64,000 bases of DNA from an uncultured Candidatus Rokubacteria bacterium. GTDB taxonomy: Bacteria; Methylomirabilota; Methylomirabilia; Rokubacteriales; CSP1-6. Position 1 is the first letter of the stretch; the number at the start of each line of letters is the position of its first letter. The stretch lies in contig CAVYTA010000004.1 in NCBI GenBank assembly GCA_963771355.1, positions 248,252 through 312,251 on the forward strand, read 5' to 3'. Shown in pieces: positions 1-64,000 of the stretch. A program made the translations under genes and the position numbers. The notes under the pieces are model-generated. The model was not told where the DNA came from. It saw only the letters and a program-made list of their open reading frames with translations, and searched no databases.

Positions 1-1
1 C

Positions 2-1117
2 ACTAGGCTACCTATCAGAGTCATTGCTGCTGCACTATCCCTCTCCACGGTCGCGTGCGCCGTGCCACCTAAGAGAGTGAACCCTGTTGGCCTTTCCTTT
101 GCTGCGTATGAAGACGCTGCGCGCCGCAGCTGGACCGGGCCTCAGGACCGCCCATTGGCCACGGCGATCTGGTATCCCGCAGCGCCGGGAAGTCGTGAAT
201 CTGAATGGCGAGTCGGCATCTTCAACGCCGGGTGGAACGCACAAAAGGCCCCGCTGTCCGCTGCCACCACCAAACGTCCGTTGGTCGTCCTATCGCACGG
301 AACCGGCGGTGGAGCGGCAGGAATGGCCTGGCTTGCCGAGACCCTCGCGTCGAATGGGTATATCGTTGCTGCTGTAAATCACCACGGCAACACGGCGGCC
401 GAACCTTCATACCAGCTTGAAGGGTTTATCCTGTGGTGGGAACGGGCGAGGGATATTTCGGTCCTCATCGACAAGGTGTCGGCCGACCCACAGTTTGGCG
501 CTCACATAGACCCATCTCGAATCGGAGTCGCAGGGTTCTCTCTAGGTGGGTATACCGCGTTGGCAACGGTTGGCGCCAGGCTCGCGTATCAGCAGTGGAA
601 GAGCTTTTGCGCCAGCCAGCCACTAGAGCCAAACTGCAACTTGCCCCCGGAAGCTTCCTTCTCTATGGCAAACGTCCAGCGACTTCTCGATCACGATGAT
701 CGTGTCAAGGAGGCGGTCAGCCACTCGCACGAGTCATTCCGTGATGCACGAGTCAGGGCAGCATTCGCCATTGCCCCGGTGCTCGGGCCGGCCATGACAA
801 GGGCCAGTCTGGCTGAGGTTAAGGCTCCGGTCCGCATCATCGTCGGCTCGAAGGATGACCAAGCGGCTCCAGACGTCAACGCGAGGCCGATAGCATCTGC
901 CATTCCGTACGCTGAACTCGAGATTATCCCCAACGTCATGCACTATACGTTCCTCGCCAGATGCAATTTCTTGGGTAAAGTCATGGCGCGCTCGCTCTGC
1001 ACTGACCCTGACGAGATCGACAGGGAGGAAGTGCACAGAAGGATCAGCGCCGACGCGCTCAGCTTCTTCAACCGCACACTACGAGGAGAACTAGACGGCA
1101 ATGAAGCACGCAAATAA
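2..1117 (+). CDS. Alpha/beta hydrolase (predicted dienelactone hydrolase/PAF-AH-like), probable lipoprotein, 5'-partial
   Basis: SHGTGG oxyanion motif and GFSLGG nucleophile elbow. The frame is open back to base 2 and reads IRVIAAALSLSTVAC (signal peptide/lipobox), so the start is probably upstream of the window. Confidence 0.8.
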   Translation, partial: TRLPIRVIAAALSLSTVACAVPPKRVNPVGLSFAAYEDAARRSWTGPQDRPLATAIWYPAAPGSRESEWRVGIFNAGWNAQKAPLSAATTKRPLVVLSHGTGGGAAGMAWLAETLASNGYIVAAVNHHGNTAAEPSYQLEGFILWWERARDISVLIDKVSADPQFGAHIDPSRIGVAGFSLGGYTALATVGARLAYQQWKSFCASQPLEPNCNLPPEASFSMANVQRLLDHDDRVKEAVSHSHESFRDARVRAAFAIAPVLGPAMTRASLAEVKAPVRIIVGSKDDQAAPDVNARPIASAIPYAELEIIPNVMHYTFLARCNFLGKVMARSLCTDPDEIDREEVHRRISADALSFFNRTLRGELDGNEARK

Positions 1118-1700
1118 GCTGGCAGCGGCTACTCTCGCCATCTTGTTGATGGTCGCGCCGGGGCTCGCCAGCGACGATTCCAGCGAAGCGTGGGCGGCGC
1201 TGGCCAAGGGCGGCCACGTGGCGTTGATTCGGCACGGTAACGCGCCGCCCGGCTATGGCGGCGACCCGCCCGGCTTCAGGTTCGACGACTGCAAGACGCA
1301 ACGGAACCTGGATGACGTGGGGCGCGAGCAAGCCAGGGCGCTTGGTGAGGCATTTCGGAAGCACGGCGTGCGCGTGGACCGGATCGTGTCTTCGCCCATC
1401 TGCCGCTGCGTGGAGACGGGGCAGTTGATGGCGGTCGGCTCGGTTGAGACTTCGGGGGGCCTCCTGCCTGATATCGGGTCGGGTAGAGCCCGGGTCCTGG
1501 AGCTGGAGGAGATGGTGTCTTCGTGGCGGGGACCGGGCACGCTGGTGCTGGTGACTCACGCGCTGACCGTCGGGCGCCTGACCGGATTCACCCTGGAACA
1601 GGCCGAAACGCTCGTGCTTCAACCGACCCCTGAGAAGCTGCCGGCCGGCCATCTTCCACGGGGGGGACGCTTGGCGGGCAGGATCCCGCCACCCCAATAG
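1101..1700 (+). CDS. Histidine phosphatase family protein, secreted
   Basis: LIRHG motif, SSPICRC, LVTH; N-terminal signal peptide. Confidence 0.85.
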   Translation: MKHANKLAAATLAILLMVAPGLASDDSSEAWAALAKGGHVALIRHGNAPPGYGGDPPGFRFDDCKTQRNLDDVGREQARALGEAFRKHGVRVDRIVSSPICRCVETGQLMAVGSVETSGGLLPDIGSGRARVLELEEMVSSWRGPGTLVLVTHALTVGRLTGFTLEQAETLVLQPTPEKLPAGHLPRGGRLAGRIPPPQ

Positions 1701-1707
1701 GGACGGA

Positions 1708-1765
1708 GACCCTCGCGCTCGAGCGGACGCGCTTCGCGCGCGACCGGGACATTAGAGGGAGCCGG
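1708..1765 (+). repeat. Degenerate attC-like site
   Basis: GAC-N10-GAGCGGACGCGCTTCGCGCG...GACCGGGACATTAGAGGG; shares 13/13 nt GAGCGGACGCGCT and its 3' end with 5186-5243. Confidence 0.6.
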
Positions 1766-2158
1766 ATGAAATACGGCATCGAGGTATTGGGTGAACAGCC
1801 GGGCGACGGACCGATCGTCGAACGCCGCGAGTCGTACCGCATCCGCGTGAAGATGTGGCTGAACCGAGGCGATCTGGTTCGATGGGAGCGTCCCTGGGAT
1901 TTTCTTACTCAGGCATACCTCGAGGACGATGGCGCCACACTCGTTACCGACGTGCGCATGGATCGAGCCTTCCTGATTCCTGGCCTCTTCTACGGGATGG
2001 AGGGGATGCGAATCGGGGGCACACGAAAGCTCCGCATTCCGCCCTCGTTCGCTTTCGGTGAGACCGGGATCCCCGATCGCATCCCGCCGAATGCCGTGAT
2101 CACAGCGGAGGTATCCGTGCTGGCGAAGGGGACCGCATCAGGCTGCACAATCACGTAA
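1766..2158 (+). CDS. FKBP-type peptidyl-prolyl isomerase-like protein
   Basis: IPGLFYGMEGMRIGGTRKLRIPPSFAFG...IPPNAVITAEV matches the FKBP C-terminal half. Confidence 0.8.
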   Translation: MKYGIEVLGEQPGDGPIVERRESYRIRVKMWLNRGDLVRWERPWDFLTQAYLEDDGATLVTDVRMDRAFLIPGLFYGMEGMRIGGTRKLRIPPSFAFGETGIPDRIPPNAVITAEVSVLAKGTASGCTIT

Positions 2159-2256
2159 GGCACGCTGGCGCCACCATGGGCATGGGCTCGAGCAGCGTAG
2201 GGTAAACTCAGAGCGATAGCCCATTAAGGGGCCCCTTCAGGAGGAGGACAAAGAGA

Positions 2257-2556
2257 ATGCTTCTGGACGTCAAGATTCCGCATGAGACCTTCAACGCTGC
2301 AGTCCGGGACGGGAGCGCCGGGGAGAAACTGAAGCGAATTCTGGAGGCTACGAAGCCGGAGGCAGTCTACTTCACGGAGCGCGACGGGCACCGTGGCGGG
2401 ATCCTGATCGTGAATCTGGACGACCCGTCGAAGATTCCGGCGTTGGTGGAGCCGTGGTTTCTCACCTTCAACGCAGATGTAGAGATCCGCGTGGCGATGA
2501 CACCGGAGGATCTGGCCCGTGCCGGCCTCGATGCGCTTGGGAAGAAGTGGGTATAG
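2257..2556 (+). CDS. Small conserved protein (GYD/DUF3303-like ferredoxin fold)
   Basis: KPEAVYFTE.DG.RG...EPWFLTFNADVE..AMTPEDL; strong GGAGGAGG RBS. Confidence 0.7.
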   Translation: MLLDVKIPHETFNAAVRDGSAGEKLKRILEATKPEAVYFTERDGHRGGILIVNLDDPSKIPALVEPWFLTFNADVEIRVAMTPEDLARAGLDALGKKWV

Positions 2557-2560
2557 GCCC

Positions 2561-2581
2561 CGATAACTTCGCAGTTCAGCG
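2561..2581 (+). repeat. attC-like left-arm remnant
   Basis: GATAACTTCGCAGTTCAGCG aligns with TCCAACCCCGCAGTCCAGCG at 4353; begins 5 nt after a stop codon. Confidence 0.5.
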
Positions 2582-3409
2582 ATGACGGGAAGCGTTCCTC
2601 CACGGATCTACTGCATTCCAGCGACGGTGGCGCCGATCGTGGCGGTGTTCCGGCGCGGGCCGACGAACTGGTCCCACGTGGGTCGCTGGGATCTCGGAGA
2701 GAGACGGTACGAGGCCGGCGCGTGGCTCGGTGGACGGATCTTTCCACGACGGTCCGATCTCTCCCCCGACGGTCGTTTCCTCTGCTACTTTGCGCATAAG
2801 CCCAGCGCCACCTGGGAACACGGGGAGGCGTACGTGGCCTTGTCGAAGGTCCCCTGGCTCACCGCGCTCCACGCCTTCCGTACCTGTGGCACGTGGACGC
2901 GTGGCTACTACTTCACCGAGGCTGACGATGACGAGAACCCAGCGGAGACGAACCTTCCGATCCCCTACGGGTTGCGCTCCATTCCGGTGATTCAATTTGC
3001 GAACGAACGACGTCGCGGCTGGGAGGAAGCGACGGACTCTCCCCCACGCGACCCCGGGGACGCATGGGATGAGCGCCGCAACGCCCGCATCCAGAAACGC
3101 CAGCCCGGCGGCGACCGGCTACTGTGTGTGGAAAGTCTCGGACGGGCGGGAGGCGAGTTCGGCGTCGATCAGGCGGTCGACGGCCTGCGTGTCAGCTACT
3201 GGCTGGAAGTAAGTGGAGAGATCCAACTCTTGAATCACCTCCAATGGGCGGACTGGGATCGAGAAGGACACCTGCTGGTCGCCACACGGAGCGGGCAGCT
3301 TCAGGTCTGGAAACTCGATGGCGATGGCTCCGAGGTACTGTTCGAAGAAGACCTGTCTGTCTCCGAGCCGAACCCGATTCCCGCGCCGGCATGGGCCACG
3401 CGATGGTAA
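2582..3409 (+). CDS. Hypothetical protein (Trp-rich, possible beta-propeller/TolB-like repeat)
   Basis: Long ORF in the co-oriented array; DLSPDGR and WADWDREGHLLVAT segments. Confidence 0.7.
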   Translation: MTGSVPPRIYCIPATVAPIVAVFRRGPTNWSHVGRWDLGERRYEAGAWLGGRIFPRRSDLSPDGRFLCYFAHKPSATWEHGEAYVALSKVPWLTALHAFRTCGTWTRGYYFTEADDDENPAETNLPIPYGLRSIPVIQFANERRRGWEEATDSPPRDPGDAWDERRNARIQKRQPGGDRLLCVESLGRAGGEFGVDQAVDGLRVSYWLEVSGEIQLLNHLQWADWDREGHLLVATRSGQLQVWKLDGDGSEVLFEEDLSVSEPNPIPAPAWATRW

Positions 3410-3420
3410 GGGGCTGGGAC

Positions 3421-3441
3421 GACGCCCCGTGTTCAGCGGAC
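3421..3441 (+). repeat. attC-like left-arm remnant
   Basis: GAC-N10-CAGCGGAC starting 12 nt after a stop; same spacing as the copy at 1708. Confidence 0.45.
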
Positions 3442-3455
3442 ACACGGCAATCGTC

Positions 3456-4118
3456 ATGACCGACCCGGACCGCCTGGCACACACGGCGCGCGTTCTGAGC
3501 GCACACGGCCTAACCTTGCCCGAGCATTACGTGATGTGCTCGGCGGGCTATCGCGTGACGCTGCCTTCCGAGGCGTTCGTCTCGCACGCGTTCGCAGTCA
3601 CGGAAGGCGACCCTCGTGGCCACCCGGCGCGTCCAGAGCTGGCGGCGGCCCTCCGGCGGCTTCAGACACGTGGGCTGATGTCATGCCTGACCGCAGCGGC
3701 CCTTCGCGCGGACGCCCGACGGAGGGCCGCCTCCAGGGTTCCGGAGGTAATCACCGAATACCGAGTCGGTCACGTCGATTTCACTCCCAAAGGATACGGG
3801 GTCCATCGGGAGGTGATTCGAGCCATCCACGGCGACGACTTTCTCGCACGGAGCGACGCGGGCTTCAATCTCGATCTGGACGCGGGCCGCTTCGACGTGT
3901 ATGCCGTGAGCGTGGACGAGTGTCGCCGGCTGATGGACGAGATCCAAGCCGGGGGCGACGATTACACGGGTGCAGAGTGCACCCGGTTCGTTGGTCGGGA
4001 CGGGCCGGCCGCGATCGCGGCATGGCGGCCCAATCGCTTCTTTGTGCGCGAGGCCGGGTATCATGGCGCTCTGCGCTTTATCAGCGATGCCGCCGAGCTG
4101 GCCGTTCGGCATAGCTGA
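3456..4118 (+). CDS. Hypothetical protein
   Basis: ORF filling the gap between neighbours; ATG at 3456 chosen to avoid overlap. Confidence 0.6.
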   Translation: MTDPDRLAHTARVLSAHGLTLPEHYVMCSAGYRVTLPSEAFVSHAFAVTEGDPRGHPARPELAAALRRLQTRGLMSCLTAAALRADARRRAASRVPEVITEYRVGHVDFTPKGYGVHREVIRAIHGDDFLARSDAGFNLDLDAGRFDVYAVSVDECRRLMDEIQAGGDDYTGAECTRFVGRDGPAAIAAWRPNRFFVREAGYHGALRFISDAAELAVRHS

Positions 4119-4179
4119 GCGGAAACGCGGTGGTCGTGGCCCCCGATACGGAGCGTCCGATATCAGAGAGGAGGCCCTG

Positions 4180-4329
4180 GTGACACCAGAAAATCACAAG
4201 GCGATCGCTCGGCGGTTCTTCGAGGACGTCTGGAACAAGCAAGCGTTAGAGGCGATCGACGACATCTTCGCTGCGTCTGTGGCGGATGAGCTCAGCATCC
4301 TACAGCAGCTCGGCCAGTTGAGCGCATGA
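4180..4329 (+). pseudogene. Internally deleted SnoaL-like ester cyclase
   Basis: N-terminus ENHKAIARRFFEDVWN joined directly to the C-terminal DELSILQQLG; only 49 aa; RBS GAGGAGG retained. Confidence 0.7.
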
Positions 4330-4351
4330 CCCCCACGCCGAACCGGCGGAT

Positions 4352-4392
4352 GTCCAACCCCGCAGTCCAGCGGTTTGCGGGCTCGCGCTGCT
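4352..4392 (+). repeat. attC-like left-arm remnant with intact RYYYAAC
   Basis: GTCCAAC-CCCGCAGTC-CAGCGG...GGCTCGCGCTGCT; no GTTRRRY partner downstream. Confidence 0.55.
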
Positions 4393-4421
4393 GGCCATCA
4401 CACTGAGAGAGGAGAATCGCC

Positions 4422-5177
4422 ATGCCGTTCTACGAACGAGGCCCCGTCCGCATCCACTACCAGGAGGCAGGTTCCGGCTTCCCCCTGCTGCTCATTCCCG
4501 GCGGCGGGCTCAATTCAGCCCTATCATCCTGGCAGACCGCCTCGCCCTTCAACCCGATGGAACGGTACAAGGGCGACTTCCGCTGTATCTGCGCCGACCT
4601 GCGCAATGCCAATCCCGGCCAGTCCAGCGGCCCGCTGGAGATCGACCGTCCCTGGGACGCCTATGCCGACGACCAGCTTGGCCTGATGGACCACCTCGGC
4701 ATCCGGGAGTTCCTGGTCATGGGCTTCTGCATCGGCGGACCGATGATCCATAACCTGATCAAGCGGGCGCCGGAGCGCGTCGTCGCGGCCGCGATGATGC
4801 AACCCAGCGGGTCCAGGCCTGAGCTCCCGGACCTGTTCTACCAGAACAACATCAAGGGCTGGGGACCCGCGCTGTGCGAGAAGCGCCCCGACGTCACGAT
4901 GGCCATGGTCCATGACTTCCTCACCAGCATGTACACCAACCGCGCCGACTTCGTTTTCACCGTGTCGCGCGATTTCGTGCGCTCGATCCAGACGCCGCTG
5001 CTGATCGCGCCGGACGACGTGCCCGCGCACCCGTACAAGGTCGCGATGGAGGTGGCTAGCCTCGCCCGGAACGCCGAGGTGACCATCTATCCCTGGAAGG
5101 ATTCGCAGGAGCACATCGACGAGGTCGTGGAGCACGCGCGGCGCTTCCTCAAGGCGCACGAGCCCGTCAGAGCCTAG
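4422..5177 (+). CDS. Alpha/beta hydrolase (Cys at the nucleophile position)
   Basis: LLLIPGGG, ADLRNA, MGFCIGG elbow; RBS GAGGAG. Confidence 0.85.
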   Translation: MPFYERGPVRIHYQEAGSGFPLLLIPGGGLNSALSSWQTASPFNPMERYKGDFRCICADLRNANPGQSSGPLEIDRPWDAYADDQLGLMDHLGIREFLVMGFCIGGPMIHNLIKRAPERVVAAAMMQPSGSRPELPDLFYQNNIKGWGPALCEKRPDVTMAMVHDFLTSMYTNRADFVFTVSRDFVRSIQTPLLIAPDDVPAHPYKVAMEVASLARNAEVTIYPWKDSQEHIDEVVEHARRFLKAHEPVRA

Positions 5178-5185
5178 GATTTCTC

Positions 5186-5243
5186 CATCAACGTGGGAGC
5201 GGACGCGCTCGGTGCACCGCTGACCGTGGACGTTAAAGGGCCG
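5186..5243 (+). repeat. Degenerate attC-like site (most complete copy)
   Basis: [46 protein letters not shown]-box-like inverted pair AGCGG/CCGCT plus a GTT core. Confidence 0.65.
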
Positions 5244-5245
5244 GT

Positions 5246-5725
5246 GTGATGGGCATTCTGGACTTCCTAAAGCGGCCCGCGTTCAGAGATCCGGTGGTGG
5301 GCAATCTTCTCCGCCAAGGGCGCTACTGGCGAGGCCAGATCAGCCTCGGATCGGAGCGTGACGTGCCGATGCTTCTCGCCGGATCTCGGGCCGCTCCGGA
5401 CGAAGCAGGCCTCGGACTCGCTCGCGAGCTCGGTCCTCGGTACGCGACGCTTCTACCGGCCATCGAGCGGGCGCTGTTCGAGCACCAAGAGCCGTATGCC
5501 GAGGCGGTGGCATCAGGCGAGGCCGGGCATCTGGTGGAAGTCCCGCGCCTTGCGAGTCCGGAGCAAGTGTGGGGGCATATCTCGGTCGTGCGCGTGCTGA
5601 TCGAACCATTGGACGGGGTCGATACGGTGGAGATTGCCTATCGGACGGACTGGGACACGGAACACACGCTGGGTGCTCGGTTTCAGGGCTGGGCATTGAT
5701 CGAACTCAATGGCAGTGTCATCTGA
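5246..5725 (+). CDS. Hypothetical protein
   Basis: ORF ending WDTEHTLGARF...ELNGSV; starts just after the GTT core. Confidence 0.7.
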   Translation: MMGILDFLKRPAFRDPVVGNLLRQGRYWRGQISLGSERDVPMLLAGSRAAPDEAGLGLARELGPRYATLLPAIERALFEHQEPYAEAVASGEAGHLVEVPRLASPEQVWGHISVVRVLIEPLDGVDTVEIAYRTDWDTEHTLGARFQGWALIELNGSVI

Positions 5726-5816
5726 GGGGACGGGACCGGGTGAGAGAGGAGCCATCAAAGTAAGCTATGGCCATGTGGGTGGGACATACACGACCAGCTA
5801 ACCTCGGAGGGCCTCC

Positions 5817-6620
5817 ATGATCATTGGCCTGGCGTCGCCTGGTATCGCCTCAACCCTTGATGAGGGCTTGGACCGGATCCAGCGGCTCCTGTCCGAAGCG
5901 TCGACCCAGGGCGCGGAGATCGTGTGTTTCCCGGAAGCCTATCTCCCGGGACTGCGGGGACAGGATTTTGAAGTAATGCCCTTTGATCTGGCGCTCCAGG
6001 AGCGGGCACTCGGGGCCGTGGCTCAGTGGGCGCGAACCTATGGGGTGGCCACTATCCTCGGGATGGAAAGGATCACGGGGGCGGGTCGGCAGATTGTCGC
6101 GTTCGTCATCGACGCCCGGGGCCAGATTCAGGGATACCAAACCAAGAACCAACTAGACCCGACCGAGGATCAGTTCTACGTGCCTGGCGATACCCGGCGA
6201 CTCTTCGAGATCAACGGGACGAAGTTTGGAGTGGCGATCTGCCATGAGGGCTGGCGCTATCCGGAGACGGTGCGGTGGGCGGCGGTGCGGGGCGCCAAGA
6301 TCGTCTTCCACCCCCATCACACGGGGAGTGATCGAGAAGGTGTCCGACTGTCGGAATGGGGCGCGGCCAGCAGCCCGTACTACGAGAAGGCGATGGCCAT
6401 GCGCAGCCGGGAGAACACGATCTACTTTGCCAGCGTCAACTACGCGTTGCGCTTCCAGGAATCGGCGACAAGTCTGATCACCCCGTCCGGCGAGTGCCAG
6501 GCGTACCTCCCTTATGGGCAGGAAGGCGTACTGGTGCAGGCCATCAAGGTCGAGGAAGCAACCGGATTGCTCGCGAGTCGATACGCACCCCAGCGCTATC
6601 CAGAATTCCCGCGGGAGTGA
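5817..6620 (+). CDS. Carbon-nitrogen hydrolase (nitrilase superfamily)
   Basis: Catalytic E-K-C: FPEA, QTKNQL, AICHEG. Confidence 0.9.
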   Translation: MIIGLASPGIASTLDEGLDRIQRLLSEASTQGAEIVCFPEAYLPGLRGQDFEVMPFDLALQERALGAVAQWARTYGVATILGMERITGAGRQIVAFVIDARGQIQGYQTKNQLDPTEDQFYVPGDTRRLFEINGTKFGVAICHEGWRYPETVRWAAVRGAKIVFHPHHTGSDREGVRLSEWGAASSPYYEKAMAMRSRENTIYFASVNYALRFQESATSLITPSGECQAYLPYGQEGVLVQAIKVEEATGLLASRYAPQRYPEFPRE

Positions 6621-6622
6621 CC

Positions 6623-6666
6623 GCTCAACCCCGCATGCCGTCGACGCCGTTCCGCCGGCGTTAGGG
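6623..6666 (+). repeat. Shortened attC-like site
   Basis: GCTCAAC (RYYYAAC) 2 nt after a stop and GTTAGGG 8 nt before the next start; only 44 bp. Confidence 0.55.
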
Positions 6667-6674
6667 CGCTGCCC

Positions 6675-7493
6675 GTGCTGGCCACCCTCAGACAGGCTCG
6701 CCGCGCGGACATTCCGGCGATGCATCGTGTTCGGCTCGCCGTGCGTGAGAACCGGCTCACCTCGAGGATCACCGAAGAGGACTATATTCCGGCGATCGAG
6801 GAAACCGGTCGTGGGTGGGTCGTCGAAGTCGACGGTGGGGTGGTAGGCTTTGCGGTCGGAAACGCGGCGACCGGGAACATCTGGGCATTGTTCGTGGATC
6901 CCGCGCATGAAGGTCAGGGCCATGGCCGCCGCTTGCACGATGCCATGGTCGAGTGGCTGTTCTCTCGCGGTCTCGAGCGGCTATGGCTCAGTACCGATCC
7001 CAACACACGTGCCCACCGGTTCTACGAGTCGGCGGGATGGCGGCATACGGGTATGCTCGCCAACGGCGAAGCAACCTTTGAGCGCCATGCTCCAATCGGC
7101 CCGCACCCTATGCCGGGGAGGTCAGGAGGCATGATCAAGTTCGATCATCTCAGGATCCCGGTCACTGATCTGGCGCGCTCGCGCGACTGGTACATTCGCA
7201 CGCTGGGCCTGAAGGTCGAGTTCGAGGTTCCGGACCGGCAGACGGTCGCGCTCCAGGACAGCGACGGCTTTACGATCTTTCTTCAGGAGGTACCCCCTCC
7301 CGTCGTGCCAAACCAGTGCGCTCTGTGGTTTCAGGTCACCGATGTCGACACCATGTTCACGGACTGGTCCGCACGAGGAGTCGAGTTCGCCCATAGCCCG
7401 CGCAAGTCCTACTGGGGCTACGGGGCCGAGCTCGTCGATCCCGACGGGTACTTGATTCGGCTCTGGGACGAGCATTCGATGAAGGCAAAGTGA
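6675..7493 (+). CDS. GNAT acetyltransferase fused in frame to a VOC/glyoxalase domain (internal start at 7131)
   Basis: LFVDPAHEGQGHG and A.RFY..GW, then CAGGAGGC-ATG 7131 MIKFDHLRIPVTDL...DPDGY. Confidence 0.8.
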   Translation: MLATLRQARRADIPAMHRVRLAVRENRLTSRITEEDYIPAIEETGRGWVVEVDGGVVGFAVGNAATGNIWALFVDPAHEGQGHGRRLHDAMVEWLFSRGLERLWLSTDPNTRAHRFYESAGWRHTGMLANGEATFERHAPIGPHPMPGRSGGMIKFDHLRIPVTDLARSRDWYIRTLGLKVEFEVPDRQTVALQDSDGFTIFLQEVPPPVVPNQCALWFQVTDVDTMFTDWSARGVEFAHSPRKSYWGYGAELVDPDGYLIRLWDEHSMKAK

Positions 7494-7518
7494 CGGGGTT
7501 GCCGAACAGAGGGCGTGG

Positions 7519-8070
7519 ATGGCTACTCTCGAAGAGTACAGCGGGCTCCCGATAGAGGCTCGTCTCCGACGTCTGGAGCAGACGCCGGGCGAGCTGGAGC
7601 GCGACCTGTCTGGAAAGACGGACGCCGAGCTTTCCCGGCGCCCCGACGCCCACAATTGGGCCGTCAAGGAAATCGTCTGTCACCTGCGTGATGTCGAGGA
7701 GCTCTTCCAGATCCGGTTCCACACCGTGGTGGCCCTCGACGAGCCTCGCATCCTCGTGCTGGGGGCGCGCGCGAACGACCTGGCGGCCTGGCGGATCGGA
7801 GGCGCGATTGGCCACCCGCTCGATCCGGGGCGGTGGGCCGAGGAGCGCCAGTATCTCCGCAACGACACCGGTGAGGCGCTGGCCGCATTTCAGCGGCGCC
7901 GGACCGAGGTCTTGGTGCTCCTGCGTTCCCTCTCGCCGGCGGAATGGCAGCGCGGAGGTATTCATCTCAGCCAGGGTCGCCTCACTCTGGCGGACTGGGT
8001 GGCCAGGCTCGCCGCGCACGATGACAACCACGTCACCCAGCTCCGCCGCGCACTCGAAGGTCGGGCATGA
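7519..8070 (+). CDS. DinB family protein
   Basis: WAVKEIVCHL ... AAHDDNH His triad. Confidence 0.85.
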   Translation: MATLEEYSGLPIEARLRRLEQTPGELERDLSGKTDAELSRRPDAHNWAVKEIVCHLRDVEELFQIRFHTVVALDEPRILVLGARANDLAAWRIGGAIGHPLDPGRWAEERQYLRNDTGEALAAFQRRRTEVLVLLRSLSPAEWQRGGIHLSQGRLTLADWVARLAAHDDNHVTQLRRALEGRA

Positions 8071-8109
8071 AGTCGGAGCGGTGGTAGGATCGCCCGAAGG
8101 GGATCTCAC

Positions 8110-8517
8110 ATGGCATCGATTCGTAAAGAGATCGTAGTCGAGGTCAGCCCGGAGAATGTCTGGGCGGCGGTTCGCGATGTCGGCGCAATCCATGTGCGCC
8201 TGGTACGGGGCTTCGTGGTCGACTGTCGCCTGGAAGGCGACGCCCGGATCGTCACCTTTGCCAATGGGTTGGTCGTACGCGAGCTGATCGTGGACGTCGA
8301 CGACACCGCGCGCCGGCTGGCATGGGCGGTGGTGGGAGGACCGCTCACGCACCACAATGCGTCGGTGCAGGTGTTCGCCGAGGGGGCTGGTCATACCCGG
8401 CTCGTCTGGATCGCCGACTTGCTGCCGAACGAGATGGCCGGGACCATCGACGGAATGATCCAGCTGGGGATCGTCGCCATGAAGCGGACGCTGGAGGGCA
8501 ATTCGACGAATGGCTGA
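8110..8517 (+). CDS. SRPBCC/polyketide cyclase family protein
   Basis: SPENVWAAVRD, RIVTFANG, HHNASVQV. Confidence 0.85.
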   Translation: MASIRKEIVVEVSPENVWAAVRDVGAIHVRLVRGFVVDCRLEGDARIVTFANGLVVRELIVDVDDTARRLAWAVVGGPLTHHNASVQVFAEGAGHTRLVWIADLLPNEMAGTIDGMIQLGIVAMKRTLEGNSTNG

Positions 8518-8576
8518 ACGCAAACGGTGGGCTTCGGGGCTCCCACCCGCGGCCGTCTAGCTCGGGCGCCGGAGTG

Positions 8577-8903
8577 GTGCTGAGACCTCCCGCGATACTG
8601 ACGGTGTTGGCCTGCCTGGGTTTGACGACGTGGCCGTCGCTACAAGCGACAGAGCGCTGGTACCTGATGTCCCGACATGGGGATTGCGTGGAAGTCGACA
8701 CCCTCAAGCGCAAGGTGCCCGACCTCGGTGGTATCAACGACCCGCACTCGTTTGCCGGGCTTATGCGGCAGAAGGGATTCAAGGTGACGTCGATCCCGAC
8801 CTCGGTGCCGGCAGGACAGGCCCACCAGGTGAGCGTGCCGGAGAAGGACTTGTCCTTGATGTTCGTCACATCGGAAGTGTGTCGCGGATCAGGCGTGCGG
8901 TGA
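8577..8903 (+). CDS. Hypothetical secreted protein
   Basis: Signal-peptide-like N-terminus and two Cys in the mature part; start uncertain. Confidence 0.55.
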   Translation: MLRPPAILTVLACLGLTTWPSLQATERWYLMSRHGDCVEVDTLKRKVPDLGGINDPHSFAGLMRQKGFKVTSIPTSVPAGQAHQVSVPEKDLSLMFVTSEVCRGSGVR

Positions 8904-8994
8904 ACGGCCGCCCCGCCGAGGCGAAGGTGAGTGACGGTGCACCATCGACTCGAAGCAGCGCGGCGCGGTTCCCGCGCGGGCGTCTCCGGCTTAG

Positions 8995-9381
8995 ATGCTG
9001 ATCCTGGTGGTCGGCCTGCTGGTTCCGGTAGCGATGGTGGCACTGTACCGGTACTTCGTGAGGAAGCGGGATGGGCGGGCTCGGTGGCGCTCGGCCGCCA
9101 CGATCGGCGCATCGGTTGGCATCACGCGCGCGGTGTTGGCCTGTACGGGGTGGTACGTAGTCGAGCACACGGGCGGACCACTTCAGATCCCGGCTTTCGC
9201 GCTGGCGATGTTGGCATGGCCCGAAGCGATTGTGTTCGGCCGGCATCGAGGCCCTGTTCCGCTGAGTTTCTATCCCGTGCTTGCACTTCTGCTCATCGTG
9301 ACATCTATGTCGCTGGTGACCAGTGTGGCTCTCGCGGCACACGCCAGCCACGGGCAGCGCGCCGCCCGGAGCGGATCATGA
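8995..9381 (+). CDS. Hypothetical membrane protein
   Basis: 3-4 hydrophobic segments; start lies within CTTAGATG. Confidence 0.6.
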   Translation: MLILVVGLLVPVAMVALYRYFVRKRDGRARWRSAATIGASVGITRAVLACTGWYVVEHTGGPLQIPAFALAMLAWPEAIVFGRHRGPVPLSFYPVLALLLIVTSMSLVTSVALAAHASHGQRAARSGS

Positions 9382-10040
9382 GCGATGACGAGGTTGACCA
9401 GACATGGGTCTCGCGCGAGGCCGCCGTGTGTAGTTCGAGGGCGCGGAAGGCTTTGGTCGCGGCTTTTGTCGCTCTGCTCATAGCGAGCCTGGCGGCGGCT
9501 GGCGTCGCCGACGCGGCCGCCGGACCGGGGCGCCCCAGTCTTCCCCAAGTTCCCTATGAGGACCACGGTGCGTGTCCCTTCGAGTGCTGCACCTATCGGA
9601 CGTGGACGGTCAAAGCCGATACACCGGTCCGCACGGATCGCCGGGACACCGCCCCGGTGGCCTTTCGTGTCCGTCCGGGCGAGCAGGTAAATGGTCTCAC
9701 GGGCGTCGTGGTCACGAGGAAGCTGGGTAGGGCCACGATCCGGGAGCCGATAGTCGTCGAGACGGACAAGCTCGCGCTTGAACCCGGTGAAGCAGTGTCC
9801 GTCGTCAACTACATCGGCGAGGGAGTGTGGAAGATCTGGGCGCGGGGACGACTTTACCACCTTGAGATCGCGAGCAAGGAGCACACCTGCGCTGGGCACG
9901 CCCGAACACCCGGTCCATGTGCCGCCCAGATCGTCGAGGAACCGGAGACCGTGTGGTGGGCGAAGGTACGCAACCGCGGTGGGCAGGAAGGTTGGACGCG
10001 ACAGCTGGATCACTTCGGTCAGATCGACGCTTGCGGCTAG
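9378..10040 (+). CDS. Hypothetical secreted Cys-containing protein (SH3-like)
   Basis: ACPFECCTY motif, WWAKVRN..GQEGWT, C-terminal DACG. Confidence 0.7.
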   Translation: MSDDEVDQTWVSREAAVCSSRARKALVAAFVALLIASLAAAGVADAAAGPGRPSLPQVPYEDHGACPFECCTYRTWTVKADTPVRTDRRDTAPVAFRVRPGEQVNGLTGVVVTRKLGRATIREPIVVETDKLALEPGEAVSVVNYIGEGVWKIWARGRLYHLEIASKEHTCAGHARTPGPCAAQIVEEPETVWWAKVRNRGGQEGWTRQLDHFGQIDACG

Positions 10041-10107
10041 ATCCCGTGCTCGCAAGGGCTGAACCACGGTGGGACAGAGGACTTCGAGAGGGCATGGGCG
10101 GTCGTCG

Positions 10108-10545
10108 ATGCTGAACCTGTTCGGCTTCCTGGCGGTGGGGTGCTGCGGCTTGTTCGCCGGCGCCGCGCTCTACGTCAACCTGGTCGAGCATCCGGCTCGA
10201 ATGAGCTGCGGCGTGGACCTTGCGCTCCGTGAGTGGGCGCCCAGCTACAAGCGTGCCTCGGTCATGCAGGCGTCCCTTGCCGTGATCGGCGGCGTGGCCG
10301 GCGTGTTGGCGTGGGCGCTCCTGGGCGGTCTCGGCTACCTCGTCGGGGCTCTCCTCCTGCTGGCGGTGGTGCCGTTCACACTTCTCGTCGTCTTCCCGAC
10401 AAACAAGCGCCTCCTGGAGCTCCATGCCGAAGGTCAGATTGGTAACGCGCGCGAGCTGCTCAAGCGGTGGAACGCGCTTCACGCGGTACGGACCGCATTG
10501 AGCGTGGTGGCATTCGTCTTGATGCTGCGTGCGCTCAGGGGGTAG
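10108..10545 (+). CDS. DUF1772/anthrone oxygenase-like membrane protein
   Basis: GLFAGAALYVNLVEHPAR, PFT....PTN..L, W..LHAVRT. Confidence 0.85.
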   Translation: MLNLFGFLAVGCCGLFAGAALYVNLVEHPARMSCGVDLALREWAPSYKRASVMQASLAVIGGVAGVLAWALLGGLGYLVGALLLLAVVPFTLLVVFPTNKRLLELHAEGQIGNARELLKRWNALHAVRTALSVVAFVLMLRALRG

Positions 10546-10722
10546 ATGCCAAGTCGGCACCGCCCCCGTCCCCGGCGCGCGATGGTCGCTGGTGTTATGG
10601 TTTGTGATGATGATTGCCCGCTGACGCGACTCTTGTGACGATGCGGGGCTCGTCAACCTGCAAACCTCTTCACGCCTGGTGGCCGAGCTTCGCGGTTGGC
10701 GCGACGGATAGAGGAGAAACAC

Positions 10723-11256
10723 ATGGCCGAGCCCCTGAAGGCACTGAACCTGAAACGCTGGATCGACGAACACCGTCACCTGTTGAAGCCTCCGGTAGGG
10801 GCTGAGGTGATCTGGAAGGACTCCCAGTTCATGGTCATGCTCATCGGGGGCCCGAACGCGCGCCGAGACTTCCACATCGACCCGCGCGATGAGTTCTTTT
10901 ACCAGCTTGAAGGCGACATGATCCTGGAGCTCATCGACGAAAGAGGCAAGAGACAGCGGGAGAAGATCCGGGAGGGAGACGTACTTCTGTTACCGGCCAA
11001 TACTCCTCATTCTCCACAGCGGCCGGCGAACACGGTGGGCTTGGTGGTGGAGCCCGTCCGAGGCCCGCATGAACCTGAAAGCTACGCCTGGTACTGTGAG
11101 CAGTGCGACGCCAAGCTGTACGACATGTCCAGGGGGGAGGGCGACCTCCTGCTGGACCTGCGAAGGGTGTCGGAGAAGTTCAATGCGAGTGAAGCGCTTC
11201 GAACATGCAGGCCCTGCGGTTACGTGCAGCCGGTGGCGACGGGCCCCCGCTTGTAG
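10723..11256 (+). CDS. nbaC: 3-hydroxyanthranilate 3,4-dioxygenase
   Basis: LKPPVG, GGPNARRDFH, EFFYQ, PHSPQR and two CxxC motifs of the rubredoxin-like site. Confidence 0.9.
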   Translation: MAEPLKALNLKRWIDEHRHLLKPPVGAEVIWKDSQFMVMLIGGPNARRDFHIDPRDEFFYQLEGDMILELIDERGKRQREKIREGDVLLLPANTPHSPQRPANTVGLVVEPVRGPHEPESYAWYCEQCDAKLYDMSRGEGDLLLDLRRVSEKFNASEALRTCRPCGYVQPVATGPRL

Positions 11257-11329
11257 TTCGAATGGTCCCGTCGCCCTTGTCGCGAACTCTCGCGGCGGTT
11301 CGACAACATCATTCTGGGGAGGAACAGCC

Positions 11330-11629
11330 ATGATCATGCGGATCACGTGGGGCAAGCTCCGGCCCGGCTCATGGAACGAGTTCGAGAGGACGTACAAGGC
11401 GACGGTGGCCGCCAAGGGGGGCACCAGCAAAGGCCTGCGTGGACGGTGGCTCATGCAGGACACGGCCGATGCGGATACGGGGTTCGCGGTCAGCCTGTGG
11501 GAAAACGCGGCGGAGATGCAGGCCTACGAGAAGAGCGATCTCTACCAGAAGGAGTTCGCGCCCGCCCTCCAGCCGTTCTTCGTCGGGGAGTACAAGACCT
11601 ATCGCTGTGAGGTCAAGTACATGCAATAG
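11330..11629 (+). CDS. Antibiotic biosynthesis monooxygenase (ABM) fold protein
   Basis: 99 aa; AVSLWE...M.AY pattern; RBS GGAGG. Confidence 0.75.
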   Translation: MIMRITWGKLRPGSWNEFERTYKATVAAKGGTSKGLRGRWLMQDTADADTGFAVSLWENAAEMQAYEKSDLYQKEFAPALQPFFVGEYKTYRCEVKYMQ

Positions 11630-11639
11630 CCCGCGCATG

Positions 11640-11771
11640 GCGGCGCGGTCGCACACGCCCAGGGCCCGGGGGGTCCTCGATACCGATCTGACCGGGAAGA
11701 ACGCGAGCTTCTCGAATGCGACGATCTTCGTCGGTCTCGTGGAGTGGGCCGACAAAGTCCTCACGGAATAG
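11640..11771 (+). pseudogene. C-terminal remnant of a DsrE-family protein
   Basis: ARGVLDTDLTGKNASF...FVGLVEWADKVLTE* resembles DsrE C-termini; N-terminus missing. Confidence 0.5.
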
Positions 11772-11833
11772 TAGCGCGGTCAACCGGACCTACCGGCGAG
11801 CCACCGGCAACACCTCGAAAGGAGCACGGGCCG

Positions 11834-12247
11834 ATGCCGCTGCAGGACATGTACCCCGTCATCGTCACGCCCCAGCACAAGGAGTGCCGGGACTTCTATG
11901 CGCGCTGGTTCGAAGCCGCCGTCGTGTTCGAGGCGTCGTGGTTTGTCCTTCTGGCATTGCCCGGCGATCCGCCGCGGACGGTGGCCTTCATGGCCCCCGA
12001 CCATCCCTCCTCGCCTCCAGGCCCCGAAACCTTCAACGGCACGGGTCTCTTCCTCACGTTCCAGGTCTCGGATGCGGCCGCGGAGTACGCGCGGCTCGAG
12101 CAGGGGGGCGCGACGTTTGTCTACGCGTTGCGAGACGAACCGTGGGGCCAGCGTCGCTTCGCACTGCGGGATCCGTCGGGTTGCTGGGTTGATGTGGTGG
12201 AGCAAACGGAGCCGGCGCCGGGCTTCTGGGATCCCTATGTCTCGTAG
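11834..12247 (+). CDS. VOC/glyoxalase family protein
   Basis: RDFY..WF, DEPWGQRRF..RDPSG. Confidence 0.9.
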   Translation: MPLQDMYPVIVTPQHKECRDFYARWFEAAVVFEASWFVLLALPGDPPRTVAFMAPDHPSSPPGPETFNGTGLFLTFQVSDAAAEYARLEQGGATFVYALRDEPWGQRRFALRDPSGCWVDVVEQTEPAPGFWDPYVS

Positions 12248-12263
12248 CGCCGCGCCCTGAGCG

Positions 12264-12743
12264 GTGAACCCCTCGGCTCCCGACCACCCCGCGAACACCG
12301 GCCTGCGTCGCCACTGCCAGGCGCAGGCTCAGCGATCGGGCATGCCGCCGCTCGCCTCTCCCGATGAGGTCGTGCGACCGTACGAGACGCTGGGCACGCA
12401 TCCTGATCTGGTCGCCCGACTCTGGGACGAGCTCCCGGCCGAGCTGCCCGTGGATTGTCGAGTGGTCTTCTACGGCATGCCCGTCTTGATGCACCCCACG
12501 ACGGGCATCGTGTTCGGCTTCGCGGGCGGCACCCACACCTACGCGCTCCGACTTCCCGAGCGGGAACGGGCGGAAGCGCTCCAAGCCGGCGCCACCCGGA
12601 TCAAGCACTACCGTTCGGTCCAGATCAGCTTCGATCTCGACGACATCGGGCCAGAGTGGGTATTTTGCGGGTGGTTCAAGGGCGAGGAAGCGTGGTGTCG
12701 TTCGGCGTTCGAGAGCGCGGGTTCTCAAGGGAGCAGAGTATGA
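12264..12743 (+). CDS. Hypothetical protein
   Basis: LGTHPDLVARLW...YG.PVL.HP..G.VFGFAGGT..YALRLP. Confidence 0.7.
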   Translation: MNPSAPDHPANTGLRRHCQAQAQRSGMPPLASPDEVVRPYETLGTHPDLVARLWDELPAELPVDCRVVFYGMPVLMHPTTGIVFGFAGGTHTYALRLPERERAEALQAGATRIKHYRSVQISFDLDDIGPEWVFCGWFKGEEAWCRSAFESAGSQGSRV

Positions 12744-12803
12744 AGACCACCTCGAGCCCTGGCGGCTGAAGCGGGACGGGTGCGGTCGAGAGGCCGTCGC
12801 GCC

Positions 12804-13361
12804 ATGGAGCTGGTCTGGCCTTCCCCGCAGCACCTCGAAAGCTATGTCGCCGCCCTCGAGCGCGGCTGGTCGCCCGACAACGTTCGCGGTGAGACGGCCG
12901 CGCGCGAGGAGCTGAGGTCGATCGCCACCGACCCCGCCGCATTCCTCGCCGGTCTGGTGGACCGTGAGGCAAAGGGCTCGCCCATCACCCTTCCCGACGG
13001 CTCGAGGGTCCCACGCCTTCCCGGGTATCGTCGTTGGATGTGGGATGGTGAGTTCTGCGGGAGCATCGGCTTTCGCTGGCAGCCCGGGACCCCGGCGCTC
13101 CCGCCACATTGCCTGGGGCACGTAGGATACGCGGTCGTTCCTTGGAAGCAGGGAAGAGGGTATGCAACACTCGCGCTCAGGCTATTGCTGCCAGAGGCCC
13201 GCGCGGAGGGGTTGCCGTTCATCGAGCTCACCACCGACCCGACGAACATGGCCTCTCAGCGAGTCATCCGGGCCAATGGTGGTGTTCTGGTCGAACGCTT
13301 CACAACGCCCGCCCAGCTCGGGGCGACTGAGACCCTCCGGTTCAGAATCACGCTGTCATGA
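12804..13361 (+). CDS. GNAT acetyltransferase (RimJ/L-like)
   Basis: GHVGYAVVPWKQGRGYAT, N.ASQRVI..NGG. Confidence 0.9.
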   Translation: MELVWPSPQHLESYVAALERGWSPDNVRGETAAREELRSIATDPAAFLAGLVDREAKGSPITLPDGSRVPRLPGYRRWMWDGEFCGSIGFRWQPGTPALPPHCLGHVGYAVVPWKQGRGYATLALRLLLPEARAEGLPFIELTTDPTNMASQRVIRANGGVLVERFTTPAQLGATETLRFRITLS

Positions 13362-13371
13362 AAGGGGGGAC

Positions 13372-14370
13372 ATGACAAGAAGGTTGCCGGTCATGCGGAG
13401 GCTCCGGGTATTCGTGGCCATCGTGCTCGGCCTCCTCTGCGTGCCCTCTCCGTCCGAGGCTCAGCGGTCCGCCGGGATCGCCCGGATCGGCTACCTCACC
13501 CCCACCTCGCAGCCGGCGCGTGAGGAAGTGTTCCGCCAGGAGCTGCGCCGGCTCGGCTACGCCGAGGGCCAGAATTTTGTCCTGGAGTACCGGTCGGCAA
13601 ATGGGGACTTCGACCGGCTGCCGGACCTCGCGGCGGAGCTGATCGCGCTCAACGTGGACGTCCTGGTCACGGTGGTGACTCAGGCCGCTCTGGCGGCAAA
13701 GAAGGCGACGGCCACGATCCCCATCGTCATGGTGGGCGTGTCCGACCCCGTCGGGGTCGGGCTGGTCGCGAGCCTCGCGCGACCGGGCGGCAATGTCACG
13801 GGAACGTCGTCCCTGGCGGCCAATGTGGTGGGAAAGCAGCTCGAGTCATTGCGAGAGATGCTGCCCAAGGTCTCCCGGGTGGCCACCCTCTGGAACCCGG
13901 CGAATCCTGTGTTCCAGAAGCTCCAGCTGGGAGAGGTCAAGGCGGCCGCCGCGAAGCTGCGGCTGCAGATCCAGCTCTTCGAGGCCCGGACCCCCGACCG
14001 GCTGGATCACGCCTTCACGTCGATGGCGAGGCAACGCCCGGAGGCGCTCCTTGTCCTGGGGGATCCGATGTTCGGCGCGCACTGGGCGCGGATTGCCGAG
14101 CTGGCCGCCCGGCACCGCATGCCGACGGTGAGCGGGACGCGAGAGTTCGCGGACGCCGGTGGCCTCATGACCTATGGACCGGACTACTTCGAGGCGTACC
14201 AGCGGGCCGGCCGGTACGTGGACCAGATCCTGAGGGGCGGCCGGCCGGCCGACCTTCCCGTCGAACAGTCCACCAAGTTCGAGCTGGTCATCAATGCCCG
14301 GACGGCGGCGACGCTCGGGATCACCATCCCACGGTCGCTGGTCGGGCGCGCCGACCGGGTGGTGGAGTGA
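13372..14370 (+). CDS. ABC transporter substrate-binding protein (ABC_sub_bind type)
   Basis: TIPIVM..DPVG.GLVASLARPGGNVTG; PADLPVEQ.TKFELVIN. Confidence 0.9.
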   Translation: MTRRLPVMRRLRVFVAIVLGLLCVPSPSEAQRSAGIARIGYLTPTSQPAREEVFRQELRRLGYAEGQNFVLEYRSANGDFDRLPDLAAELIALNVDVLVTVVTQAALAAKKATATIPIVMVGVSDPVGVGLVASLARPGGNVTGTSSLAANVVGKQLESLREMLPKVSRVATLWNPANPVFQKLQLGEVKAAAAKLRLQIQLFEARTPDRLDHAFTSMARQRPEALLVLGDPMFGAHWARIAELAARHRMPTVSGTREFADAGGLMTYGPDYFEAYQRAGRYVDQILRGGRPADLPVEQSTKFELVINARTAATLGITIPRSLVGRADRVVE

Positions 14371-15308
14371 CGGCGCTGAGGCCGTTTCGCTTCGGCGTGA
14401 ACGTGTGGGGCGCTGGATCCCGGGGCGAGTGGATCGACAAGGCCCGGAAGATCGAGGCGCTGGGCTACTCCATCCTGACGGTGCCGGATCACCTGGGGGA
14501 GTTCTTCGCGCCCATGCCGGCGCTGGTGAGCGCGGCGCAGGCAACAACGCATCTTCGCGTGGGCACGAACGTGCTCAACAACGATTTCCGGCATCCCGTG
14601 GTCGTGGCGCGCGAGGCGGCCACCGCCGACGTCTTGACCGATGGCCGGCTGCAGCTCGGCCTGGGCGCCGGCCACATGAGGTCGGAATACGACGAGGCCG
14701 GACTGCGCTTCGAGGCCGGGGCCACCAGGGTCGAGCGGCTGGCGGAGGCGGTCGCCATCGTCAAGGGCCTGCTCGGGGGTGAGGCGGTCACCTCCACCGG
14801 GCGGCACTACCGAGTGACCGGGCACACGGTCTACCCGCTTCCCGTCCAGCGCCCCCGCCCTCCCATCCTCATCGGCGGCAATGGCCGGCGCCTCCTCACC
14901 CTCGCGGCGAAGGAAGCCGACATCGTCGGGCTGTCGGGGATCACGTTCCGGAGCGGTGGGGTCGAGCGGGACCTGTCCGGCTGGCGCACCGTGGGCGTCG
15001 ACGAGCGGATCCAGCTCATCCGGGAGGCGGCCGGCGACCGCTACGCGCAGCTCGAGCTGAACGCGCTGGTCCAGCGCGTCGTGGTGACCGACGATCGCCG
15101 CCGGGCTGCCGAGGAGCTCGCGCGGCGCTGGACGCCGCTGAGCCCGGCCGAGATCCTGTCGAGCCCGTACGTCCTGGTGGGAACGATCGACGAGCAGGTC
15201 GAGGATCTTCAAGCGCGCAGGGCACGGTGGGGTCTCTCCTACTACGTCATCTTCGAGCCGTACGTGGACGCTTTCGCTCCCGTCGTCGCCCGGCTCGCGG
15301 GGAGATAG
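14367..15308 (+). CDS. LLM-class (putatively F420-dependent) oxidoreductase
   Basis: VPDHL, RHPVVVARE, GRLQLGLGAG, PPILIGG. Confidence 0.9.
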   Translation: MTALRPFRFGVNVWGAGSRGEWIDKARKIEALGYSILTVPDHLGEFFAPMPALVSAAQATTHLRVGTNVLNNDFRHPVVVAREAATADVLTDGRLQLGLGAGHMRSEYDEAGLRFEAGATRVERLAEAVAIVKGLLGGEAVTSTGRHYRVTGHTVYPLPVQRPRPPILIGGNGRRLLTLAAKEADIVGLSGITFRSGGVERDLSGWRTVGVDERIQLIREAAGDRYAQLELNALVQRVVVTDDRRRAAEELARRWTPLSPAEILSSPYVLVGTIDEQVEDLQARRARWGLSYYVIFEPYVDAFAPVVARLAGR

Positions 15309-15749
15309 ATGAAAATCGCGATTGGCTCCGATCACGCCGGATTCCGCTACAAGGAGATTCTCAAGTCCGCCCTCGCCGCGCGCGGGCACGAGGTGCGCGA
15401 CTTCGGTACCAGCTCGTCGATGCCCGTCGACTATCCCCTGTTCATCCGGCCGGTGGCCTTGGGAGTCGCGCGGGGTGAGTTCGAACGGGGGCTCGTGCTG
15501 GGGGGGTCGGGCAATGGGGAGGCGATCGTCGCCAACCGGGTCCGCGGCATCCGGTGCACGATCGGGTGGAACGTCGAGTCCGTGCGCCTCGGGCGCGCGC
15601 ACAACGACTCGAACGTCTTGTCGCTGGGGGAGCGGTTCGTCGCGGAGGGGGACCTCCTGGCCATGCTGGACATGTGGCTGACCACGCCCTTCGAAGGCGG
15701 GCGTCACCAGAGACGAATCGAGCTCATCGACGCGGGGGATGGCGCCTAG
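15309..15749 (+). CDS. rpiB: Ribose-5-phosphate isomerase B
   Basis: IAIGSDHAG, DYP, GGSGNG, HNDSNVL, FEGGRH..R. Confidence 0.95.
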   Translation: MKIAIGSDHAGFRYKEILKSALAARGHEVRDFGTSSSMPVDYPLFIRPVALGVARGEFERGLVLGGSGNGEAIVANRVRGIRCTIGWNVESVRLGRAHNDSNVLSLGERFVAEGDLLAMLDMWLTTPFEGGRHQRRIELIDAGDGA

Positions 15750-15756
15750 CCTGCCG

Positions 15757-15906
15757 GTGGCCGCCGTGATCACCGCGGCCCGCGGCACGTTTGACACGCT
15801 CCGGCTGCGGACGGAGAATCCGACCGCGGCGCGCCTCTACGAGCGGATGGGGTTTCGCCGCTGCGTCGAGGCCGACGACAGCACGCATGTCATGGAGCTA
15901 GCGTGA
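15757..15906 (+). pseudogene. C-terminal remnant of a GNAT acetyltransferase
   Basis: Translates VAAVITAARGTFDTLRLRTENPTAARLYERMGFRR...; N-terminal part absent. Confidence 0.65.
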
Positions 15907-15922
15907 GTTGCCTGGAGGGCAG

Positions 15923-16291
15923 ATGCAGATCACGGGCGTCATTCCCCAGCTACGGACGACCGATCTGGCGGCCTCGATCCGGTTCTACACCACCAAGCTC
16001 GGCTTGACGCTCGAATTCCAGTACGAGGACTTCTACGCCGGCATCCGAGCGGGGAACCAGGTCTTCCACCTCAAGCTCTCGGACGAGAAGGACCCGTCGA
16101 TCGCGTTCGTGGACCAGGAGGAGCACTTTCACCTCTACTTCGAGACCGACGATGCCGCCGCGGTGGTGGCCGGATTGAAGAAGAACGGAGTGCCGCTGGT
16201 GAAGGAGCTGCACGAGACGCCCTGGGAGACGCGGGAGTTCGCGGTCAAGGACGATCAGGGGCACACGCTCTACTTCGGGGAGCGGCGCTAG
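15923..16291 (+). CDS. VOC/bleomycin-resistance family protein
   Basis: SIRFY..KLG, TPWETREF..KDDQGH.LYFG. Confidence 0.9.
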   Translation: MQITGVIPQLRTTDLAASIRFYTTKLGLTLEFQYEDFYAGIRAGNQVFHLKLSDEKDPSIAFVDQEEHFHLYFETDDAAAVVAGLKKNGVPLVKELHETPWETREFAVKDDQGHTLYFGERR

Positions 16292-16324
16292 ATTCCCACC
16301 GGCGGCGTCGCGGAGCCGACGGCG

Positions 16325-16801
16325 ATGACGGGACGGCGGCTATCGTCGTCGCTGACCTTTTTCTGGAAGGTTGTCCTCCCGGCGGCCTGGATCGCCGGCT
16401 TCGTGGTCTGCGCGGAGTCCGTGTTCTTCGTCTCCCGCGGGAAGGCTCCCGATCCCGGGCTCCAGTCGCTGAAATGGGCCTTCCTGCTCGTGTCCCTCGT
16501 GGGGGCGCCGGCGCTACTCTGGTTCGCCACCGGGCTCAAGCGGGTGACGCGAGATGGGCCCGATCTGCTCGTCTCGAACTACCGGCGGGAGCTGCGGATC
16601 CCGGTGGGGGAGATCCGGCATGTCTACCAGAGCTGGGCGGTGAGCCCCTGGCGCGTGGTGATCGACATGCGCGCCCCGACCGAGCTCGGCTCGACCTTCG
16701 TCTTCATCCCCCGATTCCGTGACGGGCTCACGCATCGGGCGCTCGGCGGCCAGCATCCCGTGGTCGAGGAGATCCGGGCGATGTGCGATGCGGCGCGCTA
16801 G
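16325..16801 (+). CDS. Hypothetical membrane protein
   Basis: Two TM segments plus a soluble domain; stop overlaps the convergent ggt stop. Confidence 0.7.
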   Translation: MTGRRLSSSLTFFWKVVLPAAWIAGFVVCAESVFFVSRGKAPDPGLQSLKWAFLLVSLVGAPALLWFATGLKRVTRDGPDLLVSNYRRELRIPVGEIRHVYQSWAVSPWRVVIDMRAPTELGSTFVFIPRFRDGLTHRALGGQHPVVEEIRAMCDAAR

Positions 16802-18465
16802 GCGGGCGGGCGGCTCGCGTCCGGCCTGAAGCGGATCCCCGGCCGCGCCAGCCCGCCCCCGACGCCGATGGGCGTGCCGTCGGCGCGCCAGCAGGCCGCG
16901 CCCTCCAGGGTGCCGTCTCCGGCGAAAGCCACCGCGTTCATCCCGCCCGCCACTGCGGGCACCGTCACCACTCGATGCCCGCGGGCGGCGACTGCGTCGC
17001 GGATGGCGGCGGGAATGTCCTGCTCCATCTCGAGCTCCTGGCCCTGGCTCCACACTCGCGGCGCCTCCACTGCTTGCTGGAGCGTCATGCCGTGATCGAT
17101 CAGGTTGACCACCGCCTGGAACACGGAGGTGAAGATGCGCACGCCGCCCGGCAGGCCGAGCGCCCACGCGGGCTTGCCCTCGCGGAAGACGATGGTGGGC
17201 GCCATGCTGCTGGTCACGCGCTTGCCGGGGGCGATGGAGGCGGGCGTGCCGGGATGCGGATCGAAGAGCGCCATGGTGTTGTTGAGCAGGATGCCCGTGC
17301 CCGGCACGGTGGCCTTGGCGCCGAAGAGATTGTTGATGGTCTGGGTCATCGCGACCACGTTGCCGTCGGCGTCCGCCGTCGTTACGTGGGTGGTGTGGGC
17401 GGAGGCGCCCTGCGCGCTGGTGGCGGCGTTCCCCACGTAGTTGCCCGCACGATCCGGGCGGATCTCCGCGCGCCGGGCCGCCGCGTACTCCTTGGAGGTG
17501 AGACGCTCCATCGGGATGTCCACGAAGGCGGGATCACCGGTGCAGGCATTGCGATCGGCGAAGCCGATCTTGAGCACTTCCGCGATGAGGTGGAAATAGT
17601 CCGCGGTGCCGAAACCCAGGCCGCGCGGGTCGAAGCCCTCGAGGATGTTCAGCATCTCCACGAGGTGGAGCCCGCCCGCGGTGGGCGGCGGGGCGCCCGC
17701 GATCTCGAAGCCGCGGTAGCGGCCGACAATGGGCCGCCGCTCGACCGTCTCGTAGCGCGCGAGGTCGTCGAGGGTCATGATGCCGCCGGCGCGGCGCATG
17801 TAGTCCACTACCGCGGCGCCGAGGTCCCCGCCATAGAGCACGCGGGGGCCCTTGGCCGCGATGAGGCGTAGCGTGGCCGCGTAGTCGGGCATGACCACGA
17901 GGTCGCCGGGCTTGATGGGAGCGCCACCGGGCAGGAAGGTGCGCGCGCTCTCCGGGAAGCGCGCGAGGTCTGCCGCGGTTTCCGTGACCGCTTCCACCAG
18001 ATACGGGGTGGCGCGGAAGCCGCGCTCGGCGTGGCGGATGGCCGGCTGCATGACCGTCTCGAGATCGAGCCGGCCGAAGCGCGCCATTGCCTCCGACCAG
18101 GCCTTGAGCGTGCCGGGCACGCCCACCGCAAGGGGGCCGATCAGGTTCAGATCGCCGTCCACGCGGAGATAGTCGGGCCAGGTGTCGGCGAGGGGCCGGT
18201 ACATGTCGGGCCGCGAGGCGGCGGGAGCGGTGGTGTAGTTGTCGATGACGAGATGGCGGGCGTCGCCGAGCCGCAGATGCGTCATGCCGGCGCCGAAGAT
18301 GCCCACCATCATGGGCTCCACCACGGTGAGCGCGAAGAGCGCGGCGATGGCCGCATCCACCGCATTGCCGCCCGCGGCGAGCATTTCCGCCCCCGCCGCC
18401 GAGCCGAGCGGGTGATTGGTCACCACCATGCCGCGGGATGCCGTTGCCGGTCGCTTGTCGGTCAT
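16798..18465 (-). CDS. ggt: Gamma-glutamyltransferase
   Basis: GGNAVDAAIA, HTTH autoprocessing Thr, PGKRVTSSMAP, GLPGG. Confidence 0.95.
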   Translation of the reverse strand: MTDKRPATASRGMVVTNHPLGSAAGAEMLAAGGNAVDAAIAALFALTVVEPMMVGIFGAGMTHLRLGDARHLVIDNYTTAPAASRPDMYRPLADTWPDYLRVDGDLNLIGPLAVGVPGTLKAWSEAMARFGRLDLETVMQPAIRHAERGFRATPYLVEAVTETAADLARFPESARTFLPGGAPIKPGDLVVMPDYAATLRLIAAKGPRVLYGGDLGAAVVDYMRRAGGIMTLDDLARYETVERRPIVGRYRGFEIAGAPPPTAGGLHLVEMLNILEGFDPRGLGFGTADYFHLIAEVLKIGFADRNACTGDPAFVDIPMERLTSKEYAAARRAEIRPDRAGNYVGNAATSAQGASAHTTHVTTADADGNVVAMTQTINNLFGAKATVPGTGILLNNTMALFDPHPGTPASIAPGKRVTSSMAPTIVFREGKPAWALGLPGGVRIFTSVFQAVVNLIDHGMTLQQAVEAPRVWSQGQELEMEQDIPAAIRDAVAARGHRVVTVPAVAGGMNAVAFAGDGTLEGAACWRADGTPIGVGGGLARPGIRFRPDASRPPA

Positions 18466-18472
18466 GGGCGGG

Positions 18473-18500
18473 ATCATAGCCGATGGCGCCGTGGTACGCT
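18473..18500. promoter_or_regulatory. Back-to-back -10 elements for leaderless transcripts
   Basis: Minus strand TATGAT (18473-18478) 7 nt before the ggt ATG; plus strand TG-G-TACGCT (18495-18500) 7 nt before the ATG at 18508; no RBS on either side. Confidence 0.6.
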
Positions 18501-18507
18501 CGCCGAC

Positions 18508-19410
18508 ATGACCGCGACCTGGACCTGGGACCACGCGCTCACCGGGGTCGTCCCGCCGCTCATCTCCCCGCTGGGCGACGGCGGCGACGCCGACGCCGGG
18601 GCCATGGCCGCGCTGGTGGAGCACGTGGTCACGGGCGGCTGCACCGGCCTCTTCGTGCTCGGCGGCTGCGGGGAGGGCGCCTGGCTCACCACCGCCCAGC
18701 GCGACGCCGTCGTGCGGGCGGCGGTGAAGGCGGCCGCGGGCCGCGTGCCCGTGCTCGCGGCGGTGATGCTGCCCGCCACCGGGCCGGCGGTGGAGGCGGC
18801 GCGCCGCGCGCGCGGTGAGGGCGCCGACGCGCTCGTGGTGGGCTCGCCCTACTACTTCGCCGTGGACGGCGGCGGTCATCGGCGCCACGTGGAGGCGGTG
18901 CTGGAGGCGGCGGGGCTGCCCGGCCTGCTCTACAATATCCCGCAGTGCACGCACGCGGTGCTCGCCGCCGACACGGTGGCCGCGCTCGCGCGTGACGCGC
19001 GCGTCCTGGGGATGAAGGACTCGGCGGGGGACTTCCTGACCTTCCAGCGCTACCTCGCCGTGAAGCGCGACCGGCCCGACTTCCGCGTGCTCCAGGGCCA
19101 GGAGTCCTTGCTGGCCTCGAGCGTGCTGCACGGCGGCGACGGCGCGGTGCCCGGCGTGGCGAACATCGCGCCGCGGCTCTGCGTGGACCTCGTGCGCGCG
19201 GCCCACGCCGGAGATTCAGCGCGGGCCACCCAGCTCCAGGAGCAGGTGACGGGGCTGACGCGGGTGTACGAGCAGGGGCACTGGCTGCCCGCGCTCAAGA
19301 GCGCGTGCGCCCAACTCGGGCTGGGCAATGGCCGCCCGGCGCCTCCCCTCGAGCCCGCCGGGGACGCCCAGCGCGCGGCCATCGCCGCCCTCCTCGCCCG
19401 TCTCCCCTAG
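18508..19410 (+). CDS. Dihydrodipicolinate synthase family aldolase
   Basis: GGCGEG, SPYY, LYNIP, GMKDS Schiff-base Lys. Confidence 0.9.
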   Translation: MTATWTWDHALTGVVPPLISPLGDGGDADAGAMAALVEHVVTGGCTGLFVLGGCGEGAWLTTAQRDAVVRAAVKAAAGRVPVLAAVMLPATGPAVEAARRARGEGADALVVGSPYYFAVDGGGHRRHVEAVLEAAGLPGLLYNIPQCTHAVLAADTVAALARDARVLGMKDSAGDFLTFQRYLAVKRDRPDFRVLQGQESLLASSVLHGGDGAVPGVANIAPRLCVDLVRAAHAGDSARATQLQEQVTGLTRVYEQGHWLPALKSACAQLGLGNGRPAPPLEPAGDAQRAAIAALLARLP

Positions 19411-19461
19411 CCGGCTACGGAAACACCACCGGCGCATTTTTCAGCGGCAGACTAGGGCAGA

Positions 19462-20199
19462 CTAGACGGCGATATCCGCCGACTGCATCCGCTTCACGCC
19501 GGCCGCCTGCATCTCCTTCCAGGCCTTGCCGAGCGAGCCGTCCACGTCGATGCCGCGGCAGGCGTCCTCGATCACCGCGGCCTCGAAGCCGGCCTTGCGC
19601 GCGTCCAGCGCGGACCAGGCCACGCAGAAGTCGGTGGCCAGCCCCACGAAATAGCAGCGAGAGAGATTTCGCTCGCGAAGATAGCCGGCCAGCCCGGTGG
19701 GCGTCTTCCCATCCGCTTCCATGAAGGCGGAGTAGGAGTCCACGTCCTTGCGGTAGCCCTTGCGGATCACGAGCTCGGCGTGCGGGATCTTGAGCGCGGG
19801 GTGCAGGTTGGCGCCGTCGGTGCCCTGCACGCAGTGATCGGGCCAGAGGACCTGGGGGCCGTACTGCAGCGCGACCATCTCGAACGGCTTCTTCCCCGCA
19901 TGACTGGACGCGAACGACACGTGCCCCGGGGTATGCCAGTCCTGGGTGAGCACCACGTGCTCGAAGCCGCCCGCCAGCTTGTTGATCAGCGGGACGATGG
20001 TGTCGCCGTCCTTCACCGCCAGGGAGCCGCCCGGCGTGAAGCAGTTCTGCACGTCGATGACGAGCAGCACGTCCTGCGCGCCCGGCTTGATCTTGGTGCC
20101 CTGCGCGGCGGCGCGGCCGGTCCGCCCCGTCATCGCGGCCGCCGCGAGCCCGGCGGCGGCCAGTCCGAGAAACACCCGACGATCGTGACGCATGGTCAT
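19462..20199 (-). CDS. pncA: Nicotinamidase/pyrazinamidase with Tat signal
   Basis: IDVQN, TQDWH...H.SFAS, WPDHCVQ, GLATDFCV; N-terminal RRVFLG. Confidence 0.9.
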   Translation of the reverse strand: MTMRHDRRVFLGLAAAGLAAAAMTGRTGRAAAQGTKIKPGAQDVLLVIDVQNCFTPGGSLAVKDGDTIVPLINKLAGGFEHVVLTQDWHTPGHVSFASSHAGKKPFEMVALQYGPQVLWPDHCVQGTDGANLHPALKIPHAELVIRKGYRKDVDSYSAFMEADGKTPTGLAGYLRERNLSRCYFVGLATDFCVAWSALDARKAGFEAAVIEDACRGIDVDGSLGKAWKEMQAAGVKRMQSADIAV

Positions 20200-20254
20200 C
20201 CTCCTCTCGCTGCCCCGTCCCGCGGCAGCGCGCCAGTGTGTGGCGAGTATAGCG

Positions 20255-21534
20255 CTAGCCGAGCTTGAGGAGGCGCGGAAGGATGAGCGTGACCCACGGC
20301 ACCAGGATCACGATGAGGAGGCCGGCGCACATCATGTAAACGTACGGCATCATGTCACGGGTGGCGCGGTCCACCGGCACCCGGGCGATGCCGCAGGCGA
20401 TGAAGAAGCCGACGCCGATGGGCGGCAGGAAGAGGCCGATCCCGGTGGCGGCCACCACCACGGTGGAGTAGTGGATCACGTCGATGCCGAGCCGCTGCAC
20501 CACCGGCATGAAGGTGGGGAGGAGGATGACCACGGCCGGTAAACCCTCCAGGACGGCGCCGAGGAGTATGAAGAGGAGCGCAGTGAGGACGAGGAAGACG
20601 ATATTGCCCCCCGGCACCGCCAGCATGAGGCGGAGCAGCATCTGCGGCACCTGCTCCACCGCGAGGATCCACGCCACCACCGCGGCGGTGCCGAGGAGGA
20701 AGCACACCGTCGCGGTGACCACCGCGCTGGTGATGAAGATGCCGGGGAGATCCCGCCACTTGATCTCGCGGTACACGAACACGCCCACGATGAAGGCGTA
20801 GACCACCGCGAGCACCGCCGCCTCGGTGGGGGTGACCACACCCCCAGGATGCCGCCGAAGATGATGGCGGGCAGCCCCAGCGGGATCACCGCGTCCACGA
20901 AGGCCTTCCAGATGGTGCGGAGCCCGGCCACCTGGCGCGCCTCGATGCCGCTGCGCCGGGCGTCGAACCAGATGTAGACCATGATGGCGAGGGCCAGCAC
21001 CACCGCGGGCAGGAAGCCGGCGGCGAACAGCGCCGCCACCGAGACGTTCGCCACCGAGCCGATGACGATCATGAGGATGCACGGCGGCACCAGGATGCCC
21101 ATGGCGGAGGCGGCGGACACCACCGCGACCGCCTGCTCCGGGCGATATCCCGCGCGCAGCATGGGCGGGATCATGGTGGAGCCGATGGCGGAGACGTCAG
21201 CGACGGTCGAGCCAGAAATACCGGAGAAGATGTACTCGGCCACCACCACCGCCATGGAGAGCCCGCCGCGGATCCAGCCCACCAGTGCCTGCGCCAGACG
21301 GACCAGCCGCACCGCGATGCCGCCCGTCTCCATGAGGGCGCCGGCGAGGATGAAGAGGGGAATGGCGAGGAGCACGAAGGAGTCCACGCCCTCGAACGTC
21401 TGCTTGACGATCACGGTGTAGGGGTAGGCTCCCGACCACCAGAGCCCGACGAAGCCGGCCAGCCCGATGACGAAGGCCACCGGCACGCCCAGCAGCAGAA
21501 GCGTGATGAAGGCGAGAGCGACGAGGACGACCAT
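20255..21534 (-). CDS. dctM: TRAP transporter large permease DctM (1-nt frameshift at ~20841-20845)
   Basis: LLAIPLFILAG and FSGISGS; adding one base in the C5 run restores GGILGGVVTPTEAA. Confidence 0.9.
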
Positions 21535-21535
21535 C

Positions 21536-22018
21536 TCAGTGGCCGTCCGCCTCGACGGCGGGCCGGCCCCGGAAGGCGCGCCACAGATGCGGCAGGCTAT
21601 AGAGAATGATGAGCGCGCCCCCCACCGGCACGGACGCGTAGACGTACTGCTTGGACAGCCCCATCACCGGCGTCTGCTGGAACTGGCCCAGCTCCACCAG
21701 CTTCCAGCCCTGCTCGATGAGGATCCAGCCGAAGCCGATCACGGCCAGGATGCCGAGGATGGTCGCCTGGCGCCGGAGCCCGGCCGGGAAGCGGTCGATC
21801 ACGAGATGGAGGCGGAAGTGGGCGGCGCGCTTCACGCCCACCGCCGCCCCCAGGAACACGATCCACACGAAGAGGAGCCGCGCGATCTCGTCGTACCACG
21901 TGAACGTGCGGCCCATCACGTAGCGCGAGAAGACGCCGAGAAACACGTCCGCGCAGAGCAGCACCATCATGACGAGGAGGATGCCCTCGACGGTATTGCC
22001 GAGCGCGCGACGAATCAC
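21536..22018 (-). CDS. dctQ: TRAP transporter small permease DctQ
   Basis: VFSRYV...WYDEIARLLFVW..FLGA. Confidence 0.9.
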   Translation of the reverse strand: MIRRALGNTVEGILLVMMVLLCADVFLGVFSRYVMGRTFTWYDEIARLLFVWIVFLGAAVGVKRAAHFRLHLVIDRFPAGLRRQATILGILAVIGFGWILIEQGWKLVELGQFQQTPVMGLSKQYVYASVPVGGALIILYSLPHLWRAFRGRPAVEADGH

Positions 22019-22033
22019 CGAGAGGCTACGATG

Positions 22034-23053
22034 CTATTTGCCGGCGGCGGCGATGGCCGCGTTCAGGCGCCCCATGAACTCCTTGCCGACCTTGGACTCG
22101 ACGCTGTCGTAGACCGGCTTCATGAGCGCCTGGAACTGCTTGATGTCCTTCACCTCGTTGATCTGGGTCCCCGCCTTCTTCATGATGTCGAAGTCCGCCT
22201 TCTCGCGCTCGACCTCGATCTTGCGATTGGCGTCGCACGCGGCGCGCATGGACTCGTCCACCGCCTTCTGCAGATCCGGCGGCAGGGCCTGATACTTCTT
22301 GAGGTTGGCGAACCACCCGATGGGCGGGTAGGAGTGCCGGGTGAGCGAGTAGAACTTGGTCACCTCCTGGAACTTGTCCGCGGTGACGGTGAAGGAGGGT
22401 AGCTCCATCCCGTCGATGGTGCCCTGCTTCATGGCGAGGTAGACCTCGACGTAGGGCATGGGGACGGGGTTGGCGCCCAGCGCCTTCATGAGCGAGATGT
22501 AGGTGGGCGACTCCTGCACGCGTATGGTCTGGCCCTTCATGTCCTCCGGCGTGAAGATCGCGCGCTTGTTGGACATCATGTTGCGGAAGCCCCAGCCGCC
22601 GCCGAAGCAGAAGGCGCGGAGCCCCTTGGCCTCCATCTTCTTGAGCAGCTCCTGGCCGAGCGGGCCATCCATGACCTTCCAGACCTGCTCGCGGCTCGAC
22701 CAGAGGAAGGGAAGGTCGAGCGCCTGATAGAGGGGCTCGAACATGCCACCGATGGGCGCGGAGCCGATGGGAACGATGTCGATGGTGCCGAGCTGGGCGC
22801 CTTCCAGATGCGCGGCCTCGCCCTTGGCGATCGAGTTGCCGAGATGGAGCTCGATCTTCATCCGGCCCTTGGACTTCTCCTGGAGCGTCTTGTCGAGGAC
22901 GGCGGCCGCCAGGTTGATCGGACTATCGGGGCCGGTGGGGGTGCCCATCTTCCAGACCATTGGCGCGGTAGGTGTCGTCTGCGCGGCGGCGGGCGCGACG
23001 GCGACGAGCAGGGCCAGGCCGAGACACAGCACGAGGGCGAGCAGTCGCGTCAT
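22034..23053 (-). CDS. dctP: TRAP substrate-binding protein DctP
   Basis: DLPFLW, GFRNM, IRVQ (carboxylate-binding Arg), EVYLAM..GTIDG.E. Confidence 0.9.
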   Translation of the reverse strand: MTRLLALVLCLGLALLVAVAPAAAQTTPTAPMVWKMGTPTGPDSPINLAAAVLDKTLQEKSKGRMKIELHLGNSIAKGEAAHLEGAQLGTIDIVPIGSAPIGGMFEPLYQALDLPFLWSSREQVWKVMDGPLGQELLKKMEAKGLRAFCFGGGWGFRNMMSNKRAIFTPEDMKGQTIRVQESPTYISLMKALGANPVPMPYVEVYLAMKQGTIDGMELPSFTVTADKFQEVTKFYSLTRHSYPPIGWFANLKKYQALPPDLQKAVDESMRAACDANRKIEVEREKADFDIMKKAGTQINEVKDIKQFQALMKPVYDSVESKVGKEFMGRLNAAIAAAGK

Positions 23054-23204
23054 CGCGGATTCTCCTTCGGCTGAGCGGGTTCGGATAGTGGAAGCGCGGA
23101 CCATGGACGTAGGCCACCCTGGTAACACGGGGCTTCGAGACGGTCAAGGCGCATGCGGTGCGGGGCCCCGGAGTGCGATACCCTCGCGCGCGGGAGGGCC
23201 CGAC

Positions 23205-23729
23205 ATGGCTCGGATCGCACGGTGGCTGGCGGCGGCGCTGGTGGCGGCGGGGTGCATGCATCCGCAGTCCGAGGTCCCCTACGTACAGACGCCCGACGAC
23301 GTGGCCATCCAGATGCTGCGGCTCGCCGACGTGCGGGCGGAGGACACGGTCTGGGATCTCGGCTCGGGCGACGGCCGCATCGTCCTCCTGGCCGCCCGCC
23401 AGTTCGGCGCCCGGGGCGTGGGGGTCGAGATCGAGCCCCGGCTGGTGACGGAGAGCCGCGACAGCGCGCGGAAGCTCAAGGTGGACGACCGCGTGGAGTT
23501 CGTCCAGAAGAGCTTCTTCGACGTGGACGTGAGCCCGGCCACCGTGGTGACCCTGTATCTCGGGCAGGACCTCAATCTCCGCCTGCGCCCGAAGCTCCAG
23601 CGTGAGCTGCGCAAAGGCTCGCGCATCGTCTCCAACGAGTTCGACATGGGCGAGTGGGCGCCGGACAAGACGGTGATCGTCCGCAGCCGGGAGCGCACCT
23701 ACCGGCTGATGCTCTGGACGGTGCGCTGA
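23205..23729 (+). CDS. Class I SAM-dependent methyltransferase with lipoprotein-like signal
   Basis: VPYVQTP, DLGSGDGRI, ATVVTLYL; LVAAGC. Confidence 0.85.
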   Translation: MARIARWLAAALVAAGCMHPQSEVPYVQTPDDVAIQMLRLADVRAEDTVWDLGSGDGRIVLLAARQFGARGVGVEIEPRLVTESRDSARKLKVDDRVEFVQKSFFDVDVSPATVVTLYLGQDLNLRLRPKLQRELRKGSRIVSNEFDMGEWAPDKTVIVRSRERTYRLMLWTVR

Positions 23730-23734
23730 GGCGG

Positions 23735-24697
23735 ATGCGCGCTCGCCGTCGCGCGCTCCTCGCCCTGCTCGCCGTCCTGGGCCTGGCCGTCCCGGCGCCG
23801 GCCCAGCCGCCGGCTTCGCTGAAGATCCTCATCCCCGCCGATCCCGGCGGGAGCTGGGATCAGATGGCTCGCGCGATGGAGCAAGCGCTCCGGATGGAGA
23901 AGCTCGTGGCGGGGCCCATCCGGCTGACCAACCGCGGCGGCGGCGACGGCACCGCGGGGCTCGCCAGGTTCGCCCGGGCCAAGGGGGAGGCCGGCTCCCT
24001 CATGGTCATGGGCCAGACGATGATCGCCGCCATCGTCACCGGCGGGTCGCTCCGTACGCTGGCCTCGGTGACGCCCATCGCGCGGCTCACCTCCGAGCCC
24101 GCGGTGATCGTGGTGCCGGCGAGCTCGCCGTTCCGGACGCTCAAGGACTTGACCGAGAGGCTGAAGAAGGATGCCGACACGGTGTCCATCACCGGCGGCT
24201 CGCGCGGCGGCTCCGACCACATCCTCGCCGCGCTCATCGCCGAGTCGCAGGGCGTGCCCGCCAGCAGGGTCAACTACGTCGCCTACGCCGGCGGCGGCGA
24301 CGCGGTAGCGGCGCTGCTGGAGGCGCGGGTGGCGGCCGGTATCGGCGGCTGGGGCGAGCTCCAGGCGCATGTCGGGTCCGGCAAGCTGCGCGCGCTCGCC
24401 ATTTCGTCGCCGCGGCGGGTGCCCGGGATCAACGCGCCCACCCTCAAGGAGCAGGGGGTCGCCATCGAGTTCGGCAACTGGCGCGGAGTGGTCGCGCCCG
24501 AGGGCGTTTCCGTCGCCGACCGCAAAGCCCTCCTCGACACGATGGAGCGACTGGCGAAGTCGGCGACGTGGAAGCAGACCCTCAGAAAGCAGAGCTGGGA
24601 GGACGCGTATCTTGCGGGCGCCGCCTTCGGTGAGGCCATTGAGGCCGAGACCGCGCGGATCGCCACCGTGCTGCGCGGCCTCGGCGTGGCCCCCTGA
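23735..24697 (+). CDS. Tripartite tricarboxylate transporter substrate-binding protein (TctC/Bug)
   Basis: PADPGGSWD..AR, GGSRGGSDH, GGGDA, NWRG. Confidence 0.9.
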   Translation: MRARRRALLALLAVLGLAVPAPAQPPASLKILIPADPGGSWDQMARAMEQALRMEKLVAGPIRLTNRGGGDGTAGLARFARAKGEAGSLMVMGQTMIAAIVTGGSLRTLASVTPIARLTSEPAVIVVPASSPFRTLKDLTERLKKDADTVSITGGSRGGSDHILAALIAESQGVPASRVNYVAYAGGGDAVAALLEARVAAGIGGWGELQAHVGSGKLRALAISSPRRVPGINAPTLKEQGVAIEFGNWRGVVAPEGVSVADRKALLDTMERLAKSATWKQTLRKQSWEDAYLAGAAFGEAIEAETARIATVLRGLGVAP

Positions 24698-24711
24698 TCC
24701 CTCCTCGCACC

Positions 24712-25305
24712 CTATGTGTTGCGACTACTCCGCCGGCCCGCCTGAGCGGACTCCGTCGGGGACGACCGCGGATCGCCCACCGCGAGGACCTTGTCGCTCT
24801 GCTCTTTCCTGAAGCGGTGGAGGGCGTCGCGCAACCGCCGGTCGTGGGCGGCGAGGATGGCCACCGCGAAGAGCGCGGCATTGGTGGCGCCGGCGCGGCC
24901 GATAGCGAAGGTGGCCACCGGGATGCCGGCGGGCATCTGCACGGTGGACAGGAGCGAGTCCATGCCCTTGAGCGCCGCCGACTCCATCGGCACGCCCAGC
25001 ACGGGGAGCACCGTCTTGGCCGCGGTGACGCCGGCCAGATGGGCGGCCCCGCCGGCGGCGGCGATGATGACCGCGAGGCCGCGCGCCTCCGCGGTGGACG
25101 CCCACTCGAGCAGCGCGTCGGGCGTGCGGTGCGCGGAGAGGACCCGGACCTCGAAGGGCACCGCGAAGGAGTCGAGTGTCTCCGCCGCGTGGGCCATCGT
25201 CTCCCAGTCCGAGCGCGAGCCCATCACGACGCCGACCACGGATTTCGTGGGGGGCTTCTTGGGGGTTTTCGTGGAGGGGTTCGGAGGGTTCGCGGGGGGT
25301 TTCAT
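24712..25305 (-). CDS. purE: N5-CAIR mutase
   Basis: [36 protein letters not shown] -10 lies 8 nt before the ATG. Confidence 0.95.
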
Positions 25306-25385
25306 GAGGAGGAATTGTAGCAGGGCCGACGCGGAGTTGGCAGTGATATACTCGCGTCGATGTATCAATTCCTCCGGAGGTTTCC

Positions 25386-25739
25386 GTGAGCGGGTATCTG
25401 CCCGTTGTCATCTATCTGGCGCTCATCGTCGCGTTCGGCGTGGTGTCGCTCGGGATGGCCATGATCCTTCGTCCCGCCCGGCCCACCGTGACCAAGCTCG
25501 AGAACTACGAGTGCGGCGCGGAGCCCATCGGCCAGGCCTGGGTGCAGTTCCCGGTGGGCTTCTATCTGGTGGCGCTGATCTTCATCGTCTTCGACGCCCT
25601 CGCGGTCTTCCTCTTCCCGTGGGCGCTCTCGCTCCGCGGGCTGGGGCTGCCCGCCGTCGGGGCCATGGCGATCTTTCTCGGCTTCCTGTCGCTCGGCTGG
25701 CTCTACGCGCTCAGGGAGGGCATCCTGGAGTGGAAGTGA
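25386..25739 (+). CDS. nuoA: NADH-quinone oxidoreductase subunit A
   Basis: YECG, FIVFD, G.LEW. Confidence 0.95.
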
Positions 25740-26368
25740 AGGGACCTGTCCCGCAGATTCCCCCCGCGGTGTGGACCGAGTTCAAGGATCTGCAGGAGTG
25801 GGAGAAGTATCATCAGTCGCGGCCCGAGGGTGACAAGCACTCCGCGCTCTTCGAGGCGATCACCGACGGCATCCACCATTTCCCCGGTGGCTTCCTCGTC
25901 ACCACGGTGGCGGACGGGTTTCTCAACTGGGCCCGCAAGTCCTCCGTCTGGCCGGTGACGTTCGGCCTCGCCTGCTGCGCCATCGAGATGATGGCCACCT
26001 TCGCCTCGCGCTTCGATGTGGAGCGCCTGGGCATGGTGCCGTGGGCCTCGCCGCGCCACTCCGACCTCATGATCGTGTCGGGCACGGTGACGATCAAGAT
26101 GGCGCCCATGCTCAAGCGCATCTACGACCAGATGCCCGATCCCAAGTGGGTGGTGTCCATGGGCTCGTGCGCCAACTCGGGGGGCCCCTTCCGGCACGGC
26201 TATCACGTGGTGAAGGGCGTGGATCGCGTGGTGCCGGTGGACGTCTACGTACCGGGCTGCCCGCCGCCGCCGGAGTCCCTGCTCAACGGGCTCCTGATCC
26301 TCCAGGACCAGATCTCGCACTTCCGCCAGTCGGGGAAGCGCCCCGCCCCCACGGCGAAGATCGACTGA
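25736..26368 (+). CDS. nuoB: NADH-quinone oxidoreductase subunit B
   Basis: [20 protein letters not shown]. Confidence 0.95.
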
Positions 26369-26370
26369 GC

Positions 26371-26823
26371 GTGACGCCCGACCAGGCCCGCGCGGTGATC
26401 CAGGAGAAGCTCGGCGTGGCGGCGACCGGCGAGGGCCCCGCCCTCGCGGTGACGGTGCCCGCCGGGCAGTGGCTCACCGCCGCCCGCCTGGCCCGCGAGG
26501 CCCTCGGCTGCGTCTACTTCAACTTCTGCAGCGCGGTGGACTGGAAGGAGGAGGGGCTCGAGGTGCTGGCGCGCGTGGAGAATCTCGACGCGCCCTTCGC
26601 GCTCACCCTCCGGACCCGGCTCGGCGCCGGCGTCACCGCGTGCCCGTCCCTGACCTCCCTCTGGCGCGGGGCGGACTGGATGGAGCGCGAGTGCTACGAC
26701 ATGTTCGGGATCCGCTTCGAGGGCCATCCGGATCTCCGGCGCATCCTCCTTCCCCAGGACTGGGAGGGGCATCCGCTGCTGAAGTCCTACGCGGTGGACA
26801 CACCGCATCCGCCCTATCGGTGA
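26371..26823 (+). CDS. nuoC: NADH-quinone oxidoreductase subunit C
   Basis: WMERECYDMFGIRFEGHPDLRRIL...GHPL. Confidence 0.95.
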   Translation: MTPDQARAVIQEKLGVAATGEGPALAVTVPAGQWLTAARLAREALGCVYFNFCSAVDWKEEGLEVLARVENLDAPFALTLRTRLGAGVTACPSLTSLWRGADWMERECYDMFGIRFEGHPDLRRILLPQDWEGHPLLKSYAVDTPHPPYR

Positions 26824-26836
26824 GGGAGGCGAGGCC

Positions 26837-27472
26837 ATGATCCACGAGCTCCGGACCTACACGCTGCAGCCGGGCGCCCAGGCGAAGTATCTCCAGCTCT
26901 CCGGTGAGGTTGGCCGCAAGATCCGCGGCGACCGGTTCGGCAAGCAGGAGGGGTTCTGGTTCACCGAGTTCGGCACGCTGAACCAGCTGGTGCATCTCTG
27001 GAGCTTTCCCGACCTCAACGAGCGGGAGCGGCTGCGGGGCCTCCTGGCCAAGGACGACGCGTGGAACAAGGAGTACATCCCGCAGGTCCGGCCCCTGATG
27101 CTGGCGCAGGAGAACAAGATCATGTCTCCGGTACTGCCGCTCAATCCCACCCCCGATCCCGGCTGGGTCTACGAGCTGCGCTGGTACCGTACCCACGTGG
27201 GTCGCGCCAAGGAGTGGCTCGACCACTTCACGGCGGTCATGCCCACGCGGGAGAAGCACATGCATCGGGTCGGCCTCTGGCAGACCGAGATCGCCCAGCT
27301 CAACGAGGTCGTGCACATGTGGGCGTTCCGCGACCTCAAGGAGCGCGCGGAAGCGCGCGGACGCCTGGCCAAGGAGCCGGCCTGGCAGGACTTCCTCGCC
27401 AAGTCCATCTCCTGCCTCGCTCACATGCAGGCCATCGTGCTCATGCCCGCCCCGTTCTCTGTCATGCGCTAA
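26837..27472 (+). CDS. Tandem-domain NIPSNAP family protein
   Basis: Two repeats: ELRTY/ELRWY ... TE.G.LN..VH.W.F.DL.ER. Confidence 0.9.
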   Translation: MIHELRTYTLQPGAQAKYLQLSGEVGRKIRGDRFGKQEGFWFTEFGTLNQLVHLWSFPDLNERERLRGLLAKDDAWNKEYIPQVRPLMLAQENKIMSPVLPLNPTPDPGWVYELRWYRTHVGRAKEWLDHFTAVMPTREKHMHRVGLWQTEIAQLNEVVHMWAFRDLKERAEARGRLAKEPAWQDFLAKSISCLAHMQAIVLMPAPFSVMR

Positions 27473-27490
27473 GCCCGGCCGCGACTCGCC

Positions 27491-28655
27491 ATGACCGACC
27501 CCGAAGCGCGCAAAGTCATCGAGATGGGCTACGGCGGCAGCGAGCGGCTCACCATGAACATGGGGCCGCAGCACCCGTCCGCCCACGGGGTCTTCCGCGC
27601 CATCCTCACCCTCGAGGGCGAGACGGTGGCGGCGGTGGATGCGGTGATCGGCTACCTCCACCGCTGCCACGAGAAGCTCGGGGAGAGCCTGACCTACACC
27701 CAGTACCCCTCCATCGCGTCGAAGACCGACTACGTGGCGGCGATGACCAGCGAGCTCGCCTACGTGCGCGCGGCGGAGATCATCGGCAAGTTCGAGGTGC
27801 CCAAGCGCGCCCAGTACCTGCGCGTGCTGGTGGCGGAGCTCCAGCGCGTGGCCTCGCACTGTCTCTGGCTGGGCACCTGGTGCCTGGACATGGGCGGCGC
27901 GCTCGGCGGCGGCGCCACCGTGTTCCTCTACTGCATCCGCGAGCGCGAGGCGGTGCTCGACCTCTTCGAGTCGCTGGTCGGGCGCGCGCCTCCTCTACGG
28001 CTTCCACCAGGTGGGCGGCACCCGCTACGATTTACCAAGCGGTTGGGCAGACGCGTGTCGTCGGACGGTGGCCCTCATCGACAAGCGGGTGGACGAGTAC
28101 GAGGACATGCTCGAGGGAAACCCCTTCTTCCTCGCGCGCACCCAGGGGGTGGGGGTGATCTCGCGCACGCTCGCGCAGGAGGTCGGCATCTCCGGTCCCC
28201 TCATCCGCGGCTCCGGGGTGAACTACGACATCCGCCGGATGGAGCCCTACTCGTCCTACGAAGATTTCGACTTCAAGGTACCGGTGGAGACGGCGGGTGA
28301 CTGCTACGCGCGCTACCGGGTCCGGATGCAGGAGTTCCGCGAGTCTCTCAAGATCGTCCGCCAGGCCCTGGACGGACTGCCGGACGGGCCCATCTCCTCA
28401 CGGCCGGGCGTCAAGTCGGTGGGGCAGGTGCGCGTCCCCAAGGGGGAGGGCTACGCCCGGGTGGAGGGCGCGCGGGGTGAGGTCGGCTGCTATCTCATCG
28501 CCGACGGCAGCGCCAAGCCCTATCGCATGAAGTGGCGGGGCGCCTCCTTCTCCAACCTCTCGGTCCTCCCCCACATCATTCCCGGCCACAAGGTCGCCGA
28601 CGTGGTGGCGATCATGGGCTCGGTGGACCCCGTGTTCGGAGAAGTCGATCGATGA
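27491..28655 (+). CDS. nuoD: NADH-quinone oxidoreductase subunit D (1-nt frameshift at ~27980-27982)
   Basis: NMGPQHPSAHG, GYLHR, D.VFGEVDR; removing one G restores LVGARLLYGFHQVGG. Confidence 0.92.
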
Positions 28656-28710
28656 CGCCAGAGGCGTCATCGATGAGGGGGAGAGCGGGGGCCATTTCGA
28701 GGCCCCCGCT
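28648..28710. repeat. Two adjacent perfect hairpins between nuoD and nuoH
   Basis: ATCGATGACGCC-aga-GGCGTCATCGAT (12 bp) and AGCGGGGGCC-atttcga-GGCCCCCGCT (10 bp). Confidence 0.75.
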
Positions 28711-28733
28711 GATGGTGATCAGAGCGGGTCGCC

Positions 28734-29735
28734 ATGCCTGACGCACTGTACGGGGCCATCGTCGCCTTCACCGTGCTCAACGCGGTGATCGGCATGGTCA
28801 CCTACGTGACGCTGCTCGAGCGCAAGTTCGCGGCGCGCATGCAGTCGCGCATCGGGCCCTATCGCGTCGGCCCGCACGGCCTGCTCCAGCCCATCGCCGA
28901 CGCGCTCAAGCTGATGATGAAGGAAGACGTGGTACCGGCCCTGGCCGACCGCGGCGTCTACAACCTCGCCCCCATCGTCTTCCTGATCCCCTGCATGCTG
29001 ATCTTCGCCACCATTCCCTTCGCGCCCGGACTGGGGGTGGCCGACCTCAATATCGGCATCCTCTTCTTCCTCGCGGTGTCCGCGATGGAGATCGTGGGCC
29101 TGTTCATGGCGGGCTGGGGCTCGAACAACAAGTACGCGCTGCTCTCCGCGATGCGGGCGGTGAACCAGATCATCTCCTACGACCTGCCCTTCATCTTCGT
29201 GGCCCTGGTGCCGGTGATCCTCACCGGCTCGCTCCGCCTGGGGGACATCGCGGCGGCGCAGTCGGGCTTCTCGCCCTGGCTGCTGCCGAACTGGTTCATC
29301 TTCTACCCCCTCATCGGCCAGCTCGCCTTCCTCGCCTATATCGTCACCACGCTGGCCGCCGAGAACCGCGTGCCCTTCGACATCCTGGAGGCGGAGTCGG
29401 AGCTGGTGGCGGGCTTCCGCGTCGAGTACTCGGGCATGAAGTTCGCCCTCATCCAGCTCGGCGAGTACGCGCACATGATCGCCACCTCGTTCCTGGGCGC
29501 GCTCCTCTTCCTGGGCGCCTGGTCCGGCCCGGGGCCGGAGGCGCTGGGCCCCCTCTGGTTCCTCCTCAAGGCGATGGGCATCTTCCTGCTCGTCACCTGG
29601 GTGCGCTGGAGCTTCGTCCGCATTCGCGTGGACCAGATCCTGCAGATCTCGTGGAAGATCATGATGCCCGCCACGCTGCTGCTGCTCATGGCGACGGCGG
29701 TGTGGGTGGCGTGGAGGAGCGGCGGTGGCGCCTGA
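28734..29735 (+). CDS. nuoH: NADH-quinone oxidoreductase subunit H
   Basis: ERK...MQSRIGP, LQPIADALKL..KED, NRVPFD..EAESELV.G..VEYSG. Confidence 0.95.
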   Translation: MPDALYGAIVAFTVLNAVIGMVTYVTLLERKFAARMQSRIGPYRVGPHGLLQPIADALKLMMKEDVVPALADRGVYNLAPIVFLIPCMLIFATIPFAPGLGVADLNIGILFFLAVSAMEIVGLFMAGWGSNNKYALLSAMRAVNQIISYDLPFIFVALVPVILTGSLRLGDIAAAQSGFSPWLLPNWFIFYPLIGQLAFLAYIVTTLAAENRVPFDILEAESELVAGFRVEYSGMKFALIQLGEYAHMIATSFLGALLFLGAWSGPGPEALGPLWFLLKAMGIFLLVTWVRWSFVRIRVDQILQISWKIMMPATLLLLMATAVWVAWRSGGGA

Positions 29736-30288
29736 GGGGTCTCCGCGCGGTTTCCTGGGTGAAGTCGGCAATCTCTGCCGCGCGGTGTTCCGCGCCATGG
29801 GGAGCACCTTCATCAACTTCCTCCGGAAACCGGTCACGGTGCACTACCCCACCGTCACCCGCGACTACCCGGACCGGTTTCGCGGCGTGCTCGCGCTCAC
29901 CTACGATCCGCAGACGGGCGAGGAGAACTGCATCGGCTGCCGGCTCTGCGAGTACATCTGCCCGCCCCAGGTCATCAAGGTGGAGATGCTCAAGGCGGAG
30001 AAGCGCAACTTCGCCAAGATCTTCACCCTCGAGCTGTACGCCTGCGAGTTCTGCGAGCTCTGCGTGCAGGTGTGCCCGACGGACGCCATCATCATGATGA
30101 AGTCGTTCGACGTGGCCACCGCGGACCGGCGGGAGCTCCTCTTCGACAAGGATCGCCTCCATGCCGTTGGGCTACAGTTCGCCCCTTCCTGGGCCACCGG
30201 CAACCTCCTGCGCGACATGCAGTCGCCGCCCAAGGCGGCCAAGACGGCCGAGGTGACCCCCGGCAAGGCGGCGGGGACCGCGGAGTGA
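29725..30288 (+). CDS. nuoI: NADH-quinone oxidoreductase subunit I
   Basis: Two CxxCxxCxxxCP motifs; T.HYP...RFRG. Confidence 0.93.
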   Translation: MAPEGSPRGFLGEVGNLCRAVFRAMGSTFINFLRKPVTVHYPTVTRDYPDRFRGVLALTYDPQTGEENCIGCRLCEYICPPQVIKVEMLKAEKRNFAKIFTLELYACEFCELCVQVCPTDAIIMMKSFDVATADRRELLFDKDRLHAVGLQFAPSWATGNLLRDMQSPPKAAKTAEVTPGKAAGTAE

Positions 30289-30779
30289 GCCTGGAGCCGA
30301 TAGCCTTCGGGGCCCTGGCGGTGCTGCTGGTGGCCTCGGCCCTCGCCGTCGTCCTCACCAAGAATCTCTTCCACTCGGTCCTCTGGCTCGCCCTCACCCT
30401 CACCGGGACCGCGGGGATCTTCCTCACCCTCGACGCGGAGTTTCTCGCCGCCGTCCAGCTCCTCCTCTACGCGGGCGGGGTGGTGACCATCGCCGTCTTC
30501 GCGATCGTGGTGACGGAGCGGCTGGTGGGCGACCGCATCACCCAGACCAGCCGGCAGATCTTCAGCGGGCTCATCATCGCGGGCGCGGTGCTGGTGGGGC
30601 TCTTGACCTTCATCCTGCGGGCGCCGCTGACGCGGCCGCGGCCGCCCTTGGCGGGCGACCTCACGCGCGCCATCGGGGACGCGGTGCTGACGCGCTTCGT
30701 GCTCTCCTTCGAGCTGCTGGGCATGCTCTTCCTCGCCGCCCTGCTCGGCGCCCTCTACTTCGCGCGCCCGGACGACTAG
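30285..30779 (+). CDS. nuoJ: NADH-quinone oxidoreductase subunit J
   Basis: AEFLAAVQLLLYAGG, FELLG. Confidence 0.92.
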   Translation: MSLEPIAFGALAVLLVASALAVVLTKNLFHSVLWLALTLTGTAGIFLTLDAEFLAAVQLLLYAGGVVTIAVFAIVVTERLVGDRITQTSRQIFSGLIIAGAVLVGLLTFILRAPLTRPRPPLAGDLTRAIGDAVLTRFVLSFELLGMLFLAALLGALYFARPDD

Positions 30780-30783
30780 CGCC

Positions 30784-31095
30784 ATGCCCGCCTCGGTCTC
30801 GCTCCAGGGCTATCTCATCCTCGCCGCGGTGCTCTTCGCGATCGGGCTCTTCGGCGTGGTCACGCGCCGGAACACCATCGGCATCCTCCTCGGCATCGAG
30901 CTCATGCTCAACGCCGTCAACATCAACCTGGTCGCCTTCGCCCGCTTCAACGGCGACACCGTGGGGATGGTGTTCACGCTGTTCACGATCTCCATCACGG
31001 TGGCGGAGGTCGCGCTGGGCCTGGCCCTGGTGATCCTCATCTTCCGGGTGCGCCGTACCGCCATCGCCGACCATCTCGACCTCCTCAGGGGATGA
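30784..31095 (+). CDS. nuoK: NADH-quinone oxidoreductase subunit K
   Basis: RRN...IELMLNAVN, AEVALGLA. Confidence 0.95.
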   Translation: MPASVSLQGYLILAAVLFAIGLFGVVTRRNTIGILLGIELMLNAVNINLVAFARFNGDTVGMVFTLFTISITVAEVALGLALVILIFRVRRTAIADHLDLLRG

Positions 31096-31105
31096 CGCCC
31101 GCGCC

Positions 31106-32986
31106 ATGACCGATCCCGGCTCCCTCGTCATCCTCGCGCTCCTCCTGCCCGCGACGACCTTCCTCCTGCTGGCGCTCGCGTATCCGTTGCGGCGCCGGGG
31201 ACGGGCGGCGGGCATCGTGTCCGTCCTGGGCGCGGCGGGCGCCCTGGCCGCCGCGCTCCGGGCGTGGCAGCTGCAGAGCGCGGAGGGCTTCACGCGCATC
31301 GTCGTCGAGTGGATCCCGCAGGAGTCGGGATCGCTGGCCACGGTGGGCGTGCTCGCCGACGCGGACTCCACCGTGATGCTGGTGCTGGTGGCCCTGGTGT
31401 CGTTCCTCGTCCAGCTCTACTCGCTGGGCTATCTCGACACGGAGCCGCCGGCCTCGCTGGGCCGGTACTACGTCTATCAGGCCCTCTTCGCTTTCTCGAT
31501 GATGGGGCTGGTGCTGGCGCCCGGCTTCGTCCAGCTCTTCATCTGCTGGGAGCTGGTGGGCCTCTGCTCCTATCTCCTCATCGGCTACTGGTACGACCGG
31601 CCGGAGGCCGCGCGCGCGGCGGTGAAGGCGTTCTGGACCACCAAGGCCGGCGACGTGGGGCTGCTCGTCGGCATCGTGCTCCTGTGGTTCCGTGCCGGCA
31701 CCTTCGATTTCCTGGAGCTCTACGATCTCGTGCGTGCCGGCCAGCTCCCCCTCGCGGGGCTGGGCCTCGTGACCTTCTGCATCTACCTCGGCGCCGTCGG
31801 CAAGTCGGCCCAGTTCCCGCTCCACGTCTGGCTGCCCGACGCCATGGAAGGCCCCACGCCCGTCTCCGCCCTCATCCACGCCGCCACCATGGTCACCGCC
31901 GGGGTCTACCTCCTCAAGCGCACCAACTGGCTCTTCGCCCTCACCCCCGACGTGCTCCTCCTGGTGGGCTGGATCGGGGCCTTCACCGCGCTGCTGGCCG
32001 CGGTGCTCGCCTGCGTGCAGTCGGACATCAAGCGCGTGCTCGCGTACTCCACGGTGTCCCAGCTCGGCTACATGATGGCGGCGATGGGGGCGGGGTTCGC
32101 CGCCGCGGGCTTCCTGCACCTCCTCACCCACGGCATCTTCAAGGCGCTGCTCTTCCTCGGGGCGGGGGCGGTGATCCACGCGGTGGGCAGCAACGACATC
32201 TACCGCATGGGCGGGCTCCGCCGGCACATGCCGCAGACGACCATCGTGTTCCTGGTGGGCACGCTGTCCCTCGCCGGCATCCCGCTCTTCGGCGGCTTCT
32301 TCTCGAAGGAAGAGATCCTGGGCGCGGTGTGGAGCGGCGGCCTCTCGGTGCCGTTCTGGATGCTGGTGACGGCGGCTTTCCTCACCGCGTTCTACATGTT
32401 CCGGGTGGTGTTCATCGCCTTCTTCGGCGCTCCGGCGGCGCCCGCTCCCCTTGCGCATGGGGCGCACGGCGGCCACGGGACCCCCGGCGGCGGCCACCTC
32501 CACGACGCGCCCCCGGTGATGACCCTGCCGCTCTGGCTCCTGGCCGTCCTGTCGGTGGGGATCGGCGTGTACTTCACCATGCATCACGGCGAGCCCGAGT
32601 TCACCACGCCGCGTTGGCTCAGCCCGTTGGCAATTGCGGTGGCGGTGAGCGGCATCGCGCTGGCCTGGCTCACCTACTCGCGCCGCGTGATCAGCGCGGA
32701 CCTCCTCGCCGCGATCTTCGCGCCCATCCGCCGCGCTGCCCTCGCGCGCTTCTGGCTGGACGACCTCTTCGAAGGGCTCTACCGCGGCGCGCTCCTCGGC
32801 ATGTCGGCGGCGGTGGGCTGGGTGGACCGCTACCTCGTGGACGGGGTCGTGAACGTCCTCTCCGCGTGGACGCTCACCTGGGGCGACCGTCTCCGGCGCA
32901 TGCAGAGCGGTCTCCCGCAGGACTACGTGTACGGCCTCGCGGTGGGGCTCCTGCTGCTGCTCATCTGGGTCCAGTGGCCGCGATGA
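31106..32986 (+). CDS. nuoL: NADH-quinone oxidoreductase subunit L
   Basis: GKSAQFPLHVWLPDAMEGPTPVSALIHAATMV. Confidence 0.96.
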   Translation: MTDPGSLVILALLLPATTFLLLALAYPLRRRGRAAGIVSVLGAAGALAAALRAWQLQSAEGFTRIVVEWIPQESGSLATVGVLADADSTVMLVLVALVSFLVQLYSLGYLDTEPPASLGRYYVYQALFAFSMMGLVLAPGFVQLFICWELVGLCSYLLIGYWYDRPEAARAAVKAFWTTKAGDVGLLVGIVLLWFRAGTFDFLELYDLVRAGQLPLAGLGLVTFCIYLGAVGKSAQFPLHVWLPDAMEGPTPVSALIHAATMVTAGVYLLKRTNWLFALTPDVLLLVGWIGAFTALLAAVLACVQSDIKRVLAYSTVSQLGYMMAAMGAGFAAAGFLHLLTHGIFKALLFLGAGAVIHAVGSNDIYRMGGLRRHMPQTTIVFLVGTLSLAGIPLFGGFFSKEEILGAVWSGGLSVPFWMLVTAAFLTAFYMFRVVFIAFFGAPAAPAPLAHGAHGGHGTPGGGHLHDAPPVMTLPLWLLAVLSVGIGVYFTMHHGEPEFTTPRWLSPLAIAVAVSGIALAWLTYSRRVISADLLAAIFAPIRRAALARFWLDDLFEGLYRGALLGMSAAVGWVDRYLVDGVVNVLSAWTLTWGDRLRRMQSGLPQDYVYGLAVGLLLLLIWVQWPR

Positions 32987-34528
32987 GTCCCGTGCCCGTT
33001 CCCATCCTGTCCCTGATCACGTGGATGCCCTTCCTGGGGGCCGCTCCTCATCATGTTCGGGGCGCGGCACAACCCGTTCCTGGTGCGGCTGATCTCGGTG
33101 GTCACCACGGGGATCTCGCTGCTGCTCTCGCTGCGCATCTTCTGGCTCTACGACCGCGACGCGGCGGGCTACCAGTTCTACGAGGAGGTGTCGCTGGTCC
33201 CGCCGCTGGGCATCTCGTACCAGGTCGGCGTGGACGGCATGAGCCTCCTCATGGTGCTGCTCACCTCCATCATCATCTTCGCGGGGGTGTGGGCGTCGTG
33301 GACGGTGAAGGAGCGGAGCCAGGAGTTCTACGCGCTCCTCCTTCTGCTGGTGACCGGCGTCTACGGCGTCTTCGTCTCTCTCGACCTGTTCGTGCTCTTC
33401 CTCTTCTACGAGATCGCGGTGCTGCCGATGTACCTCCTCATCGGCATCTGGGGCTCCTCGGGCGAGGTGCGGCCGCAGGGCATCTTCGGCTGGGCGTTCC
33501 GGCGGACCGGAGTGGGGACCAAAGAATACGCGGCGATGAAGCTGACCCTCTACCTCCTCTTCGGGTCCGCGTTCATCCTCGTCGGCATCCTGGCCCTCTA
33601 CGTGGCCTCGGGCTCGTCGTCCTTCTCGCTGCTCGAGCTGGAGCAGGTGAAGTTCGGGCGGGGGCTCCAGTCGTGGGTGTTCCTCGCCTTCTACGTGGGC
33701 TTCGGCATCCTGGCCGGCATCTGGCCGCTGCACACGTGGTCGCCCGACGGCCACGCGTCGGCCCCCACCGCGGTCTCCATGCTCCACGCGGGCGTGCTGA
33801 TGAAGCTGGGCGCCTACGGCGTGGTCCGGCTCGGCATGGGCTTGCTGCCCGACGGCACGCATGAGTGGATGTGGCTGGTGGGGCTCATCGCCTGCATCAA
33901 CATCGTCTACGGCGCGCTCTCCGCCATGGCGCAGGTGGACCTCAAGTACGTCATCGCCTACTCGTCCGTCTCTCACATGGGCGTGGTGATGCTGGGGGCG
34001 GCCACCCTGACCGAGAGCGGCCTCAACGGCTCCGTGTTCCAGATGTTCGCCCACGGGCTCATGACCGGCCTCTTCTTCGCGCTGGTGGGCCTCGTCTACG
34101 AGAAGGCGCACTCGCGCGCCATCTTCAGGATGAGCGGATTCGGCAAGATGATGCCCGGCATCGCCACCGCCTTCACCATCGGCGGCCTCTCCTCGCTGGG
34201 CCTGCCCGCCACCGCCGGCTTCGTCGCCGAGTTCCTCACCTTTCTGGGCGCCTGGCAGTCACGCCATCGCTGGTGGCTGTTTCCCGCCGTGCTCGGCGCC
34301 TTTTTGACCTCGATCTACGTCCTGCGGGTGGCCAAGCAGATCTTCTGGGGCCCGCCCTCGAAGGATCCCCACTTCCGGGGCCTGGCCGATGCGGAGGGCC
34401 CGGAGTGGGTGGCCCTCATCCTCCTGGTCGGTGCCCTCGTGCTCTTCGGCGTGGCTCCGGGTATCGCGATCGGCCCGGTGGATACCGCCACCGTGCCCCT
34501 GCTGGTGCGCCTGGGGGTGCTGCCCTGA
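32983..34528 (+). CDS. nuoM: NADH-quinone oxidoreductase subunit M (1-nt frameshift at ~33036-33043)
   Basis: ATGA overlap with nuoL; PLHTWSPD.H..APT, AYSSVSHMG; first TM segment is out of frame by one base. Confidence 0.92.
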
Positions 34529-35934
34529 GCGCGCTCGGGCTGGAGCTGGGCGTCCTCGCGGTGATGCTGGTCGTCTTCTTCGGTGGGCTCTTCGGCCGCC
34601 GCGACGACACGCGGCGGGTGGGTGTGATCTCGGTGCTGGGGCTGGTGGTGCTGCTCGGCTGGGCGTTGCGGATGGAGCCGGGAGCCACGTGGCTGGGGGA
34701 GGGCTTCGTCCAGGACGAGCTGGCGCTCTTCGGCAAGCGGCTGTTCCTGGTCGCCACCGCCCTGGGGATACTCGGCTCGCTGACCTTGAGGGCGCCGGTC
34801 TTCGCGCGGCGGGCCACCGAGTACTACCTGCTCATGCTCGCCTCGCTGCTGGGCATGCTGGTGCTCGCGTCCGCGCGGGATCTCATCCTCCTCTTCGTGG
34901 CCTTCGAGCTGATGTCGATCCCGCTCTACGTGCTGGCCGGCTTCCAGAAGGGCGAGGACCTGGCGGTGGAGGCCGCGCTCAAGTTCTTCCTGGTGGGGAC
35001 GGTCTCGTCGGCGCTCATCGCCTATGGGCTGTCCTTCGTGTACGGCATCGCCCGCACCACGGCGCTGCCCGGTGTGGCCTCCGCGCTCTCGGCCGGCTCA
35101 CCGCTCATGATCCTCGGGCTCGTCATCACCCTCGCCGGGCTCGGCTTCAAGATCGCCGCCGTCCCCTTCCACATGTGGGTGCCCGACACCTACGAGGCAG
35201 CCAATGCCCCGTTCGTGGCATGGCTCTCGGTGGCGCCCAAGGCGGCCGGCTTCATCGTGATCTTCCGCCTCTACCTCGAGGGGGTGGGGGACCGCGCCGT
35301 GCTGTGGGTGCCCATCGCCACCGGGCTCGCCGCCCTCACCATCGTGGCCGGCAATCTCATGGCCATTCCTCAGCAGAACGTGAAGCGCCTGCTGGCCTAC
35401 TCCGGCATCGCGCACATCGGCTACATGCTCATCGGCTTCGCCGCCGTCTCCGCCAACGGCGTCGCGATGATGCTCTTCTACCTGGTCGCCTACCTCTTCG
35501 GGAACATGGGCGCGTTCCTGGTGGTGGAGGCGGTGACGCAGTCCGAGGGCTCGGAGCGGATCGACGCCTACAAGGGGCTCGCCCAGCGGTCCCCCGTCCT
35601 CGCGCTGGCCATGCTCCTCTTTCTCCTGTCTCTCGGCGGTATCCCGTTCGTGGCCGGCTTCTGGGCCAAGCTCTACGTATTCTGGGCCGCCGCCGACAAG
35701 GGGCTGTACTGGCTGGTGCTCCTGGGCGCCGTCCTCACCGTGGTCGCGCTTTTCTACTACCTCTTGGTGGCCAAGCGGATGTACATCGATGCGCCCGAGC
35801 GCACGGCGCCTATCCCCGTGCCGCCGCTGCTGGCCCTGGCCATCCTCATCTGCAGCCTGGGGGTGGTGATCATGGGGATCTATCCCAAGCCGTTCGTTCT
35901 GAGTGCCCTTCGCGTCGCCGCCACGCTATTCTAG
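34525..35934 (+). CDS. nuoN: NADH-quinone oxidoreductase subunit N
   Basis: FKIAAVPFHMWVPDTYE, KRLLAYSGIAH; start CTG 34525 (CTGA overlap) or GTG 34561. Confidence 0.93.
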   Translation: MSALGLELGVLAVMLVVFFGGLFGRRDDTRRVGVISVLGLVVLLGWALRMEPGATWLGEGFVQDELALFGKRLFLVATALGILGSLTLRAPVFARRATEYYLLMLASLLGMLVLASARDLILLFVAFELMSIPLYVLAGFQKGEDLAVEAALKFFLVGTVSSALIAYGLSFVYGIARTTALPGVASALSAGSPLMILGLVITLAGLGFKIAAVPFHMWVPDTYEAANAPFVAWLSVAPKAAGFIVIFRLYLEGVGDRAVLWVPIATGLAALTIVAGNLMAIPQQNVKRLLAYSGIAHIGYMLIGFAAVSANGVAMMLFYLVAYLFGNMGAFLVVEAVTQSEGSERIDAYKGLAQRSPVLALAMLLFLLSLGGIPFVAGFWAKLYVFWAAADKGLYWLVLLGAVLTVVALFYYLLVAKRMYIDAPERTAPIPVPPLLALAILICSLGVVIMGIYPKPFVLSALRVAATLF

Positions 35935-35939
35935 GAGGC

Positions 35940-36764
35940 ATGGGGAAGCTGGCGCGTCTCTCCGCATGCGCGCTCGCGCTCCTCCTGGCGGTGACGACCT
36001 CCGCCACCGCCCAGCTCGAAGCCCGGCGATTTCCCCTCGCGGACCCCAAGCAAGTAGTCGCCGGCTCCTTCTTCGCGGAGCACGCCGCGCTGCTGGCCTT
36101 GAACCCCTCGTGGGAGGCGGAGGAGCTGCGCGCGATGGGCGGCCCCGAGAAGCGCGCCGAGCTGGCCGAGTCGGCCGGCCGCATGGAGGACGACAGCCTG
36201 GCCCGCGAGCTCATTCGAGCCATGGACGCGGTGCGGAGCGCGGAGCTGACGGTCCGGGTGCTGCGCGGTCTCTTCACGGAGGAGTCGGCCTTTCTCGCCC
36301 AGGTCGACGCTGCTCAGCACCTGGTCTACATGCCGGACGGCTCCACGCGGCGGCTGCCGCTGGTGCAGGTCTGGCGGCTGCAGCGCGGTCTCGCGCGCAT
36401 CGCCGCCCGCTCGCTGGCAGCACGGCCGGCGGCCCCGCCGCTGGCCGGGACCTATACCGGGCGGGCCGAGGGGACGGATTGCCCTGTCGAGTCCGGCCCG
36501 GTGGAGCTGGTCCAGCAGGGCCGCGCGGTGGAGCTGGTGCGGGAGGGCCGCCTGCTCTTCTCGGTGGTGCTGGGGACGAGTGAGCTGGCCGCGCTCGCCA
36601 CCGAGCAGCGCCATGCCACCGTCACGCGCGGAGTGGACGGCGCCCAGGTCGATGCGCCCGACCGCGCCTCCGAGGTCTATCTGGCCCCGCTGGGCTCGCG
36701 GGATCTCGTCCTCGCCGGCAGCAAGTTCCTGGCCTGCACGTTCACGGTGACGGGCAAGCGCTAG
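35940..36764 (+). CDS. Hypothetical secreted protein
   Basis: AGGAGG RBS overlapping the nuoN stop; signal peptide ending ATA-Q. Confidence 0.7.
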   Translation: MGKLARLSACALALLLAVTTSATAQLEARRFPLADPKQVVAGSFFAEHAALLALNPSWEAEELRAMGGPEKRAELAESAGRMEDDSLARELIRAMDAVRSAELTVRVLRGLFTEESAFLAQVDAAQHLVYMPDGSTRRLPLVQVWRLQRGLARIAARSLAARPAAPPLAGTYTGRAEGTDCPVESGPVELVQQGRAVELVREGRLLFSVVLGTSELAALATEQRHATVTRGVDGAQVDAPDRASEVYLAPLGSRDLVLAGSKFLACTFTVTGKR

Positions 36765-36783
36765 TCCCGCGTCGAGTCGGCGG

Positions 36784-37773
36784 TCACGGCGCGAATCCGT
36801 CGAGCCCACGCAGGAAGTCGACGAGCGCGGCATTGACCTCCGCGGGACGCTCCTGCTGGGTCCAATGCCCGCAGCCGGGGAGAATGAGGGACTGGCGCAG
36901 CGCGGGCACGGTCTCTCGCAGCCGCGGGAGATCGCTGCGACGTCGCGCGATGACGGGATCGCGCTCGCCGGCCACGAAGAGCGCGGGCACGGTGACGGGC
37001 GCGCCTTGCCAGGCCGCCATCAGCTCCCAGGTGCGGTCGAGGTTGCGGTACCAGTTCAACCCGCCCCGGAAGCCCGTCCGCGTGAACTCCGCGGTGTAGA
37101 AGTCCACGTCCTCTTCGCGGAGCCAGGGCGGCAGGCGCGGCGGCGCCGGCATGTCGCCCAGAAAGGTCGAGCCCGGTGGTCGCGGCACGCGCCAGGCGGC
37201 GGCGTCTCCCGCGTCCCCCGAGATGCCATAGAGAACGCGGCGGATGGTGTCGCGCACGTCGCGCTCCAGCTCGGCCTCCGCTACCCCCGGCGCCTGGAAG
37301 TAGAGCATGTACATGAAGTGCGCCCCGGCGGCCCGGGCCAAGCCCTCGGTGGGACGGGTGCCTCCCCGCGGCGCGTAGGGCACGCTCAACGCGGCGACGG
37401 CGGGGAAGCGGTCCGGCCGGAGGAGGCCGGCGTTCCACGCCACCGGCGCGCCCCAGTCATGCCCCACGATCGCCGCGCGCTCGACCCCGAGGGCGTCGAG
37501 CAGGCCGACCATGTCACCCACGTGATGCAGCTGGGTGTACTGCTCCACCGCGCCGGGCCGGTCCGTGCCGCCATACCCGCGCATGTCGGGAGCCACCGCG
37601 TGGTAGCCGGCGGCGGCGAGGGCGGGGAGCTGATGCCGCCAGGAGTACCAGGACTCCGGGAAGCCGTGGCAGAGGACCACCGCGGGGCCCTCGCCCTGCT
37701 CGGCGATCCGCATGCGGATGCCGTTGGTCTCGACCACGCGATGGGAAATCGAGGGATGCGAAAGCGTGCTCAT
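36784..37773 (-). CDS. Epoxide hydrolase-like alpha/beta hydrolase
   Basis: HGFPESWYSWRHQ, GHDWGA, NWYRN, GHWTQQE. Confidence 0.93.
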   Translation of the reverse strand: MSTLSHPSISHRVVETNGIRMRIAEQGEGPAVVLCHGFPESWYSWRHQLPALAAAGYHAVAPDMRGYGGTDRPGAVEQYTQLHHVGDMVGLLDALGVERAAIVGHDWGAPVAWNAGLLRPDRFPAVAALSVPYAPRGGTRPTEGLARAAGAHFMYMLYFQAPGVAEAELERDVRDTIRRVLYGISGDAGDAAAWRVPRPPGSTFLGDMPAPPRLPPWLREEDVDFYTAEFTRTGFRGGLNWYRNLDRTWELMAAWQGAPVTVPALFVAGERDPVIARRRSDLPRLRETVPALRQSLILPGCGHWTQQERPAEVNAALVDFLRGLDGFAP

Positions 37774-37850
37774 GCGGTCTCCATCTGGCCCATTGGCCGG
37801 GGGGAATCTAGCACCTAAGTAATTGTTATGCAAACGTAATATGCTCTAAG

Positions 37851-37900
37851 TTGCCGTTCTCCCTTGGTCCATCTATACTCTGTACCGACCAGTTGGTACA
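37851..37900 (+). promoter_or_regulatory. Sigma70 promoter with TetR operator
   Basis: TTGCCG-17bp-TATACT followed by the palindrome TGTACCGAC-CA-GTTGGTACA (37881-37900). Confidence 0.75.
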
Positions 37901-37927
37901 AATCGCCGGTCAAGGTGAAAAGAGACG

Positions 37928-38545
37928 ATGGCGGTAGAGAGCAGGAGCGCCAAGGCAGCGGCCACCCGCGATCAGATCCTGGACGCGGCGGCAAGGCTCA
38001 TCCACCTGCGCGGCTATCACGGCACCTCGCTGGACGACGTGCTGCGCGAGTCGGGCGTCGGCAAGGGCAATTTCTACTACTACTTCCGCAGCAAGGAAGA
38101 CCTCGGCTTCGCGATCATCGACCGGGTGGTCGAGCGCTTCCTGGAGCGCACGCTCGAGCCGGCCTTCGTCGATCTCACGGCCGATCCGCTCGATCAGGTG
38201 CGTGCCTTCCTCGACCGGCTGCTCGAGGTCCAGCGCCAGCGCAACTGCGTGGGCGGCTGTCCCATGGGCAATCTCGCCTCGGAGCTGTCGGACGTCCACG
38301 AGGGCTTCCGGCAGCGGCTGGCGGACATCTTCGAACGCTGGCGGGTCACGCTGGCGACGACGCTGGAGCGAGGGCGCGCATCGGGGCGGCTCCGTGCGGA
38401 CCTCGACGCGCCCAGCGCGGCGGGCTTCGTGGTGGCGGCGCTCGAGGGCGCTATCCTGATGGCGAAGGTGACCAAGGACATCTCGGTCATGGAGAAGTGT
38501 GTGACCGAGCTGAAGCACCACCTCACGCTGTATGCGCGAGGCTGA
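37928..38545 (+). CDS. TetR/AcrR family regulator (NemR-like)
   Basis: HTH G.FYYYF.SKE.L; GGCPMGNL. Confidence 0.92.
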   Translation: MAVESRSAKAAATRDQILDAAARLIHLRGYHGTSLDDVLRESGVGKGNFYYYFRSKEDLGFAIIDRVVERFLERTLEPAFVDLTADPLDQVRAFLDRLLEVQRQRNCVGGCPMGNLASELSDVHEGFRQRLADIFERWRVTLATTLERGRASGRLRADLDAPSAAGFVVAALEGAILMAKVTKDISVMEKCVTELKHHLTLYARG

Positions 38546-38597
38546 TGTAACCGTGACGGCGAGCGCGGCGACCAGCTCGGCGCGCAGGAGACAGAAC

Positions 38598-39248
38598 ATG
38601 AGCACCCCGACGCAGGACACGGCGGCTTCGCCGGAAGGGGGCGCGCGGGTGGGCGCGGGACGCGTCGACCCGGAAGCGGCCCTCGTCGCGAAGCTCCGCC
38701 GGGAGGAGCCGGACGCGCCCGAGCAGCTGGTGGCCACCTTCGGCGACCGCGTGTACCGGCTGGCCATCCGCATCACCGGCAACGAGCAGGACGCCGAGGA
38801 AGTGACGCAGGATGCGCTCTGGACGGCGGCGCGGAAGATTCACACCTTCAAGGGCGAGTCCGCCTTCGGGTCGTGGCTCTACCGCATCACCGCCAACACC
38901 GCCTATCAGAAGCTGCGGGGGCGCCAGAGCAAGAAGAACGAGGTCTCGTGGGAGGCGCTGTTCCCCTCCTTCGACGAGCTGGGCAATCACCTCGATCCGG
39001 GCAGCGACTGGTCGGCCAAGGCCGAGGAGCCCGCGCTGCAGAAGGAGCTCCGGGAGGTGCTGTCCGCGGCCATCGGCGACCTCCCGGACGACTACCGGAC
39101 CGCGTTCCTGATGCATGACGTCGAGGGCCTCTCGAACCCCGAGATCGCCGAGAGCCTGGGCATCAGCCTGCCCGCGGTCAAGTCGCGGGTGCACCGGTCG
39201 CGGCTCTTCCTGCGGCAGCGGCTTTCGGGCTATCTCAACGCGGCCTGA
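38598..39248 (+). CDS. ECF RNA polymerase sigma factor
   Basis: DAEEVTQD, SWLYRI..N, EIAESLGIS..AVKSRVHR.R. Confidence 0.92.
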   Translation: MSTPTQDTAASPEGGARVGAGRVDPEAALVAKLRREEPDAPEQLVATFGDRVYRLAIRITGNEQDAEEVTQDALWTAARKIHTFKGESAFGSWLYRITANTAYQKLRGRQSKKNEVSWEALFPSFDELGNHLDPGSDWSAKAEEPALQKELREVLSAAIGDLPDDYRTAFLMHDVEGLSNPEIAESLGISLPAVKSRVHRSRLFLRQRLSGYLNAA

Positions 39249-39342
39249 CCGCCGGCGGCGGGGGCCGATCCTTGACTTGGAGCGGGGGCGTGTGGTCTTA
39301 TTACCCTTCGCGGTGAATCTTTTCGAGTGAGGTCGTGAAGTC

Positions 39343-39654
39343 ATGGAAGCGGTGATCGCGACGGGCGGCAAGCAGTACCGGGTGGCTCCGGGGCAGGTCA
39401 TCAAGGTGGAGCGTCTGGCCAAGGACAAGGGCACCGCGGTGGAGTTCACGCAGGTCCTCCTCGTCAACCAGGATGGCCAGGTCACCGTGGAGCCCAAGGC
39501 ACTCAAGTCGGCGAAGGTCACCGGCGAGGTCGTGGTCGAGAAGCAGGAGCGCAAGGTCCTCGTGGTGAAGTTCAAGCGGCGGAAGAACTATCGTCGGCAT
39601 CGCGGACACCGCCAGATCCTGACGGCGGTCCGCATCACCAAGATCGAGGTGTAG
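39343..39654 (+). CDS. rplU: 50S ribosomal protein L21
   Basis: [14 protein letters not shown]...GHRQ. Confidence 0.97.
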
Positions 39655-39659
39655 GGGCA

Positions 39660-39917
39660 ATGGCGCACAAGAAGGGCGTCGGCAGCTCGCGGAACGGACG
39701 CGACTCCAATCCCCAGATGCTGGGGGTGAAGCGTTTCGGGGGCCAGTTCGTCACCGCGGGGAGCATCCTCGTCCGTCAGCGCGGCACCCGGTTCCATCCG
39801 GGCGCCAATGTCGGTCTCGGCGTGGATCACACGCTCTTCGCCAAGAGCGACGGGTACGTCCGCTTCGAGCGCAAGGGCGACCACAAGTACGTCAGCATCG
39901 CCCAGCAGCCCGCCTGA
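39660..39917 (+). CDS. rpmA: 50S ribosomal protein L27
   Basis: [15 protein letters not shown]. Confidence 0.98.
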
Positions 39918-39944
39918 TTTCCCCCGGGATGACCGGGGCCCGCC

Positions 39945-40964
39945 ATGTTCGTCGATGAAGTCAGCGTATTCGTCAAGGGGGGCGACGGCGGCGCGGGCTG
40001 CATAAGCTTCCGGCGCGAGAAGTTCGTCCCCCGCGGCGGGCCCGACGGCGGCGACGGGGGCGACGGCGGCCACGTGGTACTCCAGGCCGATCCCGGGATC
40101 ACCACCCTGCTGGACTTCCACTACCGGCGTCACTACAACGCCGAGCGGGGGCATCACGGCAAGGGGGCCAACCGCCACGGCAAGAGCGGCGGCGACACCG
40201 TGCTCCGCGTGCCGCTCGGCACCACGGTCTACGAGCGTGACTCGGGAGAGCTCCTGGGCGACCTCACCACGCCCGGCCAGACCTTCACCGTCGCCCACGG
40301 CGCGCGCGGCGGGCGCGGCAACGCGCGCTTCGTCTCCTCCACCAACCGTGCCCCCCGCCGCGCGGATCTCGGGCGCCCGGGACAGGAGCGCTGGATCCGC
40401 CTGGAGCTCAAGCTCCTCGCCGACGTGGGCGTGATCGGCTTCCCCAACGCGGGCAAGTCCACCCTGGTCTCGCGCCTTTCCGCGGCCAAGCCCAAGATCG
40501 CGGACTATCCCTTCACCACGCTGGTGCCCTCGCTGGGGATCGTGCGGGTGGACGAGGGCGAGTCGTTCGTGATCGCCGACCTCCCGGGGCTCATCGAAGG
40601 CGCGGCGGAGGGCAAGGGCCTCGGGCTGCGCTTCCTGCGCCACACCGAGCGTACCCGCCTGCTCGTGCACCTGGTGGACCTCGATCCGAGCCAGGAGCGG
40701 GATCCGGTGGAGGACTGGAACGTCATCCAGCGGGAGCTGGCCGCGTATTCCGAGGAGCTTGCCGCCCGGCCGCAGATCGTCCTGGGGAGCAAGGCCGATC
40801 TGCCCGGCACCGACGCCCGGCGCAAGAAGCTGGAGCGCTTCTGTGCCGCGCGGCAGCTGCCCTTCCGGGCCATCTCCTCGGTGACGGGGAAGGGCCTCAC
40901 CGAGCTCGTGGGCGAGGTCGGCGCGCGGCTCCGAGCAGAGCGATGGGCGGCCGTCGAGCGCTGA
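39945..40964 (+). CDS. obgE: GTPase Obg
   Basis: FRREKFVP.GGPDGGDGG, G.PNAGKST, DYPFTT, DLPG. Confidence 0.97.
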   Translation: MFVDEVSVFVKGGDGGAGCISFRREKFVPRGGPDGGDGGDGGHVVLQADPGITTLLDFHYRRHYNAERGHHGKGANRHGKSGGDTVLRVPLGTTVYERDSGELLGDLTTPGQTFTVAHGARGGRGNARFVSSTNRAPRRADLGRPGQERWIRLELKLLADVGVIGFPNAGKSTLVSRLSAAKPKIADYPFTTLVPSLGIVRVDEGESFVIADLPGLIEGAAEGKGLGLRFLRHTERTRLLVHLVDLDPSQERDPVEDWNVIQRELAAYSEELAARPQIVLGSKADLPGTDARRKKLERFCAARQLPFRAISSVTGKGLTELVGEVGARLRAERWAAVER

Positions 40965-42067
40965 GCCGGGTCAAGCGCCTCGTGGTGAAGGTGGGGAGCG
41001 GCCTGATCACCGCCCCCGGCCAGGGCCCCGACTCCAAGCGTATCGGCGCGCTCGCCGCCGATCTCGCCGCCGTGATCGCCGACCGCCGCGAGGTGGCGCT
41101 GGTCAGCTCAGGCGCCATCGTGACGGGCATGGCGCGGCTGGGGCTCGAGGCGCGGCCGCGCTCCATCCCGGAGAAACAGGCGGCGGCGGCGGTGGGGCAG
41201 TCCGCCCTCATGTGGCACTACGAGCAGGCGTTCAAGAAGCACGGGCTCATGGTGGGCCAGGTGCTCCTCACCGGCCAGGACATCAGCGACCGTGGTCGCT
41301 ACCTCAATGCCCGCAACACGCTGCTCGCCCTGCTCGACTTCGACGTGGTGCCGGTGATCAACGAGAACGATACCGTGGCGGTGGACGAGATCAAGGTCGG
41401 CGACAACGACAATCTCGCCGCGCTGGTCGCCCACCTCATCGACGCGGACCTGCTCGTCCTCCTCACCGACGTGGACGGGCTGTACACCGGCGATCCGCGC
41501 CGCGATCCCTCCGCCCGGCGCGTGGACACCGTGGCCGCGATCACCGGGGACATCCAGCGGCTCGTCTACGACGGGGCGGGCGGGGTGTCGGTGGGCGGCA
41601 TGAGCACCAAGCTCGAGGCGGCCCAGAAGGCGGGCGCCTCCGGCATCCCCATGATCATCGCCAGCGGCCGCGAGCCCTCGGTGGTGACGCGGCTGCTCAA
41701 GGGCGAGGACCTCGGCACCTATTTCCAGCCGCGCGACGACCGGCTCGCCGCCCGCAAGCGCTGGATCGCTTTCGCGGTGCGGCCCCAGGGCCGCCTCACG
41801 GTTGACGCGGGCGCCAAGAAGGCCTTAACTGAGAGGGGCAAGAGCCTGCTGCCGTCCGGCCTCGTCGAGGTGGCGGGCGATTTCCAGGCGGGCGAGGTGG
41901 TGGCGCTCATGGAGGCGGAGGGCGGGGAGTTCGCGCGAGGGCTCGTCAACTACGACGCGGTCGAGCTGCGGAAGATCCGCGGCGCCAAGACCGCGGACAT
42001 CGAGCGCGCGCTGGGCTACAAGGGATTCGGCGAGGTCATCCACCGGGACAACCTGGTGGTGCTCTAG
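40943..42067 (+). CDS. proB: Glutamate 5-kinase
   Basis: VVKVGS, VSSGA, INEND, GDND, PUA domain. Confidence 0.96.
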   Translation: MGGRRALSRVKRLVVKVGSGLITAPGQGPDSKRIGALAADLAAVIADRREVALVSSGAIVTGMARLGLEARPRSIPEKQAAAAVGQSALMWHYEQAFKKHGLMVGQVLLTGQDISDRGRYLNARNTLLALLDFDVVPVINENDTVAVDEIKVGDNDNLAALVAHLIDADLLVLLTDVDGLYTGDPRRDPSARRVDTVAAITGDIQRLVYDGAGGVSVGGMSTKLEAAQKAGASGIPMIIASGREPSVVTRLLKGEDLGTYFQPRDDRLAARKRWIAFAVRPQGRLTVDAGAKKALTERGKSLLPSGLVEVAGDFQAGEVVALMEAEGGEFARGLVNYDAVELRKIRGAKTADIERALGYKGFGEVIHRDNLVVL

Positions 42068-42083
42068 TCGGGACAGGAGCGGC

Positions 42084-43346
42084 ATGACGACGGACGTGGC
42101 GACCGAGGTGGCGGCGAAGGCCCGCGCGGCCAAGGAAGCATCCCGTGCGCTGGGGCTGGCGACGACACGGGTGAAGAACGACGCGCTCACCCTGATGGCG
42201 CGCGCGCTCGAAGAGAAGGCGGGCACCATCGTCGAGGCCAACCGCGCGGATCTCGACCGCGCCCGCGCCAAGGGATACCCGCGGGCCTTCGTGGACCGGC
42301 TCACCCTCACCGACTCGCGCATCGAGGAGATGGCGGCGGGCGTGCGTCAGGTGGCGGCCCTGCCCGACCCGGTGGGCGAGACGGTGGAGGTGTGGCGGCG
42401 CCCCAATGGGGTGGAGATCTCCCGCGTGCGCGTGCCGCTGGGCGTGATCGGGTTCATCTACGAGTCGCGCCCCAACGTCACCGCCGACGCCGCCGCGCTC
42501 TGCCTGAAGTCCGGAAACGCGGTCCTGCTCCGGGGGGGCAGCGAGGCGCTCGAGTCCAATACCATCATCGCCCAGCTCCTCGCCAAGGCGGCGGAGAAGA
42601 CCGGGCTGCCCGCCGAGTCCATCCAGTACGTGGACACCCCGGACCGCGCGGCGGTGATGGCCATGCTCACCCTCGACCGCTACCTCGACCTGATCATCCC
42701 GCGGGGCGGCGAGGAGTTCGTCCGGCTGGTCAACGAGCGGGCCACCGTGCCCGTGCTCAAGCACGACAAGGGACTCTGCCACGTCTACGTGGACGAGGGC
42801 GCGGACCTCGACATGGCGGTGGCCATCGCGGTGAACGCCAAGGCGCAGCGGGTCAGCGTGTGCAACGCGATGGAGACCCTCCTCGTGCACGCCGCGGTGG
42901 CGCCCCGCTTCCTGCCCCTGGTGGCCGCCCGCCTCGCCGAGGCCGGGGTGGAGCTGCGCGGCGACGAGCGCACGCGGGCCCTGGTGCCCGCCGCCCGGCC
43001 CGCCGAGCCGGCGGACTGGGACACCGAGTACCTCGACGCGATCCTCGCGGTGCGCGTGGTGGACGGCTTCGACGACGCGGTGGCCCACATCCGCCGCCAC
43101 GGCTCGGGGCTCGCCGAGGCCATCGTCACCGCCGACCTGCGGCGCGCGCGCCGCTTCACGCACGAGGTGGACGCCGCCGCCGTGCTCGTCAACGTCTCCA
43201 CGCGCCTCGTGGACGGCAGCCAGTTCGGCATGGGCGCGGAGATGGGGATCTCCACCTCCAAGCTCCACGCGCGGGGCCCGGTGGGGGTGCGCGAGCTCAC
43301 CACCACGAAGTTCGTCGTGATCGGCGACGGGCAGATCCGGGAGTAA
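42084..43346 (+). CDS. proA: Gamma-glutamyl phosphate reductase
   Basis: YESRPNVT, VCNAMETLL, G.GAEMGISTSKLHARGP. Confidence 0.97.
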   Translation: MTTDVATEVAAKARAAKEASRALGLATTRVKNDALTLMARALEEKAGTIVEANRADLDRARAKGYPRAFVDRLTLTDSRIEEMAAGVRQVAALPDPVGETVEVWRRPNGVEISRVRVPLGVIGFIYESRPNVTADAAALCLKSGNAVLLRGGSEALESNTIIAQLLAKAAEKTGLPAESIQYVDTPDRAAVMAMLTLDRYLDLIIPRGGEEFVRLVNERATVPVLKHDKGLCHVYVDEGADLDMAVAIAVNAKAQRVSVCNAMETLLVHAAVAPRFLPLVAARLAEAGVELRGDERTRALVPAARPAEPADWDTEYLDAILAVRVVDGFDDAVAHIRRHGSGLAEAIVTADLRRARRFTHEVDAAAVLVNVSTRLVDGSQFGMGAEMGISTSKLHARGPVGVRELTTTKFVVIGDGQIRE

Positions 43347-43350
43347 CCCG

Positions 43351-43987
43351 CTGCCCGCGCGCATCGGCGTGTTTGGTGGTTCTTTCAATCCCATCCACTT
43401 CGGACATCTGCTCGTCGCCGACGATATCGCGGAGACGCTGGGGCTGGACCGTGTCCTCTTCGTGCCCGCGGCGGTGCCCCCGCACAAGCCGGTCTCCGAG
43501 CTCGCGCCCGCCGTCCACCGCTTCGCGATGACGCGGCTGGCGGTGGCGGAGCACCCGCGCTTCGAAGTCTCCGACGTCGAGCTGCGCCGGAGCGGGCCCT
43601 CCTACACGGTGGACACGCTGGAGGCGCTGCGGCCGCGCGGCGACCTGCACCTCATCATCGGCTCGGAGACCTTCCTCGACCTCCTCTCGTGGCACGAGCC
43701 GCGGCGGCTCCCCGGCCTCGCGCGCCTGGTGGTGGTGCCGCGAAGCGGTAACGCCTTCGATCCCACGGCGCCGGCGGCCCAGAAGGTTCTCACCGAGCTC
43801 GCGCTCGGACCGTTCACGCGGACCGGGGGAAGACGGGCGCGCGGTGCTGACGGAGGCGGCCTCGCTGCCCATCTCGGGCTCGGACCTGCGCAAGCGCGCG
43901 CGGACCGGGCGGAGCCTGGCCTATCGCATGCCGGCCGCCGTGGTCGCCTACATCCGCGAGCACGGGCTGTACCGGGACGCAGGCTGA
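43351..43987 (+). CDS. nadD: Nicotinate-nucleotide adenylyltransferase (frameshift at G5 run 43825-43829)
   Basis: GGSFNPIHFGH and PPHK; the C-terminus ISGSDLR...YIREHGLY is in another frame ending at TGA 43987; start probably CTG 43351. Confidence 0.9.
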
Positions 43988-44337
43988 TGGCGCGCTCGGC
44001 GGAAGCCGTCGTGCGCCTGGCCGCCACCGCGGCGCTGGACAAGAAGGCGGGCGACCTCGTGGTGCTCGACCTGCAGGGCCTCTCGTCGCTCGCCGATTTC
44101 TTCCTCGTCTGCAATGGGCGCTCCACCGCGCAGATGGACACCATCATCGAGGCGGTGCAGGGGGCGCTCCGCGCGGAGGGGATCCGCGTGCGGCACCGGG
44201 AGGGCACCGCGGAGAGCGGCTGGCTCCTCCTGGACTACGGCGACGTGGTCATCCACGTGTTCAACGAGGAGACGCGCGCGTTCTACGGGCTGGCGCGGCT
44301 GTGGGGCGACGCGCCGCTGCTCTCCGTCGAGCGCTGA
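43987..44337 (+). CDS. rsfS: Ribosome silencing factor
   Basis: DKKA, WLLLDYGDVVIHVF...R.FY.L..LW. Confidence 0.95.
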   Translation: MARSAEAVVRLAATAALDKKAGDLVVLDLQGLSSLADFFLVCNGRSTAQMDTIIEAVQGALRAEGIRVRHREGTAESGWLLLDYGDVVIHVFNEETRAFYGLARLWGDAPLLSVER

Positions 44338-44447
44338 CCGGGTCCGAGGGATTGAAATTGCCTGGGGGCCATGGTAGCCTCCGCGACTACCGCGTGCCGT
44401 CGCGCGGCGTTCAAGCCAGCGAGAAGAGAGGCAAGAAGGAGGTCGCG

Positions 44448-44813
44448 ATGAGGAAGGAGCGTCTGGCCCACTTCCGGAAGAAGCTGGAGGAGAAGCATCG
44501 CCAGCTGGTGGACGAGGTCGGTAAGAACGTCCAGTACGGGAAGGGCCCCGAAGACGACTCGATCAAGGACCTGGGCGACCAGGCCTCGAGTGCGTACAAC
44601 CGAGAATTCCTGTTCGGGCTGGGCAACGGAGAGCGCCGGCAGCTGAAGGACGTCGCTTCCGCGCTCCAGAAGCTCGACGACGGCAGCTTCGGCGCCTGCG
44701 AGCGCTGTGGCGAGACCATCGGCGAGAAGCGGCTCGAAGCCCTGCCGTTCGCGCGCTACTGCATCGACTGCCAGCGCGCCGTCGAAGAAGAAGAGCGGAC
44801 GGCCGCCGGCTAG
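44448..44813 (+). CDS. dksA: DksA/TraR C4 zinc-finger protein
   Basis: DxxDxA (DLGDQA), CERC...RLEALP...CIDC. Confidence 0.85.
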   Translation: MRKERLAHFRKKLEEKHRQLVDEVGKNVQYGKGPEDDSIKDLGDQASSAYNREFLFGLGNGERRQLKDVASALQKLDDGSFGACERCGETIGEKRLEALPFARYCIDCQRAVEEEERTAAG

Positions 44814-44837
44814 CGCCTCCGCCGCTCGACCGTCCCC

Positions 44838-46124
44838 GTGCCGATCCGGCTCGCCCTCGTCGTCCTTCTCGTCGCCGGCGGCGCCGTCGCCTACCTCGCC
44901 TCCCGCGGTCCCAGCCGCGTTCCCATCCCGCTGGGACCGGGTCTCTCGTGGGAGCCGCCCCTCTGGATCCTCGCCGCGGGCGCCTTTGCGGCCGGTGCCG
45001 TGCTCGCCATCGCGCTCGGCCTGCTCCGCGCCCGCTCCGGTGCCGCTCGCGACGCGGCAGTGTCCGGGGGCGGGGCAGCCTCCGCGTTGTCCGCCGAGCT
45101 CTACCGTTTGGGTGAGGACGCGGCGGTGGCGGGCCGGCTGACCCCGGCGGTGGCCGCTTTCGAGGCGCTGCTGCGCGGCGAGCCCGGCCATGCCGCCGCG
45201 CACGCGCGGCTCGGCGAGCTGGCCCGCGCCCGGGGCGACGACGCCACCGCGCTCCGCCACTTCCTCCAGGCCATGCGGGTGGACGAGCGCCCCGAGATCA
45301 TGCTGGCCGCCGCCGACGCCTACGGGCGGGTGGGCCGCCTCGACGACGCAGTGGCGCTCTATACCGAGGTGATCGCGCGGGCTCCCGGCCATCTCACCGG
45401 GCTCCGCGGCCTGCGCGACCTCACCGCCGCCGCCGGCCGGTGGGCCGACGCCGTCGCCGCGCAGGAGCGGCTGGTGGCGGGCGCGGAGCCGCGGGAGCGC
45501 GCGAGCGAGCAGGTGGAGCTGGCCGGGCTGCACTACGAGCGGGGCCGCGCGCGCGCCGCCGCGGGGGACCCGGACGGCGCCATCTCCGCATTTCGCGACG
45601 CCCTCCGCGTGCAGCCGGAGTTCATCCCCGCTGCCGTCGCGCTCGGCGACGCCCATCTCGCCACCGGGGACGCCGCCCAGGCGGTGAAGGTGTGGGAGCG
45701 CGCGGCCGAGGCCCAGCCCGCCCTGCCGCTCCTGTCCCGCATCGAGCGGCAGTGGAGGGAGGAAGGCCGGCCCACGCGCATGATCGCGCTGTACCAGGCG
45801 GCGGTGGCGCGCGCACCCGACAATCTCGCGGTGGCGCTCGCGCTGGGCCGCGTGTACTTCGACCTGCACATGCTGGACGAGGCCGCCGAGCAGCTGGAGA
45901 AGATCGAGGTGCGCATGCCCGACCTCCCCGTCATCCATGCCTATCTGGGGGCGGTGTTCGAGCGGCGGGGGCAGGTCCGCGAAGCGCTCGAGGAGTACCG
46001 CCGGGCGCTCCGCGCCCTGTCGAGCTTCGAGTGGCCCCACCGGTGCGCGGCGTGCGGGGCCGAGCACGCCGGCTGGGCCGATCGGTGTCCGTCATGTCGT
46101 CGCTGGAACAGCCTCCGGCCCTAG
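44838..46124 (+). CDS. TPR protein with C-terminal rubredoxin-like knuckle (LapB-like)
   Basis: N-terminal TM segments, TPR repeats, CAACG...CPSCRRW. Confidence 0.8.
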   Translation: MPIRLALVVLLVAGGAVAYLASRGPSRVPIPLGPGLSWEPPLWILAAGAFAAGAVLAIALGLLRARSGAARDAAVSGGGAASALSAELYRLGEDAAVAGRLTPAVAAFEALLRGEPGHAAAHARLGELARARGDDATALRHFLQAMRVDERPEIMLAAADAYGRVGRLDDAVALYTEVIARAPGHLTGLRGLRDLTAAAGRWADAVAAQERLVAGAEPRERASEQVELAGLHYERGRARAAAGDPDGAISAFRDALRVQPEFIPAAVALGDAHLATGDAAQAVKVWERAAEAQPALPLLSRIERQWREEGRPTRMIALYQAAVARAPDNLAVALALGRVYFDLHMLDEAAEQLEKIEVRMPDLPVIHAYLGAVFERRGQVREALEEYRRALRALSSFEWPHRCAACGAEHAGWADRCPSCRRWNSLRP

Positions 46125-46900
46125 CGCCGCCACGCCCGTCGCCTCCGGGGTGGCGGCAGTGGCTCACCGCCGCCGTCGATCTCGTCTTCCCGCCCTTCTG
46201 CCCCATCTGCGCCGAGCGGCTCGGGCCCGCCCGCCGCGACCCCCTCTGCGGCCGATGCTGGGAGGGTCTCGAGCGGATCACGGCTCCCGGCTGCGCCCGG
46301 TGCGGGCTGCCGTTCGGCGAGTTCGCCGGCGACGCGCGTCCGGCCGGCGGAGCGGACCGAAGCGGCGGCACCTGCGGCGCGTGCCGTCGCCACCCGCCCG
46401 CCTTCGCGTATGCGCGGGCGGCCGCCCACTACGGCGATCACGCCCGGGAGGCGCTGCACGCCTTCAAGTTCGGCGGGCGGCGGGCGCTCGCGGCGCCGCT
46501 GGGCGATCTCCTCGCCGAGCTCGGCCCCGCGCTGCCCCTGGAGGCGGTGGACGTGATCGTGCCCGTGCCACTCCACCCGCGGCGCGAACGGGAGCGGGGC
46601 TTCAACCAGTCCTGGCTCCTCGCCCGCCGGGTGGCGGCTGCCTGGCGGGTCACGGCCCGTGCCGACGTGCTCACCCGGCGGGTCGCCACGGCCCCCCAGA
46701 CCGCGCTCGGCGCCGACGCCCGCCGGATCAATGTTGGCGGCGCTTTCCGAGTGAGGCGCCCGGAGCTCGTGGCCGGCCGTCACGTCGTGCTGGTCGACGA
46801 CATCATGACTACCGGGGCCACCGCCGGGGCCTGCGCCCGGGCGCTGCGCGACGCCGGCGCGGCCATCGTGGGCGTGGTCACGGTGGCCCGCGCGGGGTAA
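46094..46900 (+). CDS. comF: ComF family protein
   Basis: CxxC zinc ribbons, VPVPLH..R..ERGFNQS, LVDDIMTTGAT; start uncertain. Confidence 0.9.
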   Translation: MSSLEQPPALAPPRPSPPGWRQWLTAAVDLVFPPFCPICAERLGPARRDPLCGRCWEGLERITAPGCARCGLPFGEFAGDARPAGGADRSGGTCGACRRHPPAFAYARAAAHYGDHAREALHAFKFGGRRALAAPLGDLLAELGPALPLEAVDVIVPVPLHPRRERERGFNQSWLLARRVAAAWRVTARADVLTRRVATAPQTALGADARRINVGGAFRVRRPELVAGRHVVLVDDIMTTGATAGACARALRDAGAAIVGVVTVARAG

Positions 46901-46911
46901 CGGGCCTCTGC

Positions 46912-46941
46912 TTGCTTCGCCGCCGCCCCGGCCGCTATAAT
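46912..46941 (+). promoter_or_regulatory. Sigma70 promoter of the gap operon
   Basis: TTGCTT-18bp-TATAAT. Confidence 0.6.
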
Positions 46942-47000
46942 GCAACCCCGGTGAAGCACCGGAAGTATTGGTCATTACTCGTGTAATTCACGCTGACTGA

Positions 47001-48026
<1,026 letters not shown>

Positions 48027-48032
48027 GCCGGA

Positions 48033-49249
48033 TTGGCCAAGCTCAGTCTCGGGCAGGTGGATCTCGGAGGAAAGCACGTCTTTCTTCGGGTGGACTTCAA
48101 TGTCCCGCTGAAGAACGGGCAGGTGGGCGATGACACCCGGATCACCGCTGCCCTCCCCACCGTCCGGCACTGTCTCGACGCGGGCGCGGCGGTGCTGATC
48201 GCCTCCCATCTCGGCCGTCCCAAGGGCAAGCCCGATCCGGCATTCTCGCTGGCGCCGGTGGCCGCCCACCTCGCCGGGCTGCTCGGGCGCCCGGTACCGC
48301 TGGCCCCGGACTGCGTGGGCCCGGAGGTGGAGGCGATGGCCAAGGCGCTCGGGCCCGGCGAGGTCCTGCTGCTCGAGAATCTCCGCTTCCATCCCGAGGA
48401 GGAAGCCAACGACGACGCCTTCGCGCGCGGGCTCGCCGCGCTGGCCGACATCTACGTGAACGACGCCTTCGCCGCCGCGCACCGGGCGCATGCGTCCATC
48501 GAGGCCATCACGCGTTATCTCAAGCCCGCTGTCGCCGGCCTCCTCATGAGCCGCGAGCTGGAGGCGCTGGCGCGGATCTTCGAGCGGCCCCAGCGGCCCG
48601 TGCAGGCGGTGCTGGGCGGGGCCAAGGTCTCCGACAAGCTGACCCTGGTCGAGCATCTGCTGGATCGCGTGGACGGTGTCCTCATCGGAGGCGGCATGGC
48701 CTTCACCTTCCTGGTCGCCCTCGGCCACGGCGTGGGGCGCTCCCTTCTCGAGCCCGACCGCGTGGAGGCGGCGCGCGCCATCATGGACCGCGCGCGGGCC
48801 CGCGGCGTCACGATCCGGCTTCCCGTGGACGTCGTGGTGGCGGCGGGCCTCGACAGCACGGAGGGCATCCGCACCGTGCCGGTACGCGAGATCCCCGTCG
48901 ACCTCATGGGCCTGGACATCGGCCCGGCGACGGTGCACCAGTTCGCGACCGCCCTCAAGGGCGCCGGCACCGTGGTGTGGAACGGGCCCATGGGCGTCTT
49001 CGAGAAGGCGCCGTTCGCCGCCGGCACCATGGGGGTGGGTCGGGCGGTGGCCGACTGCGGCGGCTTCTCGGTCATCGGGGGCGGTGACACCATCGCCGCC
49101 GTGCAGGCGGCGGGCGTGGCCGACCGGATCGGCTACATCTCGACCGCCGGCGGCGCCTTCCTCGAGTTCCTCGAGGGCCGTGAGCTGCCCGGGGTGGCCG
49201 CCCTCACCGACGCGCCCCGCGAGGGGACCGCCCGCGAGGGGACAGCCTG

Positions 49250-49250
<1 letters not shown>
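48033..49250 (+). CDS. pgk: Phosphoglycerate kinase
   Basis: RVDFNVP, LENLRF, GGAKVSDK, WNGPMGVFE. Confidence 0.98.
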
Positions 49251-50029
<779 letters not shown>

Positions 50030-50036
50030 CGTCGCC

Positions 50037-50381
50037 GTGCTCTACCTCGTCGTGACCATCCACGTGCTGGTCTGCTTGCTGATCATCGCCGTGGTCCTGC
50101 TCCAGGCCGGCAAGGGCGCCGACATCGGGTCCGCGTTCGGCGGCTCGGGCAGCCAGGCGGTGTTCGGCTCCATGGGCACGCCGACCTTGCTGGGCAAGGT
50201 CACCGCCGGCGTGGCGATCGCCTTCATGATCACGTCGTTCTGGCTGGCCTCCCACGGCGGCAAGCGGGGGACGACGATCATGCCGGCCACCGAGTCGGGC
50301 GTGCCCGCGGCGCCGTCGGCTCCCGCTCCGGCGGCGGCGCCCCCTCCCGCGCCCGCTCCGGCCCCCGCCGGTCAGAAGTAG
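50037..50381 (+). CDS. secG: Preprotein translocase subunit SecG
   Basis: VLLQAGKGAD.G.AFGG; follows tpiA. Confidence 0.95.
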   Translation: MLYLVVTIHVLVCLLIIAVVLLQAGKGADIGSAFGGSGSQAVFGSMGTPTLLGKVTAGVAIAFMITSFWLASHGGKRGTTIMPATESGVPAAPSAPAPAAAPPPAPAPAPAGQK

Positions 50382-50382
50382 C

Positions 50383-52035
50383 ATGCTCCACCGCGCCGGC
50401 CGCGTGCTCCTGCTGCTTGCGGCCGGTGCGCTCGCCGCATGCGGCGCCGACGTGGAGGTGCGGACGGAGGCGGCGGATGGGAGCGCGCCCGCCCGCGCCT
50501 ACGGCGACACCTTCGTCGAGGCCTCCATCGGCGACATCGGCACGCTCATCCCCACGCTGGCCTCCGACGCTCCCTCGCACGAGATCGGCGGCTGGGTGTA
50601 CGACGGGCTCGTGCGGCACGACAAGAACCTGAACAACGTGGCCGCGATGGCGGAGTCCTGGAGCTTCAGCGAGGACTGCCTCGCGCTCACCTTCAAGCTG
50701 CGCCGGGACGTGAAGTGGCATGACGGGGAGCCGTTCACCGCCGAGGACGTCGTCTTCACCTGGAAGGCCATCGTTCACCCCAAGACGCCCGCGCCCTTCA
50801 AGGAGAAGTTCCTCCAGATCAAGACGGTGGAGGCCCTGGACCCGCACACGGTGCGGGTGACCTATCCGCAGCCCTATGCCCGGGCGCTGGAGAGCTGGCA
50901 GGAGTACATCCTGCCCAAGCATCGGCTCGAGCCCTACGTGGCCGAGGGCAAGCTGCGCGAATCACCCCAGAACAAGCTGCCCATCGGCACCGGGGCCTAT
51001 CGCTTCAAGGAGTGGCGGAGCGGCGAGAAGGTGGTGCTGGTGGCCAATCCCGACTACTACCTGGGCAAGCCCTACCTCTCTCGCATCGTCTACCGCGTGA
51101 TCCCGAGCCAGGCGACGATCTTCCTCGAGCTCAAGGCGCGCGGGGTGGACTATTCCCAGGGGCTCACCGCCATCCAGTACATGCGCCAGACGGAATACCC
51201 TGCCTTCCGGAAGGCCTATCAGAAGTTCCGGTATCCCGGCAACAGCTACACGTTCCTCGCCTTCAACCTGAAGGACCCCCGCTTCGCGGACCGGCGGGTC
51301 CGCCAGGCCTTCGCGCACGCGATCAACAAGAAGGAGCTCGTCGAGGGCGTGGCCATGGGGCTGGCCCGCGAGGTGGACGGCCCCGTGCGGCCCGGGAGCT
51401 GGGCCTATACCGACCGGGTGACGCACTTCGAGTTCGATCCCGCGAAGGCCAAGGAGCTCCTGGCCGCGGCCGGCTGGAGCGACCGCGACGGGGATGGGCT
51501 GGTGGAGGACCAGGACGGCAAGCCCTTCGTCTTCACCATCCGGACCAATCAGGGTAACGACGAGCGAAAGAAGATCGCCGAGATCATCCAGCAGCGCCTG
51601 GCCGAGGTGGGGGTGAAGGCGGAGATCCAGATCATCGACTGGGCCTCCTTCATCAAGGAGTTCGTGAAGCCGCGGAAGTTCGACGCGCTGGTCCTGGGGC
51701 TCGGGTCCGGGACGGACCCGGATCAGTACGTGATCTGGCACTCCTCGCAAACCGGCCCCGATCAGATGAACCGGACCGGCTACGCCAATCCCGAGGTGGA
51801 CGCGCTCCTCGAGCGCGGCCGGGCGTCCTGCCATCAGCCGCAGCGCCTCCAGCACTACCACCGCATCCAGGAAATCCTCGCCGAGGACGTGCCGATGCTC
51901 TTCCTCTACGTCCGCGACGCCCTCCCGGTGGTGTCCTCCCGCATCCACGGGCTGGATCCGGGGCCGTCCGGCATCACCTACAACTTCCACGAGTGGTTCG
52001 TGCCGACGCCGCTCCAGGTCTACACTTCCGGCTAG
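50383..52035 (+). CDS. Peptide/nickel ABC transporter substrate-binding lipoprotein (family 5)
   Basis: LAAC lipobox; FKLR.DVKWHDG.PFTAEDV.FT. Confidence 0.92.
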   Translation: MLHRAGRVLLLLAAGALAACGADVEVRTEAADGSAPARAYGDTFVEASIGDIGTLIPTLASDAPSHEIGGWVYDGLVRHDKNLNNVAAMAESWSFSEDCLALTFKLRRDVKWHDGEPFTAEDVVFTWKAIVHPKTPAPFKEKFLQIKTVEALDPHTVRVTYPQPYARALESWQEYILPKHRLEPYVAEGKLRESPQNKLPIGTGAYRFKEWRSGEKVVLVANPDYYLGKPYLSRIVYRVIPSQATIFLELKARGVDYSQGLTAIQYMRQTEYPAFRKAYQKFRYPGNSYTFLAFNLKDPRFADRRVRQAFAHAINKKELVEGVAMGLAREVDGPVRPGSWAYTDRVTHFEFDPAKAKELLAAAGWSDRDGDGLVEDQDGKPFVFTIRTNQGNDERKKIAEIIQQRLAEVGVKAEIQIIDWASFIKEFVKPRKFDALVLGLGSGTDPDQYVIWHSSQTGPDQMNRTGYANPEVDALLERGRASCHQPQRLQHYHRIQEILAEDVPMLFLYVRDALPVVSSRIHGLDPGPSGITYNFHEWFVPTPLQVYTSG

Positions 52036-53028
52036 ATGGGACCGTTCCTCATCCGGCGGCTCCTGGTCGTCGTGCCGCTTCTGATTGGTATCACCTTCGT
52101 GTCCTTCATCGTGATCTCGCTGGCCCCCGGTGGCCCCCTGGACTTCCTGGAGGGGGAGAGCCCGGACCTCTCGCCGGAGGTCAGGAAGCAGCTCACCGAG
52201 CTCTACGGGCTGGACAAGCCGCTGGTGGTCCAGTACTGGAGCTGGCTCACCCGGCTGGCGCGGCTCGACTTCGGGCGCTCGTTCCTGCCGGACGGCAAGC
52301 CCGTGCTCACCAAGATCGGCGAGCGGCTGCCGGTGACCCTGCTGCTGAACATCGTGGAGATGCTCATCATCCTGGCGGTGGCGGTGCCCATCGGCGTCAT
52401 GTCGGCCGTCCGCCAGGGCTCGAACTTCGACAAGGTGACCACGCTGTTCGTGTTCATCGGGTTCGCCACGCCGGACTTCTGGCTGGCGCTCCTGTTGATG
52501 TCGCTGTTCGGCGCTCAGCTGGGCTGGCTGCCCATCTCGGGGCTGCGCTCGCTGAACTGGGAGTACCTGTCGTTCTGGCACCAGCAGCTCGACTTCGTCA
52601 GCCACCTGGCGCTGCCCATCGCCGTGGCCACCTTCGGTGGGCTTGCCGGATTCTCCCGGTACATGCGGCAGAGCATGCTCGAGGTGGTGCGTCAGGACTA
52701 CGTGCAGACGGCGCGGGCCAAGGGCCTGTCCGAGCGGGTCGTCATCGGCAAGCACGCGCTGCGGAACGCGCTGCTCCCCGTGGTGACCATCCTCGGTCTT
52801 TCCCTGCCCGGCCTCATCGGCGGCAGCGTCATCATCGAGTCGATCTTCGCCATTCCCGGCATGGGCCAGCTCATGGTGCAGTCCATCTACGCGCGCGACT
52901 ACCCGGTGGTGATGGGCAATCTGGTGGTGGTCGCGGTCCTCACGCTCTTCGCCAATCTCTTCGCCGACATCGCCTACGGTCTCGTGGATCCGCGCATCCG
53001 CCTGGGCGGGCGCCGCGGGCGCCGCTGA
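52036..53028 (+). CDS. Peptide ABC transporter permease (OppB/DppB-like)
   Basis: [18 protein letters not shown]. Confidence 0.93.
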
Positions 53029-53915
53029 TGGCGGTGCGCGGCCGCGGGGAGATGCGCGCGTTCTGGCGGACCTTCGTCCGCAATCACCTCGCGGTCGGGG
53101 GCGGGATCGTGGTGAGCTTCCTGGTCGCCCTCGCGGTATTCGCCCCCCTGCTCGCGCCCTGGGATCCCAACAAGCCCGATACCCGGCGCATCCTCACGCC
53201 GCCCTCGCCCAGTCACCCCCTCGGCACCGACCAGATCGGCCGCGACGTGCTCTCCCGTGTGCTCTACGGCGCGCGGGTGTCCCTGGCGGTGGGGTTCGTC
53301 TCCGTGGGCATCGCCACCATCATCGGGATCCTCCTCGGCGCCGCCGCGGGCTATCACGGCGGCCTCGTGGACGCAGTGATCATGCGAGCGGTGGACCTCA
53401 TGCTGGTGTTCCCCCGCTTCTTCCTCCTCCTCGCCGTGCTCGCCTTCCTCAAGCCATCCATCTGGACCATCATGGTGGTGATCGGGCTTTCGGGGTGGAT
53501 GGGGGTGGCGCGGCTCGTGCGGGCGGAGTTCCTGACCCTCCGCGAGCGCGAGTTCGTGGTGTGGTCGGAGTCCATCGGCGCGAGCGCGGCGCGGGTGGTA
53601 TTCCGGCACATCCTGCCCAATGCCCTGGCGCCGGTCCTGGTGGCCATGACGCTCGGCATCCCCGCGGCTATCCTGACGGAGTCGGGCCTGTCCTTTCTCG
53701 GGCTCGGCGTCCAGCCTCCGTACGCGACCTGGGGCAATATCCTCACCGACGGCAAGGACGCCCTCGAGATCGCCTGGTGGATGACGCTGTACCCCGGCCT
53801 GGCCATCCTGATCACGGTGCTGTCCTACAACCTCCTGGGCGAGGGAATACGGGACGCGCTCGACCCGCGCCTCCGCCAGGCCCGCGCGGGCCGGATCGGT
53901 CGCGCCAGGCGCTAG
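53028..53915 (+). CDS. Peptide ABC transporter permease (OppC/DppC-like)
   Basis: HPLGTD..GRD, RHILPN, LSFLGLG, RDALDPR. Confidence 0.93.
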   Translation: MAVRGRGEMRAFWRTFVRNHLAVGGGIVVSFLVALAVFAPLLAPWDPNKPDTRRILTPPSPSHPLGTDQIGRDVLSRVLYGARVSLAVGFVSVGIATIIGILLGAAAGYHGGLVDAVIMRAVDLMLVFPRFFLLLAVLAFLKPSIWTIMVVIGLSGWMGVARLVRAEFLTLREREFVVWSESIGASAARVVFRHILPNALAPVLVAMTLGIPAAILTESGLSFLGLGVQPPYATWGNILTDGKDALEIAWWMTLYPGLAILITVLSYNLLGEGIRDALDPRLRQARAGRIGRARR

Positions 53916-53921
53916 CGTTCG

Positions 53922-53951
53922 TTGACAAGGCGCGCCGGCGCAGGGCATACT
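53922..53951 (+). promoter_or_regulatory. Sigma70 promoter of tRNA-Leu
   Basis: TTGACA-18bp-CATACT, 14 nt upstream of the tRNA. Confidence 0.7.
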
Positions 53952-53965
53952 TTCCGCTCGCTGGC

Positions 53966-54050
<85 letters not shown>

Positions 54051-54541
54051 CTGATCTGTAAGTCATCGACCAGCGCGTGATCTTCGTCGCCACGCCTCTC
54101 AGACGACGAACGAGGACTTCAGCGCGCTGAGCCGTAACCCGCCATCATCCACGACGGTCATCTCGATGAAGCCGGACGGATCTGTCTTTTTCCATGGCAG
54201 TTCCGAGAGGATGCTAATCGAATAGATGACACCCGGGCCGGCCTTCCTCGTCTTCACGTCATAGGCGCCCAGAACGAGCGCTCCTGGTACTCGTACGCCT
54301 GGTAGTTGCAGCGTGTCTCGATCACTCGCCGGGCGAACTCTTGCACCGCTCGAGGCACGGTAGAATCGCCGGGAAACTGGATCTTGGAGTTTACGGGAAC
54401 AGCAAGCCGCGCACCAACTCAGCCGCCAAGCCGCCCAGAAGTGACCCGGCACCAGACTCGCCGGTTCGCCAGGGGCGCCGCAATGATCGTGCCCGCCTCG
54501 AGCAAATCTGCCGCTACCCCTCCCGTCGCACTACGTGTTGC

Positions 54542-54557
54542 TAGCACCAAGGTCCTA
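54542..54557. promoter_or_regulatory. Imperfect palindromic operator, copy 1
   Basis: TAGCAC-CAAG-GTCCTA; 13/16 identical to 54816-54831. Confidence 0.55.
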
Positions 54558-54635
54558 TAGCGATGGTCCCGGGCTGGCCCTAGATTCGGGCGCGCAAGGG
54601 GCACGACTACCGAGGACGCGAGTTCGGAGGGCGTC

Positions 54636-54716
54636 ATGATGAGCGACTGGTTGGTGTTCACGGTGACGGCGGCGGTGACGATGTTGATCGGGAAGTTCCT
54701 CTTCTCGGGATGGTAG
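54636..54716 (+). CDS. Putative 26-aa single-TM small protein
   Basis: GGAGGG RBS; MMSDWLVFTVTAAVTMLIGKFLFSGW. Confidence 0.5.
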   Translation: MMSDWLVFTVTAAVTMLIGKFLFSGW

Positions 54717-54815
54717 ACATGCGCGGCTTTCGACTCAGCGCTGCCCCCAGCGGAGGGGGTGTTAGTCGTTCCGATCCGCTCTCGTGGGGGGGCCCTCGAT
54801 CCCGCCCCGTTTCGG

Positions 54816-54831
54816 TAGGACTAAGGTCTTA
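54816..54831. promoter_or_regulatory. Imperfect palindromic operator, copy 2, upstream of frdC
   Basis: TAGGAC-TAAG-GTCTTA. Confidence 0.55.
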
Positions 54832-54941
54832 TTGTGGGGTCGGCCGGCCATCCCTATCGTCACGCAGGTGGGCCTCAAATGCGCGACACCCTGCTCAACG
54901 GCCGGCCACCCGCCCGCCTCTAAGAAGCGAGGACGAATCGT

Positions 54942-55718
54942 ATGAGCAAAGTGATAGCCGGCGTCGGTCTCGCCGATCGGCCGCGCAAGAGCCACTGGCC
55001 GGCGCGTATGGATCTCGCGCAGAGTGCCAGCGGACTGCTCCTCGGTCTGTTCATGTGGGGGCACATGTTCTTCGTGTCCACCATCCTGATCAGCAACGAC
55101 GCGATGTGGATGGTCACGAAGGCGTTCGAAGGCTACTACGTTTTCGGGCGAGCCTTCCCGAAGTTCGTCTCGGTGATCGTCACCATCGTGTCCGTGTTGT
55201 TCATGGCCCACGCCTTCCTGGCCATGCGCAAGTTCCCCGCCGATTACCGACAGTACCGCCTGTTTGTCGGCCACAAGAACCTGCTGCATCACTCCGACAC
55301 CAGCTTGTGGTGGCTGCAGGTCGTGACCGGGTTCCTGCTGTTCTTCCTTGGCCCTCCCCACCTCTACCAGATGCTCATGCATCCGGAAGGCATCGGCCCC
55401 TACGGGTCCGCGGATCGCGTGTGGAGCGGGATGTGGTGGCCGCTTTATCTGCTCTTGCTGTTCTGCGTCGAGCTGCACGGGGGGGTGGGATTGTATCGGC
55501 TGGTCGTGAAGTGGGGTTGGCTCGAAGGCGGCGACCCCAATCGCTCGCGTCGGCGCCTCACCCGCCTCAAGTGGGGGATCACCACGTTCTTCCTCGCGCT
55601 CGGGCTGCTCACACTCGGGGCGTACATGAAGATCGGCTATCAGCACCGTGACCGCGTCGGCGAGGAATACGTCCCGAGCTGGGTACAGCCCAGCCCGCCA
55701 TCGGGGGTCCGCCGATGA
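54942..55718 (+). CDS. frdC: Fumarate reductase dihaem cytochrome b subunit (Wolinella type)
   Basis: [21 protein letters not shown]; His ligands in GHM, AHA, PHL, ELHG. Confidence 0.93.
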
Positions 55719-57694
55719 AGATCATCTACACCGATGTCCTCGTCATCGGCGGCGGGCTTGCCGGACTACGCCTGGCGATCGGCGCCAAGCGCCGCGGCCA
55801 CGAGGCGATCATCCTGTCGCTCGTGCCGGCCAAGCGTTCGCACTCCAAGGCCGCCCAGGGCGGCATGCAGGCGAGCCTCGGCAACGTCATCAAGGGGCAG
55901 GGCGACAACGAGGACGTGCACTTCGAGGACACCGTGCGCGGCAGCGACTGGGGCGCCGATCAACGAGTCGTGCGCATGTTCGTCAACACCGCGCCCAAGG
56001 CGGTGCGCGAGCTCGCCGCCTGGGGCGTGCCGTGGAGCCGCGTCCGCAAGGGCGATCGCGAGGTCATCATCAACGGCCAGAAGATCACCATCACCGAGCG
56101 CGATGCCGCGCACGGCCTGCTGGCGCAACGCGACTTCGGCGGCACCAAGAAGTGGCGCACCTGCTACGTCTCGGATGGCACCGGTCACGCGATGATCACC
56201 GCCATGGCCGACCAGGCGATCGCCGCCTCGATTCCGGTGCACGAGCGCACCGAGGCGCTGGCATTGATCCACGATGGCGGTCGCTGCTACGGGGCGGTGG
56301 TCCGCGATCTGATCACCGGCCAGCTCACCGCGTATGTGGCCAAGGCCACCGCCATCGCCACCGGCGGGGCCGGCGTCCTGTACCGCGTCACGACCAACGC
56401 GGTGATCTGCGAGGGCATCGGCCACGCGATTGCGCTCGAGACCGGCGTCGCCACGCTCGGCAACATGGAGGCGGTGCAGTTTCATCCCACCGGGATCTTC
56501 CCGGCCGGCATTCTCGTGACCGAAGGGTGCCGCGGCGACGGCGGCTTGCTCAAGGATGTCGACGGCCACCGCTTCATGCCGGACTACGAGCCCGAGAAGA
56601 AGGAGCTGGCCTCGCGCGACGTGGTCTCGCGGCGCATGGAAGAGCACCTCGGCAAGGGCAAGGGCGCCAAGAACCGCTTCGGTGAACACCTCTGGCTCGA
56701 CATCACCTTGCTGGGAGAGAACCACATCAAGCACAACCTGCGCGAGGTCTACGAGATCTGCCATTACTTCCTCGGCGTGGACCCGGTCAAGGAGTGGATC
56801 CCGGTGCGCCCGGCCCAGCACTACACCATGGGCGGCGTGCGCACCACGCCGACCGGCGAGAGCCCGACCTTGAAGGGCCTGTTCTCGGCGGGCGAAGCGG
56901 CCTGCTGGGACATGCATGGCTTCAACCGCCTGGGCGGCAACTCGGTAGCCGAGACCGTCGTGGCCGGCATGATCGTGGGCGAGTTCATCAGTGACTTTTG
57001 CGACCGATCCGAGAACAACGTCAACATCCCGACCGCCCTGGTGCACGGCTATCTCGAGCGCGAGCAGGCCAAGCTCACGGCCATGCTCACGGGCGGCGGC
57101 ACGGAAGCCGCGATGGACCTCCGGGTGGCGATGCAGCAGATCATGACCGGCAAGGTCGGCATCTTCCGGCGCGGCGCGGATCTCGAGGAGGCCGTCGATG
57201 AGCTGCAGGCGCTGCTGGTACGCAGCCGCAACATCGGCGTGCGCTCCCGCGCCGCCGGCGCCAATCCGGAGCTGGTGGCGGCGTACCGCACGCAGAAGAT
57301 GTTGAAGCTCGCGGTCACGGTCGCCTATGGCGCCCTCGTCCGCACGGAAAGCCGCGGCGCCCATTTCCGCGAAGACTATCCGCGCCGCAACGACGCCGAG
57401 TGGCTCAAGCGCACGCTCGCATCCTGGACCAACGAGCAGGACACGCTGCCAACCCTGCGCTACGAGTCCCTGGATGTGAAGACGATGGAGCTGCCGCCCG
57501 GCTGGCGCGGGTATGGCACCAAGGACTACACCGACCATCCCGACACTCCCGCGCGACAGCAAGAAGTCGATGCTCTCAGGGCGAAGCTGGCGCCGGCCGG
57601 ACGCTTCGCCGTGCAGAAGGCGCTCCTGCCCTACGAGGAGCTGCTCCCGCCGCGCTTCCGCGGCCCCAACGAACGCATCGACGAGAGGTTTTGA
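55715..57694 (+). CDS. frdA: Fumarate reductase flavoprotein subunit
   Basis: [36 protein letters not shown]. Confidence 0.95.
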
Positions 57695-57696
57695 CC

Positions 57697-58437
57697 ATGG
57701 CCGACGACGGCACGCACCGCACGCTCACTCTCCAGATCCTGCGCTACAACCCGCAGGAGCCTGCCAGCACGCCCCGCATGCAGCCCTACCAGCTCGAAGA
57801 GGCCGACGGCATGACCCTCTTCATCGCCCTCAACGAGATCCGTGAGAAGCAGGACCCCTCACTGCAGTTCGACTTCGTGTGCCGGGCCGGCATCTGCGGC
57901 AGCTGCGGGATGATGATCAACGGCCGACCGGGGCTCGCCTGCCGCACCCTCACCAAGCAGCTCACGCCGGAGACCACCCTGGCGCCGCTTCCGGTGTTCG
58001 AGCTGATCGGCGACCTGTCGGTCAACACCGGCAAGTGGATGCGCCACATGAGCGAGCGGCTCGCGACCTGGGTGCACATGAAGACCGAGGAAGTCGACCT
58101 GCAGCGCATCGAGGAGGGGATGGAGCCGGAGCTGGCGGACCAGATCTACCTCCTCGACCGGTGCATCGAGTGCGGCTGCTGTGTCGCCGCCTGCGGCACC
58201 GCGCGGATGCGCGAGGACTTCGTCGGCGCGGTGGGGCTCAATCGGATCGCGCGCTTTCGTCTCGACCCGCGGGATACGCGTGAGGATGCGGCGTACTACG
58301 AGCTGATCGGCGACGACAGCGGAGTGTTCGGTTGCATGTCCCTGCTTGCCTGCCACGACCTGTGCCCGAAAGACTTGCCACTCCAGACCCAGATCGCCTT
58401 CCTGAGAAGGAAGATGGTCGTGGCGGGACTCAAGTAA
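57697..58437 (+). CDS. frdB: Fumarate reductase iron-sulfur subunit
   Basis: CRAGICGSC, CIECGCC..AC, CMSLLAC...CPK. Confidence 0.95.
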   Translation: MADDGTHRTLTLQILRYNPQEPASTPRMQPYQLEEADGMTLFIALNEIREKQDPSLQFDFVCRAGICGSCGMMINGRPGLACRTLTKQLTPETTLAPLPVFELIGDLSVNTGKWMRHMSERLATWVHMKTEEVDLQRIEEGMEPELADQIYLLDRCIECGCCVAACGTARMREDFVGAVGLNRIARFRLDPRDTREDAAYYELIGDDSGVFGCMSLLACHDLCPKDLPLQTQIAFLRRKMVVAGLK

Positions 58438-58478
58438 CGACACGGCCGCGCGCGCCTTCGCGCGACGAGGAGTGACCA

Positions 58479-59882
<1,404 letters not shown>

Positions 59883-59918
59883 GGGAGAAGGCATGAATCC
59901 TCACCGGGGGGTGGCGGA

Positions 59919-61244
59919 ATGACGATCTCCATCGCGCTGCAGTTCGTGGTCGTGCTCGCCGCCATCTGGATGGGTGCGCGCTTCGGCGGCGTCGGCCTGG
60001 GGCTCTGGGGCGCCGTGGGGCTGCTGATCCTCGTCGTCGCCTTCGGGGTGAACCCCACCTCGCCTCCCGTCGAGGTCATGCTGATCATCCTGGCGGTCAT
60101 CATGGCCGCCTCGGTGATGGAGGCCGCCGGCGGGATCGACTATCTCGTGCGCATCGCCGAGCGCGTCATCCGGGCCAACCCGAAGTACGTCACGATCGTG
60201 GCCCCCCTCACGACCTGGAGCTTCTCGTTCGTGGCGGGCACCGGCCACATCGTCTATCCGCTGCTGCCGGTGATCTACGAGACCGCGCACCAGAGCGGCA
60301 TCCGGCCCGAGCGACCCATGGCGGTCGCGACCATCGCCTCGCAGCAGGCGATCACCGCGAGCCCGGTGGCGGCGGCGACGGCCGCGCTGATCGGGCTCTT
60401 TTCCGAGAAGGGCCTCACCCAGTGGGGACTGCCCCAGATCCTGATGGTGTGCGTGCCGGCCACCTTGATCGGCGTCCTCGCGGCGGCGATCGTCTCGATG
60501 TTCGTCGGCAAGGACTTGAAGGACGACCCCGAGTACCAGGCGCGCCTCAAGTCCGGCGCCATCCCCGCGCCCAAGTCCGCCGCCGATCGGCCGCCGCTCA
60601 AGCCGGGGGCGAAGCTCTCGGCCTTCGTCTTCATCGTCGGCGTGGCGCTCGTCGTGCTCTTCGGCTTCTTCCCCGCCCTGCGCCACCTTCCGGGCGCGAA
60701 GGGCCCGCTCGCCATGCCGATCGTGATCGAGATCGTCATGCTCTCCGTGGCGGCCGTGATGCTGGTGACCACGAAAGTCGCGGTGGACGACGTGCCGAAG
60801 ACCCCGACATTGCGCTCGGGCGTGGTGGCGGTGATCGGTATCTTCGGCCTCGCCTGGCTGGGCGACAGCTTCATCGCGGCGAACCAGGCCGTGATCGTCC
60901 CGGCCATCAGCGCCATGACCGAGGCGGCGCCCTGGACGTTCGCCCTCGGCCTCTTCGGCGCGTCCGTCCTGCTCTACAGCCAGGCGGCGACCACCCGGGC
61001 CCTGATGCCGCTGGGGCTCGCGCTCGGCATCCCGCCCCAGTTCTTGATCGCGATGTTCCCGTCGGTCAACGGCTACTTCTTCATCCCGACCTACGGCTCG
61101 CTGATCGCCGCGATCAACTTCGACCTCTCCGGGACCACCAAGATCGGCAAGTACGTACTGAATCACTCGTTCATGATCCCGGGGCTCGTCGCGACGTCCG
61201 TCGCGGTCTTCGTCGGCCTCGTGCTCGCGAAGCTGATGTTCTAG
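59919..61244 (+). CDS. Anaerobic C4-dicarboxylate transporter (DcuA/DcuB family)
   Basis: GTGH, IRPERP, SQ.AITASP, SQAAT, GTTKIGKYV.NHSF. Confidence 0.93.
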   Translation: MTISIALQFVVVLAAIWMGARFGGVGLGLWGAVGLLILVVAFGVNPTSPPVEVMLIILAVIMAASVMEAAGGIDYLVRIAERVIRANPKYVTIVAPLTTWSFSFVAGTGHIVYPLLPVIYETAHQSGIRPERPMAVATIASQQAITASPVAAATAALIGLFSEKGLTQWGLPQILMVCVPATLIGVLAAAIVSMFVGKDLKDDPEYQARLKSGAIPAPKSAADRPPLKPGAKLSAFVFIVGVALVVLFGFFPALRHLPGAKGPLAMPIVIEIVMLSVAAVMLVTTKVAVDDVPKTPTLRSGVVAVIGIFGLAWLGDSFIAANQAVIVPAISAMTEAAPWTFALGLFGASVLLYSQAATTRALMPLGLALGIPPQFLIAMFPSVNGYFFIPTYGSLIAAINFDLSGTTKIGKYVLNHSFMIPGLVATSVAVFVGLVLAKLMF

Positions 61245-61258
61245 GTGGACGCGTCCGC

Positions 61259-62788
61259 ATGACGGCCTTGACGGTCAAGCGCATGGGCCTGTTCGGGGGG
61301 CCGCTGCTGGGGCTGCTCAGCTATCACCTGCTGCCCACCCAGTACTCGTCCGGGTCCAACCAGTGGGTGGAGTTCACGCCGGCGGGGCGGGCCACCCTCG
61401 CCATGATGGTCTGGATGGCGGGGTGGTGGCTCACCGAGGCGGTGGACATCGAGGTCACCGCGCTTCTGCCGATCGCGGCCTTCCCGCTGCTGGGCATCTC
61501 GCCCCTCGGCAAGGTCCTGGCGCCGTACGCCGCGGACGTGATCTTCCTCTTCATGGGCGGGTTCATCATCGGGCTGGCCATCGAGCGCTGGGGTCTCGAC
61601 CGGCGCATCGCCTTCTTCACCCTGCGCCTGGTCGGGGCGCGGCCGGGCGCCATCGTCGGCGGCTTCATGGTGGTCACCGCCTTCCTGAGCATGTGGGTCT
61701 CCAACACCGCGTGCGCGGCCATGATGGTGCCGATCGCCCTGAGCGTCATCGACCTCGTCCTGAGGACCCGCACCGGCGCCGGCCTGAAGGAGTCCGGCGG
61801 GATTCCCCAGGAGCGGGTGCCCGAGCGCAACTTCGCCACCGGCCTGCTGCTCTGCATCGCCTACGCGGCCTCGATCGGCGGGATCGCCACCATCATCGGC
61901 TCGCCCCCCAACGGCATCGCCGTGCGCTACATCCAGCAGACCTACGGCCGGGACCTGAGCTTCTTCGACTGGCTGCTCGTGGGCGGACCGTTCACGCTCC
62001 TGTTCCTGCCGGTCGCCTGGCTGCTGGTGACCCGCGTCCTGTTCCGCGCCGACCTCGGCGAGATCGCGGGGGGCCGCCGGTACTTCGACGAGGAGTATCG
62101 CAAGCTCGGCCCCTTCACCCGGGGCGAGAAGGCCGTGCTGGCGGTGTTCGCGGCCACCGCCTTTCTCTGGATCTGCAGTCCCCTCCTCAAGGGCCTCGTG
62201 GTCGCGGGCACCCGGCCGCTGGCCGGGCTCTCCGATACGGGGATCGCGATGCTGGCGGCGATGGCGCTGTTTCTCTGGCCGGTAGATCGCGGGACGGGCA
62301 CCCGGGCGATGGACTGGGCCACGGCCAAGAAGCTGCCGTGGGGCGTCCTGATGCTCTTCGGCGGTGGGCTTACGCTCGCCACCGCCATCGAGGCCAACGG
62401 CGTGTCGGCGTTCATCGGGAACGCCAGCCGCGGCCTGGCCGGCCTGCCCCCGCTCGTGCTCCTGCTGGTCATCGTCACCATGACCGTGTTCCTGTCCGAG
62501 CTCACCTCGAACACCGCACAGGTCTCGACTATGGTGCCGGTGCTCGCCGCCATGGCACCCGCGCTCGGCATGAGCCCCTACGTCCTGATCTTCGCATGCA
62601 CGCTCGCCGCCAGCTCCGCCTACATGATGCCGGTGGGTACGCCCCCGAACGCGATCGTGTTCGGGACCGGCCTGGTCCGGCTGCCCCAGATGATGAAGGC
62701 GGGCCTCTGGCTGAACCTCGCAGGGATCCTGCTCATCACGGTCCTGGCCGCGTTGTTCCTCACGCCCGTGTTCGGCCGCGAGCGGTAG
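61259..62788 (+). CDS. DASS/SLC13 sodium-coupled dicarboxylate symporter
   Basis: LSMWVSNTA, IGSPPN, ELTSNTA, MMPVGTPPNAIVF. Confidence 0.93.
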   Translation: MTALTVKRMGLFGGPLLGLLSYHLLPTQYSSGSNQWVEFTPAGRATLAMMVWMAGWWLTEAVDIEVTALLPIAAFPLLGISPLGKVLAPYAADVIFLFMGGFIIGLAIERWGLDRRIAFFTLRLVGARPGAIVGGFMVVTAFLSMWVSNTACAAMMVPIALSVIDLVLRTRTGAGLKESGGIPQERVPERNFATGLLLCIAYAASIGGIATIIGSPPNGIAVRYIQQTYGRDLSFFDWLLVGGPFTLLFLPVAWLLVTRVLFRADLGEIAGGRRYFDEEYRKLGPFTRGEKAVLAVFAATAFLWICSPLLKGLVVAGTRPLAGLSDTGIAMLAAMALFLWPVDRGTGTRAMDWATAKKLPWGVLMLFGGGLTLATAIEANGVSAFIGNASRGLAGLPPLVLLLVIVTMTVFLSELTSNTAQVSTMVPVLAAMAPALGMSPYVLIFACTLAASSAYMMPVGTPPNAIVFGTGLVRLPQMMKAGLWLNLAGILLITVLAALFLTPVFGRER

Positions 62789-62835
62789 CCGTCAACCAGC
62801 GGGGCGCCACGGGGCGCCCCCAGGAGAAGCAATCG

Positions 62836-64000
62836 ATGAACGATGGAGACCAGGTGAAGCCGACGCGCCGCCAGTTCTTCGGCGGGTTGACTACGGGCGC
62901 GGTGGCGGCCGGCGCCCTCTCGCAGGCCGGGTGCGGCCCGGCGATTCCGCCGATCAAGACCCTCGGCGCGACGCCCACGACCACGGTCTGCCCCTTCTGC
63001 GGCGTCGGTTGCGGCCAGGTCGTCTCCACGAAGAACGGCGCCGTCATCAACATCGAGGGCGACCCCGCCCACCCGGTCAGCGAGGGTACGCTCTGCAGCA
63101 AGGGCGCGGCGGGCATCCAGGTGGTCAACAACCCGCGCCGCCTACAGAAGGTGCTCTACCGGGCGCCGGGCGGCAAGGCCTGGGAGGAGAAGACCTGGGC
63201 CTGGGCGCTGGAGCGCATCGCCACCCGGGTCAAGGAGACGCGGGACAAGACGTTCAAGACGGCGGTGGACGGACGCGTGGTCAACCGCACCGAGGCCATC
63301 GCCTGCCTGGGCGGCTCGGCGCTCGACAACGAGGAGGCCTACCTCCTGGCCAAGCTCATGCGTGCCCTCGGCCTGGTCTACGTCGAGCACCAGGCCCGCC
63401 TCTGACACAGCTCCACGGTCGCCGGACTGGCGGCCTCGTTCGGCAGGGGGGCGATGACCAACCACTGGATCGACATGATCAACGCCGACGTCGTGCTGAT
63501 CATGGGCGGCAACCCGGCCGAGGATCACCCCATCGCCATGAACTGGCTGACCCGCACCAAGGAGCGCGGCGCCTACATCCTGCACGTCGACCCGCGCTTC
63601 AATCGCACGAGCTCGATCGCCGATGTGTTCGCCAAGCTGCGCTCGGGCACCGACATCGCCTTCGTGGGCGGCATGATCCGGTACGCGATCGAGCACAACC
63701 GCATCCAACAGGAGTACGTCCGCGAGTACACCAACGCCTCCTGGATCGTCGGCGAGGGCTACGACTTCACCGATGGCCTGTTCTCCGGCTTCGATCCCAA
63801 GGCGGTGCGCTACGACCGCGGCCGGTGGGCCTACGCGCTGGACGCCCAGGGCCGGCCCCGGCGCGATCCCACCCTCAAGCACCCGCGCTGCGTCTTCCGG
63901 CTGCTGGAGCGGCACTTTGCCCGCTACGACGCCGACACGGTGTGCCGCATCACGGGCACCCCGAAGGAAGCCTACCTAACGCATCTGCGACATCTGCACC
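62836..64000 (+). CDS. fdnG: Formate dehydrogenase-N/O alpha subunit, selenocysteine-containing, 3'-partial
   Basis: Tat TRRQFF, CPFCGVGC..CSKG, EHQARL-U(TGA 63403)-HSSTVAGLAASFGRGAMTNHW; the frame continues open after TGA. Confidence 0.93.
63417..63435 (+). promoter_or_regulatory. Bacterial SECIS hairpin
   Basis: GGTCGCC-GGACT-GGCGGCC stem starting 11 nt after UGA, with G at the start of the loop. Confidence 0.8.

Follow-up and report, generated by a model that had tools for sequence, protein, structure and literature searches.

How does a bacterial chromosome come to hold a long run of short, unrelated genes, all on one strand, with pieces of integron recombination sites behind some of them? 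The window analysed here is a 64,000-nt stretch of an uncultured Candidatus Rokubacteria bacterium (contig C4 of genome G000; window coordinates are contig coordinates minus 248251), and the run fills its positions 1-16801. The initial annotation had proposed a decayed cassette array, locked in and pruned. This proposal is sustained by an intI stub upstream, by site remnants set against the intact sites of homologues and by comparison with congeners. We consider it very probable that the run represents the distal two-thirds, eroded in its attC, of a chromosomal integron array of 24 kb, in which intI has been deleted to an 18-codon stub and the genes, likely former cassettes that would no longer be excisable, have been kept by selection while their spacers were trimmed.

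The run holds 29 called genes, all on the + strand: 26 are whole, one of them an in-frame GNAT-VOC fusion, and three are fragments, which agrees with the first count of about 25 short genes and three fragments. Genes were called with a simple home-made caller, and some starts are uncertain. The features are the following.

2..1117, + strand: w01, alpha/beta hydrolase, overlapping w02 by 17 nt, with no attC left 3′
1101..1700, + strand: w02, histidine phosphatase-family gene
1766..2158, + strand: w03, FKBP-type domain gene
2257..2556, + strand: w04, DUF3303-like gene
2582..4329, + strand: w05 and w06 (without Pfam match) and SnoaL fragment w07; the 3421 motif lies between w05 and w06
4422..5177, + strand: w08, alpha/beta hydrolase, at the same locus in congeners G002 and G006
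5249..6620, + strand: w09, DUF6985, and w10, carbon-nitrogen hydrolase
6675..7493, + strand: GNAT and VOC fused in frame; an ATG of its own (7131) opens the VOC half, which G003 has as a separate gene
7519..11773, + strand: middle zone w12-w19b (DinB, SRPBCC, three unknowns, DUF1772, 3-HAO, ABM, fragment), with no significant remnant
11834..16801, + strand: distal block w20-w28 (VOC, unknown, GNAT, orphan ABC substrate-binding protein, LLM, RpiB, GNAT fragment, VOC, unknown)
4180-4329, about 11660-11773 and 15766-15906, + strand: the three gene fragments
16798..19206, - strand: gamma-glutamyltransferase frame, the backbone gene bounding the array in G001, G003, G004 and G006

The median protein length is 159 aa, against 298 genome-wide, and codon usage is indeed more A/T-rich than in the backbone, as had been judged by eye (median GC3 0.79, n=29, vs 0.92, n=4525; Mann-Whitney p=1e-14). 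GC3 increases with position along the array (rho=0.63, p=3e-5, n=38) and median spacers fall from proximal to distal (126, 61, 62 and 16 nt); in the distal block GC3 is 0.89 and the median spacer 16 nt. An Rfam scan of positions 1-20000 gave only three chance matches (E 2-3.7), and the numbers of promoters and terminators predicted in the window stayed at chance level (1 vs 1.6 and 8 vs 7.4). Contigs from three RNA runs cover the region thinly and patchily and may be DNA. The idea that RpiB is an essential gene trapped in the array was rejected: the genome has two other RpiB paralogues (and no RpiA).

Is this an array without an integrase, as it had been described? The array starts 7.4 kb 5′ of the window, with the following elements.

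C4:240581-240634 (-7670 to -7617), + strand: 18-codon 3′ stub of intI, matching the IntI C-terminus of G002
R box at -7427, + strand: leader of about 190 nt and putative attI, recognised by leader likeness and R-box complementarity
-6353 to -576, + strand: ten attC (eight strong, two weak) found with the covariance model, the strong ones at 30-61 bits
near -78: degenerate site

A TIGR02249 search of the genome, which is 99.77% complete, gave no IntI above the cut-off, and to that extent the description holds; it fails for the whole element, in which intI was deleted in place. The stub, which escaped the family search because it is too short, equals the C-terminus of the G002 IntI in 17 of 18 residues and lies in the orthologous place, after DUF2277. 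Where a complete integron has, beside its array, an intact intI with the IntI-specific domain, there is only this stub, and the putative attI stands at the array head. With intI on the cassette strand and attI at its 3′ end, the layout is that of a co-oriented ('inverted integrase') integron. The leader is 70-88% alike in three other arrays of the same genome and in G002 and G003, and a scan of it found no sigma-70 consensus match as a candidate Pc. The attI R box is perfectly complementary to the first R″. In this genome R″ perfectly complements the upstream R′ in five of ten sites and its own R′ in one of ten, and over the 26 sites of G002 the mean R″ mismatch is 0.5 to the upstream R′ vs 1.46 to its own. 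Since attI and eight clear attC lie upstream, the whole element is a detectable CALIN: at least two clustered attC define one, and here there are eight, with no integron integrase nearby. The element measures about 24.2 kb in total, of which the old part, about 70%, is the 16.8 kb in the window and 30% is intact, the last intact attC lying at about -1340. Because canonical attC occur just upstream of the window, standard attC models would likely find the element, which they had been predicted to miss, but would cut it short.

Inside the window, no site passes a covariance model whose training set was 25 attC, all of them from relatives (the best match, 5183-5238, has 14.5 bits and E=0.43), and the R″/R′ triads, paired L boxes and bottom-strand hairpin 3′ of the gene that mark a functional cassette were not found for the window genes. 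That no site is still canonical, as had been stated, is thus correct here; it does not extend to the element with its strong sites upstream. In the first 6.7 kb, and nowhere beyond, five to six spacers are on their sequence deleted or mutated attC.

1704..1757, + strand: attC remnant, AAC changed to GAC and GTT to ATT, L′ arm partly deleted; p=0.001
2561..2584, + strand: attC remnant, only the left arm, cut off by the next start codon
4352..4400, + strand: attC remnant, R″ and L″ canonical, right half deleted; p=0.001
5183..5238, + strand: degenerate full-length attC, the best window match
6622..6666, + strand: attC remnant that lacks the L′ arm seen in the intact site of w10 homologues; borderline alone

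The left-arm motif first pointed out at 1708, 2565, 3421 and 4356 is present, and it is enriched over the backbone both within 40 nt of stop codons (3/28 window genes vs 69/5113 backbone genes, p=0.007) and in called spacers (3/22 vs 77/2114, p=0.047). Enrichment over the whole spacer set is modest (Mann-Whitney p=0.012 with the left-arm matrix, 0.08 with local alignment); that test dropped six of the 28 junctions (spacers below 10 nt or filters). When a fixed 70 nt after each stop was taken, which kept these six, four of 28 junctions were significant (1700, 2556, 4329 and 5177; backbone rate 4.3%), 6620 was borderline (p about 0.03) and the junction of the 3421 motif fell short (p=0.07).

Homologues of the window genes bear on what was lost. 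Six genes (w02, w04, w10, w12, w21 and w22) have homologues with an intact attC after the stop and by this comparison count as probable former cassettes; moreover, the remnants after w02, w04 and w10 align with the intact sites that follow the respective homologues. The intact site was found at two of the seven homologue loci listed for w02, after an 88% identical homologue of w04 (37.8 bits), after two of four full-length homologue loci of w10 (52.6 and 24.2 bits), at one of five loci for w12, and no more than 60 nt from the match end in 16 of 80 metagenome loci for w22 (E<0.05). An attC also lies just 5′ of two 91% identical homologues of w01, and an R′-like box just 5′ of 13 of 26 homologues of w08. 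Of the loci with w27 or w28 homologues, 0/20 have a significant attC (best E=0.058), and for w08, where otherwise only remnants and the R′-like boxes were seen, 1/27 loci have an attC within 1.5 kb; both results count against a fossil integron tail.

At the orthologous position G002 has a full-length, co-oriented intI (+) with three frameshifts, perhaps from assembly error; it has 26 attC up to C14:327257, none in the following 27 kb, and then w20-w25, w27 and w28 in order. In G003 intI is shattered. The gene was lost independently here, by one deletion of about 1 kb, and in G003, by several deletions. The GNAT gene w26, whole in G003, has shrunk to a 46-codon fragment here and is absent in G002. 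Conserved gene order among relatives had been named as a finding that would refute the array, and it is seen in part: order differs in the middle zone in G003 and G005, but w20-w28 (11834-16801) keep theirs in two of the seven congeners, G002 and G003. Across the order Rokubacteriales, IntI scores above the cut-off in 48 of 124 genomes, and 18 of 25 further intI loci have attC matches, in all 18 downstream on the intI strand. Few attC lie on the 5′ side of the relatives' intI, the arrays being on the 3′ side. The gene adjoins many unrelated genes, and among the 42 intI upstream regions no 9-mer is shared by over 6; there is therefore no clear element end. Four other low-GC3 small-gene runs (66 kb) gave one weak model match (E=0.034). 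Integrons appear to be common in this abundant soil order, and a literature search, with most subscription journals outside its reach, listed no paper on them.

Does the fossil reading cover the whole run? Support for it is weaker in the last 5 kb. Beyond 6.7 kb no junction is significant in the 70-nt test (the spacer-set test has weak left-arm matches at 10545 and 11771, to which the alignment score gave no support), and in the window alone the relation of score to position is not significant (rho about -0.27, p about 0.2). Congener tails carry remnants at about background rate (2/32 in G002, 1/31 in G003, 0/16 in G006) and hold large, non-cassette-like genes, namely ABC transporters and a 1287-aa protein; neither leader nor intI trace was found at the locus in G001, G004, G006 and G007. 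In the same genome pairs dS is 0.41-0.72 for w20-w24 vs 0.16-0.35 for flanking backbone genes; weaker codon bias may be the reason, or separate acquisition. These findings, and the fact that only four of the 28 window junctions are significant one by one, count against the fossil-tail reading. The locus might instead have two layers, with decayed cassettes in the first 6.7 kb and, from about 11.8 to 16.8 kb, an older variable region filled otherwise, in front of which the intI-attI platform was inserted later. The missing remnants, the conserved distal order, the w27 and w28 homologues, the small co-oriented genes at the locus in four congeners lacking intI or leader trace and the varied neighbours of intI would all fit. 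We nevertheless hold this to be unlikely, for homologues of w21 and w22 sit in intact arrays, an attC right-arm-like stretch after w20 is kept in G002, orphan ABC substrate-binding genes resembling w23 occur as cassettes in the upstream part, and w08, with its degenerate full-length attC 3′, is already at the locus in G006.

The enriched left-arm motif and three tyrosine recombinase frames elsewhere in the genome, with weak TIGR02249 scores of 82 bits or less, could suggest a divergent cassette system still active on relaxed sites, the alternative initially offered. This is very improbable: the remnants have no common new consensus, and each shows its own deletion or point change in an ordinary attC whose intact form is found in homologues; the bottom-strand folds predicted for them are weak (-3 to -16 vs -24 kcal/mol) or altered; the array begins with the stub of an ordinary intI and with attI; and coverage by one DNA run is even over the whole stretch, its contigs spanning many junctions. 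There is just as little chance that an integrase acting from elsewhere built the CALIN by secondary-site insertion, with no complete integron ever present. Such a route is described in 10.1101/2022.09.11.507474, and the presence of five or more attC clusters in a genome lacking IntI would speak for it, but the stub contradicts it for this locus, as do the attI in place, the orthologously placed full-length intI of G002 and the leader that also heads three other clusters. Our verdict is that an ordinary integron of Ca. Rokubacteria left the run as its fossil tail, and that a relaxed-site system is not supported.

The formation of the tail can be reconstructed as follows. On a platform running from intI through the leader of about 190 nt and attI to the cassettes, all on one strand, the proximal cassettes were inserted by IntI-type recombination at G|TT, as R-box inheritance shows. 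New cassettes would enter at attI and displace older ones outward, so that distance would correspond to age. Older attC lost arms through short deletions and were altered in AAC and GTT by point changes, as alignment with homologues' intact sites shows. All genes past the last intact attC would be locked in, even with intI present as in G002, since excision is known to require two functional sites. Later pruning left fragments, overlaps and the fusion, the retained genes having dN/dS of 0.08-0.54 where shared with congeners, and intI was lost separately in this genome and in G003. Captured genes are likely to be seen here becoming permanent parts of the chromosome, step by step along the array. 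Tentatively, this might be a cycle of the order, in which a co-oriented intI-attI platform becomes established at many chromosomal sites and is deleted once its array has been built, while attC loss ratchets from the far end; each round would leave a permanent operon-like tail. If so, much of the order's accessory genome, including some of the 40-odd orphan ABC substrate-binding paralogues and other low-GC3 small-gene runs, would be fossil integron invisible to attC models.

The locus offers a natural series for cassette domestication. One place shows, across congeners, intI present, shattered, reduced to a stub and without trace, and a gene whose attC is broken here can be set beside a homologue with the site intact, which makes the order of events and the lesions testable. 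Eroded sites escape the models that define arrays; the implication is that integron-derived DNA is undercounted in attC-based surveys, by 16.8 of 24.2 kb in this genome and by 27 of about 49 kb in G002. That cassettes turn into ordinary chromosomal genes through attC loss was proposed in 2016 by Cury et al. (PMC4889954), who suggest that a CALIN whose attC are very degenerate may represent an intermediate step toward definitive gene stabilisation. The present element resembles those CALIN in being an attC cluster without intact intI nearby; it differs from them, as that paper presents them, in that the lost intI can be traced by its stub, 30% of the array is intact, and congeners show earlier and later stages at one locus. 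In the Treponema integrons, including the T. phagedenis remnant (PMC3607928), intI is likewise transcribed toward attI, in the cassette direction, and its loss likewise leaves a static array at a syntenic place. The Rokubacteria case, set beside that description, concerns another phylum, a platform beside many unrelated genes and several per genome, and a long attC-free tail even where intI remains. The Xanthomonas integrons (10.1101/2025.06.18.660453) share the repeated, lineage-specific inactivation of intI with arrays fixed afterward; there, intI occupies one locus (ilvD), arrays are defined by detectable attC, and erosion of attC along an array is not among the features described in the available account. 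Fused cassettes of class 1 integrons such as blaGES-1/aacA4, as reported in PMC4670013, also show partial or total attC loss and read-through fusion, the truncated site being no substrate; those are described as rare and still mobile as a unit, whereas here more than 25 consecutive genes are left without a working site.

The element that reaches into the window is a CALIN descended from a co-oriented chromosomal integron. Low GC and short co-oriented genes begin at about -7400 (negative coordinates lie upstream of the window), and in this upstream part a covariance model trained on 25 attC sites adjoining IntI in relatives recognised eight attC at 30-61 bits plus two weak ones. In genuine arrays it is the next cassette that supplies the R′ box past G|TT, so R″ is expected to match the preceding R′. 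Here R″ matched the upstream R′ perfectly in 5 of 10 cases and the site's own R′ in 1 of 10, in a series that begins at the attI R box (-7427). The initial annotation had described an array without an integrase and with no site still canonical. No IntI above the family cut-off was found in the whole source genome (5.5 Mb, 8 contigs, 99.77% complete; the window is C4:248252-312251), but tblastn detected a stub at -7670 to -7617, the C-terminal 18 residues of IntI, 17 of them identical to the IntI of the congener G002, and the first claim is not confirmed for the element as a whole. The second claim is right for the window, where the model found no significant match (best 5183-5238, 14.5 bits, E=0.43), and wrong for the eight sites upstream.

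What is left of attC inside the window? The motif (A/G)AC-N9/10-(C/G)AGCG, reported after stop codons at 1708, 2565, 3421 and 4356, is present at all four places and is enriched after stop codons (3/28 vs 69/5113, p=0.007). When the 28 window junctions were scored against 60 attC of relatives (backbone rate 4.3%), those at 1700, 2556, 4329 and 5177 were significant, 6620 was borderline and 3421 was not significant. This junction-by-junction scoring indicates that the attC remnants are genuine, yet limited to the first 6.7 kb. Broken and intact versions of one site can be compared directly: the spacer of array gene w02 aligns to intact attC 3′ of its homologues in two relatives (G146 and G165) and carries AAC to GAC and GTT to ATT changes with L′ partly missing; that of w04 is the left arm of a 37.8-bit site 3′ of the G023 homologue; and that of w10 corresponds to a 52.6-bit site in G063 but has lost L′. 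At w08 homologues attC was nearby in 1 of 27 loci, and an R′-like box upstream of the start was kept in 13/26, a figure without background control. Many homologues in relatives have a partial attC or none beside them, and therefore attC erosion is widespread within the clade.

The gene run itself is much as first described. All 29 called genes of 1-16801 lie on the + strand (26 whole, three fragments), with a median length of 159 aa vs 298 for the genome, and their codon usage is indeed more A/T-rich than that of the backbone (median GC3 0.79 vs 0.92, p=1e-14). GC3 increases along the array (rho 0.63, p=3e-5, n=38 genes), with zone medians of 0.75, 0.75, 0.79 and 0.89 in order of position; the corresponding spacer medians are 126, 61, 62 and 16 nt. 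The GNAT gene w26, whole in the congener G003 (147 aa) and absent from G002, is reduced to 46 codons, and at 6675-7493 a GNAT is fused in frame to a VOC that is a separate gene in G003. Together with the broken/intact attC pairs, these two cases support the proposal of a decayed, locked-in and pruned cassette array. In every gene pair tested dN/dS was 0.08-0.54, comparable to backbone genes (0.10-0.30). One DNA run, possibly not independent of the source sample, covers all 30 bins of 1-19500; its contigs bridge 6936-9495, 12031-13793 and 13764-16891, with spacer indels at 2249 and 10636 and, at 11642-11661, 76 letters in place of 18, as in a second run. Within the GNAT fragment, about 100 nt ahead of w27, lies a promoter-like TTGACA-17-GAGAAT (15791-15819) that could be a reason for the fragment's retention, although the motif count is at chance level. 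Beyond the array, a gene which we take to be TRAP transporter large-subunit-like (20255-21534, - strand) is apparently split over two frames, 20476-21534 and 20255-21082.

The locus was sought in all seven of the other congeneric genomes. In G002 the upstream backbone consists of a presumed ketopantoate reductase-like gene and a DUF2277-like one; behind it come a full-length intI (+), the leader and 26 attC, one of them weak, extending to C14:327257, with R-box inheritance (mean mismatch 0.5 vs 1.46). Over the next 27 kb there is no model match, and this bare stretch ends in w20-w25, w27 and w28, ordered as in the window. Three frameshifts divide the G002 intI into four pieces; they may be assembly errors, since other G002 genes are also split. 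In other congeners the array is bounded by a gamma-glutamyltransferase gene, which is absent from G002 (L069 near 12720; G002:C14:354721). G003 keeps four intI scraps in order and six model matches, and has the window's distal block on a different contig; its gene order is w19b, w17, w11b, w20 vs w11b, w17, w19b, w20 in the window. G001, G004, G006 and G007, several of them split over contigs, carry small co-oriented genes at the locus but gave no intI, leader or attC match there. G005 carries w18, w19, w15, w12 and w26 on one unplaced contig in an order different from the window's.

The part of this CALIN inside the window is its fossil tail, whose genes do not qualify as functional cassettes. 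We regard this reading as very probable overall, with high confidence at 1-6.7 kb and moderate confidence at 11.8-16.8 kb. For the latter stretch, proximal decayed cassettes might instead adjoin an older region filled by other routes, which we consider unlikely. Significant attC was found at none of 20 homologue loci of w27 and w28, and dS of w20-w24 exceeds that of the backbone. For w22, 16 of the 80 best metagenome loci (510 relatives in all) had an attC no more than 60 nt from where the match ends, and none of the 15 closest did. Intact attC stood 3′ of the homologue in 1 of 5 loci for w12 and in 1 of 7 for w21, the latter on a Gemmatimonadaceae contig with eight sites.

The data demonstrate the order of the platform, IntI-type insertion of the proximal cassettes, lesions in the older attC, intI loss, pruning and purifying selection. 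Distance from attI would reflect cassette age. Cassette excision requires a working site on each side, so genes beyond about -1340 are probably locked in. A bare tail of this kind also lies behind the intI of G002, so erosion would have started ahead of intI loss.

The source genome holds at least five attC clusters, four starting with the same leader and none having intI. Of the four further clusters listed here, three begin with the window array's leader and attI, and all lack intI:

C8:125227, - strand, further attC cluster
C6:1214152, + strand, further attC cluster with a shattered intI stub
C6:2498626, - strand, further attC cluster
C5:~1000227, further attC cluster

IntI exceeded the cut-off in 48 of 124 Rokubacteriales genomes (at least 85% complete; kin not independent). 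attC lay within 1.5 kb at 18 of 25 new intI loci, always downstream and on the intI strand (18/18). At loci L008-L027 and L269-L293 IntI shares the orientation of its array and borders a wide range of unrelated genes, with several copies in some genomes, and upstream neighbours of intI are largely unrelated, which suggests that the platform itself is mobile. GTATC or GATAC, often as a spaced palindrome, occurs 50-230 nt ahead of the conserved start of intI at 30/42 loci vs 675/4628 backbone upstream regions; it is possibly an operator or boundary, and the intI deletion in the source genome begins within it. The genome also holds 42 orphan ABC substrate-binding paralogues (PF04392-like), including window 13372-14370, mostly below genome GC3; a strong attC left arm lies directly 3′ of five. 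Four other runs with nearly no attC signal are candidates for fully eroded arrays:

C4:13546-26484, run of 10-16 small co-oriented low-GC3 genes
C1:121875-134130, run of 10-16 small co-oriented low-GC3 genes
C6:59403-67626, run of 10-16 small co-oriented low-GC3 genes
C5:877760-889320, run of 10-16 small co-oriented low-GC3 genes

A literature search for integrons in Rokubacteria or Methylomirabilota found, judged by listings, no paper on the topic. Passages of PMC4889954 describe CALINs and propose very degenerate ones as a step toward stabilisation, and parts of PMC8618304 and 10.1101/2022.09.11.507474 treat the routes by which CALINs arise. Other studies report a co-oriented intI with a static remnant (PMC3607928), archaeal integrons whose attI lies downstream of intI (10.1101/2022.02.06.479319), repeated inactivation (10.1101/2025.06.18.660453) and fusion through attC loss (PMC4670013). 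All the ingredients are already known; what is new is how far the bare tail extends, that it occurs behind a still-present intI, and the congener series.
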